Assembly: GCF_008065095.1 (NCBI RefSeq)
Contig: NZ_CP042911.1
Location: 4,410,001-4,442,000, forward strand
Source: Gemmata obscuriglobus
Lineage (GTDB): Bacteria > Planctomycetota > Planctomycetia > Gemmatales > Gemmataceae
Length of the DNA: 32,000 bases
Direction: 5' to 3'
In this document: positions 1 to 32,000 of the stretch, in pieces
Numbering within the stretch: the stretch's first letter is position 1
How the letters are laid out: the number at the start of each line of letters is the position of its first letter
Translations under genes and position numbers: made by a program
The notes under the pieces: generated by a model
What the model was told of the DNA's origin: nothing
Databases searched by the model: none
Seen by the model: the letters and a program-made list of their open reading frames with translations, nothing else

Positions 1-3000
1 GGCATGGGCGGCATGGGCGGTGGGTTCCCGCCCGGCCCGTCGATGGGGGGCGACCCCGCAATGCTCCCGCCCGGCGACCCGTCCGCCGGCGGTGGCGCGG
101 CGGTGCCGTTCGCGGAACAGCGGGTGCACGTGTTCGGCTGGGACGACTGGAAGCAGACCAACACGCCCGCCGGCCCGCGCATGGTGAGCGCCAGCGGGAA
201 GCGGTCGCTCACACTCGAGTCGTTCCAGCGGTTGAGTTCCCGGACCCGCGCGGGCGGCGCGCTGCCGAAGGCCCGGGGCGCCGGCCCGGCCCCGGTGCGG
301 GCGCCCGCACCGCCCCAGGCGCCCGCCGCGCCGGAGCCCCCGGCCGCGCCGAAACCGCCCGCGTCGCCCGTGGCGCCGGCCGCTCCGACGCCCGCCTCCG
401 TTGCTCCCGCGCCGACGACCGCCCGGGGCGCGCTCGCCGCCCGGCGGGCCGCGGCCGCGGCGGGGCGGGGCGCGAAGGCGGCGGCGCGGACGGCCGGGGA
501 CGCGGCCGCGCTCGGGCTGGCCGGCGGGTCGTCCACGGTCCAGGGCGCGGGGTGGGCCGCCGAGAAGCTGGGGCAGGCGATCCGCCGGGTGCCGCTCCTC
601 GACTCCGTCGGCGCGCCCCTCGAGCGGTTCGGCAAGGCGCTCAAGGACGAGGCCCGCTCGATCGCCATCCAGGCCATGATCCGCGGGCAGAAGGGCGCGG
701 CCACCCGGAAGGCGGTCAAGCGGGTGCTCAAGGCCGCGGCCCCGGACTTCTACCGCAACTACAAGATCCACGGGCTGGGCAAGGCGCTGGTGATGGAGGC
801 CGGCACCCTGGCGCTGTCGTTCACCCTCGGCACCGCGGCCGTCGGCGGGGCGCTGGCCCTGGCCGGGCTCGCGGGCGCCCCCGGCGTCGCGGGGCTGGCC
901 GTCGGCACCGTCGCGGGCAAGGGCCTGACCGCGACCGCGCTCCTCGGGGCCGGGGCGAAAACGTACCTGTCCGGGGCCGTGTCCGGGATCATCCGCAAGG
1001 CGGTCCAGGCGCCGTTCTACGGCCGCTGGAACAACCTCCGCGGCACGCGCGGGGCGGGGACCGCGGTGCGCAAGGCGGACGCCGCGATGGAGGCCCGCCG
1101 CGCCCAGGACCTGGGCACCAACACCGGCGGGCTGCTCTCCCGCGCGAAGCGCGCCCTCTTGCTCAAGACCCGCGGGCCGAAGGCGGTGGCCCGCGCGGAG
1201 GCCCGGGCCAAGTTGAAGGCCGCCCGGGCGGGCATGGTGGCCGGGCCGAGCGCGGCCGTGGGCGCCGCCCGCAACGCGAACAACCGGGCCGGCGGGCGGG
1301 ACTTCTACCGCGGCCCGGGGCAGGCGTCGCAGCGGAAGTTCTTCGCCGAGGCCGCCGGCGACGACCCGCTCGGGTTCGTGGTCGCGTTCCGCGAGCAGGC
1401 CGAACGCGCGATCGGCCGCCCGGTGGACCTGACCGACGAGCAGCTCGCGGCGCTGCTGGCGGACCTGCTCGAGTACCTGGACGAGGCGACCGCCGCGGCG
1501 CTCGACGAGGACGCGCCCCCGCAGGCCGAGTCGTTCGCCGAGCGGGCGGCGGAGCAGGGGCTCGAATGGGCCGTGTTCGGGTGGCAGCCGGCGCGGACCC
1601 GGTCCGGGGGCGTGAAGGCCGTCGGTACCGCGGAGCATCAGGGGCAGGTTCTTTATGGGGACAGGGCCCGGGCCGCGCTCGAGCGCCAGGCCGGCGTCGG
1701 CCGCCGGGCCACGGCCCCGCGGACCCTGACGTTCGAGACCGTCGGCCCGCGCGGGGGCGTGAAGCGCACGGTCGAGCGCGGCGTGAGCCCGGAGCGGGCG
1801 CGCGAGGTGGTCGCCCAGCAGGCCCGCCGCGACGCCCAGGACGGCCCCGCGGACCCGCGTGCCCCGCGGCTCGTGAAGATCAACCGGACCCGGATCCGCA
1901 AGGCCGTCACCGCGCAGGCCGCCGAACTCGCCCCGGCCGCCGCCCGGGCGGGGAGCGATCCCGCCGCGGCCGCGAAGGTGGCCGACGCCGGGAAGCAGGC
2001 GGTGACGCACGCCGCGGCCGAGTTGAAGAAGCTCGGGCCGCTCCCGGAGGCCGTGCGGCCCGTCATCCGGTCCACGTGGCTCGACGCCGCCCGGGGCATG
2101 CCGAAGGGCCAGCGCAAAGAGGTCGGCAACCTGCTGGAGGACACGCTCGGCCGGGACGTGGACGCGGCCGGGGACCTCGCGCTCAAGCTCGGCGGGTACC
2201 TCGCCAAGCTGCCCGCGGGCGGCGCGAAGCTGGTGGTCGGGGCGCTGGGGCGGTTCGCCGGCGGGCTGGTGCGGGCGGCGGTCAAGGCCCCGCGGACCGC
2301 CAAGCGGCTGGCCGGCGAGGTGGTGGGCGACGTCGTTCGTGCCGGCGCCCACGACCGGCAGACCGCCTCGAACCTGATCTCCGGGGCCGCCGGGGCGGTG
2401 ACCGCGGCGGGCCGGGCCGCGCTGGCCGTGCCCCGCACCCTGGCCGGGCACGCGGCCGACGCCGCCGTGTCCACCGCCGTCGGCACGGGCCAGGGGCTGC
2501 TGGCGCTCGCCCGCGAAACCCTGCGGCTCACCCCGAAGGCGGTCCGGGCCGGCTGGGGCGCGGCCAAATGGCTGGCGAACTCGCGCCTCGGGCGGGCGGC
2601 CCGGCCGTTCCTGTGGTGGGGCGCGGCGCTGGTGGGCGGGGCCGCCGTGATGGCCGCGCCGGTGCTGGCCGCCGGGGCCGGGCTGATCCCGCCGCTGGCC
2701 GGGTTCCTCGCCGCCCCCGCGGCGGTCGCGGGCACCGTGTACCTGGGCCGCAAGATCGGGCGCAAGGCCGCCGACGCCGGGATGCGGGCCACCGGGAACG
2801 ACGAGGTGGTGCCCCACTCCGAGCGGGTGCACGCGTTCGCGTGGCACGAGTGGACCCGGCAGGGCGACCGGATGGTGTCGCCGGGCGGCAAGCGGTCGCT
2901 CACCCTGGACGCGTTCCAGAAGCTCAGCGCGCGCCGCGGCGGCACCCCGGCTCCGGGGGCCGCGGGGGTGCGGGCGCCCGCACCGGGCCGGTCGCCGTTC

Positions 3001-4089
3001 GCGCCGCCGGCGAGCCCGCAGCCCGGGCGGGTGTACCAGGTCGCGCCCGGGCGGGTGGCGGTGGACCCGGGCCGGTTCCAGTTCAAGCTCAACACCAACG
3101 CCCGGGGCGTCGGCACCGAGCTCGCGCACGTGACCACGTTCGACCCGGAGCTGGCGGGCGTGCTGGCGGTCTGGAAGGACCCGGCCGACGGGCGGACGTA
3201 CGTGGTGAACGGGCACCACCGGCTCGACCTCGCGAACCGCACCGGCGCCCGCGACGTGAGCGTCCGGTACGTGACCGCGAAAACGGCGGAAGAGGCCCGG
3301 GCCAAGGGGGCGCTGATCAACATCGCCGAGGGCCGGGGCACCGCGGTGGACGCGGCCAAGTTCCTGCGCGACACGGGCCGCTCGGCCGCCGACCTCGCGG
3401 CCGCCGGGATCTCGCTCAAGGGGCAGGTGGCGCGGGACGCCGCCGACCTGGTGAAGCTCGCCCCGGACCTGTTCCGCCAGGTGGCCCACGGGTCCCTCGA
3501 CCCGGACCGCGCGGCCGCGGTGGCCCGGCACCTGGACGACCACCTGGACCAGCAGCGGCTCCTGTCGGCGCTGGCCAAGCAGGAGGAGCGGACCGGGCGG
3601 CCCGCGGGCCCGCGGGTGGTCGAGGCGATGGCCCAGGAGATGCGCGACGCCCCCAAGGTGAGCCGCACGCAGGAGTCGCTGTTCGGCCCGATCGAGCAGG
3701 ACGAGAGCGTCTACTTCCACCGCGCCGAGCTGAAGGCGTACGTGCGGGCCGAGCTGGCGAAGGAGGCCAAGGACTTCCGGCTCGGGGCGAGCGTGCGCCG
3801 CGCCCAGGCCCTCGAGTCCGTGGCCGGCAACCGGCTCGCCACCGAGCAGAACCGCACGATCGCCGACCGCGCGGACGCGGCCCTCGACGACTTCGACCGC
3901 GGCGCCCGGCTCAAGGGGCCGCTCTCCGACCTCCTGAACGAGTACGCGGTGCACTATGCCGACGCCACCAACGCCGGGCGCTCCCAGCTCCGGGCCAAAA
4001 CCCTCGCCGCAGTGCGAAACGTGCTATCCGGCAGCGACCCCGGAGCAGCTCCGGTCGTGGCGAAGCGAGGTCCGGGACTTTTTGACTGA
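1..4089 (+). CDS. Large (>1361 aa, 5' partial) low-complexity virion-associated protein with Ala/Gly-rich TM-like segments and a C-terminal ParB/Srx-like nuclease domain. Candidate internal/ejected 'polyvalent' protein.
   Basis: The frame is open from nt 1 and has G/C-rich third codon positions. There are two copies of a W-rich motif (nt 112-240 and 2821-2934). Long hydrophobic Ala/Gly stretches include ALVMEAGTLALSFTLGTAAVGGALALAGLAG and FLWWGAALVGGAAVMAAPVLAAGAG. The ParB-like block lies at 3031-3330. The gene sits directly upstream of the MuF-like gene. Confidence 0.75.
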   Translation, partial: GMGGMGGGFPPGPSMGGDPAMLPPGDPSAGGGAAVPFAEQRVHVFGWDDWKQTNTPAGPRMVSASGKRSLTLESFQRLSSRTRAGGALPKARGAGPAPVRAPAPPQAPAAPEPPAAPKPPASPVAPAAPTPASVAPAPTTARGALAARRAAAAAGRGAKAAARTAGDAAALGLAGGSSTVQGAGWAAEKLGQAIRRVPLLDSVGAPLERFGKALKDEARSIAIQAMIRGQKGAATRKAVKRVLKAAAPDFYRNYKIHGLGKALVMEAGTLALSFTLGTAAVGGALALAGLAGAPGVAGLAVGTVAGKGLTATALLGAGAKTYLSGAVSGIIRKAVQAPFYGRWNNLRGTRGAGTAVRKADAAMEARRAQDLGTNTGGLLSRAKRALLLKTRGPKAVARAEARAKLKAARAGMVAGPSAAVGAARNANNRAGGRDFYRGPGQASQRKFFAEAAGDDPLGFVVAFREQAERAIGRPVDLTDEQLAALLADLLEYLDEATAAALDEDAPPQAESFAERAAEQGLEWAVFGWQPARTRSGGVKAVGTAEHQGQVLYGDRARAALERQAGVGRRATAPRTLTFETVGPRGGVKRTVERGVSPERAREVVAQQARRDAQDGPADPRAPRLVKINRTRIRKAVTAQAAELAPAAARAGSDPAAAAKVADAGKQAVTHAAAELKKLGPLPEAVRPVIRSTWLDAARGMPKGQRKEVGNLLEDTLGRDVDAAGDLALKLGGYLAKLPAGGAKLVVGALGRFAGGLVRAAVKAPRTAKRLAGEVVGDVVRAGAHDRQTASNLISGAAGAVTAAGRAALAVPRTLAGHAADAAVSTAVGTGQGLLALARETLRLTPKAVRAGWGAAKWLANSRLGRAARPFLWWGAALVGGAAVMAAPVLAAGAGLIPPLAGFLAAPAAVAGTVYLGRKIGRKAADAGMRATGNDEVVPHSERVHAFAWHEWTRQGDRMVSPGGKRSLTLDAFQKLSARRGGTPAPGAAGVRAPAPGRSPFAPPASPQPGRVYQVAPGRVAVDPGRFQFKLNTNARGVGTELAHVTTFDPELAGVLAVWKDPADGRTYVVNGHHRLDLANRTGARDVSVRYVTAKTAEEARAKGALINIAEGRGTAVDAAKFLRDTGRSAADLAAAGISLKGQVARDAADLVKLAPDLFRQVAHGSLDPDRAAAVARHLDDHLDQQRLLSALAKQEERTGRPAGPRVVEAMAQEMRDAPKVSRTQESLFGPIEQDESVYFHRAELKAYVRAELAKEAKDFRLGASVRRAQALESVAGNRLATEQNRTIADRADAALDDFDRGARLKGPLSDLLNEYAVHYADATNAGRSQLRAKTLAAVRNVLSGSDPGAAPVVAKRGPGLFD
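3031..3330 (+). other. ParB/sulfiredoxin-like nuclease domain inside the large protein
   Basis: Sequence VYQVAPGRVAVDPGRFQFK...LAGVLAVWKDPADGRTYVVNGHHRLDLA...VSVRYV. The V(V/I)-x-GHHR signature (GHHR codons 3211-3222) and the preceding 'I-x-V-D-P' style strand resemble ParB N-terminal/Srx domains, from memory of the family. Confidence 0.6.
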
Positions 4090-5005
4090 CGGCGCCGGAC
4101 TTTCGGCTTCTCGAAATTCCGAAACGTCGGCGTTCGCGCGGTTCGCGGAGGGGGACGCGTTCGCCCCCGCGGGGCCGGACGGCGCCCGGGCCGCGCAGCT
4201 CCTGGCCCGCGCCCGGGCCGACGGGGCCGAGGTGTTCGCCACGGCCAGCGAGTCGGCGGTGCGGCGGCTGCTCGCCTCGGGGGACCCGCTCGGGGCGCCG
4301 GTGCTGTTCGACGACCAGGAGCTCGGGCAGATCGCCGAGGCCCTGGCGCGGTGCGTGGCCAGCGCCGACCTGATGGGCCGCGCGCGGATCCGCCGGCGGG
4401 CCGAGATGGCCGAGCGGGTGGCGTTCGCGGACGCCGGCACCGACGACCCGTTCCACGACTTCGCCGACGCGGTCCCGGTGCTCGAACCGACGACGGCGCT
4501 CGAGTACTTCCGCCGCCTCGTGCCGACGCTGGGCGGGGGGACGGCGCGGTACGGCGCCAAGCTCGACCGGCACGCGTTCACGCTCGCGGTGGCGTCGGAT
4601 CAGACGGTACTCGAGAAGGTCAAGGCGGCGATCCTGAAGCAACTGCAAACGGGGGCGGGCGCGGTGCCGGACGTCGAGCAGGTCCTCGACGACGCCGGCG
4701 TGTCGGTGGCGAACCCGCAGTACGCGGACATGGTCGTGCGGACCAACGTGCTCGACGCGTACAACCAGGGCGCCCAGGACGAGATCGCGGACCCGGACAT
4801 GCAGGAGCGGTTCCCGGCCTGGGAGTACCTGGGGATCCTCGACGACCGGACCGGCGACGACCACCGTCCCAAGATCGGCAAGTACTTCCCGACGAGCGTC
4901 CCGTTCGCCGCGGTGCGCGGCTCGCGGGTGTGGAACTGCCGGTGCAGCTTCGCCCCGGTGTCGAAGCACCTGATGAGCGGGATCCGTGTGGAAAGGAGCT
5001 GGTAG
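4082..5005 (+). CDS. Phage head morphogenesis protein, MuF / SPP1 gp7 family
   Basis: The C-terminal signature FPAWEYLGILDDRTGDDHRPKIGKYFP...VWNCRCSFAPV matches the MuF/gp7 motif (D-x-R-T...H...G...F...CRC...P). The start is uncertain. The first ATG (3956) overlaps the upstream gene by 134 nt and encodes P/S/T-rich off-frame-looking residues. TTG 4082 overlaps the upstream stop (TTGACTGA) and is my preferred start. Confidence 0.9.
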   Translation: MTDGAGLSASRNSETSAFARFAEGDAFAPAGPDGARAAQLLARARADGAEVFATASESAVRRLLASGDPLGAPVLFDDQELGQIAEALARCVASADLMGRARIRRRAEMAERVAFADAGTDDPFHDFADAVPVLEPTTALEYFRRLVPTLGGGTARYGAKLDRHAFTLAVASDQTVLEKVKAAILKQLQTGAGAVPDVEQVLDDAGVSVANPQYADMVVRTNVLDAYNQGAQDEIADPDMQERFPAWEYLGILDDRTGDDHRPKIGKYFPTSVPFAAVRGSRVWNCRCSFAPVSKHLMSGIRVERSW

Positions 5006-5007
5006 CC

Positions 5008-5196
5008 GTGGTCGATCCGCACTGGACGCCAACGCCGGACAACGTGAACGCCCTCCCGGAACCCGTGCGGCGGTACATCCACGATTTGGAGACGCGGTGC
5101 GATCCCGCGGGCGACGTGCGGGCGCTGAGCCTGCTGACGGACGAGAACGCCATGCTCCGGGCCAAGATCCAAGAGATGAGGGAGCAACGCCCATGA
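5008..5196 (+). CDS. Small hypothetical protein (62 aa), coiled-coil C-terminus
   Basis: GTG 5008 lies 3 nt after the MuF stop, with GAAAGGAG about 10 nt upstream. The stop overlaps the next ATG (ATGA at 5193-5196). G/C-rich third codon positions. No recognisable family. Confidence 0.55.
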   Translation: MVDPHWTPTPDNVNALPEPVRRYIHDLETRCDPAGDVRALSLLTDENAMLRAKIQEMREQRP

Positions 5197-6239
5197 ACCG
5201 CACCGTACAGCACCCGCTGCTCCGCGCCTCGAACCTGCTCGTGCACTGCTTTGCCGCTGTCAAGTGGCAGCAGATCGACGGGGGCAAGTGGAAATCGGCC
5301 GGAGGCAGGGTCTTATCCAACGAGGCCTACCAGCGCCACCAGCAGCGGGTCGGTAGCCGCGAGGCGAAGGGCGGGGCAAAAAAGGCCCCGGCGCCAAAGG
5401 GTGCGGCGCCGAAGCCGTCCGCCTCAGAGGCCGCGCCCGCCGGCTGGCCCACGGGAACGGCCGCCTGGGCGGCGCCGGAGGGCGGCAGCGCGCCCGCCGG
5501 CCCCCGGGCCATCGCCGCCCCCGCGAAGAGGAAGAAGAAAACGCGGTCCGGGGACCCGTCCGCCGCGGCGAACCGGGCCGCGTACGACCGGGTCCGGGCG
5601 GGCGGCCAGAGGCTCGGGCCGTACGCCGCGGACGTCGACTACACCCGGCCGATCACGCCGCCGGTGAAGGCCCCGCCGCTGCCCGGCGGTCAGAAGCTCC
5701 CGGACCCGACGCCCGCGGAGAGCGCGTACATCACCGCCCAGCACGGCCGGGACAAGCAGCGGTTCGGCGCGAAGGTGGCCGACTTCCTGAAGAAGGCCAC
5801 GGCCGGGGCGGTGGGCATCCTCGCCGGGCTCAACGGGATGGCGTGGGGCGCGATCGCCGGCAGTGCCCTGGGCGGCCCGCTCGGGCTCGCGCTCGGCACC
5901 GCCGTCGGGGGCGGGCTCGGCGGGAAGCTCGGGGCTTGGGGCGGGAAGAAGATCCTCAAGGCGGCCAAGCGGCCCGCCAAAGGGGGGAAGCGGGCCGGGT
6001 TCGCCGAGGCCCAGCCCGCGGACCTCGACCCGGTCCCGCTCATCAAGGCCCGGATCCGCGCCCTGCTCGCGCGTCAGGGCAAGCCGTCGGACATCCCGAT
6101 CGACGACGAGCCGATCCTGGCGGCCCTCGCACTGGCCGCCCAGGACGACGACGCGCAGGAGCGAGCCGCGGCGCTCGCCCGGATGGCCGAACCGGTCCGG
6201 GGACTGGTGGGCGCTTCGCGGAGGGTACGCCGTGCCTGA
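5193..6239 (+). CDS. Hypothetical low-complexity protein with a glycine-zipper TM-like segment
   Basis: ATG 5193 follows GAGGGAG. The N-terminus carries a degenerate W-motif (FAAVKWQQIDGGKWKSAGGRVLS). Lys/Pro/Ala-rich linkers are present. The glycine-zipper segment is GAVGILAGLNGMAWGAIAGSALGGPLGLALGTAVGGGLGG. No family recognised. Confidence 0.65.
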   Translation: MNRTVQHPLLRASNLLVHCFAAVKWQQIDGGKWKSAGGRVLSNEAYQRHQQRVGSREAKGGAKKAPAPKGAAPKPSASEAAPAGWPTGTAAWAAPEGGSAPAGPRAIAAPAKRKKKTRSGDPSAAANRAAYDRVRAGGQRLGPYAADVDYTRPITPPVKAPPLPGGQKLPDPTPAESAYITAQHGRDKQRFGAKVADFLKKATAGAVGILAGLNGMAWGAIAGSALGGPLGLALGTAVGGGLGGKLGAWGGKKILKAAKRPAKGGKRAGFAEAQPADLDPVPLIKARIRALLARQGKPSDIPIDDEPILAALALAAQDDDAQERAAALARMAEPVRGLVGASRRVRRA

Positions 6240-7296
6240 CCTGACCGACCTGCTCGCGCTCCGGGCGTGCGCCGCGAACGTGTGGGACGCGTTCGCCGGC
6301 TTCGACGACTGGACCCAGAAGAACACCGCCGCCGGTCTCCGCATGGTGTCGCCCAGCGGGAAGCGGTCGCTCACAGTGGAGGTGTTCAACCGGCTCAAGG
6401 GCCGCAAACCAGGTGAGAAGCGGTCCGCGCCGAAGGGGCCGAAGGCGCCCGCGGCCGGGAAGGGCGGGCCCAAACCCGGCGAGCAGGAGCGCATCCTGAC
6501 GATGAAGGCCAAGGTCGCGCGCGACTCCTACGACGCCGCGGTCCGGGCGAAGCTCCCGGCCGCCGAGCTGGAGCCGCTCCGCAAGCGGGCCGAGGCCGCC
6601 GAGGCGGAACTCAAGGCCGGGCCGAAGCCGTCGCCCACGCTCCCGGACACGAGCCTGCCCGCGGTCCCGAAGGAGGTGCCGGCGCCCGCACCCGCGGCCA
6701 AACCGAAACCCGCCCCGCCGGCGAAACCGAAGCCGCCTGCGGCGGCCCCGGAGTTCGACCCGAAGAAGAAGGTCGCGGACCCGCACGCGGTGGTGCGTCA
6801 GCCCCCGCGCGTCGGGCCGGCGCCCAAGGGGCCGGCCACGAACCGCGCCGGCGCCGCGGCGGGCCGGGTGAAAGCGGCCGCGACCGCGACGGGCGCGCCC
6901 GCGGTCCCGCCCCGGGCCGACGGCAGCCCGGACCTACCCGCGCTGAAGAAGAGCGTGGACGACGGCATCACCACCGGCCGCGCGCTGGGGTGGAACTACG
7001 AAACGACCGCGGCCCGGGCCGCTCTGAAAGCCGCGGAAAAGCAGATCGACGATTACGCCCGGAAGTTCCCGCGGAGGCTGGCCCCGCTCGCGCGCGAGGT
7101 GACGGGCGAGGCCCCGGACTCGACCCAGGACGCGGTGAAGAAGCTCAAGGCCTGGGTGGGCGAGACGCTCGACCTGCTCGACCCGGGCGCACGAGCGAAG
7201 GGGCGCACGGCCCACATGAGCGAGCGGGCCGTGCTCGCGGAACTGCGCGGGCGCTTGGTAGGCGTGCGGGCGCTGTGCCGGGCGCTGGCGGGCTGA
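6232..7296 (+). CDS. Hypothetical protein with an N-terminal W-motif, a coiled coil and a Pro/Lys/Ala-rich linker
   Basis: GTG 6232 follows GGAGGG and overlaps the previous stop by 8 nt. Third clear copy of the W-motif (nt 6277-6405: NVWDAFAGFDDWTQKNTAAGLRMVSPSGKRSLTVEVFNRLKGR). PAPAPAAKPKPAPPAKPKPP linker. Confidence 0.65.
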   Translation: MPDLTDLLALRACAANVWDAFAGFDDWTQKNTAAGLRMVSPSGKRSLTVEVFNRLKGRKPGEKRSAPKGPKAPAAGKGGPKPGEQERILTMKAKVARDSYDAAVRAKLPAAELEPLRKRAEAAEAELKAGPKPSPTLPDTSLPAVPKEVPAPAPAAKPKPAPPAKPKPPAAAPEFDPKKKVADPHAVVRQPPRVGPAPKGPATNRAGAAAGRVKAAATATGAPAVPPRADGSPDLPALKKSVDDGITTGRALGWNYETTAARAALKAAEKQIDDYARKFPRRLAPLAREVTGEAPDSTQDAVKKLKAWVGETLDLLDPGARAKGRTAHMSERAVLAELRGRLVGVRALCRALAG

Positions 7297-7393
7297 TCTC
7301 ACGGTCGGCGCCGCGGTTAGTCGCATCGCGACGACAGCTGTCGAGGTGCGGTCGCCCTTGAGGTCGAGACCGCCGTTTGACTCGGTACGACCC

Positions 7394-7828
7394 TCACTTG
7401 GGTTTGACCCGCTCGTAAGTGTACATCACCTCGCCCTCGGCTTCCGTTTTGAACTCCGTCGGTCGGTCCCCGCCGGCACGGAACACGGCCTTCATCTGAT
7501 CGCCGTTCAACTCATAAATGCCCTTATCGGTGCGGCCCCGGGCGTTCGTCACGTCGATCCATTTCGGCTTCTTCGTTGGGTCGAGCGCGATCGTTGTCTT
7601 CAGCGGCGGCAGCCCCGAGTTGGGGTCCGAAATGGAGGACTTCCCGTCCGCGGTGTACACGACAACCGACTTCGATTTGACCGCCTTTCCGCCGCTCTCG
7701 GCTTTGACGACCTTCCACTCACCTTCCAGCAATTTGAGTTCGTCCTTCACGGCCTTCGGCTGCTCTTCGCCCAAGGAAACGCAGGTGGTGAAGAGCGCCG
7801 CGAGCACGCAGAAACAAAGCCGGTTCAT
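7394..7828 (-). CDS. Secreted TIGR03067-family (Planctomycetes-specific lipocalin-like) domain protein; antisense moron 1
   Basis: Signal peptide MNRLCFCVLAALFTTCVSLG. The body LEGEWKVVKAESGGK...DPTKKPKWIDV...GIYELNGDQMK...DRPTEF matches my memory of the TIGR03067 signature. GC is visibly lower than in the flanks. Orientation is opposite to the structural operon. The longer track ORF (to 7945) has an implausible N-terminus. Confidence 0.8.
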   Translation of the reverse strand: MNRLCFCVLAALFTTCVSLGEEQPKAVKDELKLLEGEWKVVKAESGGKAVKSKSVVVYTADGKSSISDPNSGLPPLKTTIALDPTKKPKWIDVTNARGRTDKGIYELNGDQMKAVFRAGGDRPTEFKTEAEGEVMYTYERVKPK

Positions 7829-7921
7829 CAGAGCCCTCACGTGGTGGGTGGTGCTTCGGGTCCGAGGACGCAATGGCGATTTAGTTAGAGCAAACGAAGG
7901 AGTGATGAGAGCCGACGCGTT

Positions 7922-7954
7922 GCCGCACCGATTGGTGCGGCCCAACTCTTTTTT
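7922..7954 (+). terminator. Hairpin plus T6 tract (intrinsic-terminator-like on the + strand)
   Basis: GCCGCACC (7922-7929), GATT loop, GGTGCGGC (7934-7941), then a T6 run at 7949-7954. It lies just upstream of 21-nt box copy 1. It could stop + strand read-through that runs antisense across the moron. Confidence 0.3.
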
Positions 7955-7961
7955 GGTCTTC

Positions 7962-7989
7962 TTTCATCCGGGCAACCCTCCCGCGCACA
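7962..7989 (+). promoter_or_regulatory. Conserved 21-nt box, copy 1 (TTTCATCCGGGCAACCCTCCC, plus conserved tail GCGCACA)
   Basis: One of four co-oriented copies. The CAT of the box is 33 nt upstream of ATG 7998. Function unknown; see findings. Confidence 0.6.
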
Positions 7990-7997
7990 GTGGGGGC

Positions 7998-9680
7998 ATG
8001 CCCGGCGCCGCCACCCAGCCCCGCACCGCGACCCAGCCCCGCTACTACATGCTCCGCGACGTGAACCTGTTCGCGTCGGGGGTGTACCGCGGCCGGCGCT
8101 GGTTCCCGCACTGGGTGCGGAACATGGCCGAGGCCGGGCGCAAGCTCGGCCCGGGCGGCGCGAAGCTGCACACCCCGCCAGCGGCCCCCGGGCACGAGGA
8201 CGACGAGGGGTGGCGCGAGTTCGTCCCGACCGACGAGCCCGCGGCCGGGTGGGTCGACCCCAACAGCCTCCGCGCCGTCCCGGACCCGCAGCACGCGGGC
8301 CACGTGATCCTCAAGGGGAACGTGGTCAACGTGCCCGAGGCGATGGCCCGGAAGATCGAGAGCGGCGAGTACCGGTTCGGCTCGGCCGAGATCTACGACT
8401 CGTTCCTCGACGACTTCGGCCGCAAGTACGGCAAGGTGCTGCGCAAGTTCAGCTACCTCGGCGGCGAGGTGCCCCAGGTGAAGCGCCTGGGGCCGCTCCC
8501 GCGGCCCGAGCCGATGCCCGCGCCGATGCGGTTCAGCGAGCGCCCCGGGGTGCGGATCCGGGAGCACACCGTCCGGGGCCGCCGCGGCGCCCTGATCACC
8601 TTCGCGGAGACGAGCAGAATGGACCGCCAGTCGATGATCGCCGCGATCCAGGCGGACATGCCCGGGATCAGCCAGTCCACCCTCGACGCGATGACCGACG
8701 AGGCACTCGCGGACCTGGTCAAGAACCTCCCCACCGGGGCCGGAACTCCGACGCCGCCGGCGAACCCCGCCCCCGCGCCGGCCACCGGGATGTTCGCCGA
8801 GCCGAGCCGCGAGGAGATGATCGCCGCCCTGGTGGACGAGGGCGAGGACGCGGCCGAGCTCGAGGGGATGAGCGACGAGGAGCTCGGCGCCCTGTACGAG
8901 GAAGTGATCGGCGAAAGCACCGAGACCGAGGGCGAGGGCGAGGAACCCGTTGAGACGATGGCGGACCCGGCGGCCGTGACCCGCGAGGAGATGATCGCGG
9001 ACCTGGTGGCGCAGGGGCAGGACGCGGCCGCGCTCGACGCCATGCCCGACGACCAGCTCCGCGCCCTGTACGCCCAGCTCACCGCCGACCCGCCCGCACC
9101 GCCCGCGGCCCCCGCGCCGGCCCCGGCCGCCGTCCCGATGAGCGAGCCGCGGCGCAAACCCAGGCCCAAACCCGCCACCCGCAGGGGCGTCACCGTGAAC
9201 AGCGAACTCGCGATCAAGGCGAAGCGGCTGAACGCCGCGTTGGACAACGAGTTGTCTCGGCTCCGCGTCAGCAACGAGCGGCGGAAGCGCGACGACGCGA
9301 CGAAGTTCTGCGACCAGCTCGTCTCCGAGGGCCGGGCCACCCCGGCCCAGGTGACGGCCGCGTACCTGCCGCTCTTGCTCGGGCTCGACGACACCCGGGC
9401 CGTCCACCGGTTCACCGAGAACGGCCGGACCCGCAACCTCACCGCCTACGAGGCCCGCAAGGCCCAGCTCGCGCAGATGCCGGTGACGGTCAAGTTCGGC
9501 GAGCGGTTCGCCGCCGGCCCGCCCGCCGGCGAGTTCAGCGGCGAGGCCGAGCTGGCCAAGGTGAAGCAGTTCGCCGCCGCGGCCGTGCCCGAGTCCCACC
9601 GCGAGCAGTACGTGACCAGCTTCGCCGAGCTGCAGAAGAAGAAGCCGCGGATCACGGCCAAGGAGTACGGGGCGCGCTGA
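7998..9680 (+). CDS. Mu gpI-like prohead protease/scaffold protein, with an acidic repeat-containing scaffold-like C-terminal half
   Basis: Position between MuF and the major head gene. The N-terminal block ...KIESGEYRFGSAEIYDSF...LRKFSYLGGEVPQVKRLG resembles the Mu-like prophage I protein as I remember it. The C-terminal half is acidic and helical, with three about 35-aa repeats (R-E-E-M-I-A-x-L-V...L-x-A-L-Y). A nested in-frame scaffold product, as in Mu I/Z, is possible. Confidence 0.7.
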   Translation: MPGAATQPRTATQPRYYMLRDVNLFASGVYRGRRWFPHWVRNMAEAGRKLGPGGAKLHTPPAAPGHEDDEGWREFVPTDEPAAGWVDPNSLRAVPDPQHAGHVILKGNVVNVPEAMARKIESGEYRFGSAEIYDSFLDDFGRKYGKVLRKFSYLGGEVPQVKRLGPLPRPEPMPAPMRFSERPGVRIREHTVRGRRGALITFAETSRMDRQSMIAAIQADMPGISQSTLDAMTDEALADLVKNLPTGAGTPTPPANPAPAPATGMFAEPSREEMIAALVDEGEDAAELEGMSDEELGALYEEVIGESTETEGEGEEPVETMADPAAVTREEMIADLVAQGQDAAALDAMPDDQLRALYAQLTADPPAPPAAPAPAPAAVPMSEPRRKPRPKPATRRGVTVNSELAIKAKRLNAALDNELSRLRVSNERRKRDDATKFCDQLVSEGRATPAQVTAAYLPLLLGLDDTRAVHRFTENGRTRNLTAYEARKAQLAQMPVTVKFGERFAAGPPAGEFSGEAELAKVKQFAAAAVPESHREQYVTSFAELQKKKPRITAKEYGAR

Positions 9681-9741
9681 GCCCCGCCGCCGGTGCCGGC
9701 GCCCGCACCCCTCCGACCACCACTTAACCGGGAGCGATCCT

Positions 9742-10515
9742 GTGGCCAACGCAACCGACCGGGTCAAGAAGCGCGTCGTCCGCATCCAGGACCGGTTCAT
9801 CCGCCGGTCCTCGGAGACGCTGGGCGCCGCCACCCGGTACTACCAGCACGCCCTCGTCGGCACCGACGTGACCGGGTACCTGTGCAAGGGCGACGACAGC
9901 CAGTCCTGGGTGTTCGCCGGCGTGGTCCGGGGCAACGAGGGGAACCCGCTGCTCCCGGCCGGCACCGCCGGGACCCCCGAGCTCGACCTCGACATCGAGA
10001 TGCCGTACCGGCTCGAGGTGTCGATCGCCGGGGTGGCGGTCACCGACCTCGGCAAGAAGGTGTACGCGCTCGACGACCAGACCGGCACCCTGAGCGCCGC
10101 GGCCACCACGTTCGGCAACTTCATCGGCCACGTGGTCGAGATCGTGGCCCCGGGCATCGCGCTGGTCGAGCTGTGCTACGACGGGGTCGCCGCGCACGCC
10201 CGGTACGGCGTCACCCGGGTGCTGGCCGCGACCGGCGCCCAGAGCCTCACCCGGTGCGACCTGAACAAGGTCATCATCGTCCCCAACACGGCGGCGTACA
10301 CGATCACCCTGCCGGCCGTGGCCGACACCCAGGCCGGGGACCGGCTCACGTTCGTCAAGACCACCGCCGACGCGGCCGCCGCGACCCTCGACGGGAACGC
10401 CGCCGAGACCATCGACAACGGCGCCACCCTGGCGACCATCGACGCCCGCTACGACTGCGCCGAGCTGGTCTCGACCGGCACCGAGTGGGTCGTGCTGAAC
10501 CGCGACATCGCGTAA
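9742..10515 (+). CDS. Putative head decoration/cement protein (DUF2190-like N-terminal half plus an extra beta-rich C-terminal domain)
   Basis: GTG 9742 with GGGAG upstream. Located between the scaffold and major head genes. The N-terminal pattern VFAGVV...LEVSIAGVAV...GKKVYALDD...GNFIGHVVEIVAPGIALVEL resembles DUF2190-type cement proteins, from memory. Confidence 0.55.
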   Translation: MANATDRVKKRVVRIQDRFIRRSSETLGAATRYYQHALVGTDVTGYLCKGDDSQSWVFAGVVRGNEGNPLLPAGTAGTPELDLDIEMPYRLEVSIAGVAVTDLGKKVYALDDQTGTLSAAATTFGNFIGHVVEIVAPGIALVELCYDGVAAHARYGVTRVLAATGAQSLTRCDLNKVIIVPNTAAYTITLPAVADTQAGDRLTFVKTTADAAAATLDGNAAETIDNGATLATIDARYDCAELVSTGTEWVVLNRDIA

Positions 10516-10556
10516 CCGCCCCGCCCACCCGCAAGCCCCAAGCCGGAGACGTCCCC

Positions 10557-11516
10557 GTGGAAGTGACCCAGTTCACCGCGCTGGCCCGCGCCGAGTTCGC
10601 CAAGGGCAAGCTGGCCGCCGACGAGAAGCCGTTCCCGGCCAACCACGAGCCGTTCACGTTCCGCCTCGACAGCAAGTCGAAGGTCGAGACGCACACGTAC
10701 ATGTCGAACCTGCCGCGGCTCACCGAGTTCAAGGGGTACACCCCGTTCGCGCGGCTGGTGAACAAGGAGTACACGGTCGCCAACAAGACGTTCCGGGTCG
10801 GCGTGTCGGTCAAGAAGGAGGACGTGGACGACGACCAGACGGGCGGGTACATGAGCACCATCCAGGGGCTCCCCACCCGGGCCAAGAAGGACACCGGGCA
10901 CCTGATCCTGGCGCACCTCGCGGCCGGGGCCAGCACCAAGTGCTTCGACGGCACCAACTTCTTCGCCAACAGCCACCTGTTCGGCACCGGCGACAACCTG
11001 GACACGTTCGACGCCGCGTCCAACGACGGGCAGACGCACAAGATCATCGCCCTGATCACCGACAACCCGGTGGTCAAGCCGGTGCTGTTCCAGGACCGCG
11101 AGCCGTTGAGCGCGCTGGACACCGACGCGGACGAGGCCAACGCCCGGAAGCAGAAGGAGTACGAGTACTGGGTGGACTGCCGGTTCGGGCTCGGGTACGG
11201 GTTCTGGTGGGACGCGATCCAGCTCACCATCAGCGACACCCCGACGGTGGCCGAGTGCTACGCCATCGTCGAGCAGCTGATCAACGGGTTCCGGTCGTTC
11301 AAGCTGCCCAAGGCCAACGACGTGGACGACGAGCTGTTCGTGCACGAGGGCTGGGACCCGGCCCCGGGGAACCTGGTGCTGGCGTGCAACCTGAAGCTCG
11401 GCATCATCCTCAAGCGGGCCCTGGCGCTCACCCAGTACACCGCCCCGGGCGGCAACGTGGACAACGTGTACAAGGACGTGGCCACCGTGCTCCCGACCAG
11501 CGCGCTCGGCGCCTGA
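10557..11516 (+). CDS. Major head (capsid) protein, Mu gpT-like family
   Basis: GTG 10557 with GGAG 8 nt upstream. The block LPRLTEFKGYTPFARLVNKEYTVANKTFRVGVSVKKEDVDDDQTGGY...CFDGTNFFANSHLFG parallels Mu gpT (REWIGDR..K.L....Y.I.N..FE.TV.V...DIEDD..G.Y....CYDGQNFFDTDHP), as I recall it. Confidence 0.9.
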   Translation: MEVTQFTALARAEFAKGKLAADEKPFPANHEPFTFRLDSKSKVETHTYMSNLPRLTEFKGYTPFARLVNKEYTVANKTFRVGVSVKKEDVDDDQTGGYMSTIQGLPTRAKKDTGHLILAHLAAGASTKCFDGTNFFANSHLFGTGDNLDTFDAASNDGQTHKIIALITDNPVVKPVLFQDREPLSALDTDADEANARKQKEYEYWVDCRFGLGYGFWWDAIQLTISDTPTVAECYAIVEQLINGFRSFKLPKANDVDDELFVHEGWDPAPGNLVLACNLKLGIILKRALALTQYTAPGGNVDNVYKDVATVLPTSALGA

Positions 11517-11549
11517 CCCGGGGCCGCCCTTCGCACCCGAGGAGCCGCC

Positions 11550-12026
11550 GTGCCCACCTTCGTCAGCGACGAGCAGCTCCGCGCCCAGGTCACCGCGGCC
11601 AACGCCATGCGGGACGCGGCGCTCCCGGACCACTGGGACGCGCTCCTGCCGACGGCGAACCAGCGCGGGTACAACGACGTCCGCCGCATCATGCGCGGCC
11701 GCGGCATGACCGGCGCCGAGTTCGCCCTGTTCGGGGCCGACGCGACCACCGAGGGGTACGACTGGAACCTGCGGTTCGCGGTCGTGCACGCCTTCCTCGA
11801 GGCGTGCCGCTCGGACCCCGAGGCCGTCGCCGCGTTCCGCCAGGAGCTGGCCGACCTCACGGAGGACCTCGCCGGGGCCGACGTGATGCTGGGCGACGAC
11901 GTGTGGGCGCCCGCACCCGGGTCCGCGCGGATCTCGTGCGGCGACTCCGACACGTCGGGCGACCGGTTCCGGCTGGACGATCCGGACGACGGGCGGTTCT
12001 CCTTCGGGGACGGCACGAGGCTGTAG
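11550..12026 (+). CDS. Hypothetical protein (158 aa). By position it is a head completion/connector candidate.
   Basis: GTG 11550 with GAGGAG upstream. G/C-rich third codon positions. It sits between the major head and gpG-like genes. No family recognised. Confidence 0.6.
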   Translation: MPTFVSDEQLRAQVTAANAMRDAALPDHWDALLPTANQRGYNDVRRIMRGRGMTGAEFALFGADATTEGYDWNLRFAVVHAFLEACRSDPEAVAAFRQELADLTEDLAGADVMLGDDVWAPAPGSARISCGDSDTSGDRFRLDDPDDGRFSFGDGTRL

Positions 12027-12028
12027 CG

Positions 12029-12637
12029 ATGGCCGGGCTGGTGCTGAGCTTCGCGGACCTGGCCCGGGCGGCGCGACAGCCCGCCGCGGGGCCGCTCGCG
12101 CTCCCGGCCGTCGCGCCGCTCGACGCGCCGACGGGCCGCGAGCTGGTGCAGATCCTCGTCTCGGACGTGAAGCGGCGGTTCGCCACCGGCACCGCCCCCG
12201 ACGGCACGCCCTGGCGGCCGCTCCGGTACGGCCGGGCGTTCCGGGGCGGCGGCACCGCCCAGCCGCTCCGCGACACCGGGGCGCTGATGGCCAGCTTCAC
12301 CGGGCGGTTCACCGGCGACGAGGTCGTCGTCGGCACCAACCACCCCGGGGCCGCGCTGCACAACTTCGGCGGGACCGTGGTGCCCCGGAAGGGCAAGTTC
12401 CTGGCGATCGCCCTGACCGCCGCGGCGCGACGCGCGGGCTCCCCGCGGAACCTGCGCGGCACGGCCCGCGAGCCGCTGTTCGCCCGCCGGGTGAACGGCC
12501 GGCTGGTGGGGCACTTCCTGCTCGTGAAGAAGGCCGTGGTGCCGCGGCGCGAGTTCATGGGCGTGAGCGAGCCGGGGGCGACCGCGGCGGCCGCGGCCCT
12601 GGCCGAGAGCGCCGCCCGCAAGTGGCTGCAAACGTGA
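12029..12637 (+). CDS. Phage virion morphogenesis protein (Mu gpG-like / Phage_tail_S family)
   Basis: ATG lies 2 nt after the upstream stop. The pattern LVQILVSDVKRRFATGTAPDGTPWRPL...PLRDTGALMASFTG...VVVGTNHPGAALHNFGGTV...KFLAI is typical of gpG-like morphogenesis proteins, from memory. Confidence 0.8.
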   Translation: MAGLVLSFADLARAARQPAAGPLALPAVAPLDAPTGRELVQILVSDVKRRFATGTAPDGTPWRPLRYGRAFRGGGTAQPLRDTGALMASFTGRFTGDEVVVGTNHPGAALHNFGGTVVPRKGKFLAIALTAAARRAGSPRNLRGTAREPLFARRVNGRLVGHFLLVKKAVVPRREFMGVSEPGATAAAAALAESAARKWLQT

Positions 12638-12645
12638 GGTAGCAC

Positions 12646-12930
12646 ATGCCCGCCGACCGGCACAAGGACACCGGGCTCGACGCCCCGGGGGACATCGGCA
12701 TCGCGGTGGTCCCGAGCGACACCACGGACCTGCCCAACGGCCCGTGCCGCGCGTTCGACGTGGGCACCGCGGGCGACGTGCGGGTGATCTTCGCGTCCGA
12801 CGCGAGCAACGGCGGCACCGGCACGCCCGTGACGCTCAAGAACCGGGCGGCCGGGATGCCGTACCCGTACCGGGTGCGGCGCGTCCTGGCGACCGGCACC
12901 ACGGGCGGCGACATCACCGCGATCTACTGA
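12646..12930 (+). CDS. Small beta-rich protein resembling the GTA head 'spike base' protein family (RCAP_rcc01079-like)
   Basis: GLDAPGDIGIAVVPSDTTDLPNGPCRAFDVGTAGDVRVIF...PVTLKNRAAGMPYPYRVRRVLATGTTGGDITAIY follows the pattern I remember for that family (I-x-P-S-D-x-x-D-L...RA.YVG.AGD..V...V.F.....G..LP.RV.RV.ATGTTA). GAGG lies upstream of ATG 12646. Confidence 0.55.
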   Translation: MPADRHKDTGLDAPGDIGIAVVPSDTTDLPNGPCRAFDVGTAGDVRVIFASDASNGGTGTPVTLKNRAAGMPYPYRVRRVLATGTTGGDITAIY

Positions 12931-12942
12931 GCGGGGGCGGCG

Positions 12943-13740
12943 GTGAATCTGAGCCTGGGGTTATCGCTGACATCGACCCGACGGCGCAGCGGGCTGGTCA
13001 ACCCGCTCGCGTTCCTGGGCGCGGCCTGCTACGCGCTGTTGGTCGCGTGGATGCGCGTCAACGGGCTGCTGTGGCAGGACCTGGCCCGCACGATCCCGGC
13101 CGTCTCGCACCTGGACCCGGTGCGGGTGGCGGTGTGGCCCTTCGGCCCGCTCGGTGAGGTGGTGTTTACGGCCCCTTCTGACGCCGCGCGCCCGCTGCTG
13201 TACTTCGAGGGCGGGTTGTTGTGGTCGCTGAGCTTCGACGGGGTGGACGATTGCCTTGTCGCCAACGCGAATCTTCCCACCCCATCCGGTCAGGCGGTTA
13301 CCGTTGGGGCGCGTAGCAATCGATCAATCAAATCAGGCGGTACATCGATACTCTACGGCTCAAATGCGGTCGGAGGTGATTTGCGCGGGCACCACGTCCG
13401 TAGCCCACCGGGCTCGACCGGTAGCGGGTCGCACATTTACGGCGCGGGTGGATCGCAGTTAGCTACAGCCTATCTCACCGGAGACACAACGGGCGCCAAT
13501 ACGATCGTAGTGGAATACGACAACGCGTTGTCGCAGACTAGAATTTCATTCAACGGCGGGACGCCTGTTGTTGGTAACTGGGTCGGCGCTCCCTTCCCGA
13601 CTTCCAATCAATTGAATATTGGTGCGGAAGCGGGTTTAAATAATTACCTGGGTAGGACTTCCGGGTTCTCTCTTCTGTCCGGTTCGCTCCTGAGTGCCGG
13701 AACCAAATCGGCCCTCGAAGCCTATCTCGGAGGGCTGTAG
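12943..13740 (+). CDS. LamG/concanavalin-A-like lectin-fold protein (Laminin_G_3-like). Candidate head-spike fibre or sense-strand moron.
   Basis: GTG 12943. The pattern FDGVDDCLV...TVGAR...GTPVVGNW...NQLNIGAEAGLNNYLGRTSGFSLLSGSL...ALEAYL is typical LamG_3 architecture. The N-terminal 40 aa are hydrophobic (LVNPLAFLGAACYALLVAWM). From about 13250 onward GC and codon usage drop markedly. Confidence 0.7.
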   Translation: MNLSLGLSLTSTRRRSGLVNPLAFLGAACYALLVAWMRVNGLLWQDLARTIPAVSHLDPVRVAVWPFGPLGEVVFTAPSDAARPLLYFEGGLLWSLSFDGVDDCLVANANLPTPSGQAVTVGARSNRSIKSGGTSILYGSNAVGGDLRGHHVRSPPGSTGSGSHIYGAGGSQLATAYLTGDTTGANTIVVEYDNALSQTRISFNGGTPVVGNWVGAPFPTSNQLNIGAEAGLNNYLGRTSGFSLLSGSLLSAGTKSALEAYLGGL

Positions 13741-13742
13741 CG

Positions 13743-14087
13743 GTGCCAGCCGTTTACGTTATCGCAATCGTCCCCGCTGGCACCCGCGACCTCGCGGAAG
13801 CAGCCGTATCGCCCTACCTGACCTCGCCACCGGCCGCAGGTGCCTATTCGTTCGCGGCCCCCCTCGTGCCATTCCCCGGCCCGGCAAGCGCGGCCCCCAC
13901 CGCCTACGGCTGCTGCGCCCCGTGCGGCCCGGAGACGGTGGCGGCGCTCGGCGGGCTCACGGCCGCGATCCCGGGCAGCGCGGCGCATACAGTCGATCCC
14001 GCTGTGTACGACCGCGAGACGCACGTGATCGCGTGGCTCGCGGCCCGTGGGTATCAGCCGCAGGTTCTGGAGCCGGTGCCGGTGTGA
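13743..14087 (+). CDS. Hypothetical protein (114 aa)
   Basis: GTG 13743 with GGAGGG 9 nt upstream, 2 nt after the previous stop. Moderately G/C-rich third codon positions. No family recognised. Confidence 0.5.
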   Translation: MPAVYVIAIVPAGTRDLAEAAVSPYLTSPPAAGAYSFAAPLVPFPGPASAAPTAYGCCAPCGPETVAALGGLTAAIPGSAAHTVDPAVYDRETHVIAWLAARGYQPQVLEPVPV

Positions 14088-14124
14088 CGGCCGCTCTCAT
14101 CGCCTCGCCCCACCGGAAGGACCC

Positions 14125-14604
14125 ATGCCCATCACCGATTACCACGTGCTGATCCGCGACGCCGTCCGAGCGGCGCTCCAGGCCGCCACCGACGCGCTCG
14201 CCACCGAACTCGCCGCGCAGCCGCTCCCGTGGCACGCGGTGGACGAGCTCGACGACGCCGCGCGGCTCACCCGCCCGTGCGGGGTCGTGTGTTGCGTCGG
14301 CCCGGAGCAGGAGCGCCCGGAGTTCGGCACCAATCGCCAGGACGGCCGCGGCTACCCGGTCGCGGTGATGCTGCTCGGCAGCGGGAAGAGCCACGGCGAG
14401 AAGCACACCGGGCCGACGGACCTCACGGGGTTCAGGAGATTGGTGACGACGACGCTCAACCGCCAGCGGCTCGCCGGCGTCGCCCAGGTCGCGGTGTGCG
14501 AGGTGGGCGACAGCGGGCCGATCGTGGACGAGAAGGCGCCGCTGTTCCAGGTGCTCGCAACGGCGCTGGTGGTGAGCTGCGTGGGTCGGTTCCCGCGGGG
14601 GTGA
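14125..14604 (+). CDS. Hypothetical protein (159 aa). By position it is a neck/tail-terminator candidate.
   Basis: ATG 14125 follows GGAAGGA. It is the last + strand gene before the tail tube module. Its size and layout are compatible with DUF3168/gpU-like tail completion proteins, but I cannot verify this. Confidence 0.55.
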   Translation: MPITDYHVLIRDAVRAALQAATDALATELAAQPLPWHAVDELDDAARLTRPCGVVCCVGPEQERPEFGTNRQDGRGYPVAVMLLGSGKSHGEKHTGPTDLTGFRRLVTTTLNRQRLAGVAQVAVCEVGDSGPIVDEKAPLFQVLATALVVSCVGRFPRG

Positions 14605-14699
14605 GTGGAGTGGCTTCTGTGCGGCTGCTCAGGAATCCCATCTGTATACTTATAAAATATTCACATTTGTTGAACTTATTTGATAATAATTTATTGGAT

Positions 14700-15731
14700 T
14701 TATTGTCTTCTTGGTGCGGCATAATTGCAATTTATGAGCGTGTGCAATAAATCTTGAACAGATCGTAAAAGTGTTAAGGCTTTATTGCGCTGTTCTTGAG
14801 AATTGTTGGGTTGGGTTGTTGACGAGGCGCCAACTGATGCTAGCGCGTAAGATGGGCCGGGTCGAGCGCCTTCCAGGATGCTCAGCAGTTCCGCGCGGGC
14901 TTCGCTAGCTTCGGAACTTGGGTCGATATGCAATTTGATTTTTGAAACGAAATCCTCAACTCGTTTTCGCGTCTCCTCAAGGCGGGTAGCATGCGCCCAT
15001 TGTCCTGGTGGGCTTTCGCTGATTGTGCTGATCATACTGGCTACGTGTTGGACCATTTCGCTTGCTTCGAGCCTGATTTGCTGCTCTGGCCTAAAGAGGG
15101 TCGAATTTTTGGCCATATCCTCGCGGGCAAGGAGAAAAATGGCCGAGGCCAATTCCTGCTTCACCGCTTTCGGGTCGCCGTCCCCCATACCCCGGTTCGA
15201 TCCGGTAGCCTGCCCAACTGAGTTGTAGTGCTCCCACAAGGCCGAGAGCGCGCCGATGAGGGCCGTACGTGACGCTGTGTCCGCTTGACGTGCGGCTTCG
15301 GTTCGGGCGAGCCTCATTTCTTCTTGTGTTTCAGCCAATGACTTTCTCTGCAACCACATCGTGTAAATCAGCACAGCTAGAGCGAGCGCCGAAAACAGCG
15401 CATTGATCGCGCCGAACATGTCCCCGAACTGACCGCGAGCGGCGTGGGCTCTGTCGATAGCTTGGGCCTTCGCAGAGACACGCTCTTTCTCGACCGATGT
15501 CGCATTCGGGTCCGTAACGATTAGTGATTCATCCGGCTTGAAGGCATTTACGATCAACGCCCAATAGACCCCCCAGGCCAACACAACGATGAATGCTGTC
15601 GCAAAGAAAAACAGCAGGGGTGCATTGTGCGCGGTTGGGCGATTCGTCTCAGCCACTTGGTAACCCTCGTATTGAGTCAGCACTTTCGCGCGCACGCGGG
15701 CTTGCGCCAACTCCGTTTCCCCAACTTTCAT
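14700..15731 (-). CDS. Two-TM membrane protein with an about 210-aa helical C-terminal domain; antisense moron 2 in an AT-rich island
   Basis: TM1 is LLFFFATAFIVVLAWGVYWALIV and TM2 is FGAINALFSALALAVLIYTMW, followed by a charged helical tail. GC and codon usage differ strongly from the rest of the window, with many A/T-ending codons. The start is ATG 15731 (inside 21-nt box copy 2) or GTG 15752. No family recognised. Confidence 0.7.
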   Translation of the reverse strand: MKVGETELAQARVRAKVLTQYEGYQVAETNRPTAHNAPLLFFFATAFIVVLAWGVYWALIVNAFKPDESLIVTDPNATSVEKERVSAKAQAIDRAHAARGQFGDMFGAINALFSALALAVLIYTMWLQRKSLAETQEEMRLARTEAARQADTASRTALIGALSALWEHYNSVGQATGSNRGMGDGDPKAVKQELASAIFLLAREDMAKNSTLFRPEQQIRLEASEMVQHVASMISTISESPPGQWAHATRLEETRKRVEDFVSKIKLHIDPSSEASEARAELLSILEGARPGPSYALASVGASSTTQPNNSQEQRNKALTLLRSVQDLLHTLINCNYAAPRRQ

Positions 15732-15752
15732 CCGGGCAACCCGCCCCCGCAC
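15726..15752 (+). promoter_or_regulatory. Conserved 21-nt box, copy 2 (TTTCATCCGGGCAACCCGCCC, plus CCGCAC)
   Basis: Same orientation as the other copies. The CAT is 74 nt upstream of the tail tube ATG 15803. CCAACTC lies 12 nt upstream here and 13 nt upstream at copy 1. Confidence 0.6.
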
Positions 15753-15802
15753 ACTAAAGCCTCACCGGGCCGCGTGTTCCGCTTGGGGGTGAGGGCGCTA
15801 CG

Positions 15803-16678
15803 ATGGCGGACAAGGTCGGCGTGTTCAACCGCTTGCTGTACGCCGGCTCCGGCGTTACCACGGCCACGCACGAGTTCGAGTTCCTCGAAGGCTCGACGCT
15901 GGGCCTCTCTGAGAACTTCATCGACACGAACGGCATCCGGGGTACCCGCTCGCACAGCTCCGAGCGGGTGCGGCGCGGGACCCGGCGGGTCGACGGCCAG
16001 ATCATTCTGGCCCCGACGCCGGTCGAGCTCGCCGTCTGGCTGCCGCTGATCCTGGGCGGCACGCCCTCGGGCACGAGCTACCCGCTCGGCGAGAACCTGC
16101 CGCTGTTCAACCTGTTCGGCGTGCGGGACGGGACCGTGTACACGTACTCGGACTGCGTCGTCACGAACGCGACGTTCAGCGCGTCCGAGGGCGGCCCGAT
16201 GCAGCTGTCGCTGACGATCATCGGCAAGGACGAGACCCAGTCCGGCTCCGCCGGCGCCGCGACCATCGACCTGACCACGCAGCCGTTCGTGCTGCACGAC
16301 GCGGTGGTGTCGGTGGGCGGCTCGAACCGCGAGGTGGCGAGCTTCTCGCTCGCGATCGACAACGTCGTCGAGGCCAAGTTCCGCAACTCGGCGACGATCA
16401 CCCAGCTCAAGGCCACCGACCGCAACGTGACCGTCGACCTGCCGGTGAGCCTCGGGACCGACGCGGCGCTGTACGGCTCGGCCGTCGGGGGCGTGGCCAC
16501 GACGCTCACGCTCACCAACGGGGGCTGCTCGCTGACCTTCTCCATGACCAAGGTGCAGGCCCCGAAGCAGCCGCTCCCGTTCGGCCAGCGGGGCATTCTG
16601 GACCTGCCCTGGCGCGGCGTCGCCCGCAAGGACGGCGCCACGCCGGAGCTCACCACCACACTGGACAGCACCCCATGA
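15803..16678 (+). CDS. Putative major tail (tube) protein, siphovirus type
   Basis: It sits directly upstream of the G/GT chaperone pair and the tape measure. It is beta-rich and 291 aa long, with an N-terminal pattern THEFEFLEGSTLGLSENFIDTNGIRGTRS...VDGQIILAPTPVEL reminiscent of phage tube proteins. No sheath gene is present. Confidence 0.6.
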   Translation: MADKVGVFNRLLYAGSGVTTATHEFEFLEGSTLGLSENFIDTNGIRGTRSHSSERVRRGTRRVDGQIILAPTPVELAVWLPLILGGTPSGTSYPLGENLPLFNLFGVRDGTVYTYSDCVVTNATFSASEGGPMQLSLTIIGKDETQSGSAGAATIDLTTQPFVLHDAVVSVGGSNREVASFSLAIDNVVEAKFRNSATITQLKATDRNVTVDLPVSLGTDAALYGSAVGGVATTLTLTNGGCSLTFSMTKVQAPKQPLPFGQRGILDLPWRGVARKDGATPELTTTLDSTP

Positions 16679-17028
16679 GCGACGCGCTCTACATCGACGA
16701 CGGGTACACGCTCACGCACGACGTGCCGGCCGTCCCGGGCCTGCACCCGGCGGTCCGGGTGGTCTACCGGCCGGCGCTCGACGCCGAGCGCAAGAAGTAC
16801 GACGCGAAGCTCGCGGCCCGCGACCCGGACGCGGTCGAGCGGCACGAGTGCGACCTGATCGCCCGCCACGTGAGCGAGATCAACGACGAGGCCCCGGGCG
16901 CGTTCCGGGCCAAGCTCCCGAAGATGCACCCGACGGTGCGGGCGGTGGTCCTGAACCTGGTGCTCGGCTTCACGCCCGCGAAGCGGATCGAGGCCGAGGG
17001 AAACTCTGGTGGGGTGTCCGGCTGCTGA
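16675..17028 (+). CDS. Tail assembly chaperone (lambda gpG analogue), zero-frame product
   Basis: ATGA overlap with the tube gene. It lies immediately upstream of the tape measure. It carries the GGGAAAC slippery heptamer 8 codons before its stop. Confidence 0.75.
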   Translation: MSDALYIDDGYTLTHDVPAVPGLHPAVRVVYRPALDAERKKYDAKLAARDPDAVERHECDLIARHVSEINDEAPGAFRAKLPKMHPTVRAVVLNLVLGFTPAKRIEAEGNSGGVSGC

Positions 17029-17402
17029 GCCTGCACCCCCGAATCGCCGCCCGCGCGTGCGACGACTGCCGGCACTGGTGGTACGACGAGCGGGGCGAGG
17101 TGGTCACCCGCGGCGGCCAACCGCTCCGCCGGCCCAGGGGCTCGCACCCGCCCTGCGGCAAGTGCCCCAAGGTGCCGGCCGGGACCGAGCGCCCGTCGCC
17201 GGCGGAGGCCGTCGAGCTCACCGACCAGCACCGCCGGACCGTGCGGTTCTACCGCGAGTGCCGGGCGGTCGGCCGGTTCCCCGACGACCCGCTCGTCCGC
17301 TGGGCCGCCGCGGTCATCCGGTCCGCCGAGGACCACTGCGAGCGCGTGTCGAGCCAGCGGACCCAGCTCGCGGTCCTGTCCGCGCTCCGAGGTGACACGT
17401 GA
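16675..17402 (+). CDS. Tail assembly chaperone -1 frameshift fusion (lambda gpGT analogue): 16675..17004 joined to 17004..17402
   Basis: The slip at G_GGA_AAC moves into the frame of track ORF 16848..17402, reading ...EAEGK/LWWGVRLLSLHPRIAARACDDCRHWW.... That frame has no ATG/GTG start before its first CxxC. It ends in a GTGA overlap with the tape measure start at 17399. Confidence 0.7.
16998..17004 (+). promoter_or_regulatory. Programmed -1 ribosomal frameshift slippery heptamer G_GGA_AAC
   Basis: The X_XXY_YYZ pattern is in the zero frame of 16675..17028 (GAG GGA AAC). Lambda G/GT uses G_GGA_AAG. The position between the tube and tape measure genes is the conserved location for this recoding event. 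Confidence 0.75.
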
Positions 17403-19186
17403 CCCCGGCCCAAAAGCAACTCGAGCTGCGCCTCAAGGTCACGGCCGACGTGGCCGACGCGCAGCGGAACCTCCAGCAGCTCGCGACCGCCGCCCAGCAG
17501 ACGCACGGCCGGGCCGCCGGCCCCCAGGGCTTCGGCGGCTACGTTCCGCCGCCCGGCTTCGGGGCGCCGGGGCAACCGCCGGCCCCGGCGGCGGGCGGCG
17601 CGGTGCCGCGCCCCGGCCCGTTCACCTCGGCGGTGCCGGCGTTCGACCGCCCGGTCCCGGTGGTGATCGTCGGGCCGAAGCCGCTGCACGTCACCGGAAC
17701 GGGCGGCGCGGGTGCCGGCCCCGGGGGCGGGGCCGGGGGCAAGAGCGCGGGCGACAAAGAAAAGGAGCGGCACGAGGCGCTGCTGACCTCGTTGCGGAAC
17801 CTCCAGCTCGGGGGAACCGTCGGACGGTACGAACAGATCAAGGGGTTCGGCGAGGCCGCGGGCAAGCTCGGCCTCCCCGGCGGGGCGCTGCTCGGCCGCC
17901 TGGCCGGCCCGGCGGCGATCGCCCTGGGCGCGCTGCAGGTGGCGGGCGACGCCGGGGAGATCCTCAGCGACGAGTACACGACCGGCGAGCAGAAGGGCCG
18001 GGCGGCGGTGCGGAAGTTCGTCCCCTTCGGCGAGACCATCCAGAGCTCGATCGACGGGCTGACCGGGCGCAAGGCCGGGATGGAGCGGGCCGAGGTGGAC
18101 TACCAGAAGCAGATGGCCGAGGTGAGCGCGCGGGCCGAGAAGGCGTCGTTCGACCTGGGCTACCGCCCCGAACAGGCCGGGTACGAGGCGCGCGAAACGC
18201 TGCTCGCCCGCGCGACACCGATCCTGGAGGGGGCGAGCGACCGCACCACCGCCGCCGGCGAGAAGGCGTTCCGGGACCGGCAGCGGCTGCTGCCGATCGA
18301 GCGCGAGGAGGCGAAGCTCCAGCGCGAGGCGGCCGTCGCCACCGCGCAACGCGCCAGCGCCGAGGCGGCGCTGGGCGACATCCAGGCCAAGCGGGCCGAG
18401 GCGGCGCGGCGCGAGCAGCAGAAGGGCCGGGAGCTGGGGGGCGACGGCCGCCCGCTCCTGCCGACCGCGGTTTCGTTACTGGCCTTCGGGCCGGTGACGC
18501 ACGCGCTCTTGGGGGGCCGGGGGACGTACGACGCGAACCAGTCCGGCGTGTCCCGCCAGCGCACCCTGTACGAGCAGGCGGCGGCGGGGGCCGAGGCGCA
18601 GCAGCTCGGCGAGCTCGAGAAGCAGGCCCGCCGCGCGGTGGTCGAGGCCCGCCGCCGGGAGGCCGAGACCGGGCGATCTGCCGGACAGGCCCGAGTGCAG
18701 CGCCTCCAGGCCGAGGCCGACATCCTTGATGGGGACGCCTCCCAGGCGGCCTCGGGCGCGCAGTCGCTCGGCGGAATGGATCGCTTCTCACGTGCGAACG
18801 CCGTGCGCTCGCTGCAGCTGCTGCAGCAGTTCGGCCCGGAGCGGATGAGCCCCCGCGAGCTGGCCGAGGCGCGCGCGGTCGCCCCACAAACGGTGGCGAA
18901 GATCCTCGAGCAGGCGGGCAAGCAGACGCCCCAGTTCGACGCCCTCCGCGCGCTCGCGCCCGCGGACTACGCCGGCGACCCGGAAGAACTGCGCCGCAAA
19001 GCGCAGGAGAAGCGCGACGAGGCCGCCCAGAAGGAGCTCGACCTCGATCGCACCCTTGCGACCAAGGTCGCGGCGGCCGGGCGCGACCTCGGCAAGTACA
19101 TCGGCGACATCATCGACCAGATCGCCGACGAGATCAAAAAAGGGATCGACCGCGACAAGCGGATCGGACGGGGGGCCAGCAGCTAG
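17399..19186 (+). CDS. Tape measure protein (595 aa)
   Basis: It follows the G/GT pair. It is long, Ala/Gly/Arg/Glu-rich and helical, with Gly-rich tracts. The rule of thumb of about 0.15 nm per residue predicts a tail of roughly 90 nm. Confidence 0.8.
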   Translation: MTPAQKQLELRLKVTADVADAQRNLQQLATAAQQTHGRAAGPQGFGGYVPPPGFGAPGQPPAPAAGGAVPRPGPFTSAVPAFDRPVPVVIVGPKPLHVTGTGGAGAGPGGGAGGKSAGDKEKERHEALLTSLRNLQLGGTVGRYEQIKGFGEAAGKLGLPGGALLGRLAGPAAIALGALQVAGDAGEILSDEYTTGEQKGRAAVRKFVPFGETIQSSIDGLTGRKAGMERAEVDYQKQMAEVSARAEKASFDLGYRPEQAGYEARETLLARATPILEGASDRTTAAGEKAFRDRQRLLPIEREEAKLQREAAVATAQRASAEAALGDIQAKRAEAARREQQKGRELGGDGRPLLPTAVSLLAFGPVTHALLGGRGTYDANQSGVSRQRTLYEQAAAGAEAQQLGELEKQARRAVVEARRREAETGRSAGQARVQRLQAEADILDGDASQAASGAQSLGGMDRFSRANAVRSLQLLQQFGPERMSPRELAEARAVAPQTVAKILEQAGKQTPQFDALRALAPADYAGDPEELRRKAQEKRDEAAQKELDLDRTLATKVAAAGRDLGKYIGDIIDQIADEIKKGIDRDKRIGRGASS

Positions 19187-20064
19187 CGCTCCCGGCCCGC
19201 CGAGTCGAGGGCCGCGGCGGAAATATCTTGTGGGCCGAAATCGGCCTTGGGCGCTGCGCTCGCCACGCGCTGCGCGAACGCCTTTCGCTCTTCGGCCGGC
19301 AGAAGGGCGGAGGTGGCCCACACGCGGACCAGCAGCTCGGCCTCCTGCTCGGCCGAGGAGGCCGAGCCTGCTTGTTTGCGGGCGAGGTGCCACAGGGGCG
19401 GCTTCTCCGGCCCGTCCGCCATGCCCGCTTTTGCGGCGCTCGCGAACGCCAACTGATTCAGCCCCACATCCTGAAGAAGCACGTAGTCACTCGCGAGCGG
19501 GGACGACGCGCGTTGGAACAGCTCCATGTTGACCCCGACCGCAACGAGCTGGGGCTCGGGCAACCGACTCAGCTGTGCCTCGGTGCGGCCGGAATCGCCA
19601 CGGATCGAGAAGCCGGCAAATTGAGACGCGGATCGTTTGACGGCTTCGCGATCCGCTCGCGACGGCACGGGGCCGACACGAAGCAGCCCGACGGTCACCG
19701 GGGCGACCCTCTCAGCCCGTTGGACGCTGAGTTCATCCGATCGCTCGATTCCCACTTTCTGCACCCGCAGGAGAGCGTCCACGCAGGACGATCGTTCGCC
19801 CTGGCTCATCCCGCCAAGGGCTTGCGCCGACCGTGAGCTGAGGGCCGCCTGGACGCTCAGCCGTTCGGCCTCCCCGTACCCCGAGGCGATATCCACCCGT
19901 TTTTTCGCGAGGGCCAGCACCGGCCCCCATTCTGGGGCTTTAGATTCGTTCGTGTTCGGCTTTTTAGAAGAAGGCTGCGATGTGGCGGCGCCGCGCTGCG
20001 TTGGTCGGGAAGTGTCGCAACCGAGAACAGTGAACAGGGCGATGACGGCAAAGGGCCAGCGCAT
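19183..20064 (-). CDS. Lipoprotein of unknown function; antisense moron 3
   Basis: MRWPFAVIALFTVLGC gives a signal peptide with an L-G-C lipobox, followed by a Ser/Lys/Pro-rich linker. GC is lower than in the flanks. Its stop overlaps the tape measure stop inside the palindrome GCTAGC (19182-19187). Confidence 0.7.
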   Translation of the reverse strand: MRWPFAVIALFTVLGCDTSRPTQRGAATSQPSSKKPNTNESKAPEWGPVLALAKKRVDIASGYGEAERLSVQAALSSRSAQALGGMSQGERSSCVDALLRVQKVGIERSDELSVQRAERVAPVTVGLLRVGPVPSRADREAVKRSASQFAGFSIRGDSGRTEAQLSRLPEPQLVAVGVNMELFQRASSPLASDYVLLQDVGLNQLAFASAAKAGMADGPEKPPLWHLARKQAGSASSAEQEAELLVRVWATSALLPAEERKAFAQRVASAAPKADFGPQDISAAALDSAGRER

Positions 20065-20219
20065 GCGCAGGTCGCTCCGGTGCGGGCGCACGCACCGGCG
20101 GCGGCGGCCCGCGCGCCGTCCCGCCCCTCACTCTCACACCGGGGTATTGGACCCGATCGGCTGCGTTGCGCCAAGGGGTTCCGGGGTCAGGGGTTGTGGC
20201 GGGTGGGCGCCCCGCGCAC

Positions 20220-20247
20220 TTTCATCCGGGCAACCCGCCCCGCGAAG
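20220..20247 (+). promoter_or_regulatory. Conserved 21-nt box, copy 3 (TTTCATCCGGGCAACCCGCCC, plus CGCGAAG)
   Basis: Same orientation as the other copies. The CAT is 33 nt upstream of ATG 20256, the same spacing as copy 1. Confidence 0.6.
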
Positions 20248-20255
20248 CTGAGCGC

Positions 20256-20987
20256 ATGCGAGCCGCGTGGGGCAACTACCTGTTTCCCGTGAACGGGTGC
20301 GAGGTCACCTCGCGCACCCGGCTGATCACGTCCGACACCGGGCGCCCGATCCGGTACGTGACCCGGGTGTCGGTCGCCGGCTGGCTGGAGGCCGACGGGC
20401 AGGCCGCCCTCGCGGTCGCCGAGGCGTCGCTCCGGGCCGCCCTGCTCACCAACTACCTCGACTTCCGGTTCCTCACCGATGCGGGCGCCGTCACGCCGCT
20501 GTCCCTCTTGAACAGCCAGTCGATCAGCGGGGTGCGGGTGGTCGACGGGCCGAACTTCACCGGGACCGACGGCGCCGAGTACGCGACGGTGCGCCGGTTC
20601 GAGTTCGAGGTCGAGGCCGAGTTCCTGATCGCGAACGCGGCCAACGCCGTGCTCGCGTACCAGGAGACGGTGTCGATCACCGGCGACGGCGGCCCCCGCT
20701 ACGTGCTCCGGGTGCCGATCAACGCGCGCGTGCTGGTGCGCCAGAAGGTGAGCGAGCGGACCCCCGTGCGGGCGGTCCAGACGGGCCGCGCGGTCGGGCA
20801 CGTGAAGTACCCGCCGGTGCCGCCCCCGCTGTGGCCCCGGCCGATCTACCAGGGCGACCAGGGCAACGTGGTGCGGGACAGCCCGCGGCGGCTCGGACTC
20901 GGGCTCGTCGAGTTCGGCGTCTCGTGGTCGTACCCGTTCGAGTCGGACGGGCCGCTCGTCGGCGTGCCCGGCCTGCCCCCGCTGTGA
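20256..20987 (+). CDS. Putative distal tail protein (243 aa)
   Basis: It is the first + strand gene after the tape measure, ignoring the antisense moron. Size and beta-rich composition fit a Dit-like protein. Start chosen at ATG 20256, 33 nt after the box. No family verified. Confidence 0.6.
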   Translation: MRAAWGNYLFPVNGCEVTSRTRLITSDTGRPIRYVTRVSVAGWLEADGQAALAVAEASLRAALLTNYLDFRFLTDAGAVTPLSLLNSQSISGVRVVDGPNFTGTDGAEYATVRRFEFEVEAEFLIANAANAVLAYQETVSITGDGGPRYVLRVPINARVLVRQKVSERTPVRAVQTGRAVGHVKYPPVPPPLWPRPIYQGDQGNVVRDSPRRLGLGLVEFGVSWSYPFESDGPLVGVPGLPPL

Positions 20988-20996
20988 GGTCCGAGT

Positions 20997-22229
20997 ATGG
21001 CGACCAACTCCTGGCTCGGCGACTACCCGGCCCGCGCCCGCGCGGTCCGGCTGACCGTCGGCGGCACCGTGGGCGCCGGCGACACCGTCGGGTACACGAT
21101 CGGCGGCGTCCGGGTCGCGGCGGTCGCCGCGCCCGGGGACGACAAGCCCGCGCTCGCGCAGAAGCTGTACAACGCGCTGTCCGCCACCGCGGACCCGCGG
21201 TTCCGCGAGGTGTCCTGGGCGTACGCCGACGGGGACGCGTTCGTGTCCGGCGCCGCCGCGACCGCGGGCGTCCCGTTCGCCGGCACGGCATCGGGGACCG
21301 GCACCACCACCCTGACCGAGACCGAGCTGGTCGCGTCCACCGGGCCGAGCCACGCGGACGAGCCCCGGAACTGGTCGCTCGGCGTGCTCCCGGGCGCGAC
21401 CCACGACGTGGTGGTGGACGTGCCCGTGCCGCTGCTGTACGGCTGGGAAAACGTCGCCGCCGCGGCGTTCGCCTCGCTCCGGATCAAGGCCGCGTTCGAG
21501 TCGCAACTCGGGCTGCCGCGGCGGAACGAGGCCGGGTACATCGAGTACCGGCAGCGGTTCTGGGTGATCGCGACGGCGGTGCCGGTCGAGATCGGCGAGG
21601 GCGACGGCCAGGGGCCGACCCGGTGCAACATCCAGGTGACGAACGCCCTTTCCGCGGTCGTCCACAAGACCGGGCAGCGGCCGGGCGCGACCGCCCCGCC
21701 GGTGAACTTCGTCGGGGCCTCGTCCGGCACGCTGGCGGTCGCCGCCGGCGACGTGGGGCTCGCGTCCGACGACGACACGACGGGCTGCACCGTCACCACG
21801 CTCGCCGTCGACGGCGCGGCCGCGCTGACGGTCGGCAAGGGCGCCACCGTGACGACCGCGAACCAGACCGGGGGGACGCTGATCGGCTTCGGCACCGTCG
21901 TCACCCACAACTTCGCCGGCGGCGACGCGACACTCTACAAGGCCCCGACCACGGTGACGGCCGACGGCGGGGCCGGCACGCTGGACTGCCGGTTCACGGG
22001 CACCGCGGCCACGGTCACCTTCCGCGGCCAGGGCGAGGGGCAGGCGTCCCCGACCTGCGTGTGCGACAACGACCCGCGCCCGCGGACCTTCGCCAGCGCG
22101 TCGTTCACCGGCGGGGCGGCCCTCCGGGACCCCGACAAGAGCGTCACGTTCACCAACCCGGCCACGTTCGACCGGACGTCGCTGAAGGCCTCCGACCTGG
22201 GCTCCCGCTTCAGCCTCCAGAGGACGTGA
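20997..22229 (+). CDS. Tail/baseplate structural protein (410 aa), Gly/Thr/Ala-rich and beta-helix-like
   Basis: ATG 20997 with GAGG upstream. Short repeats of the T-V-T/G-x-G type (TVTTLAVDGAAALTVGKGATVTTANQTGGTLIGFGTVVTHNFAGGDATL). Position within the tail tip module. Confidence 0.6.
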   Translation: MATNSWLGDYPARARAVRLTVGGTVGAGDTVGYTIGGVRVAAVAAPGDDKPALAQKLYNALSATADPRFREVSWAYADGDAFVSGAAATAGVPFAGTASGTGTTTLTETELVASTGPSHADEPRNWSLGVLPGATHDVVVDVPVPLLYGWENVAAAAFASLRIKAAFESQLGLPRRNEAGYIEYRQRFWVIATAVPVEIGEGDGQGPTRCNIQVTNALSAVVHKTGQRPGATAPPVNFVGASSGTLAVAAGDVGLASDDDTTGCTVTTLAVDGAAALTVGKGATVTTANQTGGTLIGFGTVVTHNFAGGDATLYKAPTTVTADGGAGTLDCRFTGTAATVTFRGQGEGQASPTCVCDNDPRPRTFASASFTGGAALRDPDKSVTFTNPATFDRTSLKASDLGSRFSLQRT

Positions 22230-22230
22230 C

Positions 22231-24441
22231 GTGGCCCTCGAACTCGGCCAGAGCGCGAGCTGGCCCGGCGTCGCCGCCGTGGAGAGCTGCACGGGCACGG
22301 TCTCGCACGGGATCACGCCCGGCGTGTTCGTCATGTCGACGTACCCGCAGACCGCGGCCCCGCGCGCGTTCGGCGACCTGGTGCTGTCCGACGGGGTGCG
22401 GGCGGCGGTGTTTCGCGGGTGCAAGCTGGACGCGGTCAGCGGGCGCGCCGGGCCGGACGGGCAGACGTTCACGCTCACCATCCTCGACCGGCGGTGGCGG
22501 TGGCGGTACGGGGCCATCTCCGGGCGGTACAACCAGCTCGACAAGCGCGGCAAGCTGGTCCCGTGGACGATCCGCAGCCCGCAGGAGCTCGCCGAGCTGT
22601 GCCTGAAGGCGATGGGCGAGCGGAACTACGTGATCAACCTCCCCGCGGGCCTCACCGCGGCGGCGGGCGCGAACCTGGAACAGTACCTCCGGGCCGGCGA
22701 GGACTTCCCGCAGAGCCTGACGAACCCGCCCACGGTGTGGGACCTGATCCCGCCGGCGGAGGCCCTCGCGCGGCTCGCCGACCTGTACGGGTGCCGGGTG
22801 ATTTATCAGCCGTTCGCGGACCGCGTGGTGGTGGCCCCGCTGGGCGCCGGCGGGCCGCTCACGGACTTCCCGTGCGAGTCGATCGCCCCGAACGTGGACG
22901 GCCCCGAGACGCCGTCCGCGGTGGGCGTGGCGGGCGCGCCGGTGCGGGTCCAGATGCGGCTCCTCCTGGAGCCCGTGGGCAAGGAGTGGGACGGCAGCTA
23001 CCGCCCGGTGAACGAGCTGAGCTACGCCCCGCAGGGCGGCGGAAAGGTGCAGATCTCCACCGCCGCGTACGACGGTGCCGGCCCCAACCCGTCGATCAAG
23101 GTCTACCTGCGGTTCAACCGGGACTGGGCCGCGCCCGCACCCCTGCCCGACAAGGCGGTGTTCGCCCAGTTCGGGTCGTCGGCGGCGGGCAGCGCTGCCG
23201 ACAAGCTGGCCGACGTGGCGGCGGCGATCAACGGGCACCCGGACTGCGCGCCGGTCCTGAAGGCCGAGGCCGCCGGCGACGTGCTGACGGTCACGGGGCT
23301 GGCCCAGGGGTTCCCGTTCGAGCTCGAGGCCGAGTCCAGCAGCCCCGGCCCCCCGGACCGGTTCGAGGCGGCGGTGGTGCAGCCCCCCGAGCGGCCCGGC
23401 CCCAACTGGGAGAGCTGCCCGCTGCCCAACTTCCCGGCCGTCCGCGCCACCGACCGGCTCAGCTACGATCAGGCGGTGCTCCTGGCGCAGGGGAGCGTGT
23501 TCAAGTGCTACCGGGTGCTGAACGCCGACGCGGAGACGGGGCGCCCGCCGATCCGCGTGCCCGGGTACGGCGGGCTGGTCCGCCGGCACCAGCTCACCCT
23601 CCAGCCGACGAAGGTCGACCAGGTGGCCCCGGAGCCGCGCGAGAAGGGCGTGATCCGCCGGGTGCCGAACGTGGACGAAGCGATCCGCGGTCCGCTTGGC
23701 GGACTGCCGGAGTTTTACGACGGCTACAGTCGCGACCAGGGCGCGGACGTGTACGGCAGCGTCTGGAAGCTGCTCGGTAACGTGGTCTGGGACGGGGACC
23801 GGCGGGAGGACAACACCGGCCCCGAGGACAAGGTGTACGTGCCGATCGCGGAGATCGACCCCATCTCCCAGGTCGTCACCTTCACCGATTACGTGTACCG
23901 GTACGCGATCGTCGCCGGCACCGACGTGCGGCAGGCCTTCCCGACCCTGACCCTCGAAACCGCCGTCCTCGTGTCGGTCTCGGACACGGGGGAACTGGTC
24001 CGCGCGAAGTACACGGCCAAGCTCGGCGGCGCGGCGCCCGTGGAGTGGCAGATCCGCGAGGACGTGCAGCTGTGCGTCCGCGGGCGGTACGGGCCGAAGA
24101 ACAAGTACCTGGGGCGCGAGTGGGTGGACCAGAAGGAGGCCGAGGCCCGGGCCGCGTACTACCTGGCCGGGATGGCCCACCGGTACCGGGTGACCGGGGG
24201 CGAGACCCGGCAGTACATAGGCATCCACCTGATCAACCTGGACGGGCACGTGCAGCAGGTGAGCTGGAGCGTCGGCCCCGGCGGCGCGTCCACCGTCGCC
24301 AGCACCAACAGCGAGCACAGCGCCAGCGTCCCCCCGTACGCGGCCCGGCGCCGCGCCGAGAACCTGCCGCCGGACAAGTCGGCGGCGCTGGCCAACTTCT
24401 TTGAGGAGGAGCGGGCCGGGCGCCTGCTGCCGCCGCGATGA
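22231..24441 (+). CDS. Large tail tip/hub protein (736 aa)
   Basis: GTG 22231 lies 1 nt after the previous stop, with AGGA upstream. It is the largest distal tail gene. Its ATGA overlap couples it to the next gene. No family verified. Confidence 0.65.
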   Translation: MALELGQSASWPGVAAVESCTGTVSHGITPGVFVMSTYPQTAAPRAFGDLVLSDGVRAAVFRGCKLDAVSGRAGPDGQTFTLTILDRRWRWRYGAISGRYNQLDKRGKLVPWTIRSPQELAELCLKAMGERNYVINLPAGLTAAAGANLEQYLRAGEDFPQSLTNPPTVWDLIPPAEALARLADLYGCRVIYQPFADRVVVAPLGAGGPLTDFPCESIAPNVDGPETPSAVGVAGAPVRVQMRLLLEPVGKEWDGSYRPVNELSYAPQGGGKVQISTAAYDGAGPNPSIKVYLRFNRDWAAPAPLPDKAVFAQFGSSAAGSAADKLADVAAAINGHPDCAPVLKAEAAGDVLTVTGLAQGFPFELEAESSSPGPPDRFEAAVVQPPERPGPNWESCPLPNFPAVRATDRLSYDQAVLLAQGSVFKCYRVLNADAETGRPPIRVPGYGGLVRRHQLTLQPTKVDQVAPEPREKGVIRRVPNVDEAIRGPLGGLPEFYDGYSRDQGADVYGSVWKLLGNVVWDGDRREDNTGPEDKVYVPIAEIDPISQVVTFTDYVYRYAIVAGTDVRQAFPTLTLETAVLVSVSDTGELVRAKYTAKLGGAAPVEWQIREDVQLCVRGRYGPKNKYLGREWVDQKEAEARAAYYLAGMAHRYRVTGGETRQYIGIHLINLDGHVQQVSWSVGPGGASTVASTNSEHSASVPPYAARRRAENLPPDKSAALANFFEEERAGRLLPPR

Positions 24442-26111
24442 GCGACCGCACCGACTGGGTCCCGCTGTCGAACGCCTCGGGCGGGCCGGTGCCGTCGTGC
24501 GCCCTCGCGCGGGTGACGGGCGTCGCGAACGGGCTGTTCACGGTCGACACGCCCGACGCCGACGGCGACCCGCACCTGGTGGCCGTCGGGTTCTCGCTCG
24601 TCCCCACGGGCGGCCGGGGCACGGGCACGTTCGACCCGCGCGCCGTCCTGGCGTACGAGGAGGCCGACGGCACGCCCCAACCGGGCGAGGAGTGGGGTGC
24701 GGGCGCCGGCACCTGGAAGCTGCGGAAGGGCAAGACGGGGTGGCGCATCCTGGGCGGGGCCGGGCGCGGGCTGGTGAACGCGGTGCGGGCGTGCTGCGGC
24801 ACGACCACGACCACAACGACCGCCGCGCCCACCACCACCGCCGGCCCGTGCGCCGGCGCGTGCCAGTGGACCTACTCCGCCTCATCGAAAGCCTGGACCC
24901 GCACCGCCTCCACCTGCGCCGCCGGCTGCGCCTGCCTCGCCCCGACGTGGTGCCCGGGCGCCGACGCCTGCGCCACCACCGCGTGCGGCCGCCTCGCCGC
25001 CGACGCCAAGGCGCCGAACTGCACCGGCGCGACCACGACGGGCGGCCCGTGCCCGGCCCCGGCGGACTGCGCCGAGGGGTGCGACTGGTTCTGCCACCCG
25101 GTCCGCGGGTGGGTGCAGACGCGCAACGGGTGCGCCGGCTACTGCGGCTGTCAGCCGCCGGCCGGGGCGTGCTCGTCCTGTGCGCCGGCACACACCCCGT
25201 GCGTGGTGCCGCCGTCGTTCTGCAACGGTGGGTGCCGCTGGGTGTGGGTGTCGGGGGTGGCGGGCGAGAGCGACCGCTGGGAGAAGATTGGCGACACCTG
25301 CGCCGGCTCGCGCGTGCCCAACTGCTCCTGCGACGCGCCGGCCGCCCCCGGGAACTCTTGTGGTCACGAGGCCGCCACCCGCTGCTACGTCCACGGCGCC
25401 GCCGACCCGTGCGCGGCGGTGACCACGTCATCGCCCGCCGGGTGCGGCGACTGCATCTGGGGCTCGGACAGCGGCACCGCTTGGGACAAGGTGGTGCGGC
25501 CGTGCGGGAACGCCGGCGGGTGCTCGTGCCAGGTGCCGCCCGGCGCCCCGTCCGGCACCTGCGCCCAGGCGGCCGGGGCGTGCGTGCCGCTGCCCGTCAC
25601 CACGACGGCCGCGCCGACCACCACCGCCGGGCCGCCCACCACGACAACGACCACCACCACCGCGCAGCCGTTCTCCTGCTGGCAGTGCCGGTACCAGGGT
25701 TTCGTCCGCTTCGTGTGCACGGGCGAACCGGGCCACCCGTGCGAGAATTACGAGACCCCGACCCTGCGGTCGCAGTTCCCGTCCGAGGTCGCGTGCACCA
25801 ACGGTTGCGGCCCCGGCGGCGGCACGACGGCGGCGCCGACCACGACCACCAGCACCACCACACCCGCGCCGACCACCACCACGGGCGGCCCGGCGGTGGA
25901 CTACTACTGCTGCCAGTGCCCCGGGGGCGTGGCGCGGTGCTCCTTCGATCCGATTAACCAGTGCGCGGGCTGTACGGTCACGGGGCCGATGTCCCTGGCG
26001 TCGTGCAACGGCACCTGCGCGGGCGCGGGAACGACCACCACACCGCCGCCGCCGCCGCCGCCGCCGCCACCGCCCGTAACCACCGGGCTCAGCACCAGCA
26101 GCCCGTTTTGA
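24438..26111 (+). CDS. Cysteine-rich (about 50 Cys) distal tail protein with poly-Thr/Pro mucin-like linkers. Candidate receptor-binding/fibre protein.
   Basis: ATGA coupling to the tail tip gene. There are four about 35-aa CxGxCxW...W...CxxxCxC modules (aa 138-385). Thr-rich linkers are TTTTTTTAAPTTTAGP, TTTAAPTTTAGPPTTTTTTTT and TTAAPTTTTSTTTPAPTTTT. The C-terminus is TTTT-P11. Confidence 0.7.
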   Translation: MSDRTDWVPLSNASGGPVPSCALARVTGVANGLFTVDTPDADGDPHLVAVGFSLVPTGGRGTGTFDPRAVLAYEEADGTPQPGEEWGAGAGTWKLRKGKTGWRILGGAGRGLVNAVRACCGTTTTTTTAAPTTTAGPCAGACQWTYSASSKAWTRTASTCAAGCACLAPTWCPGADACATTACGRLAADAKAPNCTGATTTGGPCPAPADCAEGCDWFCHPVRGWVQTRNGCAGYCGCQPPAGACSSCAPAHTPCVVPPSFCNGGCRWVWVSGVAGESDRWEKIGDTCAGSRVPNCSCDAPAAPGNSCGHEAATRCYVHGAADPCAAVTTSSPAGCGDCIWGSDSGTAWDKVVRPCGNAGGCSCQVPPGAPSGTCAQAAGACVPLPVTTTAAPTTTAGPPTTTTTTTTAQPFSCWQCRYQGFVRFVCTGEPGHPCENYETPTLRSQFPSEVACTNGCGPGGGTTAAPTTTTSTTTPAPTTTTGGPAVDYYCCQCPGGVARCSFDPINQCAGCTVTGPMSLASCNGTCAGAGTTTTPPPPPPPPPPPVTTGLSTSSPF

Positions 26112-26140
26112 CCGGACCCCAGCTTCACGAGACGAGCGAC

Positions 26141-28639
26141 ATGAGCAGCCCGCTGACGATCGGCATGGCGACCCGGGGCGAGCCGGACCACGTGTGGTTC
26201 GTGCTCTCGGCCCTGGCCGCGAACCACCCGCGGGTCGAGTACCTGGTGGTGGACAACACCCCGGAGCGGGACCCGCGGGTGGAGGCGATCACCCGGGCCG
26301 TCGGCGGCCGGTACCTGCACCGCCCGGACCTCACCGGTACGTCCAAGCCCCGGGACGCCGTGTTCCGGTTCGCCCGCACCCCGTGGGCCGTGTGCCTCGA
26401 CAGCCACGTGATTCTGGAAACGGGCGCGGTGCAGGCGGCCCTCGACTTCGCGGCCCGGAACCCGGACTCGCGGGACATCGTGTCCGGGCCGCTGGTGTAC
26501 GACGACGGCCGAGGGCTGAGCACACACTGGAAGACGAACCCGGGCGGCGGGTTGTGGGGCACGTGGGACACGGACCCGCGCGGCGCGGATCCGGCGGGCG
26601 AGCCGTTCGAGATCCCCATGATGGGCCTCGGGCTGTGGCTGATGCGGACCGCGGCGTGGCCCGGGTTCCACCCGCTGTTCAACGGGTTCGGGGGCGAGGA
26701 GGGGTACGTTCACGAGGTGGTGCGGCGCCGCGGGGGCCGGGCGCTGTGCGTGCCCGGGCTGCGGTGGCGGCACAAGTTCCGGGACGTGTCCGGCTGGCAC
26801 AACAACCCGCCGCCCCCGTACCCGCTCCGCACCGAGGACCACGTGTGGAACCTGCTGGTCGGTCACCGGGAACTCGGCATTGAGGCGGACCAGCAGATCC
26901 GCGAGCACTTCGGGAAGAACCTGGGGGCGGACACCTGGGACAGACTCGTCAAGACCGCGGCGCACGTTCAGCCCCTTGACGGCCCCCGTCCGGGTCCAAC
27001 GCGGCAGCGCATACTGGCCCTGTGGTACAGCGATAACAGCGCCCCGGACCCCCTCCTCATGCGCTCGCTTCAGTCCGTGATTGACGCCCGGGAGCAGACC
27101 ATCCGGCACGACGTGACCGTCAGCGCGTGCGCCTGGGAGATCGGCGGGAACCTGGGCATTCTCCCGAGCGTGAACACCCCCGGGATCATGCTCCGGAGCT
27201 TCATCGGGGCGCGGAAGCGGGGCTATAACACGATCCTGGCCCAGATCCGGCAGGCGGTGGCCCATGCCACCGCTTCGGGCGAGGAGTACGACGCGGTCGC
27301 GTTCTGCGAGCACGACGTGCTGTACCCCCCGGGGTACTTCGACCGGCTCGGGGACGCCCTCGCCGCGCACCCGTCGGCCCCGGTGGTGTCGCACCGCGAT
27401 TACATCGGCCTCAGCGGCACCGGCTGGCAGCGGGTGCGTGAGCGACACGAGCCCCTGCACCAGCTCTGCCTCCGCTGGGACACGATCCAGAGCAACCTCG
27501 CGCGAGCCGAACGTGAGGCGGCGAGCGGCGCGGCGGTGGTGCTTGAGCCGGACCATGAGGCCGATCGGTCCGCCTGGGCGCGGCTGGAGCCCGCCGACCC
27601 CGCGGGCATGAGTGGCACTCCGAGTGTTCACGTCAATCACAATGCCGGCCGGTTCACGGCGCACGGGGACGTGTGCTACGAGCCGCGCGGCGCGTCCCTG
27701 TGGCACCCGCACTGGGGTGAGGCGCGGCACTGGTGGCCCGGCCCGATGGTCACGGTGTCGAACGTGGACGTGACGCAGTTCAAACCCGAGAAGCCGGCCG
27801 GGTGCTCGGCGTGCGAGGCGAACGCGCACCCGACCCCGGAGGCGTGGGCGCGGGCCGCCGCGGCGAAGCCGTCCGACTTTCACGAGCACGTGGGCACTCT
27901 CCGGGAACTGGCGGCGAAGTGCTCGAGCGCTGCGGAGCTGTCGCTGTGGATGAAGCCGGCGGACGCGGCGATCGTCGCCGGCCTCCCGGCCGACGGCACG
28001 TTCGTGAGCGTGTGCCCACGCGCGAAGCCGCAGTGGGAGCGCATGAAGGGCTGGCTGGGGGCGCGGTTCGAGGGCCGCACGGCCGACCCGGCGACCGCGG
28101 ACCTGCCCCCGGTGGACCTGCTGTTCATCGACACCGAGCACACCGCCGACGCGCTCATGCCCCTGCTGGAGCGGCACCGCGAGCGGGTGGCGAAGTACAT
28201 CGCGGTCCACTGCACCGAGACGTTTGGGGAGAGCGGCGACCGGCCCGACGCCCCGGGCGTGCTGCACGCGCTGCGAACCTTCTGCCACCGCCACCCGGGC
28301 TGGGTGGTGAAGCGCCGCGACCGGAACAACCACGGGCTGATAGTTCTGTCGCGGTGCGCCGAGGACGTGAGGGCGAAGCCGGCGCTGTGGCGCCAGGCGA
28401 TGAACTACACGGCGGCGATGGCGCGGCACGTGGCGGACGGGCGCCGGACGGTGCCGCTGGACGTGCTGGAGGCGCGGCAGGCCGAGTGCGCCCTGTGCGA
28501 GGAGCGGGCGCTGGACGCGTGCGCCGCGTGCGGCTGCCCGCTGGAGGCGAAGCTGCCCCTCGCAACCGAATCGTGCGGGCTGGTGAAGAAGGGGCAGGCG
28601 CCGAAGTGGGGGGCGTGGCCCGCGGGCGCGGCCGCGTAA
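26141..28639 (+). CDS. Multi-domain glycosyltransferase (832 aa): N-terminal GT-A/GT2-like domain, a second GT-A-like region, a class-I-methyltransferase-like region and a C-terminal Cys cluster
   Basis: N-terminus: IGMATRGEP...YLVVDNTPERD...AVCLDSHVIL...IPMMGLGLWLMR...FGGEEGY (GT2 layout with a D-S-H metal motif at 26399-26407). Middle: ALWYSDNS...AFCEHDVLYPPGYF. Then VDLLFIDTEHTADALMPLLE...IAVHC, which is Methyltransf_24-like although the Gly-rich SAM loop is not obvious. The end is CALCEERALDACAACGCP. Confidence 0.8.
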   Translation: MSSPLTIGMATRGEPDHVWFVLSALAANHPRVEYLVVDNTPERDPRVEAITRAVGGRYLHRPDLTGTSKPRDAVFRFARTPWAVCLDSHVILETGAVQAALDFAARNPDSRDIVSGPLVYDDGRGLSTHWKTNPGGGLWGTWDTDPRGADPAGEPFEIPMMGLGLWLMRTAAWPGFHPLFNGFGGEEGYVHEVVRRRGGRALCVPGLRWRHKFRDVSGWHNNPPPPYPLRTEDHVWNLLVGHRELGIEADQQIREHFGKNLGADTWDRLVKTAAHVQPLDGPRPGPTRQRILALWYSDNSAPDPLLMRSLQSVIDAREQTIRHDVTVSACAWEIGGNLGILPSVNTPGIMLRSFIGARKRGYNTILAQIRQAVAHATASGEEYDAVAFCEHDVLYPPGYFDRLGDALAAHPSAPVVSHRDYIGLSGTGWQRVRERHEPLHQLCLRWDTIQSNLARAEREAASGAAVVLEPDHEADRSAWARLEPADPAGMSGTPSVHVNHNAGRFTAHGDVCYEPRGASLWHPHWGEARHWWPGPMVTVSNVDVTQFKPEKPAGCSACEANAHPTPEAWARAAAAKPSDFHEHVGTLRELAAKCSSAAELSLWMKPADAAIVAGLPADGTFVSVCPRAKPQWERMKGWLGARFEGRTADPATADLPPVDLLFIDTEHTADALMPLLERHRERVAKYIAVHCTETFGESGDRPDAPGVLHALRTFCHRHPGWVVKRRDRNNHGLIVLSRCAEDVRAKPALWRQAMNYTAAMARHVADGRRTVPLDVLEARQAECALCEERALDACAACGCPLEAKLPLATESCGLVKKGQAPKWGAWPAGAAA

Positions 28640-28648
28640 ACGCAAAAA

Positions 28649-28678
28649 GCCCCCGGCGGGATCTCTCCCGCCGGGGGC
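28649..28678. terminator. Bidirectional terminator hairpin between convergent genes
   Basis: Perfect 13-bp stem GCCCCCGGCGGGA / TCCCGCCGGGGGC with a TCTC loop. An A5 run precedes it (a T-run for the - strand) and a T-containing tail follows it. It starts 10 nt after the stop at 28639. Confidence 0.7.
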
Positions 28679-28691
28679 TCTCGTATGGAAT

Positions 28692-28711
28692 CGCCCCGGA
28701 CAACCGGGGCG
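28692..28711. terminator. Second GC hairpin (CGCCCCGG-ACAA-CCGGGGCG)
   Basis: Perfect 8-bp stem with a tetraloop, 19 nt beyond the stop of the leftward gene ending at 28730. It belongs to the CCCCGG/CCGGGG hairpin family seen after every leftward gene. Confidence 0.45.
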
Positions 28712-28729
28712 GTCAAGCGGAACGGTCAG

Positions 28730-28969
28730 TCACTTCTTCCGGTCGGGCCTGTTCGGACGCAGTCCCCGCGGGTCCGCGGGGTACTCGCCGCCGTCGGACA
28801 GATCCCGTACCCGCGCCAGACACGATTCCGGATCCAGGGCCGGCAGAACTTCCACCTCGCCCCACCCCCGGACGTGCCGGTCCAGCCAGTACCGGCCGCC
28901 GGCTTTGAGGCGCGCGAGCGCGGCCCTCATCGCCCGCTGCTCCCGCTGCCACTCGCGGTACGTGTCCAT
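28730..28969 (-). CDS. Small hypothetical protein (79 aa)
   Basis: ATG 28969 has GGGAGGGA 5 nt upstream and is preceded by leader type A. G/C-rich third codon positions. The longer track ORF (to 29053) merely translates the conserved leader. Confidence 0.6.
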   Translation of the reverse strand: MDTYREWQREQRAMRAALARLKAGGRYWLDRHVRGWGEVEVLPALDPESCLARVRDLSDGGEYPADPRGLRPNRPDRKK

Positions 28970-28976
28970 CCCGTCC

Positions 28977-29040
28977 CTCCCTTGACTCCCCGTTGCTGGA
29001 CTTGTCACCAGCGTTCCACCGCGGAACGGTCGGGTTAAGG
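28977..29040 (-). repeat. Leader type A, copy 1
   Basis: A 37-nt block is identical to 30763-30799 (CTCCCTTGACTCCCCGTTGCTGGACTTGTCACCAGCG). It is followed by a hairpin whose stem differs from copy 2 by two compensatory pairs, then GGTCGGGTTAAGG. Confidence 0.7.
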
Positions 29041-29062
29041 GCCGGGGCCACAAGGCCCCGGC
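29041..29062. terminator. GC hairpin GCCGGGGCC-ACAA-GGCCCCGGC
   Basis: Perfect 9-bp stem 4 nt downstream (in - sense) of the stop of 29067..29399. Confidence 0.5.
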
Positions 29063-29066
29063 GGTG

Positions 29067-29399
29067 TCACGGGCCGGCGAGCCGCCGCACCCGCGGCGCC
29101 GCGCCCCGCTCGCGCAGGGCGTGGGACGGGTGCGTGACCCGCGCCGGCCGGTCCTCCGGCGCGAGCCGCCGGTCCTCGCGGGCGGCCTCGAGCGCGGCCC
29201 TCCGGGGCACGTCGCCCAGGAGCCCGCGGTCGCCGGCCAGCGCCGCGCACAGCAGGCGCACCGCGCACGCCGCGTGGAGCCCCACGAACACCAGGTGCAC
29301 GCCCGCCGGCCCGGCCCGCCCGGTGAGCCCGGCGTGGGCCGAGCTGCACGTGCCGCCGGCGAACACCAACCCCAACAGCAGCTGAAGCGCCTTCCTCAC
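29067..29399 (-). CDS. Small membrane/secreted protein (110 aa)
   Basis: GTG 29399 with GGAGGG 6 nt upstream. N-terminal signal-like helix MRKALQLLLGLVFAGGTCSSAHA and a second hydrophobic helix. Very G/C-rich third codon positions. Confidence 0.6.
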   Translation of the reverse strand: MRKALQLLLGLVFAGGTCSSAHAGLTGRAGPAGVHLVFVGLHAACAVRLLCAALAGDRGLLGDVPRRAALEAAREDRRLAPEDRPARVTHPSHALRERGAAPRVRRLAGP

Positions 29400-29523
29400 G
29401 AACGGCCCTCCGTCGACAGGAACCCGGCTCTGCGTTGCACGGGCTGGCCACCGTTCCCCGGCCCGCGCCGGGGAGCCGCATTACGGCCCCGCGGCCCCGG
29501 GAAACCGGGGCCGCGGCGGGCGC
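29400..29523 (-). repeat. Intergenic module type B, copy 1
   Basis: Blocks: CTCTGCGTTG (29428-29437); CACGGGCTGG; perfect 8-bp palindrome 29455-29462/29467-29474; GCCGCATTA (29475-29483); 12-bp hairpin 29489-29500/29505-29516 with a GAAA loop. Confidence 0.65.
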
Positions 29524-30396
29524 TCAGTCGCGCCCGCAGTAGCCGTGGAGCTTGCACCCCGCGGCCCGCAAGATGGCGCTGGCCTCGAGGCGGGTCTTGG
29601 CCGTCCGGACCCGGGCCCACACCTTGGCCGCACGGCGGTACGCCTCGCTGCCGCTCTGCCGGCTCGGGGTGATCTCCATCCACTCGTTCACGTCGTCGAG
29701 ATCGCGGATCGTCACGCCCGTCTCGTCCGCGCCGGCGGACCACGCGCCGGGGACCCCCGCCGTCAGCGGCACCGCCGGGGCGTCGACGCCCCGGATCTGT
29801 TCGTCGCGGACCACGATCCCGTACACCCGCGCCGCCTCCGGGTCGCCCGCGGTGTACGCCGCGAGCCGGGCGAGCAGCTCGGCCCGGAGCGCGTCGAAGT
29901 CGGTGTGCAGGCTGATCCCGTCGAGCCAGTGGCAGACGCCCTGGCAGAACCCGCCGCACCGGTCCTCGGGCGTGCCCGGGCGCGCGGCCCCGGCGCCCCA
30001 GCCGTTGAACCGGAGCACGCGGCAGGTCTTGCCGCGCTTCCCGGCGTTGGCCATGTCCGTGACCGTCGCGGTCCCGCTGCCCGGCCACGTCCGCGTGTGG
30101 ACGCGGGGCGGGGTCACGTGCTGTCGCAGCAAGCTGGCGGCCCGTTCGCCGCACGTGTCCGGTTGCGGGTTGTCGTCCAGGTAGTCGGCGAGCACCTCCT
30201 CGCCCCGCTGCTCCGCAATCACCGCCCGCGCCAGCGCGACCGCCTCCGGGTCGTCGCTGACCCAGCTCGGGCCGCGGCCGCCCGCGAGCGGGTACACGCT
30301 CGCCGCGAGGCCGCCGTCCCGCCACGGGCCGACGCGGACGTGCACGCCGTTCACGTCCGCCGTCTGCTCCCGGGGCGTTGCTTCCGTTGTCACCAT
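29524..30396 (-). CDS. Hypothetical protein (290 aa), Cys-containing, unknown function
   Basis: ATG 30396 with GGAGG 8 nt upstream. G/C-rich third codon positions. Bracketed by type B modules. No family recognised. Confidence 0.65.
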   Translation of the reverse strand: MVTTEATPREQTADVNGVHVRVGPWRDGGLAASVYPLAGGRGPSWVSDDPEAVALARAVIAEQRGEEVLADYLDDNPQPDTCGERAASLLRQHVTPPRVHTRTWPGSGTATVTDMANAGKRGKTCRVLRFNGWGAGAARPGTPEDRCGGFCQGVCHWLDGISLHTDFDALRAELLARLAAYTAGDPEAARVYGIVVRDEQIRGVDAPAVPLTAGVPGAWSAGADETGVTIRDLDDVNEWMEITPSRQSGSEAYRRAAKVWARVRTAKTRLEASAILRAAGCKLHGYCGRD

Positions 30397-30518
30397 CTGA
30401 AAACCTCCGTTCGTTCACCCCCCTCTGCATTCGCTCCGGGCTTGGGACCGGCGCCGCGGCGCGTGCCGCGGCGGCTGCATTACGGCCCGCGGCCCCCGGG
30501 TTCGGGGGCCGCGTCGGG
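30397..30518 (-). repeat. Intergenic module type B, copy 2
   Basis: Blocks: CTCTGCATTC (30423-30432); CTCCGGGCTTGG; perfect 9-bp palindrome 30452-30460/30465-30473; GCTGCATTA (30474-30482); 10-bp hairpin 30489-30498/30503-30512. Confidence 0.65.
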
Positions 30519-30755
30519 CTAGTTGCGCGTCATGTCGAGCGTGGCCCGCCAGTCGTCCCACGGGTCGAGCGGGCGCGTCGCGTAGTCCCACCGCAGCGCG
30601 GTCCGCTGCAGCGCCTCCACGTCCGCCACCGTCTCGCACCCCCGGAGCCGTTCGGAGAGGGCCTCGTGGTCCTCGTCCTCGCACAGGATCCCGCGGTCCA
30701 GGTTCCCCTGGATCCGCCGCTTCATCTCGCAAAGCGCCTCGTCGTCGGCTTGCAT
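30519..30755 (-). CDS. Small acidic hypothetical protein (78 aa)
   Basis: ATG 30755 with GGGAGG upstream, preceded by leader type A copy 2. The longer track ORF (to 30794) translates the leader. Confidence 0.6.
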   Translation of the reverse strand: MQADDEALCEMKRRIQGNLDRGILCEDEDHEALSERLRGCETVADVEALQRTALRWDYATRPLDPWDDWRATLDMTRN

Positions 30756-30762
30756 GAGCAGC

Positions 30763-30828
30763 CTCCCTTGACTCCCCGTTGCTGGACTTGTCACCAGCGC
30801 CCCACCGTGGGGCGGTCGGGTTAAGGGC
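30763..30828 (-). repeat. Leader type A, copy 2
   Basis: See copy 1. The hairpin here is CGCCCC-ACCGT-GGGGCG (30798-30814), against CGTTCC-ACCGC-GGAACG (29012-29028) in copy 1. Confidence 0.7.
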
Positions 30829-30854
30829 CGCGGCCCCGGTTTCCCGGGGCCGCG
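30829..30854. terminator. GC hairpin CGCGGCCCCGG-TTTC-CCGGGGCCGCG
   Basis: Perfect 11-bp stem 4 nt downstream (in - sense) of the stop of 30859..31107. It has the same stem as the hairpin at 29489-29516, with the loop in the opposite orientation. Confidence 0.55.
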
Positions 30855-30858
30855 ATCG

Positions 30859-31107
30859 TCACGTCGTCCGGGCCGGCCCGTCGAGGAACCGGTCCCACAG
30901 CGGCTTCAGGGCCGCCGCCACCACCCCGACCAGGCACCGCCCGTAAGCGAACCCGAGCACCAGGTGGAGCAGCAGGTGCCCGACCCGCGCGCCGACCGGG
31001 GCCGCCTCGACCGCGGCCGCCGGCGCCACCGCCTTGAGCGAGGTGATCAGGAACCACACCAGGGCCGCCCCCAGCGCCCACCCCGCCACGTTCTTCACCG
31101 CTTGCAT
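30859..31107 (-). CDS. Small membrane protein (82 aa, 2-3 hydrophobic helices). A holin-like or other membrane function is possible.
   Basis: ATG 31107 with GGGAGGGG upstream. Hydrophobic helices: VAGWALGAALVWFLITSL and HLLLHLVLGFAYGRCLVGVVAAAL. G/C-rich third codon positions. Confidence 0.6.
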   Translation of the reverse strand: MQAVKNVAGWALGAALVWFLITSLKAVAPAAAVEAAPVGARVGHLLLHLVLGFAYGRCLVGVVAAALKPLWDRFLDGPARTT

Positions 31108-31213
31108 TCCGAACCCCTCCCGCGCTCTGCATTCACCCGGGCTTGCGACCGGCCGCGGTTCTAGCCGCGGGCTGCATTAAGAGGGCGGGGGCCTCGGAGG
31201 CCCCCGCCGCGGG
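31108..31213 (-). repeat. Intergenic module type B, copy 3
   Basis: Blocks: CTCTGCATTC (31125-31134); ACCCGGGCTTGCG; CCGCGG-TTCTAG-CCGCGG (31153-31170); GCTGCATTAA (31171-31180); 9-bp hairpin 31185-31193/31199-31207. Confidence 0.65.
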
Positions 31214-31420
31214 TCACCAGTTCCGGCCCTTGTTGCCCCAGGCCCGGTAGCCCTCGGCCAGGAGCAGGCAGATGAGCTTGCGCTCGTTCTCCGTCTCCCC
31301 CCGGAGCGTCGGCACGTAGCCGCCGTCCAGCGCCGCCTTCAGCTCGTCCCAGGTGTCGAACGCGGTCACCGCGTTCACCAGCCGGTCCTTGATCTCGCCC
31401 GGCAGTTCGGCCTTGCACAT
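31214..31420 (-). CDS. Small hypothetical protein (68 aa); first gene of the leftward operon
   Basis: ATG 31420 with GGGGAGGG 7 nt upstream. It lies downstream of the AT-richer divergent control region. No family recognised. Confidence 0.6.
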   Translation of the reverse strand: MCKAELPGEIKDRLVNAVTAFDTWDELKAALDGGYVPTLRGETENERKLICLLLAEGYRAWGNKGRNW

Positions 31421-31490
31421 CGCCAGACCCTCCCCGGGAACGCACGCGGGCGGCCCGAGTGGCCGCCCGTCGCACGCCCCAACGGGACGA

Positions 31491-31581
31491 ATACTAGCGA
31501 ATCACTAGTGACGAGCGAAGAAAAATCGCTGGCGAATTTCTAGGCCGACACTAGTGACGCCGGGGCGGGGCCGCGTAGAGT
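31491..31581. promoter_or_regulatory. Divergent promoter/operator region: two perfect CACTAGTGAC palindrome-containing sites plus one degenerate copy, overlapping candidate leftward and rightward sigma70-like promoters
   Basis: CACTAGTGAC occurs at 31503-31512 and 31549-31558, and ACTAGCGA at 31492-31499. Leftward candidate: -10 TAGTAT (complement of 31491-31496) with a 17-nt spacer that contains operator 1. Rightward candidate: -35 GTGACG (31554-31559), 16-nt spacer, -10 TAGAGT (31576-31581). This is the AT-richest non-coding patch apart from the moron island. Confidence 0.4.
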
Positions 31582-31618
31582 GGGCGGGGCACTGCGGTGG
31601 CGCGGACGAGGGGCGGAC

Positions 31619-31888
31619 ATGGCGAAGCGGACGCGGCCCCGGCAGAACGTGGCCGGGGCCAAGCAGTTCAACTACGAGATCGACGGGGCGCTCGCGGACC
31701 GGTTCCGGCAGTTCTGCCGGGACCGCGGGGAGACGATCGTCGGCCACCTGGAGATGGCGCTGCGGCGGCACATGGACAACCCGCCGCCGGTGCCGGTGCT
31801 GCCCCCGCTCCCGCCGGTGCCGGCGCCCGCACCCCCGGCGAGCGGGGCGAAGGCGCGCGGGCGCGCGCCGAAGCCGAAGAGCGATTGA
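31619..31888 (+). CDS. Ribbon-helix-helix (CopG/Arc/MetJ-like) DNA-binding protein with a Pro-rich basic tail. Candidate repressor of the divergent region.
   Basis: ATG 31619 with GAGGGG upstream. FNYEIDGALADRFRQFCRDRGETIVGHLEMALRRHM fits the beta-strand/helix/helix RHH layout. Overlapping track ORFs on both strands were rejected. Confidence 0.7.
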   Translation: MAKRTRPRQNVAGAKQFNYEIDGALADRFRQFCRDRGETIVGHLEMALRRHMDNPPPVPVLPPLPPVPAPAPPASGAKARGRAPKPKSD

Positions 31889-31978
31889 GCCGGTGGAGGC
31901 GCGAGTTGGTTCCGAGGAATTCAGAGCCGGGTGAGGTGGCCGACTTCCCATCCGCGGGCGCGCGAGCGCGCGCCCCAC

Positions 31979-32000
31979 TTCCATCCGGGCAACCCGCCCG
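31979..32000 (+). promoter_or_regulatory. Conserved 21-nt box, copy 4 (TTCCATCCGGGCAACCCGCCC), truncated context at the window edge
   Basis: Same orientation as copies 1-3. It lies 91 nt after the RHH gene stop and is preceded by the GC palindrome GCGCGC-GA-GCGCGC. Confidence 0.55.

Follow-up and report, generated by a model that had tools for sequence, protein, structure and literature searches.

A predicted mini-domain shared by unrelated head-module proteins of planctomycete phages as a candidate capsid-loading tag

In phage T4, the internal proteins IPI-III and Alt share an N-terminal capsid targeting sequence (CTS), a peptide some 10-20 residues long which is cleaved off on its C-terminal side by a prohead protease that cuts after Glu. 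The T4 proteins IPI-III and Alt are diverse, several of them have anti-defence roles, and they are encapsidated via the scaffolding core and then injected (PMC3012670). In phage P1, the N-terminal 30 residues of DarB suffice to load a reporter into the capsid, and the N-termini of the Dar proteins have no consensus according to the authors (PMC9024508). DdrB, a ParB-type protein, is also a P1 head protein (PMC5512222). Polyvalent proteins are multi-module proteins with ParB-like and DarB-like components that are predicted to be packaged and perhaps processed by a protease (Iyer, Burroughs, Anand, de Souza & Aravind 2017; PMC5512222); the paper that describes them makes no mention of Gemmata, Planctomycetes or a tryptophan motif. 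The proteins carried in the head, several counter-defence enzymes included, count among the earliest phage products that a new host cell meets. Injected proteins are nevertheless hard to spot by sequence, because the known signals (the T4 CTS and the N-terminus of P1 DarB) come without a usable consensus. The biology of planctomycete phages is almost unexplored.

Here we describe a tag found in a Mu-like prophage of Gemmata. The window, by which we mean the whole stretch of 32,000 nucleotides that was analysed, contains four copies of this tag, three strong and one weaker (copy 4). The tag is Trp-rich, 35-40 residues long and basic, with the consensus FxWxDW..GDxMVSPxG(K)RxLxxxxFxRL, in which SPxG(K)R forms a conserved loop. 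The copies and the genes around them are as follows.

1..4089, + strand: portal-fusion ORF, 3' 1,362 codons of about 1,831, with the start about 1.4 kb upstream of the window
121..243, + strand: tag copy 1, RVHVFGWDDWKQTNTPAGPRMVSASGKRSLTLESFQRLSSR, internal, right behind the portal domain and a linker (107 bits, E=5e-30 genome-wide; HMM envelope 106-252)
1564..1689, + strand: type-3 variant module, EWAVFGWQPARTRSGGVKAVGTAEHQGQVLYGDRARAALERQ, with an FxW start in common with the tag; recurs in nine other proteins of the family
2824..2934, + strand: tag copy 2, RVHAFAWHEWTRQGDRMVSPGGKRSLTLDAFQKLSAR, internal, in front of the ParB-fold module (89 bits)
3031..4086, + strand: ParB/Srx-fold cargo domain with an NGHHR motif and a helical C-terminal part (AlphaFold pLDDT ~95)
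3956..5005, + strand: MuF-family head protein (Phage_Mu_F, E=3.6e-9), without a tag, with FAE in its N-terminal part
5193..6239, + strand: gene of a glycine-zipper protein, likely start ATG 5193, with orthologues in L009 and L012
5229..5348, + strand: tag copy 4, divergent 'GGKWKSxGGRVLS' form, about 12-13 residues from the start codon (31 bits, E=1.5e-10)
6232..7296, + strand: gene of a coiled-coil and Pro-rich protein, likely start GTG 6232, with GGAGGG 8 nt upstream
6271..6405, + strand: tag copy 3, behind a conserved leader M-P-D-L-x-x-L-L-A-L, 13 residues past the start codon (101 bits)
7980..9680, + strand: prohead protease-scaffold gene, start coordinate approximate, scaffold repeats at 8619-9080 (PHROG 976 and 3894, 'head maturation protease')

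The original prediction, made from the sequence alone, had reported three clear copies and one degenerate copy. Its translations match ours, with ends that differ by 1-3 residues; the stretches concerned lie in frame +1 for copies 1-3 (nt 112-243, 2815-2934 and 6271-6405) and in frame +3 for copy 4 (nt 5229-5348). Its descriptions of the cargo as Ala/Gly-rich, ParB, glycine-zipper and coiled-coil/Pro-rich also stand, the ParB label by fold only. It had further described the motif as an N-terminal module on separate proteins. This is right for copies 3 and 4, both near N-termini, but copies 1 and 2 lie within the portal fusion and contradict it.

Run against the whole 9-Mb genome, a profile of the three clear copies recovered them at 89-107 bits (E 1e-24 to 5e-30), while the runner-up site, the sister prophage aside, reached 14 bits (E=0.3). 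Against a second profile, built from 29 tag instances with copy 4 left out, copy 4 scored 31 bits (domain E=1.5e-10). Its divergent form is kept by orthologues in two metagenomic loci, and for this reason we regard it as a real member of the family; the same sub-type is also found in P0019, P0020, P0022 and L008. Conservation of the tag is at the protein level, since the DNA of copies 1-3 is only 75% identical and an invariant Ser is encoded by AGC in copy 1 and by TCG in copies 2 and 3. The type-3 variant is probably a distant relative of the tag. An hhalign comparison of the type-2 and type-3 variants with the tag profile was weak (P=5e-4, 22 columns, 31.8% probability), and a type-2 form stands in for the tag at the N-terminus of P0032, an orthologue of the copy-3 protein. 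That these variants are homologous to the tag is likely but unproven, and the main basis for it is this positional replacement in an orthologue.

The portal-fusion ORF opens with a Portal_Mu domain at its N-terminus (E=2.6e-30, in the upstream part), followed in order by a Gly/Met/Pro linker, tag 1, a Pro/Ala linker, an Ala/Gly-rich part, the type-3 variant, another Ala/Gly-rich part, tag 2, a linker and the ParB-fold domain. Its frame is open in both sister prophages, between which the protein is 97% identical with a dN/dS of 0.16 and in-frame indels are confined to linkers, and homologous portal fusions in relatives are called as single genes. Internal translation starts ahead of copies 1 and 2 were rejected as a general explanation: in-frame ATGs are present here and absent in homologues. 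The organisation is that of polyvalent proteins, with Portal_Mu and a ParB fold in one ORF and MuF as the next gene. Further downstream, the gene of the copy-3 protein overlaps the stop codon of the gene before it, and orthologues (P0004, P0006, P0027-29 and P0031) share the same start position. A +1 frameshift fusing the copy-4 and copy-3 genes was rejected in view of the GTG with GGAGGG 8 nt upstream and of these orthologue starts. The protease-scaffold gene matches the PHROG 'head maturation protease' families only and no family in Pfam.

AlphaFold predicts the tag as a confident mini-domain of three short strands and a helix with an aromatic start. The core has a pLDDT of about 90 when modelled alone and about 93 in context (copy 2, 424 residues), with a disordered linker behind it. 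No curated family of Pfam-A, PHROGs v4 or NCBIfam matches the tag at its threshold. Five tag segments searched at E<=10 gave only DUF6508, at E=0.08 and with 13 bits where the cut-off is 23.6; PHROGs v4 gave no match, whole-protein scans were likewise blank over the tag, and none of the Pfam families matches it, the LPD families of polyvalent proteins included. Foldseek with the tag model returned a best E of 2.0 in the PDB and 0.38 in BFVD, at the low sensitivity that goes with so small a query. Neither the family searches nor Foldseek thus matched the motif to a known DNA-binding or enzymatic domain, and we found no publication that describes the tag and nothing relevant in the literature on Gemmata Mu-like prophages.

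A profile search of 1.84 billion proteins returned 26 matches, of which about 19 clusters were judged genuine by sequence, and all of the genuine clusters are head-module proteins like those of planctomycete phages. In every one the tag lies either just behind a Portal_Mu domain or 10-65 residues from the N-terminus. The motif is conserved in homologous elements, including across clusters less than 50% identical. It heads unrelated cargo in head modules only, beside or fused to portal and MuF. The cargo types, which are mutually unrelated, include ParB-like proteins and DarB-like methylase-helicases (AAA_34 and Helicase_C_4 with an adenine-methylase motif); P0002, P0023 and L008 are DarB-like proteins with the tag at the N-terminus. 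Gene order is kept as portal fusion, MuF, tagged protein, tagged protein, protease/scaffold and major capsid protein. Cassette order and fusion state vary: MuF is a separate gene in the window and fused in P0008, P0009, P0019 and P0022, the fusion in P0009 being one of portal and MuF, and P0002 bears DarB-like modules.

A profile scan of genomes, 100 from the family and 400 from the phylum, found nothing convincing outside this one; its two matches at E of about 5e-5 to 9e-5 were partial, and one contains stop codons. A pattern scan of the genome collection found one tag locus, in a Fimbriiglobus MAG, and pattern scans of IMG/VR viral contigs and JGI metagenome contigs with the three-copy alignment yielded no confirmed tag.

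The ParB-like cargo behind copy 2 has no sequence match in Pfam (ParBc included), NCBIfam or the PDB, but its model matches Caulobacter ParB, Noc and KorB (Foldseek probability 1.0, E=2e-5). Its predicted fold and conserved pocket place it in the ParB/Srx superfamily, and N-G-H-H-R is invariant across 56 homologues. There are 72 homologues, many encoded right behind portal genes, and the PHROG_21 label 'portal protein' on the ParB-fold part stems from fusions. The domain also occurs within a giant protein beside the tail-fibre genes of Ruegeria phage 45A6. In other phage lineages, where the genes sit after a Mu-type or an SPP1-type portal, ParB-like cargo carries different short N-terminal tags, namely HPRxxGxF, WxT..GxH and Cys-rich SKTG forms. 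Each of the HPR, WxT and SKTG tags occurred once in its own locus (16-18 kb fetched), with no second copy. Tag and cargo dissociate both ways, with one tag on many cargoes here and one cargo under other tags elsewhere.

In the portal fusion, both tags and the type-3 variant are preceded by a tripeptide that ends in Glu.

109..117, + strand: Phe-Ala-Glu ahead of tag 1, a candidate prohead-protease site
1534..1542, + strand: Phe-Ala-Glu upstream of the type-3 variant
2815..2823, + strand: His-Ser-Glu ahead of tag 2, a candidate protease site

We collected 40 tag copies from the window, the relatives' loci and database proteins, 16 of them within 100 residues of the N-terminus and 24 internal. 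Of the 24 internal copies, 20 have a Phi-[A/G/S/R]-Glu tripeptide at a distance of 5-20 residues on the upstream side, compared with one of the 16 N-terminal copies (Fisher p=1.6e-6), and random anchors averaged 2.4 and peaked at 9 across 5,000 trials; these statistics overstate the support, as the instances are phylogenetically non-independent and several are orthologues. A downstream Glu site, 35-100 residues past the anchor, is present in only 6 of the 40. More broadly, the head-internal proteins contain 11 F[AGS]E sites where 1.5 are expected, a count reached by none of 2,000 shuffles, compared with three against 1.4 expected in other late ORFs. The protease-scaffold has five F[AGS]E sites at linker-to-helix boundaries, kept at orthologous positions in L009 and L012. 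The tripeptide looks like a prohead-protease site, for which the product of 7980..9680 is the presumed enzyme, and proteases that cut after Glu in other phages offer a precedent by analogy: gp245 of SPN3US cuts at AXE (PMC10052503), and the P1 capsid protein is cut at E120/S121 (PMC9024508). In three orthologues of the copy-3 protein the N-terminal leader contains FAE, and for that reason Phi-x-Glu may be part of a domain leader rather than a cleavage site.

We propose that the tag is a capsid-loading address for head cargo, coupled to proteolytic release, a reading which on comparative sequence evidence we hold at about even confidence. The original prediction had offered capsid targeting or docking on the one hand and processing on the other, and the comparative evidence fits both, probably together. 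The mechanism that we infer, from packaging through cleavage to a binding partner, would run as follows. The head-assembly machinery (the scaffold, the protease or the portal interior) of this Mu-like phage lineage of planctomycetes would recognise the tag, and unrelated tagged proteins would be taken into, or held in, the procapsid, to exit later with the DNA. Cargo comes in two formats: some of it is encoded by genes of its own and bears the tag near the N-terminus, and some is strung behind the portal in tag-linker-cargo cassettes. In the strung form, the prohead protease would cut at Phi-[A/G/S/R]-Glu upstream of each tag, and the cut would free each cassette, with the tag becoming the new N-terminus. 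A more specific version, which we put forward only tentatively, is that the tag, as a truly transferable domain for capsid loading, docks on the scaffold's acidic helical repeats and, together with Phi-x-Glu, makes up 'beads on a string', in which the portal would carry and the protease would release a programmable set of injected effectors.

Cargo that is fused to the portal should need no address, yet the internal copies are conserved as well as the N-terminal ones. Entry is no better a fit to this conservation than a role in retention, ordering, ejection or protease recognition.

Hypothetically, the tag could serve processing only, as an exosite gripped by the prohead protease to cut the adjoining Phi-x-Glu, with no part in cargo entry. 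The tight coupling of site and tag in internal copies is what this would lead one to expect, portal-fused cargo requires release rather than targeting, and the site is enriched in the tagless scaffold and MuF as well. However, the sites of the scaffold have no adjoining tag, so the protease must find sites without one, and 15 of the 16 N-terminal copies lack the site although they are equally conserved and retained in orthologues. We consider processing alone improbable.

We also think it unlikely, if worth keeping in mind, that the tag acts after ejection by binding the end of the phage DNA, a component of the host envelope or a host protein, and so gathers the injected proteins. Cleavage upstream would leave the tag on the mature cargo, the tag is basic with its conserved loop, and several cargo types (ParB-like and DarB-like) act on DNA. 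The tag is also confined to phages of one host group, with none among the 400 other genomes of the phylum and about one in the 100 family genomes sampled, and such a lineage- and host-restricted tag would fit binding to a host factor too. Yet the tag is unlike any known nucleic-acid-binding fold and also heads glycine-zipper, membrane-like and coiled-coil proteins without an obvious link to DNA, and ParB-like cargo in other lineages has quite different tags, which track the head module.

Association of tags with one another is a further reading, in which portal-tethered copies (12 per particle, two per chain) would nucleate a bundle joined by free tagged proteins. This would account for the tag being kept on portal-fused cargo, and a tagged portal fusion is present in every element with free tagged proteins, but AlphaFold predicts a self-contained monomeric unit and we rate the reading as quite unlikely. 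Finally, the idea that the repeat is a patch of DNA homology for shuffling head-gene cassettes, with the peptide as a passenger, draws on the varying cassette order and fusion state among relatives (MuF fused or separate) and on a 14-nt run identical in the three DNA copies, but it is already unlikely and deserves very little credence given the low DNA identity, the synonymous and codon-family changes at invariant residues, the conservation of the protein across distant clusters and the confident predicted fold.

If the capsid-loading reading is true, no earlier capsid-targeting signal would have been recognisable as a sequence family. Through such a conserved and foldable tag, the proteins that a whole phage lineage injects could be listed; here they would comprise DarB-like enzymes, a ParB-fold protein and several proteins of membrane-like character. 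The injected proteome of planctomycete phages could be read from sequence, and foreign proteins could be loaded into particles. The grammar of tag plus site makes a prediction that virion proteomics can test directly, and it suggests that lineage-specific tags on a common cargo repertoire may be a general rule. The new points are the coupling of Phi-x-Glu sites to the tag and the differing tags on ParB-like cargo elsewhere.

Like the T4 CTS, the tag is a short common element on diverse proteins, near the N-terminus in 16 of the 40 copies, and it would, as in T4, be coupled to a prohead protease that cuts after Glu. It differs in being a predicted folded domain of about 35 residues that also occurs internally, in portal fusions. 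Removal on the C-terminal side, as in T4, is not what its sites point to: the enriched candidate site is upstream, N-terminal of the tag, which would accordingly stay on the cargo. The polyvalent proteins resemble the ORF of the window in being fused to, or encoded beside, portal and MuF. The HPRxxGxF and W-I/V-T..G.H tags take the same position, before effector modules beside or fused to the portal, with sequences that differ from that of the tag. By analogy, the cargo types match those that P1 packs into its head, namely DarB-like and DdrB-type ParB-like proteins, and the DarB-like methylase-helicases of this family carry the tag exactly where P1 DarB has its packaging signal. In P1, cargo loading runs through DarA/Hdf; unlike the Dar proteins, all cargo here has one recognisable domain in common.

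Four copies of a tryptophan-rich module of 35-40 residues, which we call the tag, lie in the head module of a Mu-like prophage, which takes up the first 12 kb of the window; the window covers positions 4,410,001-4,442,000 of a host genome of a single contig (9.0 Mb, 67% G+C). All four stretches are where the original prediction placed them, but its layout, in which copies 1 and 2 head separate proteins, does not hold: both lie inside one portal-fusion ORF (ORF1). The module is arranged as follows, in window coordinates.

Ending at 4089: ORF1, the giant first gene
After ORF1: a MuF-family gene (Phage_Mu_F, E=3.6e-9)
After the MuF gene: two genes without family matches, carrying tag copies 4 and 3
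Between these two tagged genes and the protease-scaffold gene: an insert on the minus strand
About 7980 to 9680: the protease-scaffold gene (PHROG 976 and 3894)
After the protease-scaffold gene: a major capsid gene of Mu gpT type (E=2.4e-36)
ORF1, part 1: portal, Gly/Met/Pro linker, FAE, tag 1, Pro/Ala linker, Ala/Gly-rich part
ORF1, part 2: FAE, variant module, second Ala/Gly-rich part, HSE, tag 2, linker, ParB-fold domain

We read the layout from portal to ParB fold as one ORF because the frame holding copies 1 and 2 runs on without a stop for a further 1,455 nt beyond the window's upstream edge, a Portal_Mu domain (E=2.6e-30) makes up its N-terminal 440 residues, and indels between sister prophages are in frame and confined to linkers. 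Over the ~1,845 codons of this frame, differences between the sisters are mostly synonymous (dN/dS 0.16). The sister prophage, at about 7,550,000-7,600,000 of the genome on the minus strand, is 95-96% identical over most of its length and carries these tag copies (genome coordinates).

7590607-7590738, minus strand: tag copy
7587910-7588029, minus strand: tag copy
7584364-7584468, minus strand: tag copy
7583319-7583441, minus strand: tag copy

Its copy 3 has a short QQKGDRMVS loop, and the loop of the window's copy 3 is 4 residues longer. Copies 4 and 3 stand 12-13 residues from likely gene starts at ATG 5193 and GTG 6232, the latter with GGAGGG 8 nt upstream and overlapping the preceding stop codon. 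The MuF reading frame (3956-4089) is open for 134 nt ahead of the ORF1 stop. Further out, at genome positions 4,400,472-4,407,514, many repeat units of 400-550 bp (77-86% identity) form an array that ends ~1 kb upstream of the portal ORF; no terminase gene was seen between this array and the portal gene.

The three clear copies score 89-107 bits against a profile built from them, which finds nothing above 14 bits in the rest of the genome outside the sister prophage. A profile of 29 instances from which copy 4 was excluded matches it at 31 bits (E=1.5e-10); the divergent form it represents, GGKWKSxGGRVLS, recurs in the family as a sub-type and is kept in orthologues. The DNA of the copies is only 75% identical and the invariant Ser is drawn from different codon families; the repeat is therefore maintained at the protein level.

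AlphaFold2, run on a 54-residue tag segment with 19 permitted homologous instances, predicts a core (pLDDT about 90) in which the chain makes a short turn at the Trp pair and forms three short strands and a helix of 12 residues. When tag 2 is modelled together with its cargo, the protein part behind it (424 residues in all), this structure is unchanged (pLDDT about 93); a confidently predicted ParB-like domain follows after a stretch of nine residues whose pLDDT is below 50. Foldseek against PDB and BFVD returned no counterpart of the tag, nor did Pfam, PHROGs or NCBIfam match it. For the cargo domain, Foldseek finds matches among the structures of ParB, Noc and KorB (probability 1.0, E=2e-5), which supports, at the level of a predicted fold, the ParB label first proposed for it. 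PHROG_21, annotated as a portal protein, matches this ParB-fold region (window 2900-4020; residues 966-1339 of the window part of ORF1; E=1e-94), not a portal; the label evidently stems from portal fusions in the family and is a trap for annotation transfer.

The tag family is rare. Searching 1.84 billion representative proteins with a profile of the tag yielded 26 matches; 7 of these were set aside on sequence inspection as repetitive or low-complexity. Among the 19 kept, the tag occurs in three settings: directly behind a portal domain of Mu type, in many cases with two copies to a chain (P0001, P0008, P0009, P0019, P0022); near the N-terminus, 10-65 residues from it, in proteins 350-1,100 residues long; or at the N-terminus and again after the helicase in proteins of 1,900-2,350 residues. 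These last combine AAA_34 and Helicase_C_4 domains with a visible adenine-methylase motif, the same make-up as DarB of phage P1. Pattern scans of IMG/VR and JGI metagenome contigs gave no confirmed match, 400 sampled genomes of the phylum gave none, 100 genomes of the host family held at most one marginal match, and a literature search found no published description. The same head gene order, with two to five tags per locus, recurs in a Fimbriiglobus MAG, three JGI metagenome contigs and one Logan contig. The consensus is xFxxF[AG]W[DE]DW[KT]xxGDxMVSP[SG]G(K)RxL[ST]xxx[FWY]xRL, with W10, S19 and L26 invariant, and the linker behind it is always Pro/Ala/Lys-rich. In the 2,056-aa portal fusion P0008, the MuF domain in the C-terminal part seems split by a putatively intein-like insert of ~330 residues ending in VVHNCSF.

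Ten places in the family hold variant forms. P0032, which is orthologous to the copy-3 protein and shares its C-terminal domain, has a type-2 module, CFAWKQGKRKGRYWLPEGKTDVPANRLYG (FAWKQGKRKGRYWLPEGKxDVPANRLYG), in place of the tag, and the window has a type-3 module.

1564-1689: type-3 module, FGWQPARTRSGGVKAVGTAEHQGQVLYG, with FAE ahead of it at 1534-1542

Compared with the tag as profiles, the variants match weakly (P=5e-4, first 22 columns); both types are probably distant relatives of the tag.

Tag and cargo come apart. With tag 2 and the ParB-like domain together as query, we obtained 72 homologues of this cargo (265-735 residues), only two of which bear the window's tag. The remainder place other short N-terminal elements and a linker before the same core, and at least three kinds of element occur among homologues P0045-P0101:

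[FL]xExxHPRxxGxF: peptide
G-x-W-[VI]-T...G-x-H-[VI]: hairpin-like peptide
SKTGxxxCS...LGKCRA: Cys-containing element

Two such genes lie directly downstream of a portal gene (loci L025 and L027), one portal being Mu-type fused to LPD1 and the other SPP1-type; the context of a third homologue was uninformative. In the HPR-tagged locus the protease/scaffold gene is unrelated to that of the window; loci with the window's tag share its scaffold type. With other tags on the same cargo, and a scaffold type common to the tagged loci, the tag thus goes with the head module rather than with the cargo. Exactly such dissociation would be expected of an address label, and a host-specific role after injection fits it as well.

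Internal tags are preceded by a recurrent tripeptide. Taking the first invariant Trp as anchor, a site [FLMIVWYH]-[AGSR]-Glu ending 5-20 residues upstream occurs in 20 of 24 internal copies; of the 16 copies that lie no more than 100 residues from an N-terminus, 1 has it (Fisher p=1.6e-6, which overstates support because several instances are orthologous); random anchors in the same proteins gave a mean of 2.4 of 24 and a maximum of 9 in 5,000 trials. F-[AGS]-E occurs 11 times in the 3,448 residues of the portal fusion, MuF, two tagged proteins and protease-scaffold, against 1.5 by composition (about sevenfold; none of 2,000 shuffles reached 11), and three times in seven other late ORFs (1.4 predicted). 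Scaffold sites fall at boundaries between Pro/Ala linkers and helices, and orthologues with 55-58% identity retain Phi-small-Glu/Asp at the corresponding positions. The T4 prohead protease gp21 cleaves after (L/I)xE. The SPN3US prohead protease gp245 cuts after AXE (PMC10052503), and in P1 the capsid protein is cleaved between E120 and S121 (PMC9024508). With Glu-cutting prohead proteases known, this pattern leads us to read the tripeptide as a probable maturation-cleavage site; cleavage there would leave a tag at the new N-terminus of each freed cassette. FAE also occurs in the N-terminal leader of three copy-3 protein orthologues, so the tripeptide may belong to a leader on which constraint is simply weaker at true N-termini. 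A further element, in which Phi-A/S-Glu leads into a short amphipathic helix with Gly at its end, closes glycine-zipper or Ala/Gly-rich cargo units in the window and many relatives (P0008, P0015, P0016, P0018, P0020, P0026).

About 1342-1430: element in ORF1
About 6000-6090: element, GFAEAQPADLDPVPLIKARIRALLARQG
About 7216-7293: element

The best reading, to which we give about an even chance, is that the tag is an address label on head cargo, probably coupled to proteolytic release. The original prediction of a capsid-targeting or docking signal, or a processing site, is partly supported; that tagged proteins are packaged, cleaved and bound by a partner we only infer. In overall architecture the system matches the polyvalent, portal- or MuF-fused effector proteins of phages described by Iyer et al. 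(2017, PMC5512222), who mention neither this motif nor these organisms. Among known signals, the T4 capsid targeting sequence (PMC3012670) and the 30-residue signal at the N-terminus of P1 DarB (PMC9024508) come closest. Those are peptides, whereas the tag is a predicted folded domain; unlike them, it is common to all cargo of its lineage, stands also internally in portal fusions, and has its putative cleavage on the N-terminal side.

Follow-up and report, generated by a model that had tools for sequence, protein, structure and literature searches.

In Gemmata obscuriglobus, the forward-strand units of a Mu-like prophage head-tail gene cluster are each headed by a box with the invariant core CATCCGGGCAACCC. 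We lean towards the view that this box represents positions -36 to -20 of dedicated promoters, some of them leaderless, and that a specific activator or sigma factor reads the set; a putative tandem AP2-domain protein encoded behind one of the copies is the candidate. If this is correct, the set would be the first promoter class defined in this poorly understood bacterial group.

The box within and beyond the window

The stretch of DNA that was analysed, 32,000 nucleotides long and referred to here as the window, had been described in a first-pass annotation as carrying four copies of a 21-nucleotide box, all in one orientation and each at the head of a forward-strand module. All four proved to be exact matches to TTYCATCCGGGCAACCCKCCC, on the forward strand only (Table 1). 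There were no further matches in the window with up to three mismatches and none in 100 dinucleotide shuffles, so that the chance expectation is zero and degenerate, intermediate copies are absent from the window. A scan for the 17-base core with up to five mismatches, over a range that ends before the window end and the fourth copy, returned the perfect copies and five matches with five mismatches, the latter at chance level (mononucleotide shuffles gave a mean of 7.7 matches). Since perfect and chance-level matches alone were seen, a box in this range is present in perfect form or not at all. The conserved core is 17–21 bases long, asymmetric and without dyad symmetry.

The gene context that had been described around the copies was also borne out. 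The module labels hold (phrog_976 protease, Phage_tube_2, the major head protein gpT and Mu F), copies 1–3 each follow an antisense gene and copy 4 follows a small gene. The label of ribbon-helix-helix (RHH) protein given to the small gene product by the earlier reader is unconfirmed, as a family search with that product gave no match. The antisense genes before copies 1–3 have a lower GC content; in the first of them it is 0.645, compared with approximately 0.73 nearby, and this gene is absent at the orthologous position of a Gemmata sp. locus (L137).

Table 1. Positions of the boxes, hexamers, genes and neighboring features, in window coordinates.
Feature	Position	Strand	Details
Box copy 1	7962..7982	+	TTTCATCCGGGCAACCCTCCC; exact match; heads head module; would span -36 to -16 of the candidate promoter
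Box copy 2	15726..15746	+	Exact match; heads tail tube module
Box copy 3	20220..20240	+	Exact match; heads distal tail module
Box copy 4	31979..31999	+	TTCCATCCGGGCAACCCGCCC; exact match; next gene, 144 nt downstream, encodes the putative tandem AP2-domain protein
-10-like hexamer CACAGT	7986..7991	+	Copy 1; identical in orthologue L137 despite differing neighboring bases
-10-like hexamer CACACT	15750..15755	+	Copy 2; predicted +1 at 15762; 41-nt leader with GAGGG before ATG 15803
-10-like hexamer GAAGCT	20244..20249	+	Copy 3; A2 and T6 kept, rest differs
Hexamer CACCAT	32003..32008	+	Copy 4; just past the window end
Head maturation protease/scaffold gene (Mu gpI-like)	7998..9680	+	phrog_976, E 1.6e-21; no Shine-Dalgarno at proper distance; leaderless candidate
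Tail tube gene	15803..16678	+	PF18906 Phage_tube_2, E 1.2e-23; NCBI "phage tail tube protein", GobsT_37730
First distal tail module gene, 243 aa	20256..20987	+	Gene call in three assemblies; no Shine-Dalgarno; leaderless candidate
Antisense gene, 144-aa call	7394..7828	-	Upstream of copy 1; signal-peptide-like N terminus MNRLCFCVLAALF...
Antisense membrane-protein gene	14700..15731	-	343-aa call in Logan contig L260; sequence and translation; gene callers' ATG is the complement of the box CAT of copy 2
Antisense 293-aa gene	19183..20064	-	Upstream of copy 3; gene calls
Hairpin GCCGCACC-GATT-GGTGCGGC	7922..7954	+	Just before copy 1; T6 follows after 7 nt; read from sequence
GC hairpin GGGCGCGC-GAGC-GCGCGCCC	31956..31975	+	Ends 3 nt before copy 4; sequence and folding
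Small gene, GobsT_37890	31619..31888	+	Upstream of copy 4; reading frame
Small-gene control region	31503..31581	+	CACTAGTGACG twice (31503..31513, 31549..31559)
Canonical-looking promoter GTGACG-16 nt-TAGAGT	31554..31581	+	Ahead of small gene; read from sequence

A hairpin lies directly upstream of copies 1, 3 and 4. The one before copy 1, which may act as a stop for upstream read-through, was not listed by a terminator scan because its T run is set off from the stem, making it non-canonical. At the place in a paralogous locus that corresponds to the hairpin of copy 4 there is a hairpin of different bases. The control region of the small gene is laid out in the same way in a metagenomic phage (L279) and, as judged from its bases, the promoter within it shows that ordinary promoters here differ from the box.

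Two further copies were found in the same genome, both co-oriented with the downstream genes. The fifth, c0, is an exact copy located approximately 2 kb to the left of the window (contig L261, position 9338), where the cluster's first gene follows after 80 nt, and the sixth belongs to a paralogous cluster (L278, position 10359). Neither c0 nor copy 4 has an adjoining antisense gene, and about 430 nt upstream of c0 are conserved in G. algarum. The right arms of the two clusters are 95–98% identical, which shows recent exchange between them.

The box is also kept in other Gemmata species and in one metagenomic phage; a metagenome scan found no relatives. In a scan across 185,579 species, four of the five Gemmata matches among those listed were orthologues or likely counterparts of the cluster copies. 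The fifth (L238) looks like a chance match and lacks the downstream signature. When G. obscuriglobus is aligned with other Gemmata species, homology starts at the box, the antisense gene upstream not being common to both: the alignment with L179 begins with the first base of the box, and at L137, where the counterpart of copy 1 is conserved with one change, homology resumes 5 nt before it. Gemmata genomes also hold interspersed repeats, such as a family of approximately 100 nt to the left of the cluster.

A hexamer at fixed distance and candidate leaderless messages

Similarity had been reported to continue for a few bases past the box. It is real, and an alignment of 11 copies, numbered from T1 to C17 of the core, resolves it into a hexamer at a fixed place. 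The 17 bases are invariant in this alignment and positions 18–24 are variable, after which nAnnnT (mostly CACAsT) occupies positions 25–30 in 10 of the 11 copies. A26 and T30 are kept in these 10 even where the other bases have changed, as in the GAAGCT and CACCAT of copies 3 and 4. In a G. algarum copy that resembles copy 4 the hexamer is displaced by about 4 nt.

The first-pass annotation saw no fit of the box to sigma-70, sigma-54 or ECF promoters. For sigma-70 this is correct in that the box does not consist of a -35/-10 pair, and a consensus scan of positions 7000–21000 called no canonical site, with TTGACA-like and TATAAT-like hexamers 16–18 nt apart, at any box, but positions 25–30 do keep the A and T of a -10 hexamer. 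Compared with TATAAT, only A2, often A4, and T6 are kept. The absence of the first T of TATAAT, together with a -35-like part that matches TTGACA at only two to three of six positions, counts against a promoter. The other two exclusions stand. A sigma-54 promoter, TGGCAC-N5-TTGC with GG and GC exactly 10 nt apart, was rejected as the distance from the G run to GC varies by 1–2 nt among copies 1, 3 and 2 and there is no TTGC. An ECF promoter, which pairs an AAC-containing -35 with a CGT-type -10, was rejected since, although the box contains GCAAC, nothing is conserved 16–17 nt past the AAC, and the hexamer begins only 10 nt after it.

The spacings that had been given for the CAT within the box, 33 nt before the ATGs at 7998 and 20256 and 74 nt before the ATG at 15803, are correct. 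The A of the ATG takes position 37 of the box numbering after copies 1 and 3 and likewise at L137, the orthologue of copy 1. This places nAnnnT at -12 to -7, counted from the ATG, in all three, and each lacks the GGAG/GAGG Shine-Dalgarno that is present in approximately 70% of about 60 nearby genes. A -10 hexamer 6–7 nt before a start codon that has no Shine-Dalgarno is the arrangement of leaderless mRNAs, and putative leaderless transcripts are the best explanation of the 33-nt spacing. That ATG 7998 is the start codon is supported by L137, which differs by an in-frame indel of 15 nt and by a synonymous change. Public contigs that begin right after copy 2 were considered as transcript 5' ends and were dismissed as assembly breaks, and thus an artefact.

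Based on these observations, we propose that the box would be the upstream recognition half of a promoter heading each forward-strand unit of the cluster. Positions 25–30 would be its -10 hexamer, keeping the two bases that a -10 element of the sigma-70 family needs, and transcription would start at position 37, such that the box would cover the -35 region and the upstream half of the spacer. The predicted +1 positions are 7998, 15762, 20256 and 32015, the last in sequence past copy 4 that was taken from contigs L256/L257. As the A of the ATG falls on position 37 after copies 1 and 3, the messages there would be leaderless; those from c0 and from copies 2 and 4 would have leaders of 41–108 nt with Shine-Dalgarno-like sequences. 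The weakness of the -35-like and -10-like parts relative to the nearby canonical promoter, along with the asymmetric and invariant 17 bases, suggests that a dedicated factor is needed. This factor could be an alternative sigma factor or an activator that stands in for -35 recognition, and it would turn on all the units together.

A late activator or sigma factor had been among the roles first suggested for the box. The comparative evidence (copies at unit heads, the additional c0 and sixth copies, the homology boundary and the hexamer at fixed distance) favors it, with transcription starts that we infer.

A candidate factor and the alternative readings

A search of the element for a sigma factor or late activator, which had been advised, yielded one candidate, and no match to the Mor/C family of activators was found in Pfam, PHROGs or NCBIfam among the scanned cluster proteins, although such an activator may be encoded elsewhere in the genome. 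The candidate is a protein of 166/168 residues with putative tandem AP2 domains (UniRef name AP2/ERF), encoded directly behind copy 4. Its own searches of Pfam, PHROGs and NCBIfam gave no match. The top three hits of a PDB sequence search were ERF AP2 domains (AtERF1, ERF096), all weak (E 0.13–0.17). The predicted model (pLDDT 79.8) has two AP2-like repeats, and its top Foldseek match, also weak (E 0.025, prob 0.85, TM 0.29), was DNA-bound WRINKLED1, a double-AP2 protein. A homologue of 56% identity in a metagenomic temperate phage is preceded by TCCCATCCGGGCAACCC-N7-CACACT, and the gene is always found behind its own box, at three loci of which two are recent paralogues. We therefore consider this protein the best candidate for the dedicated factor; it would bind and activate at the boxes and would also drive its own synthesis.

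The phage AP2 proteins characterised so far are silencers, not activators, and recognize G/C-rich motifs in a sequence-specific manner (bioRxiv 10.64898/2026.02.23.707548). These silencers, the CasPRs, repress and carry extra CapR domains. This precedent speaks for an alternative that we consider unlikely, in which the box is a repressor operator and a prophage protein, possibly the AP2 protein, silences the late genes in the lysogen, either by occluding a promoter or by stopping polymerases that arrive from upstream or from the antisense genes. The boxes directly follow genes that are likely expressed in the lysogen. They also resemble the stoperators of L5 and Bxb1, which are asymmetric sites of 13–17 bases, present in multiple copies in one orientation to transcription within short intergenic gaps of temperate phages. 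Stoperators are bound by the immunity repressor, spread through operons and have no set relation to a -10 hexamer or start codon. In contrast, there is one box per unit head, in fixed register to hexamer and ATG, and there are five per cluster compared with tens of scattered sites per genome in L5. In addition, the promoter implied here is weak by the local canonical standard and would need help, not repression. This alternative overlaps with the promoter set that we prefer, as the box lies within a promoter in both.

It is decidedly unlikely that the box acts on elongating polymerase or on RNA, in the manner of ops/RfaH, lambda nut or HK022 put. A single late promoter would then lie upstream of c0, where the segment conserved in G. 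algarum could hold it, and the boxes would reload an antitermination factor or mark a processing site, allowing transcription or translation to proceed beyond the antisense genes and hairpins. Like ops/JUMPstart and nut, the box is short, linear, asymmetric and orientation-dependent and stands before each of a series of long operons, with hairpins just upstream of three copies. Targets of the RfaH type typically lack a Shine-Dalgarno, which is also missing from the genes that follow copies 1 and 3. However, ops and nut work once transcription has been initiated from a promoter upstream of them, whereas here the ATG register favors a start site, and an ATG exactly 7 nt after nAnnnT in three copies would be left without a reason. 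The end of interspecies homology exactly at the 5' edge of the box also speaks against this reading. Neither a NusG paralogue nor another antiterminator was found among the scanned cluster proteins. The copies share no RNA structure, with ordinary fold z-scores in four of five, and Rfam 15 at gathering score returned no match in the window, L256 or L261. The conserved leader or processing site that had also been suggested thus finds no support from folding or Rfam.

The breakpoints of interspecies homology at the box, with different genes inserted just upstream, and the near-identical right arms could also suggest a junction for the exchange of modules or antisense genes that has no role in expression. 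We consider this very unlikely. Seventeen bases would be little for homologous exchange, the scanned cluster proteins included no recombinase, the fixed hexamer and ATG register would be unexplained, and two copies adjoin no antisense gene. The breakpoints themselves do not discriminate, as a promoter is also a natural 5' limit of a conserved unit. A generic host-wide, REP-like repeat that lies in intergenic gaps by chance, another of the earlier suggestions, is hardly credible even though interspersed repeats do occur in Gemmata: the box has no dyad symmetry, no copy was seen in approximately 22 kb of flanking host DNA, every copy points the same way as the genes after it, the metagenome scan gave no relatives, and the matches in two other Gemmata genomes (at least two in each, among those listed) are few and all cluster-linked.

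Comparison with known systems

The plant double-AP2 factors WRINKLED1 and ANT recognize asymmetric sites of approximately 14–17 bp, and AP2 domains, whose fold is a three-stranded sheet packed on a helix with a YRG/RAYD-type motif, prefer G/C-rich motifs. The candidate factor shares their two AP2-like repeats, albeit with weak statistics, and we infer its binding to the box.

T4 middle promoters combine a MotA box at about -30 with a sigma-70 -10 element. The promoters proposed here would be similar, with a box centered near -28 to -30 that replaces the -35, a -10 of ordinary type and a putative phage factor. They differ in that no MotA/AsiA homologue was seen, the box has 17 bases compared with nine, and host and phage type are other.

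The Mu late promoters Plys, PI, PP and Pmom are activated by protein C, whose site is a dyad centered near -43. The box does not fit a C-type site: it is asymmetric and would extend from -36 to -20, and in copies 1 and 3 its end is separated from the ATG by 16 nt, which rules out a center at -43. The sequences are unrelated, a Mor/C-family gene is missing from the scanned proteins and leaderless messages would arise from two of the units here. The architecture, by contrast, resembles that of Mu: a Mu-type head-tail set is divided into several units, each headed by the same element in five co-oriented copies, and this element would replace a good -35 and be joined to a -10 hexamer. One copy heads an accessory operon at the right end. 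Another, copy 1, is followed by the gpI-like protease gene; in Mu, the late promoter P_I has the corresponding place before the protease gene of gpI type.

Distribution and setting of the box

The first-pass annotation had described four co-oriented copies of a conserved box, and this observation is real and non-random. Scanning the window with the pattern TTYCATCCGGGCAACCCKCCC returned exact matches at these four places only (see table), with no additional match even at three mismatches and none in 100 dinucleotide-preserving shuffles. When the 17-mer was searched at up to five mismatches, in a scan that covered copies 1–3 and had copy 4 outside it, the perfect copies were found along with just a few five-mismatch matches at chance level. 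In the lack of intermediate copies, the box is either perfect or absent.

A fifth exact copy was found in the complete-genome locus L261 (CP025958.1), which reaches 11.4 kb left of the window. It precedes the gene that opens the cluster, with the portal gene next in order. To its left are host-type small genes and an IS transposase, and no box was found in that part of L261. The stretch of approximately 430 nt leading up to the fifth copy is conserved in G. algarum (L207) and holds three copies of CGCACAATAACACGG, about 50–100 nt apart, that could be binding sites or element-end repeats. A sixth copy lies in a second, paralogous G. obscuriglobus cluster (GobsT_63450/63460; loci L275 and L278), which is 95.5–97.6% identical to window 24653–32000 and carries its own box ahead of its own AP2 gene, the counterpart of the putative tandem AP2-domain gene behind copy 4. 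All six copies are co-oriented with the genes that follow. The paralogous cluster, near GobsT_634xx, shares the right arm (L278 is ABGO01000052.1) and the two clusters differ further left; beyond copy 4, draft contig ABGO01000002.1 may combine sequence from both loci as a chimera.

Window DNA is approximately 73% G+C, and its lower-GC patches coincide with the three antisense genes upstream of copies 1–3. Protein families matched in the cluster included Mu F, the Mu-like major head protein gpT, a virion morphogenesis protein and Phage_tube_2, and exact-protein look-ups identified the portal as GobsT_37570, the tube as GobsT_37730 and, ahead of copy 4, the small gene as GobsT_37890. Nothing recognisable as a terminase, MuA/MuB transposase, integrase, lysis gene or Mor/C gene turned up across the ~37-kb cluster (L261 9300 to window 32000, and on to locus L257). 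The cluster genes are intact and have orthologues in another Gemmata species at 70–85% amino-acid identity; for two G. obscuriglobus genes, dN/dS measured against the Gemmata sp. orthologues was 0.43–0.46, which is not decisive given the extreme codon bias. The cluster could be a defective prophage or, as it is kept in several Gemmata species with no terminase, transposase or integrase in view, a domesticated particle-producing element.

Several other features of the region were recorded. The portal gene begins 1,407 nt beyond the left edge of the window and encodes 1,831 residues, of which 89–439 match Portal_Mu and the other 1,400 have no Pfam match; UniRef labels the protein ParB/sulfiredoxin domain-containing. 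The family-2 glycosyltransferase gene (892 aa) at the tail end of the cluster is also present in the paralogous cluster. A direct repeat of ~74 nt, 38 nt of it exact (CCTCCCTTGACTCCCCGTTGCTGGACTTGTCACCAGCG), sits in two gaps between small minus-strand genes, and the hairpin CGCGGCCCCGGGAAACCGGGGCCGCG occurs in opposite orientations on either side of the small minus-strand gene block. Left of the cluster, small minus-strand genes, among them two SMI1_KNR4 genes, are interspersed with a repeat of ~100 nt that is present in at least 12 copies; copies in another Gemmata species (L179) are 90–95% identical.

Coordinates of the box copies and associated features (window positions unless a locus is named)
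Feature	Position	Strand	Remarks
Box copy 1	7962–7982	+	Start site predicted at 7998
Box copy 2	15726–15746	+	Start site predicted at 15762
Box copy 3	20220–20240	+	Start site predicted at 20256
Box copy 4	31979–31999	+	Start site predicted at 32015
Fifth box copy	L261 9338–9354		80 nt before ATG of 172-aa coiled-coil protein gene
Conserved ~430 nt	L261 8912–9337 (window about -2500 to -2070)		
Portal gene	1–4089 (L261 10001–15496)		
Head maturation protease gene	7998–9680	+	Protein family search
Called ATG, antisense 343-aa membrane protein	15729–15731	-	Complement of box CAT
Glycosyltransferase gene	25961–28639	+	
Direct repeat, ~74 nt	28976–29049; 30762–30835		Third copy, paralogous cluster, L278 9142–9215
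Hairpin	29490–29517; 30827–30854		Opposite orientations
Divergent control region	31421–31618		Between 68-aa minus-strand gene and 89-aa gene
Control region of similar layout	L279 7990–8100		Metagenomic temperate phage
Right arm of paralogous cluster	L278 3381–10380		
Interspersed repeat, ~100 nt	L261 1800–8600		
Operon region behind AP2 gene, with S8 subtilase	L256 1864–4323		G. obscuriglobus locus
Operon region behind AP2 gene, with trypsin-like protease	L279 9508–13188		
Copy-1 orthologue	L137		Gemmata sp.
Fifth-copy orthologues	L179, L207		Gemmata sp., G. algarum
Match resembling copy 4	L170		G. algarum

To follow the box beyond G. obscuriglobus, 185,579 species genomes, one per species, were scanned. 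Of at least 120 matches, the 120 listed were mostly chance and came from species other than G. obscuriglobus, five of them from other Gemmata. One of these five, L238, is without the downstream signature and appears to match by chance. BLAST showed that interspecies homology begins at the box, from its first base in L179 and from 5 nt before it in L137, and the 920 nt upstream of the box in L137 are unrelated to the antisense gene in the window. The box is therefore part of the downstream unit, preceded by antisense genes that are variable insertions. Viral contigs scanned with the 14-mer, the 17-mer and a box-plus-CAC pattern gave chance-like single matches only, protein-based searches of viral contigs with the protease and AP2 family found no relatives, and all ten matches to box-N7-CAC in metagenomes were in unrelated coding DNA. 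With no further relatives among the viral and metagenome contigs scanned, the element appears confined to Gemmata-type hosts.

Anatomy of the predicted promoter

In an alignment of 11 copies anchored on the box and numbered from its first base, CATCCGGGCAACCC was invariant and the first three bases were TTT, TTC or TCC. Positions 18–24 were freely variable, and positions 25–30 read nAnnnT in 10 of the 11 copies (CACAGT, CACACT, GAAGCT or CACCAT). The hexamer of the G. algarum copy was displaced by about four bases. The -10 hexamers of sigma-70-family factors require two bases, A2 and T6, the pair kept here. If the hexamer at 25–30 serves as the -10 element, transcription would start at position 37 and the box would span -36 to -20.

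Copies 1 and 3, and the orthologue of copy 1, have the A of an ATG at position 37. Support for 7998 as the true start comes from L137, where an in-frame indel of 15 nt and a synonymous change lie directly behind the ATG. A GGAG or GAGG at the right distance was found for about 70% of the ~60 nearby gene starts checked and was absent ahead of the genes after copies 1 and 3. These observations fit leaderless copy-1 and copy-3 messages, and a leaderless start at position 37 would explain the exact 33-nt spacing reported in the first-pass annotation, whose box-to-ATG distances were correct. The fifth copy and copies 2 and 4 would instead give leaders of 41–108 nt with Shine-Dalgarno-like sequences. 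For Planctomycetes, a comparative study based on one species reported a scarcity of Shine-Dalgarno genes together with indications of leaderless or S1-dependent initiation (PMC5397173).

The box was earlier said to fit no sigma70, sigma54 or ECF consensus; for sigma70 this is partly correct, given the A and T retained in the hexamer. A consensus scan of window 7000–21000 called no sigma-70 site at any box, and in the aligned copies sigma-54, ECF and hrp-box readings were all rejected on spacing. By comparison, a canonical-looking promoter, GTGACG-16-TAGAGT, precedes the small gene at 31619 and overlaps with CACTAGTGACG, which is present twice, indicating that ordinary promoters in G. obscuriglobus differ from the box. 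The control region that holds this promoter resembles an immunity switch, and the metagenomic temperate phage L279 shows that layout as well, though with GTAGCTACA as the repeat.

A single sigma domain normally reads fewer bases than the 17 over which the asymmetric box is invariant. Together with the sigma mismatches, this argues for an activator that replaces -35 recognition, or for an unusual sigma factor. On balance, and with somewhat better than even confidence, we interpret the box copies as a set of dedicated promoters that co-regulate the units of a planctomycete Mu-like element, with two units probably leaderless. The earlier suggestion of a late activator or alternative sigma factor target is favoured by the single co-oriented copy per unit and the homology boundary. 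A Mor/C gene was not found among the cluster proteins scanned, and no regulator was identified among the small right-end proteins with Pfam, PHROGs or NCBIfam.

Other readings of the box

An operator or stoperator-like site would occupy the same location as the predicted promoter and predicts repression; we consider it unlikely, as so weak an implied promoter points towards activation. An element acting on elongating polymerase or in RNA, like ops, nut or put, would fit how the copies are oriented, the conserved 430 nt ahead of the fifth copy, and the hairpins that directly precede copies 1, 3 and 4. However, it leaves the ATG register and the sharp 5' homology boundary unexplained, and a search for shared RNA structure, an Rfam match or, among the cluster proteins scanned, a NusG-like protein found none. 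The box regions had no Rfam match, and folds of five copies had no common structure and ordinary z-scores, except for the copy-4 leader. We judge this explanation to be unlikely, slightly more so than an operator, and the RNA leader or processing site proposed earlier gains no support from the Rfam and folding results. A recombination boundary is very improbable, and the host-wide repeat raised in the first-pass annotation is scarcely credible, with no box in ~22 kb of host flanks.

Two further candidates were rejected. The complement of the box CAT is an ATG, but an antisense reading as a start codon opens a real gene at copy 2 alone, with frames of only 27 and 12 codons at copies 1 and 3. 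At copy 2 this ATG is the gene callers' start for the antisense membrane protein; should this start hold, the start codon of an oppositely oriented gene would fall within copy 2. In addition, five Logan contigs start at 15746, the last base of copy 2, and could be taken for transcript ends. The adjoining contig ends at 15774, an overlap of 29 nt in a k=31 assembly graph, and the same overlap rule accounts for a break at the 38-nt repeat (30762–30799). These are DNA assemblies broken where the paralogous clusters diverge, and thus say nothing on transcription.

The candidate AP2 protein and comparison with known systems

The gene 144 nt past copy 4 encodes a 166/168-aa protein assigned to AP2/ERF in UniRef. 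A profile of 12 homologues had the AP2 domains of AtERF1 and ERF096 as its top PDB matches, both weak (E 0.13–0.17), and the top fold match of the AlphaFold model (pLDDT 79.8) was double-AP2 WRINKLED1 on DNA (E 0.025, probability 0.85, TM 0.29). Ahead of the AP2 homologue in L279, which is only 56% identical, stands TCCCATCCGGGCAACCC again, followed by seven variable bases and then CACACT; the rest of that intergenic region is unrelated. Every AP2 gene of this family with readable upstream DNA has its own box. This pattern fits an autoregulated AP2 reader of the box, and equally fits the AP2 gene being merely another regulon member. Characterised phage AP2 proteins silence transcription (bioRxiv 10.64898/2026.02.23.707548), so the sign of an AP2 effect on the box could be either. 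The AP2 gene is followed by an operon with a secreted-type serine protease, a subtilase in G. obscuriglobus and trypsin-like in L279, which could be a conserved induction or lysis module.

We speculate, tentatively and with clear doubt, that the bacterial or phage tandem AP2 protein, with its predicted plant developmental transcription factor fold, is a dedicated activator that would read the asymmetric 17-base box as a -35 substitute and drive its own gene and all five head-tail operons, two of them leaderless, in what could be a domesticated particle-producing system. Should the AP2 protein read the box, it would join the rare bacterial AP2 transcription factors whose regulon is known.

In the literature searched, no promoter class has been defined for Gemmata and nothing relevant was found on Gemmata promoters or Mu-like prophages. 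Box and hexamer make up a compact predicted promoter of ~36 bases with six natural variants and start sites predicted to the base, and may offer a switchable expression signal for Gemmata, whose genetics remain hard.

A shared late-promoter box is well known as a kind in phages; this instance, its geometry and the possible AP2 reader are new. In T4 middle promoters an activator replaces -35 recognition, the arrangement proposed here for the box. The four C-dependent late promoters of phage Mu follow the same logic, with one shared box per late unit and one before the gpI-type protease gene, although the Mu C site and the box differ in symmetry and position and their sequences are unrelated. 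A Mu-type element far from the proteobacteria would thus have kept the Mu logic of one shared box per late unit with an unrelated sequence and, probably, an unrelated factor.

Follow-up and report, generated by a model that had tools for sequence, protein, structure and literature searches.

A low-GC antisense cassette at a variable cargo site of a Mu-like Gemmata prophage encodes a candidate membrane-anchored anti-phage protein

P2-like and P4-like elements carry prophage moron and defense hotspots located between conserved phage genes. A second group relevant to the locus described here is that of the lactococcal abortive-infection proteins AbiC and AbiP, single-gene, membrane-anchored systems of about 250-350 aa in which an N-terminal transmembrane (TM) part precedes a helical soluble part (PMC13064643). 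The number of TM helices is two in AbiC and one in AbiP, and both proteins act after DNA entry; AbiP is triggered by a phage major tail protein and depends on its membrane anchor as well as on its soluble domain (PMC13064643). Our literature search on putAbiC, DUF4760, DUF6082 and Gemmata prophages found nothing relevant.

We analyzed a window of 32,000 nt (the whole stretch of DNA under study) that contains a Mu-like prophage of Gemmata obscuriglobus, in which a low-GC island separates neck-side genes from the tail tube gene. As in the P2-like and P4-like elements, the site is fixed and is either empty or occupied by unrelated foreign genes, including a defense-type ATPase. Unlike those hotspots, it belongs to Mu-like prophages of Gemmataceae, its cargo is consistently antisense and lies just upstream of a promoter-like box, and this cargo is heterogeneous and mostly devoid of a recognized defense signature. 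The protein encoded by the island shares with the AbiC/AbiP group an N-terminal membrane anchor followed by a helical soluble domain. The features of the locus are as follows, in window coordinates:

14128 to 14604, plus strand: conserved late gene of about 158 aa in a neck or tail-terminator position, the final gene before the insertion and its left border.
14605 to 14699, no strand: intergenic tail of the cargo, strongly AT-rich, with convergent stop codons on either side and GC lows of 22.5-25.9%.
14700 to 15731, minus strand: cargo gene in its called form, which reads from ATG 15731 to a TAA stop at 14700-14702 and gives 343 aa (ORF list, full-length homologs).
14703 to 15275, minus strand: predicted orphan helical-bundle domain, aa 153-343, about 190 aa (profile search, AF2, Foldseek, hhalign).
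15276 to 15341, minus strand: predicted charged helical stalk after TM helix 2, aa 131-152 (part of a continuous AF2 helix, residues 79-175).
15342 to 15437, minus strand: conserved motif and predicted TM helix 2, aa 99-130, RGQFGDMFGAINALFSALALAVLIYTMWLQRK (alignment invariance, phrog_8999).
15540 to 15620, minus strand: predicted TM helix 1, aa 38-64 (hydropathy windows of 1.5-2.3; AF2 helix with pLDDT of about 84).
15657 to 15731, minus strand: doubtful N-terminal extension, aa 1-25, missing from the homolog P0002 and overlapping the backbone box and a leader in common with another prophage locus (L004).
15725 to 15754, plus strand: box copy 2, CTTTCATCCGGGCAACCCGCCCCCGCACAC, a backbone element with a putative regulatory or promoter-like role in the tube operon; it forms the right border of the insertion.
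15803 to 16678, plus strand: tail tube gene, the right flank (Phage_tube_2, E 1.2e-23).

The tube gene has 180 relatives at E <= 1e-20, and a Phage_tail_S/Neck1 gene lies further upstream of the cargo gene, at about 12100-12637. The cargo gene occupies the strand opposite to all flanking late genes, which agrees with the antisense placement described in the original prediction made from the sequence. The same prophage carries two other antisense islands that encode exported or lipoprotein-like proteins; the exported proteins show no defense signature, and one has a TIGR03067 domain.

The island had been singled out as the strongest compositional anomaly of the window, and its GC content bears this out: 52.9% between 14605 and 15724, against 73.4% for the remaining window. 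The lowest 1032-nt stretch across the 32 kb starts at 14601-14651 (GC 0.523), about 4.4 sd under the window mean of 0.725 (sd 0.046). In windows of 400 nt the island has a GC of 0.54-0.57 and its surroundings about 0.73, while windows of 100 nt fall to 0.27-0.37 at 14600-14800. The description of positions 14640-14720 as nearly GC-free was overstated, as this segment has 25.9% GC, though it is by far the lowest of the window: the 80-nt minimum of 22.5% at 14633 compares with 43.8% for the runner-up. The foreign composition extends to codon usage, with a GC3 of 0.58 in the cargo gene (GC 0.545), 0.97 in the tube gene and 0.91 in the upstream ORF at 14047-14604. In the published description of the genus Gemmata the highest GC is 67.6% (PMC10817699), and the island is therefore an outlier relative to the host as well. 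We also considered a 1.78-kb Logan contig (L003, window positions 13994-15774, at least 20 runs) as a sign of transcription; a simpler explanation is that low-GC DNA is assembled preferentially.

Comparison with related Gemmataceae prophages indicates that the island is an insertion at a variable site, because these prophages have at the same position either an empty site or unrelated cargo. Five loci have no insert (L130, L132, L133, L134 and L136). In four of them an orthologous gene of about 155 aa adjoins the tube gene with a gap of 59-90 nt; in the fifth, L133, the gap is 54 nt and follows a different gene of 749 aa. The left-border gene of the window is 42-65% identical to the tube-adjacent gene of about 155 aa in L129-L136. 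Antisense, unrelated cargo of 0.3-2 kb is found in the window and in L004, L129, L131 and L135. The cargo of L004 is a defense-type AAA_15/AAA_21 ATPase with PADLOC matches to NsnB (4e-13), AriA (1e-11), GajA, Old and AbiLi, and other cargo of the hotspot is not obviously defensive. A gene of L131 (L131_332) shows LAGLIDADG-like motifs by eye, to which Pfam gave no confirmation. Neither the tube alignment nor the upstream protein retrieved related loci from viral contigs.

The island thus very probably represents an accessory cassette, or moron, in a hotspot: the site is fixed, the insert is present or absent among related phages, and its GC3 differs from that of the backbone. As to insertion signatures, the search for flanking direct repeats gave a single 9-nt match, GGGGGTGAG, too short to be meaningful. 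A scan for sigma-70-type rather than planctomycete promoters found no site on the strand of the cargo gene, and no terminator-like hairpin was found downstream of it. The AT-rich tail gave no stable hairpin (z 0.9), no terminator and no match to an Rfam family, tRNA or tandem repeat.

The right border of the insertion is box copy 2, and the ATG at 15731 does fall inside it (15725-15754), as the original prediction had it. Further copies of the box are found at 7961 and 20219. Upstream of the tube gene, 10/10 loci carry its GGGCAAC core unchanged, five of them without an insert. By this comparison the 21-nt box is part of the prophage backbone and carries no information on the cargo, since it is found at empty sites as well. 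We accordingly rejected the box as a cassette boundary or as the start signal of the cargo, its core being kept at the empty sites of relatives. The ATG in the box opens peptides of a mere 28 aa and 12 aa at copies 1 and 3. About 35 nt to the left of the box are common to the window and L004, where the ATG opens an ORF of 35 codons only; as a start signal the box ATG would thus yield ORFs of just 12-35 codons in L004 and at copies 1 and 3. A 17-nt version of the box gave about 118 matches in viral and metagenome collections, all due to chance or unrelated, and the extended box matched only L003 and L004.

Since empty sites, too, have the GGGCAAC core ahead of the tube gene, ATG 15731 is perhaps not the true start of the cargo gene. 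The minus-strand ORF spans 14700-15752 and would encode 350 aa if read from its GTG, whereas ATG 15731 gives the 343 aa originally proposed. An alternative GTG at 15656, with GAGGG 7 nt upstream, gives 318 aa and fits the homologs better in the alignment with P0002. We therefore regard ATG 15731 as doubtful and GTG 15656 as a possible true start.

Wherever it starts, the cargo ORF is by its conservation a real coding gene, because two homologs align to its product along the full length: P0002, with 46% identity in a BLASTP alignment that covers 92% of the query (50% in a three-way alignment), and P0130, with 33%. This bears on the idea that the island is a functionless hitchhiker, a decaying remnant or selfish DNA, to which we give very little credence. 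A seemingly selfish gene (L131_332) does occupy the same hotspot in a relative, and the sigma-70-type scan found no promoter-like site for the target, but the ORF is intact, and three proteins with 33-50% identity have retained the full architecture. In addition, the C-terminal motifs ALWEH and LHIxPNS are conserved across the three, and the membrane motif has lost none of its invariant positions.

The protein is predicted to carry the two TM segments that had been proposed: Kyte-Doolittle analysis with 19-residue windows above 1.5 gives hydrophobic segments at about aa 38-64 and 104-127, separated by an interhelix loop of about 40 residues. The second helix carries at its start the near-invariant motif RGxFGDxFGxxNxLFSxLAFA...LQR, which is preceded by TM helix 1 and defines a module that we find in many other proteins. 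Across 129 family members, conservation is 100% at the G, D, F, G and Q of this motif and exceeds 90% at R, N, L, F and A; the one position above 90% at which the target differs is F(19), where it has L. Among the 45 residues that follow TM2 in the module family, E, K, R and Q make up about 49%. The region matches phrog_8999 (E 1.3e-8, aa 92-145), and DUF6082 (PF19560) reaches 14.9 bits against a gathering threshold of 26.7 (E 0.02), with model positions 3-45 of 163 falling on aa 101-150. Both models overlap the conserved motif and TM2, but the C-terminal domain of the target lies outside both, and the DUF6082 match is below gathering and covers only about 45 of 163 positions. A few of the module-bearing proteins have a precomputed PF19560 assignment.

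The module profile aligns with at least 2,803 proteins, most of them small (about 166 aa), unannotated and without a defense match. The closest standalone module protein, P0011, is encoded in a housekeeping-like setting, co-oriented with groEL on one side and dnaJ-grpE on the other. Taken together, this context and the preponderance of small unannotated members mean that the module alone is no sign of defense. They also speak for a lysogenic-conversion or membrane-physiology gene with no link to defense, in which the module would be a membrane-stress or protein-quality-control element and the variant in the window would serve the host or the prophage by other means. The position of P0130, a lone gene among ordinary planctomycete chromosomal genes, and the exported, non-defense proteins of the other islands of the prophage (one with a TIGR03067 domain) are in line with this explanation, which we consider unlikely. 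On the other hand, the chaperone context is a single case, and all three members of the subfamily (P0001, P0002 and P0130) are low-GC outliers where they reside, which suggests frequent transfer and fits a defense or accessory role better than a housekeeping one. P0002 lies in a mobile element with a primase and a sigma factor, antisense to its neighbors, and P0130 stands alone in a planctomycete chromosome.

A further argument against a purely physiological role is that the module repeatedly occurs with AbiC/AbiP-like domains on phages and plasmids. Each of 11 proteins examined that carry the N-terminal module matches PF16872 and/or PADLOC AbiP or AbiC through its C-terminal part; P0005, P0009, L137, L138 and L008 match AbiP or AbiC in PADLOC. 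These proteins have the two-helix module and invariant motif of the target and are carried by phages, plasmids and viral contigs. They include the product of a Vibrio inovirus gene and a protein on a Klebsiella conjugative plasmid, whose gene adjoins a GmrSD-type gene. On IMG/VR contigs L007-L010, genes with the N-terminal module are 8-10 GC points under their contigs. The observation of the shared motif concerns these 11 proteins rather than the lactococcal AbiC and AbiP themselves.

The similarity does not extend to the C-terminal part. In true PF16872 members the model falls on the C-terminal domain, to which that of the target is unrelated: this 80-position model (gathering 22 bits) has no match in the target at E <= 10, and no PADLOC model, AbiC and AbiP included, has one at E <= 1. 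We rejected the possibility that the target is a diverged putAbiC protein, as hhalign between a 3-sequence profile of its C-terminal domain and a 6-sequence profile of the putAbiC C-terminal domain gave a probability of 0.1% (E 0.52). Against 1.84 billion representatives, the profile of the C-terminal domain retrieved P0001, P0002 and P0130 only. Residues 128-343 are 24% charged and the non-TM remainder is predicted to be all-helical. AF2 models the C-terminal domain alone as 6-7 helices (pLDDT 70.8, pTM 0.58), and the full-length model is poor (pLDDT 58). Foldseek found no match for the full-length model in the PDB and only generic helical bundles for the C-terminal domain in the PDB and BFVD (E >= 0.26, TM < 0.45), and sequence searches against the PDB returned noise at E 0.09. 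No Pfam, NCBIfam or PADLOC model reached threshold with the target, and P0130 had no PADLOC match at E <= 0.01. A charged helical domain of no recognized family, as initially described, is therefore what these curated and structural searches support. Because the C-terminal domain is not putAbiC and has no structural neighbor, the link to Abi proteins runs through the membrane module only.

The island had been read as having the classic profile of superinfection-exclusion or abortive-infection effectors. Part of this reading holds: the gene is foreign, antisense and inserted, and its membrane module is common with putAbiC proteins; against it, no defense model matches and the C-terminal domain is unrelated. 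Since the module is fused to putAbiC elsewhere, an anti-phage role is the one that we think most likely; the case from sequence is tentative, a little short of an even chance. The best explanation of the locus as a whole, which we hold to be evenly balanced, is a moron cassette encoding a membrane-anchored, single-protein anti-phage factor. In this proposal, whose topology, expression in the lysogen, anti-phage role and division into sensor and effector we infer, a single-gene cassette was very probably acquired horizontally into the gap between two late transcription units. It lies directly behind the stop codon that closes the neck-side genes and directly ahead of the box of the tube operon, with its gene oriented against the late genes. 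Its product would be an inner-membrane protein made of a two-helix hairpin, a charged stalk and a helical bundle of about 190 residues, probably cytoplasmic. The lineage-specific C-terminal bundle might recognize a cue of the infecting phage, and the membrane module might anchor the protein or damage the membrane, resulting in abortive infection or exclusion that would protect the lysogen.

A membrane protein could also act as a passive blocker of genome entry or receptor access, excluding superinfecting phages without killing the cell. A prophage membrane protein antisense to late genes could be expressed in the lysogen, the interhelix loop of about 40 residues might face outward, and the products of the other two antisense islands are exported or lipoprotein-like. 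This explanation is nevertheless quite improbable, given that the roughly 215 residues after TM2 and the R/K flanks suggest a cytoplasmic bulk, that the family and PDB searches found no similarity to known exclusion proteins, and that the proteins sharing the module are of the AbiC/AbiP type, AbiC and AbiP acting after DNA entry (PMC13064643).

The layout of the target, two TM helices and then a charged helical tail, raises the question of lysis genes. Class II holins have two TM helices and a charged coiled-coil tail. One module-bearing protein, P0003, has a faint, non-significant match to a holin family of mycobacteria with two TM helices (E 0.073, under the threshold). A holin would be expected to be far smaller than 318-343 aa with a structured 190-residue bundle, and the gene runs against the late operons, is of foreign composition and is missing from most related prophages; it is therefore not the phage's own lysis gene, and a holin-like or antiholin-like protein controlling lysis timing is a most improbable reading.

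A broader version of the anti-phage proposal, which we regard as rather unlikely, is that the two-helix module is a widespread, undescribed membrane effector combined with interchangeable sensors (putAbiC, DUF4760 or the orphan bundle of the target). The effector might then form an oligomerizing pore or leak on a small-xxx-small helix face, within a modular family of single-protein immune sensors present in many phyla and in the phages that infect them. The Gemmata copy would represent a new specificity class for planctomycete phages, reached through a cargo hotspot next to a late promoter.

The conflict between phages and hosts in Planctomycetes is almost unexplored, and this locus provides a testable candidate in a culturable species. 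Mu-like prophages of Gemmataceae have at least one fixed cargo site beside a late-operon box, which can be mined for accessory and defense genes. Finally, the conserved membrane module found in thousands of unannotated proteins is the N-terminal part of AbiC/AbiP-type proteins and, if it proves to be their active part, would help explain how these systems work.

Late-region DNA of a Mu-like prophage makes up the window, with the following structural genes:

within 7518-9680, head maturation protease (PHROG matches)
within 9693-11516, major head subunit, Mu-like gpT (family matches)
about 12100-12637, Phage_tail_S / Neck1 (family matches)
15803-16678, tail tube (Phage_tube_2 match)

GobsT_63610 of Gemmata obscuriglobus is a paralogous tube protein. 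Upstream of the tube gene lies a low-GC island (14605-15724), and windowed GC bore out the claim that this is the strongest compositional anomaly of the window. The island has 0.529 GC and the remainder of the window 0.734. In 400-nt windows, positions 14401-15600 have 0.54-0.57 GC against a background near 0.73; in 100-nt windows GC falls to 0.27-0.37 within 14600-14800; and the lowest 1032-nt window in the 32 kb begins at 14601-14651 (0.523 GC; mean 0.725, sd 0.046). The stretch 14640-14720, originally described as nearly GC-free, is indeed AT-rich, but that wording was too strong for 25.9% GC with an 80-nt minimum of 22.5%. The highest GC in the genus Gemmata is 67.6% according to a species description (PMC10817699). 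With this genus maximum as the host figure, the island is about 13 points under the host and about 20 under the prophage backbone, and is therefore an outlier against the host too, which settles the concern, raised with the original prediction, that it might not be. No RNA family, tRNA or tandem repeat was found within the island, and no stable hairpin in its AT-rich tail. Its minus-strand ORF (14700..15752) gives a 343-aa protein from ATG 15731, with a GC3 of 0.58 against 0.97 in the tube gene and 0.91 in the upstream gene.

Nine related prophage regions (L004 and L129-L136) were collected through relatives of the tube protein. The 158-aa gene upstream of the island (14128-14604) is orthologous, with 42-65% identity, to a ~155-aa gene that adjoins the tube gene in relatives. 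The site between them is variable:

Occupancy of the site directly upstream of the tube gene
Window: 1.2 kb insert; two-TM protein
L004 (85% identical tube): low-GC DNA; AAA_15/AAA_21 ATPase (best PADLOC matches: NsnB, AriA, GajA, Old, AbiLi)
L129: Cys-rich protein, 83 aa
L131: two genes, 332 and 330 aa
L135: protein, 171 aa
L130, L132, L134, L136: no insert; ~155-aa ortholog directly next to the tube gene (gap 59-90 nt)
L133: no insert; 54-nt gap after another, 749-aa gene

The cargo is antisense in every filled locus (window, L004, L129, L131 and L135), and the two-TM protein is unrelated to the cargo proteins of L004, L129, L131 and L135. Empty sites and unrelated antisense cargo form the pattern of an accessory-gene hotspot, and we consider it very likely that the island is an accessory cassette within it. 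The two-TM gene also fits the comparative definition of a moron, being present or absent among related phages. In L004, a sister Gemmata prophage, the ATPase gene (1-840, minus strand, low GC) is truncated by the contig end, beyond which a partner gene, if any, would lie. In one L131 cargo gene (2851-3849, minus strand), LAGLIDADG-like motifs (GFLMGDGS, VVDADGSL) were recognised by eye and HTH_23 matched weakly; Pfam did not confirm a homing-endonuclease domain in it. A Logan contig of 1,781 bp (L003) matches window positions 13994-15774, holding the island and upstream gene only and ending ~20 nt beyond the box described below; it recurs in at least 20 sequencing runs, which may stem from a transcript or from low-GC DNA being easier to assemble.

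A box of sequence CTTTCATCCGGGCAACCC(G/T)CCC occurs as follows:

7961-7990, copy 1, before the protease/head block
15725-15754, copy 2, before the tube block
20219-20248, copy 3, before the gene at 20267
L004 917-946, a further copy

Each of the three copies in the window marks the right-hand edge of a low-GC island, with the next late gene 40-80 nt downstream. When the tube-upstream regions of the ten loci are aligned together with window copies 1 and 3, an invariant GGGCAAC core is followed by a fixed-position A...T hexamer and, ahead of the start codon, a G-rich stretch. Since the core is retained at insert-free sites as well, the box is a backbone element and cargo was inserted just left of it. 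Most simply, it would be a lineage-specific late-operon promoter or regulatory (activator) site. Phage Mu has several late promoters.

The candidate ATG at 15731 lies inside box copy 2, as originally noted, and is doubtful as the true start: the same box ATG opens only short ORFs elsewhere (peptides of 28 aa at copy 1 and 12 aa at copy 3, a 35-codon ORF in L004). The N-terminus of P0002, a close full-length homolog, aligns with the cargo protein from residue 26, where a GTG (15656) is preceded by GAGGG with 7-nt spacing, so the first 25 residues of the 343-aa call may not belong to the protein.

Antisense genes also occupy other places in the late region. A second low-GC island (7200-8000, 0.60-0.65 GC) lies directly left of box copy 1, and its ORF at 7394-7945 (minus strand) encodes a signal-peptide protein with a planctomycete-specific TIGR03067 domain (E 1.7e-25), cargo of another, host-like type. 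Directly 3' of the tape-measure-like gene lies a second recurrent slot for antisense genes, filled in nearly all relatives:

Window: 19183-20091, minus strand, 302-aa lipoprotein-like ORF
L130: 7292-7627, antisense gene
L131: 8102-8587, antisense gene
L133: 8139-8729, antisense gene
L134: 8050-8535, antisense gene
L135: 8470-9321, antisense gene
L136: 7625-7843, antisense gene

Three products of this slot (L131_161, L133_196 and L135_283) are mutually homologous at 35-42% identity; no family or defence match was found for the slot's genes.

The window holds further irregularities. A late sense-strand gene (12943-13740, plus strand, 265 aa) has an overall GC3 of 0.71 and a 3' half of unusually low GC, about 0.49-0.55, especially at 13450-13700. 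It has no family match; L134 carries a Laminin_G_3 protein of similar size in the same neighbourhood, and the gene may encode a decoration or receptor-binding module acquired by recent exchange. A coding segment repeated at 135-231, 2868-2926 and 6297-6393 (DNA 71-80% identical) encodes ...RMVSPSGKRSLT..., twice within the overlapping long ORFs 4-4089 / 552-4085 and once in ORF 5863-7296, and suggests a domain common to early-left late-region proteins. ORF 5863-7296 also resembles, by eye, the L131 cargo protein L131_330 at its C-terminus. The protease/scaffold gene contains a 95-nt internal duplication (8804-8898 and 8978-9072, 82% identical). In the tape-measure-like gene (17524-17619) ARAGORN reports an odd 'tRNA-???' whose anticodon has four bases, probably a spurious call in GC-rich coding sequence. 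Near the window's right end, a 74-nt direct repeat (28976-29049 and 30762-30835, 92% identical, 1.8 kb apart) and a GC-rich palindrome, CCGCGGCCCCGG...CCGGGGCCGCG, in three copies (29489-29515, 30487-30513 and 30828-30854) may be regulatory or terminator elements.

The cargo protein of the tube-upstream island had been described as a two-TM, helical protein of no recognised family. This description held: hydrophobic segments lie at ~aa 38-64 and 104-127, the rest is predicted helical, and at threshold the protein matches no solved structure, defence model or curated family. It consists of two parts, an N-terminal membrane module (TM1, a loop, and TM2 opening with RGQFGDMFGAINALFSALALAVLIYTMWLQRK) and a C-terminal domain of ~190 residues. 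A profile of the module recovered at least 2,803 proteins, typically ~166 aa and unannotated. Among 129 of them, a set of best-scoring matches and as such biased towards conservation, G, D, F, G and Q never vary, and conservation is above 90% for R, N, L, F and A. An overlap with the module was found for phrog_8999 (E 1.3e-8) and, below threshold, for DUF6082. The window protein belongs to this unnamed module family.

In 11 proteins the module is followed by PF16872 (putAbiC) and/or a PADLOC AbiP/AbiC match: P0005, P0006, P0008-P0010, the L005, L006, L008 and L009 proteins, a Vibrio inovirus protein and a Klebsiella plasmid protein. A scan confirmed PF16872 in all except those of L005 and L006, where the domain's YFR motif was seen by eye only, and of L009, which has the L008 sequence. 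In P0007 the module precedes DUF4760. The closest standalone module protein, P0011 (175 aa; L141 8001-8528, on a 2.5-Mb contig), has its gene flanked by groEL and dnaJ-grpE, all oriented alike, an unexpected housekeeping-like context that calls for caution in taking the module as a defence marker.

An exhaustive HMMER search over 1.84 billion representative sequences found the C-terminal domain in three proteins only, the window protein, P0002 and P0130; all three have the N-terminal module too. The domain is a predicted 6-7-helix bundle (pLDDT 70.8, pTM 0.58) whose model has no significant structural neighbour in PDB or BFVD, and a profile comparison with the putAbiC domain gave no similarity (probability 0.1%). 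All members of this subfamily (3/3) are compositional outliers within high-GC surroundings:

Window protein: GC3 0.58, neighbours 0.91-0.97; antisense in a Mu-like prophage
P0002: GC3 0.63, neighbours 0.89-0.96; antisense in an element with a D5-type primase and a sigma factor
P0130: GC3 0.58, neighbours 0.88-0.92; alone amid planctomycete chromosomal genes

In these settings the gene travels alone. Module-bearing genes on four IMG/VR contigs are 8-10 GC points under their contigs, and the low GC of both groups fits frequent horizontal transfer.

Because of an architectural analogy with AbiC/AbiP-type proteins, we propose that the window protein could be a prophage-encoded single-protein anti-phage factor anchored in the membrane, a serious possibility that falls a little short of probable. 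Specificity or sensing would reside in the rare C-terminal bundle, with the conserved hairpin serving as an anchor or acting on the membrane. A 2026 review groups AbiC (two TM helices) with AbiP (one TM helix); it reports that AbiP requires both its anchor and its soluble nucleic-acid-binding domain, and that its trigger is a phage major tail protein (PMC13064643). The window protein is alike in layout. Its large C-terminal domain is presumably cytoplasmic, given the R and K residues after TM2. It is no member of PF16872, whose defining domain was tested for and is absent, and its DUF6082 match is below threshold. Circumstantial support for an anti-phage role comes from L004, where a defence-type ATPase occupies the corresponding site. 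Substantial evidence stands against such a role: the protein matches no defence model, the membrane module is its sole link to Abi proteins, this module is mostly found in small proteins of no assigned role (one in a groEL-dnaJ-grpE cluster), and other hotspot cargo lacks a defence signature.

Prophage accessory genes for membrane proteins are already known as a class of element, as is the membrane module itself. What is new is that an orphan domain is joined to this known module, within a phage-host system that is unexplored. The findings of use are the hotspot, the backbone box and the module with its high conservation.

Follow-up and report, generated by a model that had tools for sequence, protein, structure and literature searches.

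A four-domain glycosyltransferase gene linked to a threonine-linker tail-fibre gene in a Gemmata obscuriglobus prophage points to possible self-glycosylation of the fibre

The tail operon of a Gemmata obscuriglobus prophage ends in the gene of an 832-aa, four-domain enzyme, and in related phages this enzyme is found together with a tail-fibre-like protein carrying poly-Thr linkers, which suggests that the phage sugar-coats its own fibre. We put the probability that the enzyme O-glycosylates these linkers, in the cytoplasm, at about 0.6. The analysis was performed on 32,000 nt of contig NZ_CP042911.1 (assembly GCF_008065095.1, positions 4,410,001 to 4,442,000 of the forward strand), called the window below; all coordinates are relative to it.

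The presumed acceptor is encoded at 24438..26111 (+) as a Cys-rich protein of 557 aa with 14.4% Thr, 9.2% Cys and 11.3% Pro, and is the sole protein of such Thr/Cys composition in the window. An earlier note on this DNA had proposed that the gene beside the enzyme supplies poly-Thr tracts, and ten runs of at least three Thr (the longest of 8) could indeed be counted in it. Based on Thr-run composition, three linkers were delimited on the + strand, namely linker 1 (GTTTTTTTAAPTTTAGP, 24798..24848), linker 2 (TTTAAPTTTAGPPTTTTTTTTA, 25599..25664) and linker 3 (GPGGGTTAAPTTTTSTTTPAPTTTTGGPA, 25809..25895), and a TTTT followed by an 11-Pro run is present at the C-terminus (26028..26075, +). The poly-Thr runs are encoded by mixed ACN codons, as seen in linker 2, which argues for selection at the protein level. 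Neither a Pfam family nor a transmembrane segment was found in the fibre protein. Its ATG overlaps the stop codon of the preceding gene (ATGA), a tail-module gene of 736 aa at 22231..24441 (+) that served as query for the control phages (alignment A5, loci L031-L045); further upstream, the tail tube gene was identified at 15803..16678 by a PF18906 match. The first 117 aa of the fibre (24438..24788, +) form an N-terminal anchor domain common to the fibres of relatives without the enzyme. By tblastn it was detected in L031, L032, L033, L036 and L042 with 35-49% identity, directly after the homologue of 22231..24441.

The enzyme gene (26141..28639, +, stop included) starts with an ATG at 26141, in agreement with where 48 homologues begin in the alignment, and ends with the stop codon at 28637-28639. 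As the earlier note had stated, it lies directly downstream of the mucin-like tail protein, on the same strand and 29 nt from the fibre gene. No hairpin is present in this 29-nt gap. Folding revealed a perfect 14-bp, G+C-rich inverted repeat at 28648..28679 (+), 9 nt past the enzyme stop, with -35.1 kcal/mol and a z-score of -4.2 (0 of 200 shuffles as stable). This terminator-like hairpin could mark the end of the operon, and the two genes are probably co-transcribed, the enzyme gene being the last one of a late (tail) operon.

The product is 100% identical to P0001, a 'glycosyl transferase family 2' protein of G. obscuriglobus. The features of its sequence exceed chance expectation by far, since the enzyme belongs to a conserved family with 275 relatives in the database and its motifs fall in invariant columns of an alignment of 49 family sequences. 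All features picked out before (the ORF, D-S-H, AFCEHDVLYPPGYF, VDLLFIDTEHT, IAVHC and the Cys cluster) were recovered in place. The AF2 model of the full-length enzyme (pLDDT 92.1) is composed of two GT-A domains (D1 and D2), a methyltransferase fold (D3) and a Cys cluster (D4). No transmembrane segment could be detected in the enzyme (the top 19-residue hydropathy mean is 1.28), which is predicted to be a soluble, cytoplasmic protein; that enzyme and fibre both have no such segment speaks for fibre glycosylation.

D1 (aa 1-285, 26141..26995, +), delimited by Pfam, Foldseek and a D1 profile, is a GT-A domain with a helical extension. Glycos_transf_2 (PF00535) was found on aa 7-166 (E 5e-14, 52.9 bits against a cut-off of 23.3) and in 49 out of 49 homologues, and the GT-A fold was seen in the AF2 model, which matched GT-A structures of the PDB by the hundred. 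The metal-motif position, at the end of strand 82-87, is occupied by a DxH motif replacing DxD, D87-S-H89 (26399..26407, +), of which D87 and H89 are invariant in the 49 sequences; the GT2 layout with D-S-H claimed for this domain is thus borne out. Further on, F183-G-G-E-E-G-Y189 (26687..26707, +; F183, G184, E186 and E187 invariant) is the counterpart of the WGGEN Gal/GalNAc-T motif, and aligned to WGGE(N/Q) of GalNAc-T7 and -T10 in HMMER. Glyco_transf_7C was not among the matches listed for the enzyme in a Pfam scan to E <= 1. The motif with the C-terminal metal-binding His and the phosphate-binding Arg, C203-VPGLRWRH211-KFR214 (26747..26782, +), has P205, W209 and H211 invariant and F213 and R214 kept in at least 90% of the 49 sequences, and aligned to VPCSRVGHIYR of GalNAc-T7 and -T10. 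The DSH itself aligned to the DSH of GalNAc-T10 in the profile search, and the three invariant residues D87, H89 and H211 each correspond to a residue of the D-x-H plus distal His Mn2+ site of GalNAc-T10/-T7.

In Foldseek, the single-domain PDB matches ranking first for D1 were ppGalNAc-T2, -T3, -T4, -T7, -T10 and -T12 and PGANT9, over about 305 columns with 18% identity and E about 1e-12. The suggestion that the DxH is like that of mucin-type GalNAc-transferases therefore gains the GGE and His-x-Phe-Arg alignments and these structural matches. In the D1 profile search, TarP (6H1J) scored E 7e-5 and GalNAc-T10 E 0.0055. TarP is the best PDB sequence match for aa 3-115, the N-terminal half of D1, and GalNAc-Ts are the only PDB sequences aligning across the DxH-to-His half. 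The TarP match, as well as the fact that Pfam sees a generic GT2 only, counts against fibre glycosylation.

D2 (aa 286-540, 26996..27760, +) gave neither a Pfam match nor a PDB sequence match. A D2-only AF2 model (pLDDT 94.7) was matched by Foldseek to WrtF, SpsA, GnT-I, heparosan synthase 2 of Pasteurella (PmHS2) and K4CP, the E. coli K4 chondroitin polymerase (E 1e-7 to 1e-4, TM 0.45-0.55), so that the second nucleotide-sugar-transferase-like region of the earlier note (AFCEHDVLYPPGYF, aa 386-399) is part of a real though divergent GT-A domain. This stretch contains the DxD equivalent of D2, E390-H391-D392 (27308..27316, +), which conservation and DSSP on the model place where strand 385-390 ends; of its residues, E390 and D392 never vary among the 49 sequences and H391 is kept in at least 90% of them.

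The best structural matches of the full-length enzyme in Foldseek were two tandem GT-A co-polymerases, K4CP, which spans D1 and D2 jointly (568 columns, E 2.6e-15), and heparosan synthase 2 (508 columns). That a polysaccharide polymerase is the top match over D1 and D2 is a point against fibre glycosylation. Together with the matches of D2 alone to the same two proteins, it could indicate a bifunctional polymerase in which D1 and D2 make an alternating disaccharide polymer, either free (capsule-like, made during infection) or Thr-primed on the fibre, which in the latter case would become proteoglycan-like. We consider this improbable, as the low TM (0.2-0.28) and high rmsd (about 19 Å), at 13-15% sequence identity, imply that the match reflects two tandem GT-As and not a common arrangement. 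Moreover, no UDP-sugar dehydrogenase or export genes are located nearby in the window, and a free polymer would leave the association with the Thr-linker fibre unexplained.

D2 and D3 are joined by a low-confidence linker (pLDDT <50 for aa 541-557) with a C555-x2-C558 pair (27803..27814, +; C555 invariant, C558 in at least 90%). D3 (aa 565-748, 27833..28384, +) is a class-I methyltransferase-fold domain of the Methyltransf_24/CmcI-like type, with a Rossmann-type strand-helix alternation over aa 596-737 (DSSP), BFVD matches including 'cephalosporin hydroxylase' and methyltransferase proteins, and an hhalign probability of 99.9% to the stand-alone protein of L044. As for the Methyltransf_24-like segment proposed before (VDLLFIDTEHT, aa 658-668, and IAVHC, aa 686-690), the fold stood, but the family match on aa 648-685 (PF13578) remained below threshold (16.4 bits, cut-off 26.3), with 6 of 49 relatives matching at E <= 0.01, and the SAM-binding residues are replaced. 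The D3 motif D659-LLFID664-TEH667 (28115..28141, +) has L661 and D664 invariant and D659 and H667 in at least 90% of the sequences. At the motif I position, E599-LSLWMKPA607 (27935..27961, +) is non-canonical in comparison with L044 and L029. The stand-alone (L044) and rearranged (L029) proteins carry EFG....ST and then an acidic residue past strand 2 (SYD/SFD), whereas the clade of the window enzyme carries E-x-S-x-W-x-K-P-A and ...SVC, by which the two glycines of motif I are replaced, as is the acidic residue. With these residues replaced, the claim that a single polypeptide adds and methylates sugars is weak, and we regard it as doubtful, though possible, that D3 methylates anything. In some relatives, a canonical Methyltransf_24 is encoded by a gene of its own.

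D4 (aa 749-832, 28385..28636, +) is a helical C-terminal domain that matched phrog_13558 over aa 762-815 (E 5.5e-5). DUF6171 was matched by 15 of the 49 family members, the window protein not being among them at E <= 0.01, and a PDB sequence search with D4 gave no significant match (top RBX1, E 0.2). The terminal CxxC...CxxCxC cluster described earlier is real: all six Cys of C783-x2-C786 ... C794-x2-C797-x-C799 ... C812 (28487..28576, +) are invariant in the 49 sequences, and the cluster is probably Zn-binding.

For the co-occurrence of enzyme and fibre, 23 enzyme-bearing loci (36-86% enzyme identity, GC 52-73%) were compared with 14 control phage loci sharing the tube, 20166, 20997 and 22231 tail genes without the enzyme. 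This check, suggested in the earlier note, was strongly positive: a Thr-linker, Cys-rich protein is encoded upstream of the enzyme in 21 of the 23 loci, against a Thr-linker fibre in none of the 14 controls, five of which retain the fibre N-terminal anchor. Fisher's test gave p = 2e-8, a value that is not phylogeny-corrected and overstates the association because the loci are phylogenetically non-independent. In 17 of the 23 loci the gene immediately before the enzyme encodes this protein, which has 3-9 Thr linkers and a Cys content of 5-11%, while L003, L019 and L005 have one or two extra genes, one of them sugar-modifying, between the Thr-linker gene and the enzyme (Methyltransf_24 in L019 and L003, GT2 in L005). 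L048, counted among the 21, contains the Thr-linker coding DNA in a broken ORF. The gap between fibre and enzyme is 1-65 nt in ten other loci, and the Thr-linker composition persists where the fibre sequences have diverged past tblastn detection. No upstream Thr-linker protein was found in L029 and L052, both with variant enzyme architectures, which counts against fibre glycosylation.

The order of structural-module genes in phages is conserved by descent and the enzyme-bearing loci could all be one planctomycete phage lineage, in which case the enzyme might be an unrelated moron, for instance for glycosylation of DNA or small molecules, inherited beside the fibre gene without a functional link. 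This is very unlikely, as phages whose other tail genes interleave in similarity have either both the enzyme and the Thr-linker block or neither. The 22231 protein of L031, without the enzyme, is 45% identical to that of the window, compared to 35% for L022/L034 with the enzyme, which indicates that the pair is gained or lost as a module. In addition, the sole exceptions have rearranged enzyme architectures, and no DNA-modification genes or defence-family matches were found nearby. T4 DNA glucosyltransferases are GT-B and not GT-A enzymes, which also speaks against a DNA-modification role.

A serious rival to fibre glycosylation, although an unlikely one in our estimate, is receptor masking or seroconversion. 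The enzyme would then alter the host surface glycan (for example LPS, a surface glycoprotein or a polymer of capsule type) bound by the Cys-rich fibre modules, lysogens or infected cells would cease to adsorb the same phage, and enzyme and fibre would co-vary through the common receptor. A distal fibre part co-varying with a glycosyltransferase is equally expected here, and in P22-, Sf6- and epsilon15-like phages tailspike specificity does vary along with the O-antigen-modifying genes. However, the tracking feature is the poly-Thr linker composition and not one conserved receptor-binding fold. The enzyme gene is the last of a prophage tail operon, a frequent site of conversion genes, and in L049 it is adjoined downstream by excisionase and integrase genes, a position typical of lysogenic conversion that also counts against fibre glycosylation; against this, the 1-65 nt spacing and a hairpin only past the enzyme gene suggest late co-expression. 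A 92-kb phage contig (L047) with ribonucleotide reductase and dCTP deaminase genes hints weakly at a lytic lifestyle, for which conversion would be of little use. TarP, the best sequence match for the N-terminal half of D1, is a prophage wall-teichoic-acid GlcNAc-transferase and the two-GT-A arrangement is typical of polysaccharide-acting enzymes, but D1 is specifically near the protein-acting GT27 enzymes, and the enzyme has no membrane anchor.

Under fibre glycosylation, the reading we prefer, the enzyme would be a phage-encoded cytoplasmic multi-step glycosyltransferase with the phage's own tail fibre as substrate. The data show the domain folds, the conserved motifs, the operon-like linkage and the joint occurrence of the enzyme and Thr-linker fibres; what we infer is which acceptor and donor are used, in what order the steps run and how the phage benefits. 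D1, as a Mn2+-type GT-A that, like the polypeptide GalNAc-transferases, has a D-x-H...H metal triad, GGE and H-x-F-R, would transfer the first sugar from a UDP-sugar to Thr hydroxyls of the poly-Thr/Pro/Ala linkers, and D2, with its E-H-D motif, would add a second residue to it. D3, given its degenerate SAM site, and the Cys cluster D4 would more likely be binding or scaffold modules than a second chemistry. The product could be stiff, protease-resistant, mucin-like glycosylated linkers carrying the Cys-rich modules of the fibre.

Among the known systems, polypeptide GalNAc-transferases (CAZy GT27; human GalNAc-T2 2FFU, T10 2D7I, T7 6IWQ) share with D1 the GT-A fold, D-x-H, GGE and His-x-Phe/Tyr-Arg, and the presumed acceptor of the enzyme is likewise a Thr/Pro/Ala-rich mucin-like sequence. 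The identity is only 14-19%, however, and D1 is fused to a second GT-A that follows it directly, a methyltransferase-fold domain and a Cys cluster. The enzyme has no ricin-type lectin domain (no Ricin_B_lectin match), signal anchor or type II membrane (Golgi) topology, and is cytoplasmic in a bacterial/viral setting; true ppGalNAc-Ts have both a lectin domain and a membrane anchor, and their absence here counts against fibre glycosylation. TarP, a wall-teichoic-acid beta-1,3-GlcNAc-transferase, is also a prophage-encoded soluble GT2, but the likeness is confined to the general nucleotide-binding half, and TarP carries a DxD motif, a trimerisation domain and a polymer acceptor, with no paired Thr-rich virion protein. 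K4CP and PmHS2 have two GT-As per chain as well, but show low TM and 9-15% identity to the enzyme, which has DxH instead of DXD in D1, two further domains and a gene located in a phage tail operon, not in a capsule locus. In the serine-rich-repeat adhesins of streptococci and staphylococci, long Ser/Thr-rich repeats of a surface fibre are O-glycosylated stepwise in the cytoplasm by GtfA/B and accessory GTs, dedicated enzymes encoded beside the substrate gene as in the fibre-enzyme pair; that system has no connection with phages, is initiated by a GT-B enzyme and acts on a bacterial adhesin that leaves the cell by an accessory Sec system.

PBCV-1 A064R is a virus-encoded GT-GT-methyltransferase that glycosylates the capsid protein of PBCV-1 (PMC9614988). 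Like the enzyme, it is a soluble cytoplasmic viral protein with two GT domains followed by a methyltransferase-type domain, in the same order. A064R builds its glycans on a virion protein (PMC9614988), whereas for the enzyme a virion acceptor is presumed. The glycans that A064R elongates are N-linked and sit on the major capsid protein of a virus of eukaryotes. Its first domain is a GT-A with DXD, the second falls into another, new GT family, and its methyltransferase domain is active, unlike D3 with the degenerate SAM site. The likeness is one of shared folds and domain order; a 638-aa chlorovirus protein was matched in BFVD (E 5e-11) with poor global superposition (TM 0.16-0.20). According to PMC12363180, which cites Freeman et al. 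2023, and PMC13313380, virions of mycobacteriophages Che8, Corndog and Myrna are glycosylated by phage enzymes, so that phage glycosyltransferases act there on the phage's own structural proteins. The targets reported there are actinophage capsid proteins (PMC12363180), while here they would be the tail-fibre poly-Thr linkers of a planctomycete phage. A tblastn search of the enzyme against 50,697 GenBank phage records gave no match at E <= 1e-5, and so no detectable sequence relationship to the actinophage enzymes of the Che8 gp110 type.

Self-glycosylation of phages and viruses is already known, and the enzyme with its poly-Thr-linker fibre would be a further form of it. In a more speculative version, to which we give little credence, D1 would prime the linker Thr, D1 and D2 would co-polymerise GAG-like disaccharide-repeat chains on it, and D3 and the Zn module would hold the acceptor much as the lectin domain does in animal GalNAc-transferases, resulting in a proteoglycan-like fibre. 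If this were true, a cytoplasmic relative of the machinery that initiates mucins and proteoglycans in eukaryotes would exist in bacterial viruses.

Positions 1-28639 of the window carry, on the + strand, a phage structural module. Its products include a portal domain matching phrog_21 (E 1e-94), one Mu-F-like head protein and one protease/capsid-like protein, together with the tail tube protein (15803-16678, PF18906); several tail genes have no family assignment. The last three genes of the module encode a 736-aa protein (22231-24441), a 557-aa tail-fibre-like protein (24438-26111, the fibre) and an 832-aa enzyme (26141-28639). Gemmata obscuriglobus has a protein of the same length, annotated as 'glycosyl transferase family 2', with which the enzyme ORF shares 100% identity; no NCBIfam family was found for any of the three. 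The first two are joined by an ATGA overlap, while the gap between fibre and enzyme measures 29 nt and is free of hairpins. By repeat search and folding, a hairpin with a perfect G+C stem of 14 bp was detected 3' of the enzyme stop codon (28648-28679; z -4.2, -35 kcal/mol); the genes beyond it have the opposite orientation, so that the enzyme gene appears to close a late tail operon. No sigma-70-type promoter was found by consensus scan, and a consensus terminator scan returned one site only, within the upstream gene and no more than in shuffled sequences; both consensuses are uninformative for Planctomycetes.

Some further features of the window, which has a G+C content of about 73%, were recorded. 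An ORF of at least 1361 aa (4-4089, +, third-codon-position G+C 0.97), open at the left window edge, matches the portal family (phrog_21) in its last ~375 residues alone, with no Pfam or PHROG match for the ~960 N-terminal residues. Most of the window lies at a G+C content of 0.71-0.79, which falls to 0.60-0.65 in the segment 13001-16000, tail tube gene included. ARAGORN reported a 'tRNA-???' whose anticodon has four bases (17524-17619, +); it lies within ORF 17399-19186 and is probably a false positive. A 74-nt direct repeat (28976-29049 and 30762-30835, 92% identical) spans the 5' ends of two small minus-strand ORFs, resembling a leader or promoter common to both, and near-identical, terminator-like G+C-rich palindromes (29489-29517, 30487-30513 and 30828-30854) are situated just 3' of three minus-strand genes.

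An earlier note, made from the sequence alone, had proposed virion O-glycosylation by the enzyme. All enzyme features listed in it were found in place by translation and by alignment of homologues (49 full-length sequences, 38-70% identity): the D-S-H motif (26399-26407, +), the stretch AFCEHDVLYPPGYF (aa 386-399), the segment VDLLFIDTEHT...IAVHC (aa 658-690) and the terminal Cys cluster (C783-x2-C786...C794-x2-C797-x-C799...C812). Invariant in this alignment are D87, H89, G184, E186, E187, W209, H211, E390, D392, D664 and all six C-terminal Cys, with H391 near-invariant. The AlphaFold2 model based on the same alignment (mean pLDDT 92.1) consists of four domains, D1 to D4 from the N- to the C-terminus, and contains a disordered segment at aa 541-557. 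Since no hydrophobic segment is present, the enzyme should be cytoplasmic and soluble. No relatives were found among 50,697 GenBank phage genomes, so there is no cultured phage model, and the phage group carrying the enzyme has no cultured representative.

D1 (aa 1-285) is a GT-A domain (Pfam PF00535, E 5e-14). Its first PDB structure match was K4CP, a two-domain polymerase, and the next 35 were all polypeptide GalNAc-transferases, including human T2, T4, T7, T10 and T12, Toxoplasma T3 and Drosophila PGANT9, with about 305 aligned columns at 14-19% identity (E 1e-12 to 1e-9). GalNAc-T7 was also the best PDB match of the whole enzyme by phmmer, and the D1 profile matched both TarP (E 7e-5, over the general nucleotide-binding half) and GalNAc-T10 (E 0.0055, over aa 60-216). 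In GT27 enzymes, structural work has established that the DxH pair and a distal His bind Mn2+ and that an Arg contacts the UDP phosphates. Because the corresponding motifs align between D1 and the GalNAc-transferases (DSH/DSH, FGGEE/WGGE, LRWRHKFR/SRVGHIYR), a GT27-type active-site signature is, on sequence grounds, located at invariant positions of D1. The resemblance to GalNAc-transferases first suggested by the DxH motif is thus borne out by structure matches and sequence alignments alike. Neither a lectin domain nor a membrane anchor was found in D1 or the rest of the enzyme, and the Glyco_transf_7C region was not reported for D1 by Pfam. As the lectin domain and membrane topology, two defining features of GT27, are missing, D1 is not filed as GT27 but as a GT2/GT-A enzyme whose active-site signature is GT27-like.

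D2 (aa 286-540) had no match in Pfam and none by PDB sequence search. A separate model (pLDDT 94.7) is clearly GT-A, yet distant from every solved structure; the best structure matches were WrtF (E 1e-7, TM 0.45), SpsA (TM 0.54), GnT-I, heparosan synthase 2 and K4CP. With this fold and with E390-H391-D392 occupying the DxD position, the second nucleotide-sugar-transferase-like region suspected earlier is real. The enzyme could also be a K4CP-like polymerase, as its top structural matches would have it, but the TM-scores are low and these matches mainly reflect the tandem GT-A domains, and such a function is improbable. D2-like sequence around the EHDVLYP motif was also seen in unrelated bacteria (loci L008-L018; Patescibacteria, Gammaproteobacteria, Sphaerobacteraceae, Phycisphaerales and Bryobacteraceae) at 27-46% identity and over partial lengths, with the full domain in L008 only, which points to an uncharacterised, wider GT-A family.

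D3 (aa 565-748) shows a seven-strand class-I methyltransferase topology in the model. Its Methyltransf_24 matches were sub-threshold and its structure matches were viral 'cephalosporin hydroxylase' and methyltransferase proteins, which speak weakly for a methyltransferase fold; PDB sequence searches with the D2, D3 and D4 profiles returned nothing significant. The homology of D3 to a protein of the related phage locus L044, 234 aa long and stand-alone, is unambiguous (hhalign probability 99.9%). The canonical motif I (EFG....ST) and the acidic residue after strand 2 are kept in this protein and in the rearranged enzyme variant of locus L029, whereas in the window's clade motif I reads E-x-S-x-W-x-K-P-A and the acidic residue is missing. 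Because both are replaced, methyltransferase activity of D3 is doubtful, and the suggestion that the same polypeptide also methylates is weakened, although the class-I fold itself is retained. D4 (aa 749-832) is a helical module that matches phrog_13558; DUF6171 was matched by 15 of the 49 homologues, and no significant solved relative was found. The invariance of its six Cys confirms the terminal cluster, and these residues together with C555 (invariant) and C558 in the D2-D3 linker suggest one or two Zn sites.

The fibre, the presumed acceptor, is the sole window protein with poly-Thr tracts and contains 14.4% Thr and 9.2% Cys (51 Cys). Four segments scored as Thr/Pro/Ala/Gly linkers lie between Cys-rich modules that repeat roughly as C-x2/3-C..W..W..C..C-x-C, and near the C-terminus a Thr tract is followed by an 11-Pro run. 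No Pfam family was found for this protein or ten counterparts. Its T-P-A-P-T stretches (e.g. STTTPAPTTTT, aa 472-482) presumably resemble classic ppGalNAc-T acceptor peptides, which we take as a lead. All four ACN codons are intermixed in the poly-Thr runs, also in loci at 52-54% G+C, so that these runs are selected at the protein level; a chance or slippage origin is ruled out by the same mixture and by their persistence at this G+C content. For the fold of a Cys-rich fibre in a virion assembled in the cytoplasm, disulfides formed after lysis or metal binding were considered.

Co-occurrence of the two genes, a check named in the earlier note, was assessed in both directions. Species-representative genomes, viral contigs of IMG/VR and the assemblies in which individual homologues lie were the sources of loci with enzyme relatives, and 23 assessable loci, window counted, were left after removal of duplicate contigs. 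Enzyme identity ranges over 36-86% and G+C over 52-73%; among the variants are short (D1+D2), split and phosphatase-fused ones, and the named hosts are Gemmataceae and other Planctomycetes. A Thr-linker protein is encoded upstream on the same strand in 21 of the 23, counting L048, where the coding DNA is present with a broken ORF. Each of these proteins has 3-9 linkers rich in Thr, amounting to 32-144 residues, and a Cys content of 5-11%, and the spacing to the enzyme gene is usually 1-65 nt. In two Gemmata sp. prophages, L003 and L019, a canonical Methyltransf_24 gene (E 5e-13; 9418-9996 in L003/L021, 9427-10005 in L019) is inserted between fibre and enzyme; in L005, a Gemmata MAG, an additional small GT2 (9303-9935) and a further ORF are found there. 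Both exceptions, L029 and L052, have rearranged enzyme architectures. For the reverse direction, 15 phage loci were fetched via gene 22231-24441; they share homologues of the tail tube gene and of the tail genes starting at 20166, 20997 and 22231. Fourteen lack the enzyme, and a Thr-linker protein was found near the tail genes in none of them (0/14); L034, the remaining locus and the same contig as L022, carries both the enzyme and a Thr/Cys-rich fibre. The pairing thus stood up to the check (21/23 vs 0/14; Fisher p = 2e-8, uncorrected and overstating independence, as the loci are related). Synteny inherited without any functional link is disfavoured by the reverse test and is very improbable.

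Five of the fourteen enzyme-less loci (L031, L032, L033, L036 and L042) keep the fibre N-terminal domain of ~110 aa at 35-49% identity, directly after the 22231 homologue. As the 22231 protein of the enzyme-less L031 is closer to that of the window (45% identity) than its counterpart in the enzyme-bearing L022 (35%), the distal Thr/Cys block of the fibre and the enzyme are, judging from these comparisons, gained or lost jointly as a module on a shared N-terminal anchor. Other sugar-enzyme genes follow the fibre in related phages without the enzyme and in L053, which has the short D1+D2 form only: a GT2+Rhamno_transf protein with the stand-alone D3 homologue (L044, 12979-16124), DUF5672 (L043, 5821-8886) and Glyco_transf_9 (L053, 8433-9362). 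In L031 (12181-18563), the fibre anchor is followed by a 29%-Ser ORF, after which come a protein of 667 aa, a sugar kinase (PfkB) and a protein with a methyltransferase domain; for the 667-aa protein a heptosyltransferase (GT9) role was considered, but Pfam gave no match and no claim is made. It may be general in this phage group that fibres are accompanied by exchangeable modification cassettes.

A glycosyltransferase acting on host glycans would likewise co-vary with the distal part of the fibre. The strongest rival is receptor masking, in which a prophage glycosyltransferase modifies the surface glycan of the host that the fibre recognises; the enzyme gene also occupies a place common for conversion genes, and its copy in L049 adjoins xis and int. 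Against this, the co-varying trait is linker composition and not a conserved binding fold, D1 is similar to protein-acting enzymes, and the enzyme is tightly coupled to the fibre gene, with a terminator-like hairpin only after the enzyme. Receptor masking is considered unlikely, if less so than the polymerase function. DNA modification or anti-phage defence, the former also raised earlier, found no support, as there was no PADLOC match, no DNA-metabolism neighbour in the window and a GT-A enzyme of protein-acting type.

O-glycosylation of the fibre by the enzyme is the best-supported, though unproven, reading, with a probability of roughly 0.6; the proposed enzyme-substrate pair stands to that extent. 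From the observed folds, motifs, operon-like linkage and co-occurrence we infer acceptor, donor, order of steps and benefit as follows. The enzyme would be produced in the cytoplasm, late and along with the fibre; there D1 would transfer a first sugar from a UDP-sugar onto Thr hydroxyls of the fibre linkers and D2 would add a second. D3 and D4 may hold the substrate or organise the enzyme, and methylation may or may not occur. Mucins and fungal cellulase linkers are glycosylated, extended and protease-resistant; the glycosylated fibre linkers would be so too, displaying the Cys-rich modules.

Virion self-glycosylation by virus-encoded enzymes is already known from chloroviruses, giant viruses and, among phages, a few actinophages, and the enzyme-fibre pair would add to it. 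Among the closest analogues in mode of working are the serine-rich-repeat adhesins, which are glycosylated in the cytoplasm. Others are PBCV-1 A064R, which combines two glycosyltransferase domains with a methyltransferase domain in one soluble viral protein and synthesises the glycans of the capsid protein (PMC9614988), and the virion glycosylation of mycobacteriophages Che8, Corndog and Myrna (Freeman et al. 2023, according to passages in PMC12363180 and PMC13313380). In the literature on phage Thr-rich fibre O-glycosylation, Gemmata prophages and bacterial GT27, no prior description of such a pair was found; proposed as new are that a tail fibre is the target, that its linkers are mucin-like, that the initiating domain resembles GT27 and that four domains are fused.

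Gemmata obscuriglobus can be cultivated and the two genes co-expressed, so the hypothesis lends itself to direct testing. The enzyme would be a compact, soluble four-domain candidate for O-glycosylating Thr-rich peptides in the bacterial cytoplasm, of use in glycoengineering, and the system would provide a bacterial or viral outgroup for the origin of GT27. The combination of enzyme and Thr-linker fibre would serve as a genomic rule by which glycosylated phage fibres may be found in metagenomes. If true, self-glycosylation would extend to phages of Planctomycetes and target tail fibres instead of capsids, in a mucin-type design: a DxH GT-A enzyme, most closely related among solved structures to animal polypeptide GalNAc-transferases, would glycosylate poly-Thr/Pro linkers.

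Follow-up and report, generated by a model that had tools for sequence, protein, structure and literature searches.

Two small genes on the minus strand of the window (the whole stretch of DNA analysed here, 32,000 nucleotides) are preceded by almost the same leader, here termed type A, which raises the question of what this repeated element is and what it does in front of two different genes. A first-pass annotation had described near-identical leaders before ATG 28969 and ATG 30755, and these were found to be real, forming a 74-nt repeat of 92% identity (28976-29049 versus 30762-30835, minus strand; family D13) that contains an exact 37-nt block, CGCTGGTGACAAGTCCAGCAACGGGGAGTCAAGGGAG. This 37-mer has exactly two occurrences, both on the minus strand (28977-29013 and 30763-30799), and the match was recovered in none of 100 dinucleotide-preserving shuffles. 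The spacing of the two copies is 1786 nt. The start codons and the placement of the Shine-Dalgarno sequence were also as annotated, with GGGAGG lying 6 nt 5' of both ATG codons, and the dissimilarity claimed for the downstream proteins was borne out, in that the 79-aa and 78-aa sequences gave no BLASTP alignment even at E<=100.

Pairwise alignment of the two copies demonstrated identity from GGCCCTTAA to AAGGGAGG, beyond which the likeness vanishes both ways, into the hairpin on the upstream side and into the coding sequence on the downstream side. The copies differ at five positions, all within a single hairpin (CGUUCCG-CGG-UGGAACG versus CGCCCCA-CGG-UGGGGCG), and are otherwise identical; two U-A pairs have changed to C-G and one G.U to A-U, with pairing retained. 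Reading frames are open across both copies, from TTG 29053 and GTG 30794. A Logan contig (L003) ends inside both type A copies, which most likely marks where assembly broke off within the exact 37-nt repeat and not an RNA end.

On the combined grounds of sequence, nested helices, pseudoknot complementarity and covariation, the type A copies were shown to be members of the type-P1 twister ribozyme class, in which helices P0, P3, T1 and T2 have been defined previously (PMC5408937, PMC11662667), P0/L0 being an optional stem-loop immediately 5' of the twister start (PMC11662667). The helices were assigned by hand against the Rfam consensus, and the cleavage sites and the P0 folds are predictions:

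28979..29041, minus strand: type A twister copy 1, from the 5' strand to the 3' strand of P1
29041-29037 with 28983-28979, minus strand: P1 of copy 1
29034-29031 (CCCG) with 28992-28989 (CGGG), minus strand: P2 of copy 1
A29030 C29029 with G29001 U29000, minus strand: T2 of copy 1
29028-29012, minus strand: P3 of copy 1
29011-29009 with 28998-28996, plus G29008-C28999, minus strand: P4 of copy 1
G29006 A29005 C29004 with G28986 U28985 C28984, minus strand: T1 of copy 1
U29037 / A29036, minus strand: predicted cleavage site of copy 1
29042..29062, minus strand: P0 stem-loop of copy 1, CCGGGGCC-UUGU-GGCCCCGG, predicted fold
28975..28981, minus strand: Shine-Dalgarno sequence GGGAGGG of the 79-aa gene, read from the sequence
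30765..30827, minus strand: type A twister copy 2, at the coordinates of copy 1 plus 1786
30814-30798, minus strand: P3 of copy 2
30797-30782, minus strand: P4 and loop L4 of copy 2
U30823 / A30822, minus strand: predicted cleavage site of copy 2
30828..30855, minus strand: P0 stem-loop of copy 2, 12 bp, UCGCGGCCCCGG-GAAA-CCGGGGCCGCGG, predicted fold
30767-30762, minus strand: Shine-Dalgarno sequence GGGAGG of copy 2, read from the sequence

The nested stems of the class are all present in type A (P1 CCCUU/AAGGG, P2 CCCG/CGGG and P4 CUG(G)/(C)CAG), with the termini in P1, and the GCTGG/CCAGC stem noted in the first-pass annotation exists as the twister P4. In copy 1, G28988 is the counterpart of the consensus general-base guanine, whilst the RNAfold minimum-free-energy fold of copy 2 consists of P0, P1, P2, P3 and P4 exactly (z = -3.2). 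The P0 of copy 1 begins 4 nt past the stop codon at 29069-29067 and directly adjoins P1; that of copy 2 comes after the stop codon at 30861-30859 and has no U tract behind it. At the other end, the first three G of the GGGAGGG at 28975..28981 belong to the 3' strand of P1. The element is an RNA structure and not a coding one, as had been proposed, and identity ends at the ribozyme boundaries.

Curated models do not report these elements. The gathering cutoff of Rfam twister-P1 (RF03160, clan CL00120) is 67.2 bits, and a gathering-mode search of the window returned no match, since all five copies identified here (the two of type A and three of a type B, described below) score less than this. 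Rfam twister-P1 nonetheless covers the full length of the element in each of the three type B gaps, at 36-64 bits, and most environmental relatives likewise score 34-64 bits with Rfam; the 67.2 bits are the annotation threshold of a model blind to pseudoknots and are not a biological criterion. In a 3-kb search extended to E<=10, Rfam still gave no match for type A, which was missed because it departs from the consensus at eight positions, every one of them part of a compensatory pair (P2, P4, T1 and T2). The consensus UGCA/UGCA of P2 is replaced by CCCG/CGGG, the GC:GC of T2 by AC:GU, a C-G pair of P4 by U-A and the CCC:GGG of T1 by GAC:GUC, such that every deviation from the consensus has a compensating partner change. 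Conversely, type A keeps the consensus UAA, C13, C14, G37, G38, U39, C42, A43, A44, G45, C47, C48, G60, A61 and G62, and all columns that are invariant in alignment A1 (the AA of UAA, the C of T2, the G/U/C/A/G/C of L4 and the GAG after P2) occur in it. A leave-out covariance model (R2), built solely from 31 twisters of other genomes and metagenomes, aligned to both type A copies end to end, with 51.8 bits for copy 2 (E 3e-15) and 48.2 bits for copy 1 (E 4e-14). Across the window this model retrieved exactly five elements at 48-59 bits, the next match having 9.3 bits.

Homologues from elsewhere confirmed both the conservation of structure and the covariation that the first-pass annotation had suggested checking with a covariance model (40 sequences, the independent set A5 and model R2). 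Over the 40 distinct sequences, pairing holds in 93% of cells, compared with 74% in shuffles, and none of 500 shuffles reached the observed value; the T1 pairs in this set are GC19/CG17/UA3 and AU21/CG13/GC5. T2 in alignment A2 is G-C in 26 cases and A-U in 12 and is never mismatched, and T1 is paired at 99-100% in alignments A2 and A5 with changes on both sides, though A1 and A2 were partly pre-filtered for pairing and their percentages are to that extent circular, a point addressed by A5 and by the leave-out model. Set A5, drawn from IMG/VR and chosen only by a 5'-half pattern and the nested model, has T1 paired at 100% (CG26/AU10), and where metagenome matches were chosen solely by a U at the L4 position, the T2 partner, on which no choice was made, is A. 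All 46 IMG/VR pattern matches were twisters. A scan of a genome collection gave 27 loci, of which 13 were model-confirmed twisters; the window's own genome was not among the matches. The particular combination of GAC:GUC and AC:GU found in type A is present in at least 11 metagenome contigs with differing P1, P2 and P3, and also lies 5' of a homologue (L093, 64% identical) of the 290-aa gene in the operon described below. A type A-specific pattern had no match in a scan of IMG/VR. One IMG/VR match to an exact 20-mer of the identical block (L001) was discarded as a chance match within a low-GC phage coding region.

These comparisons also bear on the hairpin with compensatory changes to which attention had first been drawn. 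Pairing is indeed kept by all five changes, and the proposal that selection acts on this pairing was right, but the hairpin is only P3, which is optional and sequence-free, and the informative covariation is in P2, P4 and the pseudoknots.

The divergence of type A could alternatively mean that its copies are decayed relics of twisters, which no longer cleave and persist as structured leaders or spacers, or as hairpins that modulate translation. In addition to its invisibility to Rfam, type A has an unusually short L2 junction (3 nt, CAA, versus 4-6 nt in most relatives) and a U-A pair in P4 that is unique among the sequences compared here. Further, P0 lowers cleavage in vitro, the reported averages being 0.40 for P0-bearing twisters, 0.67 for those with P0 and P3 and 0.85 for those without P0, in a study in which 94% of the natural twisters tested were cleaved (PMC11662667). 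Decay, however, would not yield eight departures that are all compensated pairwise with the catalytic positions intact. Moreover, the copies are identical outside P3 and P3 is still paired, the T1/T2 variant is widespread, and the leave-out model awards type A about 50 bits, hence we consider the loss of activity improbable.

The two type A copies do not stand alone. The following features surround them, the genes being based on the ORF list and the codon-position GC pattern:

28730..31420, minus strand: operon of six small genes without assigned function
31420-31214, minus strand: gene 1, 68 aa
31107-30859, minus strand: gene 2, 82 aa
30755-30519, minus strand: gene 3, 78 aa
30396-29524, minus strand: gene 4, 290 aa
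29399-29067, minus strand: gene 5, 110 aa
28969-28730, minus strand: gene 6, 79 aa
31119..31183, minus strand: type B twister in the 68-aa/82-aa gap, predicted cleavage U31179 / A31178, T1 CGC:GCG, P0 31208-31184
30417..30486, minus strand: type B twister in the 78-aa/290-aa gap, predicted cleavage U30482 / A30481, T1 CCC:GGG, P0 30512-30489
29422..29487, minus strand: type B twister in the 290-aa/110-aa gap, predicted cleavage U29483 / A29482, T1 GGC:GCC, P0 29514-29491
31421..31579: control region separating the operon from the divergent 102-aa gene at 31580-31888 (plus strand)
28650..28714, minus strand: two hairpins behind the last gene, the second followed by UUUUU

Each of the five operon gaps holds one ribozyme module, and the five twisters lie within 2.7 kb. 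The three further gaps had been overlooked previously, and type A is not a family of its own: these gaps carry the element in a diverged version, and among the operon's five twisters it is type A that has diverged furthest. The type B elements scored 63.8 bits (31119..31183; E 1.9e-13), 48.9 bits (30417..30486; E 3.7e-9) and 36.4 bits (29422..29487; E 1.4e-5) with Rfam twister-P1, and 58.9, 54.8 and 49.2 bits, respectively, with model R2. In the last of these, loop L4 reads CCAG and not the consensus CAAG, with C replacing a nearly invariant A; the same departure recurs in a related contig (L044, 2028-2098). As the RNA class is already known, the five copies are a new example and not a new type of element.

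The layout of all five gaps is the same, comprising a stop codon, a GC-rich hairpin (the optional P0), the twister, a Shine-Dalgarno sequence and a start codon, with the P0 hairpins (9-12 bp, GC) right behind each stop codon. This order is kept in nearly all relatives, in which P0 sequences vary and the median distance from ribozyme to next start codon is 16 nt. Arrays of two to four twisters recur in these relatives, sometimes together with Hammerhead_II (L039, 2711-2787, and L044, 1494-1556, both above the Rfam cutoff).

The control region at 31421..31579 is relatively AT-rich and carries two CACTAGTG palindromes; it is presumed from sequence to contain the promoter and operator of the operon, and a covariance-model search with filters off found no ribozyme in it. 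The hairpins at 28650..28714 are probably a terminator, common to the convergent glycosyltransferase gene at 25961-28639, and a weak Acido-1 match there (30.7 bits, below the cutoff of 50) probably reflects the hairpins only. The six operon proteins and the divergent 102-aa protein had no match in Pfam or PHROG. The window encodes Mu F-like and Mu gpT-like head proteins and tail-tube proteins, and the operon belongs to a prophage whose head is Mu-like and whose host is apparently Gemmata obscuriglobus. The 290-aa protein has homologues in phage contigs and is encoded in NCBI assembly GCA_000171775.1 (contig ABGO01000177.1), which is that of Gemmata obscuriglobus UQM 2246; a protein-based locus search of IMG/VR with it as query returned no relative.

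Taken jointly, these observations are very probably best explained by five twisters that occupy the gaps of an operon and cut its polycistronic RNA into separate messages. A scan of 28500-31700 found no sigma-70-like promoter or terminator-like site, and it is solely from the absence of such sites that we infer co-transcription of the six genes. The genes would be transcribed as a single RNA starting in the 31421-31579 control region, and each ribozyme would fold (P1, P2, P4, T1 and T2) while its gap is transcribed, then cut its own backbone between the U and the A of UAA (U29037 / A29036 and U30823 / A30822 in type A). The upstream message would then close with the stable P0 hairpin, followed by a few nucleotides and a terminal 2',3'-cyclic phosphate. 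The downstream message would carry a 5'-OH, with the ribozyme in its compact fold coming first and then the Shine-Dalgarno sequence and the start codon. With such cleavage and such ends, the polycistronic RNA would thus become separate messages, individually stabilised and independently translated. The processing of polycistronic mRNA into single-gene messages is the likely function, and we infer both the catalytic activity of these particular copies and effects on mRNA stability and translation.

We further suggest, tentatively, that the module is more than a passive cutter, acting as a natural, tunable insulator of per-gene expression in phage accessory operons. The P1 3' strand forms part of the Shine-Dalgarno sequence in type A and many relatives; cleavage would take away the P1 5' strand, by which the downstream gene could be licensed for translation. 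In pseudoknot-free folding of precursor and 3' product, the unpaired probability of the Shine-Dalgarno sequence rose clearly only in type A copy 2, from 0.24 to 0.51; in copy 1 it went from 0.30 to 0.36, and the type B copies exhibited no consistent change. Unmasking by cleavage is a speculative notion. How stable the upstream message is could depend on the P0 hairpin, and a possible difference in cleavage rate between types A and B might fix the stoichiometry of the six proteins.

The gaps might otherwise be protein-dependent processing or binding sites, for instance RNase III sites on the GC hairpins or targets of a translational repressor on the conserved loop. In T7 early genes, host RNase III cuts long imperfect duplexes, and the first-pass annotation had named such a site among its candidates, next to a cis-regulatory RNA and a protein-binding site; the intergenic layout resembles that of T7, and the hairpin behind every stop codon is in keeping with this. 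The twister consensus, including the pseudoknots, fully explains the conserved part, however, P0 sequences vary between relatives, and no protein partner is indicated, which makes a protein-dependent site very unlikely. Neither RNase III nor a binding protein need be invoked, because the sequence is that of a twister ribozyme, a described class (RF03160). What survives of the RNase III proposal is a probable intergenic processing site, as a functional analogy. A T7-type site was discarded, in that the conserved element is a twister core and not a long imperfect duplex of about two turns, and the only plain hairpins, P0, vary.

Two other readings of the conserved block were also discarded. Sigma-70 -35/-10 and sigma-54 promoters misfit in spacing and hexamers, and the promoter scan was empty. 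A lambda-type nut site (boxA and boxB), considered on account of CUCUUAA, failed since the structure 3' of this motif is the twister fold and not a single protein-binding hairpin; the motif is the twister P1 strand with the cleavage site, and occurs five times in the operon.

A recent segmental duplication, or a small functionless mobile repeat, would account for copies 1786 nt apart with 92% identity and with reading frames open through them, yet we give this little credence, as identity halts exactly at the ribozyme ends, short of the coding sequence of two unrelated proteins, and the family occurs in dozens of unrelated contigs with covariation at the RNA level. Duplication or recombination may account for the origin of the copies, though not for their nature. 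Least probable of all is that each gap is a terminator followed by a promoter, making every gene its own transcription unit, for the GC-rich hairpins behind the stop codons lack a following U tract, the scan of 28500-31700 detected no such sites and the AT-containing UAA motif is the ribozyme cleavage site.

With twisters in its gaps, the locus exchanges an 'unknown leader' for a precise, testable annotation, and demonstrates that curated models overlook real twisters whose pseudoknot partners have co-varied. If the attribution to Gemmata obscuriglobus is right, the host is cultivable and offers a convenient natural system for the idea of mRNA processing by ribozymes. The host lineage is Planctomycetota, and no mention of twister with Gemmata or Planctomycetes was found in the literature searched. 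The processing of polycistronic mRNA and an association with phage genes have been proposed earlier for twisters, the role of bacterial and phage twister ribozymes still being called unresolved (PMC6765202).

Compared with the type-P1 twister (RF03160, PMC5408937), the elements share P1, P2 and P4, the optional P0 and P3, a T1 of 3 bp and a T2 of 2 bp, the N-A cleavage dinucleotide in UAA, the conserved L1 and L4 including the G-A after P2, the termini in P1 and a site among phage genes; type A is unlike Rfam twister-P1 in the eight nucleotides swapped in compensatory pairs and in the 3-nt L2 junction. Self-cleaving ribozymes such as hammerhead type II and RAGATH share gene neighbourhoods (PMC6765202, PMC8782182), and the present elements occupy the same genomic niche, with Hammerhead_II in the arrays of related contigs, although the hammerhead type II fold is unrelated to twister and an Rfam search found no hammerhead in the window. 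The parallel with the T7 early region is a functional analogy, in that gaps with structured elements would split a phage polycistronic RNA into messages that end in hairpins; unlike the T7 sites, the present elements have their own predicted catalytic fold and would need no protein.

The closest parallel is the engineered pRAP module of stem-loop, twister and ribosome-binding site, which works between cistrons in E. coli and needs the stem-loop to maintain expression of the upstream cistrons (PMC9872166). The module order of stem-loop, twister, ribosome-binding site and ORF is identical, and a cut would similarly leave a hairpin at the upstream 3' end and a ribozyme at the downstream 5' end. 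pRAP is synthetic and repeats a single twister sequence in E. coli, whereas the present elements are natural and form a row of five with two sequence types. Engineers reached independently the layout of hairpin, twister and ribosome-binding site per gap (PMC9872166), and the locus is likely what corresponds in nature to the synthetic pRAP design.

The two type A elements, located on the minus strand in front of ATG 28969 (copy 1) and ATG 30755 (copy 2), share a 37-mer that occurs exactly twice (28977-29013 and 30763-30799, minus strand) and was matched in 0 of 100 shuffled sequences. The full repeat extends over 74 nt at 92% identity, and pairwise alignment of the copies showed identity running from GGCCCTTAA to AAGGGAGG and collapsing beyond either end. 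All five differences between the copies fall within one hairpin and preserve its pairing, two U-A pairs being replaced by C-G and one G.U pair by A-U. A GGGAGG Shine-Dalgarno sequence is located 6 nt upstream of each ATG, and the two downstream proteins showed no relationship to each other. The near-identical repeat, the compensatory hairpin (P3 in the fold below) and the unrelated downstream proteins reported in the first-pass annotation were hence borne out.

Both copies are situated in an operon of six small minus-strand genes (31420 to 28730), where type A occupies two of the five gaps and three diverged relatives, termed type B, the remainder. All five gaps have a common layout: a stop codon, a GC-rich stem-loop lacking a U tract, a UAA-containing motif, a variable hairpin, then a short stem whose loop reads U-S-N-C-A-A-G-Y, the motif AAYGNRGAG, a Shine-Dalgarno sequence and a start codon. 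The operon boundaries are as follows.

31421-31579: divergent control region at the operon start, AT-richer, with two CACTAGTG palindromes
Near 28650-28700, minus strand: operon end, where a U run follows a hairpin

The palindromes, within 31505-31575, lie between the operon and a plus-strand gene (31580-31888) encoding a 102-aa protein with no match in Pfam or PHROG, and have the appearance of switch-region operators. A double hairpin after the last gene (28652-28714, minus strand) matched Acido-1 RNA at 30.7 bits (cutoff 50), and in all likelihood represents no more than a terminator. The plus strand encodes Mu F-like, Mu gpT-like major head and tail-tube proteins, and the window is therefore phage or prophage. 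Its G+C content is 72-79% across most of its length, and 60-65% at 13000-16000, upstream of the tail-tube gene. The 290-aa protein encoded by one of the six genes is also present in contig ABGO01000177.1 of NCBI assembly GCA_000171775.1, which we take to be Gemmata obscuriglobus UQM 2246.

Rfam in gathering mode reported nothing in the window. In E-value mode across 28600-31600, the type B gaps matched twister-P1 (RF03160) end to end with 63.8, 48.9 and 36.4 bits (E-values 1.9e-13, 3.7e-9 and 1.4e-5), all under the curated cutoff of 67.2 bits, and the type A gaps were unlisted even at E<=10. Stems P0-P5, pseudoknots T1 and T2, the conserved loops and the cleavage site between N and A were defined according to PMC5408937 and PMC11662667, giving the following anatomy for type A.

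29062-29042, minus strand: copy 1 P0
29041-29037 with 28983-28979, minus strand: copy 1 P1
U29037 to A29036, minus strand: copy 1 predicted scissile bond
29034-29031 with 28992-28989, minus strand: copy 1 P2
29028-29012, minus strand: copy 1 P3, the compensatory hairpin
29011-28996, minus strand: copy 1 P4 and loop L4, the GCTGG/CCAGC stem of the first-pass annotation
29006-29004 with 28986-28984, minus strand: copy 1 T1
29030-29029 with 29001-29000, minus strand: copy 1 T2
28981-28975, minus strand: copy 1 Shine-Dalgarno sequence, start codon ATG 28969
Copy 1 coordinates + 1786, minus strand: copy 2, with P0 at 30855-30828

A plain minimum-free-energy fold of copy 2 recovered P0, P1, P2, P3 and P4 exactly (z = -3.2). 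Relative to the twister-P1 consensus, ccuuUAAcgCcGCC[P3]GcCGGUCCCAAGCCCGggUAAAgGcgGAGGGaagg, type A has kept the UAA cleavage motif, C-C before P3, G-A-G after P2, and G-G-U, C-A-A-G and C-C of the P4 loop, whilst each departure is matched by a change in its partner.

P2: UGCA/UGCA to CCCG/CGGG
T2: G-C:G-C to A-C:G-U
P4, middle pair: C-G to U-A
T1: CCC:GGG to GAC:GUC

In the other window copies T1 reads CCC:GGG, CGC:GCG and GGC:GCC. Type A further stands apart by the shortness of its junction and by a P4 pair seen in no other sequence here, and one type B copy carries CCAG where the consensus has CAAG. Both types belong to the twister class, a described class; the Gemmata elements are new examples of a known RNA, with type A missed by Rfam and the most diverged among the twisters collected here. 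No paper linking twister with Gemmata or Planctomycetes was found in the literature searched.

Scanning a genome collection with a degenerate pattern taken from the 5' halves of the window elements gave 27 loci, and a second pattern, restricted to the T1/L4 variant of type A, retrieved 15 metagenome contigs, most of which proved on inspection to be complete twisters. A covariance model built from 31 foreign sequences and no window sequence (R2), searched against the whole window with filters off, returned exactly the five gaps at 58.9, 54.8, 51.8, 49.2 and 48.2 bits, the next match scoring 9.3 bits and no further copy being found. Type A copy 2 was recovered at 30831-30760 (minus strand, 51.8 bits) and copy 1 at 29045-28974 (minus strand, 48.2 bits). 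Across 40 distinct model-aligned sequences, part of them pre-filtered for pairing and with pseudoknots absent from the model, 93% of cells were paired, versus 74% after shuffling and 28-43% when the partners were slid; the variable T1 pairs showed extensive double changes (GC19/CG17/UA3 and AU21/CG13/GC5) and T2 had no mismatches (GC26/AU12). When the count was repeated on IMG/VR sequences chosen only by the 5'-half pattern and a nested model, 46 of 46 viral contigs were twisters (72 matches, 36 distinct sequences), with T1 100% paired and its variable pair CG26/AU10.

The GAC:GUC and AC:GU combination of type A reappeared in 11 or more metagenome contigs that differ in P1, P2 and P3 and score 34-59 bits in Rfam. 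The closest homologue of the 290-aa gene (64% identity) has such a twister directly upstream (L093 5-82), with P1 as in type A (CCCU/AGGG), ordinary P2 and P4 and a 5-nt junction. The type A copies of the window thus belong to that lineage and carry additional compensated changes and a reduced junction, due to which the Rfam model loses them. Other homologues of the 290-aa protein are mostly of ~190 aa, aligning to its C-terminal two-thirds, and lie on phage contigs (L094, L096, L097) beside large-terminase, portal, clamp-loader-like AAA and DpdA-like genes, with no twisters nearby; the family is therefore phage-borne, yet its ribozyme flank is not constant.

Arrays of two to four twisters are common among the relatives, some including Hammerhead_II in related metagenome contigs (L039 2711-2787 and L044 1494-1556; 50.6 and 45.2 bits, above the Rfam cutoff). 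Given these and a weak RAGATH-28 match (L029 7214-7302), different ribozyme classes fill the same gaps. A Planctomycetaceae MAG contig (DS2.012, L005) carries four twisters in 2.6 kb (829-906, 1996-2071, 2573-2651, 3356-3431), each between co-directional ORFs, one having the cleavage motif GAA rather than UAA.

The type A copies are unlikely to be inactive relics, since each change has its compensating partner and the two differ from one another only in P3. RNase III or protein-binding sites, as proposed in the first-pass annotation, are not needed where the ribozyme fully accounts for the conserved part: the RNA structure at a probable processing site stood, whilst the protein agents gave way to an RNA of a described self-cleaving class. 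Bare duplication or coding extension is at odds with identity that ends at the ribozyme boundaries and with RNA-level covariation. Were each gap a terminator plus promoter, U tracts and promoter-like sites would be expected, and the gaps lack both.

Elsewhere in the window, the plus strand carries four copies of an 18-nt motif, CTTYCATCCGGGCAACCC (7961-7978, 15725-15742, 20219-20236, 31978-31995), versus 0.02 expected. A plus-strand start codon follows 20-80 nt downstream of every copy, that of the tail-tube gene (15803) among them, and one copy is immediately preceded by a hairpin with a T run; the motif may serve as a prophage late promoter or activator site. A predicted 557-aa protein (24438-26111, plus strand) without a family match is Cys-rich, with recurring TTTTAAPTTTAGP-like Thr/Pro tracts and ~15 consecutive prolines, its ORF lying just upstream of that for a protein of 892 aa carrying a family 2 glycosyltransferase domain (25961-28639). 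Related coding segments (135-231, 2868-2926 and 6297-6393, plus strand; 71-80% DNA identity) in or near three different head-region ORFs suggest a shared protein module. An ARAGORN 'tRNA-???' with a four-base anticodon (17524-17619, plus strand), inside a long high-GC3 ORF (17399-19186), is likely to be a false positive.

The six genes probably share one transcript, since no promoter-like or terminator-like site was found in the gaps. We infer that each ribozyme would cut its own RNA at UAA, with consequences for expression: P0 would become the 3' end of the upstream message, and the downstream message would start with the ribozyme fold, followed by the ribosome-binding site. The arrangement is a general one: in nearly all collected twisters, the upstream stop codon precedes the cleavage site by 7-67 nt and P1 is adjoined by a hairpin; the median distance from T1 to the next start codon with a Shine-Dalgarno-like motif before it is 16 nt. 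Cleavage might also unmask the Shine-Dalgarno sequence by stripping the P1 5' strand: in pseudoknot-free folding its unpaired probability rose from 0.24 to 0.51 in copy 2 and from 0.30 to 0.36 in copy 1, with no consistent trend in type B.

These findings put the annotation right, expose a blind spot of models without pseudoknots and provide a natural five-module operon for testing the purpose of bacterial twisters. Processing of polycistronic mRNA and an association with phage genes have already been put forward for these ribozymes (PMC6765202, section 13; PMC8782182), and P0 reduced mean cleavage in vitro (PMC11662667, section 33). The synthetic pRAP system, which undergoes cleavage in E. 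coli in vivo and in which upstream cistron expression depends on the stem-loop, is built from the same module of stem-loop, twister and RBS as the operon gaps described here (PMC9872166).

Follow-up and report, generated by a model that had tools for sequence, protein, structure and literature searches.

Five predicted type-P1 twister ribozymes at the gene junctions of a prophage operon in Gemmata obscuriglobus

The five intergenic modules of a leftward prophage operon are, as judged by sequence and structure, type-P1 twister self-cleaving ribozymes (Rfam RF03160). Three of these are the type-B modules of an earlier note on this DNA, and the two type-A leaders of the same operon are likewise assigned to the twisters. 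The earlier suggestion of "RNA processing or stability sites" was essentially right, although the element had not been recognised as a twister ribozyme. In twister terms, the "palindrome whose sequence varies" corresponds to P3 and the GC hairpin upstream to P0, both of them optional stems; both strands of stem P2 lie within the pair of AATGCAG half-repeats. Site-specific self-cleavage, leaving 2',3'-cyclic phosphate and 5'-OH ends, is predicted for all five modules. Their most likely function, and in our view a probable one, is the self-cleavage of a polycistronic mRNA into hairpin-capped monocistrons.

The operon lies in the window, that is, the whole 32,000-nucleotide stretch of DNA that was analysed. 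Its genes and the gaps that hold the type-B units are as follows.

28730..31420, minus strand: leftward operon of six genes (ORF list)
31214-31420, minus strand: g68, 68 aa
30859-31107, minus strand: g82, 82 aa
30519-30755, minus strand: g78, 78 aa
29524-30396, minus strand: g290, 290 aa
29067-29399, minus strand: g110, 110 aa
28730-28972, minus strand: g80, 80 aa
31108-31213: B1 unit, a gap between minus-strand ORFs
30397-30518: B2 unit, a gap between minus-strand ORFs
29400-29523: B3 unit, a gap between minus-strand ORFs

The three type-B units lie where they had been reported, each filling an intergenic gap between minus-strand ORFs, and across the 32-kb window their blocks TAATGCRGC and AAYGCAGAG match exactly nowhere else. 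If a single mismatch is permitted, the counts in the window drop to chance level. The palindromes also match their earlier description, being CCGCGG/CCGCGG, CGCCGCGGC/GCCGCGGCG and UCCCCGGC/GCCGGGGA. With the two type-A leaders included, there is a module at 5/5 junctions, and the claim that each small leftward gene forms a bracketed cassette is borne out. At each of these the order is P0 hairpin, ribozyme, Shine-Dalgarno (SD) sequence and start codon, with one ribozyme per junction and all of them on the coding strand. The operon ORFs have a GC3 of 0.81-0.99 and all six genes are ORFans. The six proteins were without a match in Pfam, PHROGs, PADLOC and NCBIfam, as was the 290-aa protein in the PDB, and these searches leave the proposal of an "anti-defence island" unsupported.

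The predicted ribozymes, with the RF03160 score and scissile bond of each, are these.

31119..31183, minus strand: B1 twister, between the 68-aa and 82-aa genes; 63.8 bits, E 2.5e-13; predicted scissile bond U31179 / A31178
30766..30827, minus strand: A1 twister ("type-A leader"), between the 82-aa and 78-aa genes; 37.0 bits, E 4.2e-7, with the region searched alone; predicted scissile bond U30823 / A30822
30417..30486, minus strand: B2 twister, between the 78-aa and 290-aa genes; 48.9 bits, E 5e-9; predicted scissile bond U30482 / A30481
29422..29487, minus strand: B3 twister, between the 290-aa and 110-aa genes; 36.4 bits, E 1.9e-5; predicted scissile bond U29483 / A29482
28980..29041, minus strand: A2 twister, between the 110-aa and 80-aa genes; 36.4 bits, E 5.7e-7; predicted scissile bond U29037 / A29036

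In all five modules the RF03160 alignment covers model positions 1-68/68. Integron attC-like cassettes were considered for the variable palindromes and were dropped because the twister model could be aligned with the module over its whole length. The descriptor finds perfect pairings in B1 (P2 UGCA/UGCA, P4 CCGG/CCGG, T1 CGC/GCG, T2 GC/GC) and in A1 (P2 CCCG/CGGG, P4 CUGG/CCAG, T1 GAC/GUC, T2 AC/GU). B2 has T1 CCC/GGG, T2 GC/GC and a P3 of 9 bp, while B3 has P2 UGCG/CGCA, P4 ACGG/CCGU and T1 GGC/GCC. The core of A2 is identical to that of A1 but for P3, where CCCC/GGGG is replaced by UUCC/GGAA, a compensatory change. The minimum free energy (MFE) fold of A1 recovers P0, P1 (CCCUU/AAGGG), P2, P3 and P4; for the GC-rich B units, MFE folding predicts competing structures. 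The type-A leaders have a shorter linker ahead of the P2 3' strand, and wherever their conserved core departs from the consensus, the change is a compensated one in a pseudoknot or stem. Their T1 is GAC/GUC and their T2 is AC/GU, as against CCC/GGG and GC/GC in the consensus, and these variants are also found elsewhere.

The Rfam gathering threshold of 67.2 bits, which is the curators' cut-off and not a structural feature, was reached by 0/5 modules (63.8, 48.9, 37.0, 36.4 and 36.4 bits). We attribute the low scores to the covariance model, which cannot score compensated pseudoknots and counts them as conserved-letter mismatches. The scores could also be taken to mean that the modules are decayed, non-cleaving relics whose sole present role would be that of structured elements in the 5'-UTR or 3'-UTR, such as exonuclease barriers. 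The core of B3 fits such decay in that C replaces A at the A.A position of L4, as does the effect of P0 in a high-throughput in vitro assay, where twisters with this stem had a mean cleaved fraction of 0.40 vs 0.85 (10.1101/2024.07.11.603121). Nevertheless, decay is very unlikely. In 5/5 modules every catalytic and pseudoknot position is either intact or compensated, about 94% of the natural twisters assayed were cleaved (10.1101/2024.07.11.603121), and the A-to-C change at the L4 A.A position is reported as tolerated, with no significant effect (CHiTA). As twisters with P0 were cleaved less in vitro, cleavage here may be partial or slow.

Further support for the twister assignment comes from covariation across 11 ribozymes from four genomes. 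Genomes G062, G026 and G118 were used, and the paralogous prophage was left out because it is too similar, with few substitutions across the five modules. Pairing was found in 94.7% of cells, as compared with 17-48% when the partners were slid. P2, T1 and T2 were 100% paired across the 11 ribozymes with changes on both sides, and P4 was 97.7% paired. Both-side changes occur at 3/4 pairs each in P2 and P4 and at 2/3 pairs in T1, which joins L4 to L1, the GAG-NNN region, through three Watson-Crick pairs that read CGC/GCG, CCC/GGG, GGC/GCC and, twice, GAC/GUC in the five modules. T2, which pairs the L2 "GC" with two bulged L4 nucleotides, is GC/GC in type B and AC/GU in type A, and is compensated. 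When the data were shuffled 500 times, 0/500 shuffles reached the observed value on 4/5 measures; for the remaining one, "further standard pair types", 374/500 did so. P2, P4 and both pseudoknots are thus backed by covariation.

In the Rfam register, pairing of P1 reaches 79.5%; this stem is weaker in B2 and B3, where it has 2-3 bp, and is reportedly dispensable for twisters (PMC5408937; CHiTA). P3 was omitted from the pair-count test and checked in each sequence, as the MAFFT register was not structure-consistent. P3 proved to be a 5-10-bp hairpin of differing sequence in 11/11. No variation was seen in the A at the cleavage site, in the catalytic G (part of GAG), in the G-C pair that closes P4 or in the U..A of L4. 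Alignment columns without variation include the AA that follows N-1, G and U where P4 meets L4, the L4 nucleotides A, G and C, and GAG. Twister features were taken from a review (PMC5408937) and from the CHiTA preprint, and include the scissile N-A step in J1-2, the conserved A and a catalytic G 3' of P2 (PMC5408937).

A P0 hairpin precedes each ribozyme. The folding energies given are those of the 45 nt upstream of each site.

31184..31208, minus strand: P0 of B1, an 11-bp GC stem; -26.6 kcal/mol
30828..30855, minus strand: P0 of A1, a 12-bp stem with loop GAAA; -29.0 kcal/mol
30489..30512, minus strand: P0 of B2, a 10-bp stem; -31.8 kcal/mol
29489..29516, minus strand: P0 of B3, a 12-bp stem with loop UUUC; -36.2 kcal/mol
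29041..29062, minus strand: P0 of A2, a 9-bp stem; -25.5 kcal/mol

These values, -25.5 to -36.2 kcal/mol, agree with the strong GC hairpin that had been described after each upstream stop codon. One stem is indeed common to the hairpins at 29489-29516 and 30828-30855, and their loops are reverse complements, UUUC vs GAAA, the stem of the B3 P0 being that of the A1 P0 in inverted orientation. A GC hairpin ends 3-7 nt 5' of the predicted cut in 5/5 modules and in the four modules of G062; in B1 the gap from stem to cut is 5 nt. P0 is a recognised optional stem directly 5' of twisters (10.1101/2024.07.11.603121). The P0 hairpins here are without a U tract, the next letters being CCCUUAA or GCCGUAA.

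The ends of the operon are marked by two further features.

28644..28678, minus strand: canonical hairpin-plus-U5 terminator that ends the operon, GCCCCCGGCGGGAGAGAUCCCGCCGGGGGC then UUUUU, read directly
31421..31579, no strand assigned: divergent regulatory region between g68 and a rightward RHH-like 102-aa gene, the AT-richest non-coding patch

The latter region carries CACTAGTG palindromes and is the only plausible location for the operon promoter; a candidate, TTCGCT-17-TAGTAT in the minus sense, can be read there by eye. A consensus scan of 28500-31700 (-35/-10 hexamers at 16-18-nt spacing; for terminators, a GC hairpin then a U tract) found no sigma-70-like promoter or intrinsic terminator, although the scan also missed the real terminator at 28644-28678, which was identified by direct reading. 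A sigma-54-like TGGC-N-TGCA was seen by eye in B3 and rejected, as its spacing is wrong and it is missing from B1 and B2.

These results bear on the earlier idea that the units are a repeated early promoter or operator, i.e., DNA sites for transcription or for binding of the RHH-like protein, with AATGCAG as the half-site. The modules do sit immediately 5' of each gene and the RHH-like gene adjoins the operon, yet this reading is extremely improbable. AATGCAG does occur twice per unit, as had been noted, but the two copies are separated by 45-50 nt and are accounted for as the P2 strands: they contain both strands UGCA/UGCA, each with AA before and G after. The promoter consensus was not found in the modules. 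The central palindrome differs in sequence from copy to copy yet stays paired, and there is covariation in two pseudoknots, neither of which a DNA site needs; moreover, the same element is present in Clostridia, Bacteroides, Poribacteria and viral contigs without such an RHH context. With stems that vary in sequence and are conserved in structure, and with pseudoknots that covary, the modules look like an RNA element and not like a protein-binding DNA site.

The distribution of the modules was examined in this genome, in relatives and in other phyla. The composite TAATGCRGC-N-AGCCCG-N-AAYGCAGAG occurs 6 times in the 9.0-Mb genome, 3 times here and 3 times in a paralogous prophage at 7.56 Mb, as compared with 0 in the genome read backwards. 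An exhaustive search with a descriptor in which the invariant nucleotides are fixed and P2, P4, T1 and T2 must be perfect gave 12 sites in 9 Mb, of which 9 are operon junctions here and in the paralogue; on the reversed genome it gave 5 sites, all chance-like. The possibility of a host-wide REP family, raised earlier, does not fit, as there are nine copies only, all within the two paralogous prophage operons. Among relatives, the modules are sporadic, being carried by 3/151 genomes of the family and 3/29 of the genus, both counts including this genome, and no literature linking twisters with Gemmata was found. The twister signature is abundant on viral contigs. Among 129 twisters from other phyla that carry this signature, 81% have a stable hairpin upstream, as against 19% of random positions, and 80% have an SD plus start codon within 60 nt, as against 17%.

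How the operon might use these elements can be outlined. A single RNA would start in the divergent region, at about 31421-31579, and stop at the U-tract terminator (28644-28678). Each ribozyme, on emerging, would fold into P1-P2-P3-P4, with the T1 and T2 pseudoknots locking the fold, and would break its own chain on the 5' side of the conserved A of U^AA (31179|31178, 30823|30822, 30482|30481, 29483|29482 and 29037|29036). The polycistron would then become six monocistronic RNAs, with predicted internal fragments of 356, 341, 999 and 446 nt. Each upstream piece would end in a stable P0 hairpin with a tail of <=7 nt and a 2',3'-cyclic phosphate, so that the P0 of B1, for example, would become the 3' end of the 68-aa-gene fragment. 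Each downstream piece would start with a 5'-OH and a compact ribozyme body, with the SD and start codon within 14-27 nt of the core. The likely pay-off would be stability and translation set per cistron and uncoupled from the neighbours. The analysis shows the identity of the five elements in sequence and structure, their covariation and their restriction to the prophages; cleavage in vivo, a single operon transcript, and stabilisation of the products by the hairpins and unusual ends are what we infer. Consistent with this proposal, processing of polycistronic transcripts has already been suggested for bacterial twisters (PMC6765202).

The position of P1 raises a related idea, in which cleavage acts as a translational switch. 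Here, the P1 3' strand would mask the SD, and self-cutting would free the P1 5' strand and unmask the ribosome-binding site, so that translation would matter more than stability. In B1, A1 and A2 the P1 3' strand (CGGG/GAGGG, AAGGG) does lie inside GGGAGG(GG), 6-7 nt 5' of the start, and fungal and plant RNA viruses need self-cleavage of a UTR ribozyme for translation initiation (PMC13725137). In B2 and B3, however, the SD is at least 12 nt 3' of P1 and so outside it; across phyla, an SD-like motif starts at the P1 3' strand in only 28% of genome-contig and 15% of viral twisters; and a P1 of 4-5 bp is a weak barrier to a ribosome. Sequestration of the SD by P1 was rejected as a general mechanism, being true for 3/5 modules here and 15-28% elsewhere, and the switch is kept as a minor and unlikely rival to monocistron processing.

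The four internal cistrons have twisters on both sides, and on release each would begin with a 5'-OH and end in a 2',3'-cyclic phosphate. Such ends are substrates of RtcB, of which the host encodes one. Read by eye, the tail (CCCUU or GCCGU) that the downstream ribozyme would leave at the 3' end is able to pair with the P1 3' strand of the cistron's 5' ribozyme, as native P1 for g290, through 4 bp for g82 and through 3 bp for g78 and g110. The ends are brought together in a similar manner in Tornado, an engineered circularisation system. It is conceivable, if highly improbable, that the prophage makes circular, exonuclease-proof, SD-translatable mRNAs via RtcB.

The proposal of cassette-wise gene exchange found only circumstantial support: one cassette is absent from the paralogue, and related elements have the same ribozyme architecture preceding non-homologous genes. 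The cassette in question, P0 + A2 + g80 (window 28724-29069), is present in full here and missing from the 95-96% identical paralogue, and g80 is without another copy. Taken further, the 55-70-nt ribozyme-plus-hairpin units could be mainly homology patches for the swapping of phage cassettes, with RNA cleavage secondary. Such a role would suit the difference of exactly one cassette between the prophage copies, the near-identity of A1 and A2 before unrelated genes, and the four such units that G062 has around non-homologous genes. As the main purpose it is quite unlikely, since compensatory changes in P2, P3, P4, T1 and T2 speak for selection on the RNA fold and not just on DNA identity. In addition, the difference is a single indel whose left edge falls within the coding sequence of g110, about 4 nt from its end, which places the indel junctions outside the ribozyme sequence. 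Recombination is compatible with monocistron processing and does not exclude it.

Self-cleaving ribozymes of bacteria and phages number in the thousands and their natural function is "largely elusive" except for glmS (PMC6765202). Processing into monocistrons is a role long suggested for twisters and never proven. For a natural test of that role the present operon is unusually clean, with a twister and a P0 at all five junctions of a six-gene unit, in a host that is a cultivable planctomycete with two near-identical prophage copies, one of which has an extra cassette. Its layout is also that of an engineered system from which stable monocistrons are known to result (PMC9872166). The tally across phyla suggests that "hairpin, twister, SD, ORF" is a general bacterial and phage arrangement; because the layout appears general, a test in this operon would inform the whole twister class. 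For annotation, type-P1 twisters with compensated pseudoknots are missed at the Rfam gathering threshold and by the speed filters of large scans.

The closest known element is the type-P1 twister itself (RF03160; Roth et al. 2014 Nat Chem Biol 10:56, as cited in PMC5408937). The modules share its succession of P1, U^AA, P2, L2 "GC", P3, P4, L4 "U-NNN-A-A-GC", AA, P2', GAG-NNN and P1', both pseudoknots, the cleavage-site A, the catalytic G and the optional P0 and P3, as well as a phage-linked genomic context (PMC6765202). They differ in that all five are below the gathering threshold, in the T1/T2 variants of type A, and in being hosted by a planctomycete prophage. The synthetic pRAP system also has a stem-loop, twister, ribosome-binding site and ORF between cistrons and a terminator hairpin after the last; it gives monocistronic mRNAs in E. 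coli, where the stem-loop is needed for expression of the released cistron (PMC9872166). Unlike the prophage, with its five sequences and predicted cleavage, pRAP is engineered, has one ribozyme sequence and relies on T7 RNA polymerase in E. coli. PeSL (promoter-early stem-loop) units, reportedly described in T4-type phages by Arbiol, Comeau and Krisch in 2010, are likewise repeated intergenic stem-loop units around small accessory phage genes and are tied to cassette gain and loss. They act at the DNA level as promoters plus terminators, whereas the prophage modules are predicted ribozymes without a promoter consensus and with selection on the RNA fold. Finally, ribozymes of fungal and plant RNA viruses, twisters included, lie just 5' of ORFs and their cleavage is tied to downstream expression (PMC13725137). 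There, RNA genomes use eukaryotic cap-independent translation, in contrast to the SD-led initiation of the bacterial DNA prophage described here.

The window region 28700-31700 contains six small, minus-sense ORFs of 68, 82, 78, 290, 110 and 80 aa. Their GC3 values are 0.81-0.99 and consequently, they are taken to be real genes. The three intergenic units of an earlier note, called type B here, had been placed correctly and coincide exactly with three of the gaps. The remaining two gaps hold a second kind of leader, type A, whose two copies are near-identical to each other. The features, including the sole U-tract terminator reported and the sole AT-rich regulatory patch, are:

31108-31213, minus: type-B unit, with element B1
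30756-30858, minus: type-A leader, with element A1
30397-30518, minus: type-B unit, with element B2
29400-29523, minus: type-B unit, with element B3
28973-29066, minus: type-A leader, with element A2
28644-28678, minus: U-tract terminator at the operon end
31421-31579, no strand: divergent AT-rich regulatory patch, between the first leftward gene and the RHH-like 102-aa gene

The AT-rich region carries CACTAGTG palindromes. A consensus terminator scan made no call for the hairpin-plus-U5 terminator at 28644-28678. This hairpin is the second of two within a sub-threshold match to Acido-1 RNA (RF01686) at the operon 3' end (28652-28714, minus; 30.7 bits, gathering score 50).

The conserved blocks described in the earlier note are real and far above chance: in the window, exact matches to TAATGCRGC and AAYGCAGAG occur only in the three type-B units. 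An exact-motif scan across phyla found more than 120 contigs, including Clostridia, Bacteroides, Poribacteria and other groups, against about 3 expected from the information content of the motif, and a known element was therefore suspected. Rfam RF03160, the type-P1 twister, matches the type-B units over positions 1-68 of 68 and also the type-A leaders, which the filters of the larger scan had removed, at full length when these are searched alone, with all five scores lying below the Rfam gathering threshold of 67.2 bits. The five modules extend a known ribozyme class by new, unannotated members, and their phage context is likewise of a known kind.

RF03160 matches and pseudoknot pairs of the five elements
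B1: 63.8 bits, E 2.5e-13; T1 CGC/GCG; T2 GC/GC
B2: 48.9 bits, E 5e-9; T1 CCC/GGG; T2 GC/GC
B3: 36.4 bits, E 1.9e-5; T1 GGC/GCC; T2 GC/GC
A1: 37.0 bits, E 4.2e-7; T1 GAC/GUC; T2 AC/GU
A2: 36.4 bits, E 5.7e-7; T1 GAC/GUC; T2 AC/GU

Twisters are defined by stems P1, P2 and P4, pseudoknots T1 and T2, a conserved A at the scissile step and a catalytic G (PMC5408937). The blocks map onto this architecture as follows: TAATGC(A/G)GC is the U^AA cleavage site, the P2 5' strand and the GC of loop L2; C(A/C)AGCCCG comprises loop L4 and the P4 3' strand; and (G/C)AA(T/C)GCAGAG is the AA junction, the P2 3' strand, the catalytic G-A and the first T1 nucleotide. Both optional stems are present: the variable, perfect 6-9-bp palindrome is P3, and the strong GC hairpin that follows the upstream stop is P0. 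AATGCAG appears twice per unit because the two P2 strands read alike (UGCA, a self-complementary sequence) and each lies between AA and G.

A descriptor that fixed only the invariant letters and demanded perfect P2, P4, T1 and T2 found 12 sites in the genome, and 5 in the reversed genome used as control. Nine of the 12 are the five operon junctions and four junctions in a paralogous element; the other three, in which P2 is 3 bp long, resemble chance matches. T1 and T2 covary among elements. In an alignment of 11 distinct ribozymes (five from the window, four from genome G062 and one each from G026 and G118), 94.7% of cells were paired, versus 17-48% with partners slid. P2, T1 and T2 were 100% paired, with both-side changes in each. 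That the modules are ribozyme relics is unlikely. None of 500 shuffles attained the observed value on four of five measures; for the fifth, further standard pair types, 374 did so. In all 11, P3 forms a hairpin of 5-10 bp whose sequence differs from one ribozyme to the next, which bears out the claim of a palindrome that varies while its structure is kept. A plain MFE fold of A1 gives P0, P1 (CCCUU/AAGGG), P2, P3 and P4. B2 and B3 have a weak P1, a stem that has been reported as dispensable for twisters (literature including PMC5408937). B3 has an A-to-C change at the L4 A.A position, a change that made no significant difference in the CHiTA assay.

The P0 hairpins of A1 (30828-30855) and B3 (29489-29516) share one stem, GCGGCCCCGG/CCGGGGCCGC, with loops that are reverse complements (GAAA and UUUC), so that the hairpins are mutually inverted. 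The 45-nt windows upstream of the five cuts, P0 included, fold with -25.5 to -36.2 kcal/mol, and the tail from P0 to the predicted cut is at most 7 nt.

A host repeat family is ruled out. Across the 9.0-Mb genome (67.4% GC), the composite motif has six copies, three in the window operon and three in the inverted paralogous element at 7.56 Mb. Our own twister model, R1, gave nine matches in the genome and none besides. The two elements (window -2672 to 35116 and genome 7593518-7556693) are each about 38 kb, 95-96% identical in blocks, and since both encode head, protease and tail proteins, they are considered prophages. In the rightward arm, just within the prophage right end, lies an S8 subtilase (L010:772-1944; window 32772-33944, plus; Peptidase_S8, E 1.8e-54; phrog_3677 'protease'), followed, past the end of the duplication, by a host MCP chemoreceptor gene. 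Long arrays of ~440-nt units, 75-89% identical, adjoin both prophage copies and occur at three other loci (genome 4384000-4407500, window about -26000 to -2500; 1.34-1.377, 5.16-5.23, 5.49-5.51 and 7.594-7.612 Mb). At genome 4395001-4395183 lies the end of an element, presumably an insertion sequence, that has more than 20 chromosomal copies at 99-100% identity.

R1 matches occur in 3 of 151 genomes sampled from the family and in 3 of 29 from the genus, this genome included in both, a sporadic pattern expected of a mobile element. A weak R1 match lies in another genome of the same genus, at G078:C52:8706-8783 (L161; 29.7 bits, E 3e-4). Synteny in G118 and G026 is like that of the window: a divergent RHH-like gene, the first leftward gene, a twister and then further genes. 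In the operon region, only the RHH-like and 68-aa genes have homologues in G118. G062 has four P0-twister-SD-start units on one strand, with genes behind them that are non-homologous to those of the window operon. Cassette-wise exchange, as the earlier note proposed, is suggested by such unrelated genes behind conserved ribozymes and by a precise presence/absence: P0, A2 and the 80-aa gene (28724-29069), a gene with no further copy in the genome, are missing as a whole cassette from the paralogue (genome 7562752-7562760). However, this is a single indel, and it is compatible with RNA cleavage.

The signature is abundant on IMG/VR viral contigs. Among 129 signature-bearing twisters from other phyla, which were chosen by the motif itself and are thus no unbiased sample of all twisters, 81% have a stable hairpin upstream (19% at random positions) and 80% have a Shine-Dalgarno sequence (SD) and start within 60 nt (17% at random). 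Of 98 loci, 26 contain arrays, with 2-4 ribozymes per 8 kb. At L026-L145 and L165-L278 (other phyla and viral contigs), the twisters are often arrayed on one strand, at a median spacing of ~1.5 kb.

The consensus scan found no promoter or terminator consensus inside the modules, and the sole U-tract terminator and sole AT-rich patch lie at the operon end and at 31421-31579; the six genes are therefore read as one transcript. The interpretation in the earlier note is partly right: the RNA processing or stability sites that it offered probably hold, and its repeated promoter/operator sites are, lacking such a promoter consensus, unlikely. Here, we infer co-transcription, cleavage and stabilisation of the products. 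The six genes would be transcribed as a single RNA, and self-cleavage at U^A in each of the five ribozymes would release the internal genes as fragments of 356, 341, 999 and 446 nt. Each upstream fragment would end in the P0 hairpin and its tail of ≤7 nt, and each downstream fragment would carry, in order from a 5'-OH end, the folded ribozyme, the SD and the start codon. As a minor rival to this processing, P1 could mask the SD, which is applicable to B1, A1 and A2 but limited to these here and to 15-28% of twisters elsewhere. More speculatively, RtcB, of which the host has one, might circularise doubly flanked cistrons.

Variants with compensated pseudoknots slip below standard Rfam thresholds. 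Processing of polycistrons by bacterial twisters has been proposed, not established (PMC6765202). The layout proposed for the prophage operon is the same as that of the engineered pRAP system, which yields monocistronic mRNAs in E. coli and in which the stem-loop upstream of the cut is essential for expressing the released cistrons (PMC9872166). The value of the operon is in this pRAP-like architecture at all junctions, as a natural test bed for bacterial and phage twister function.
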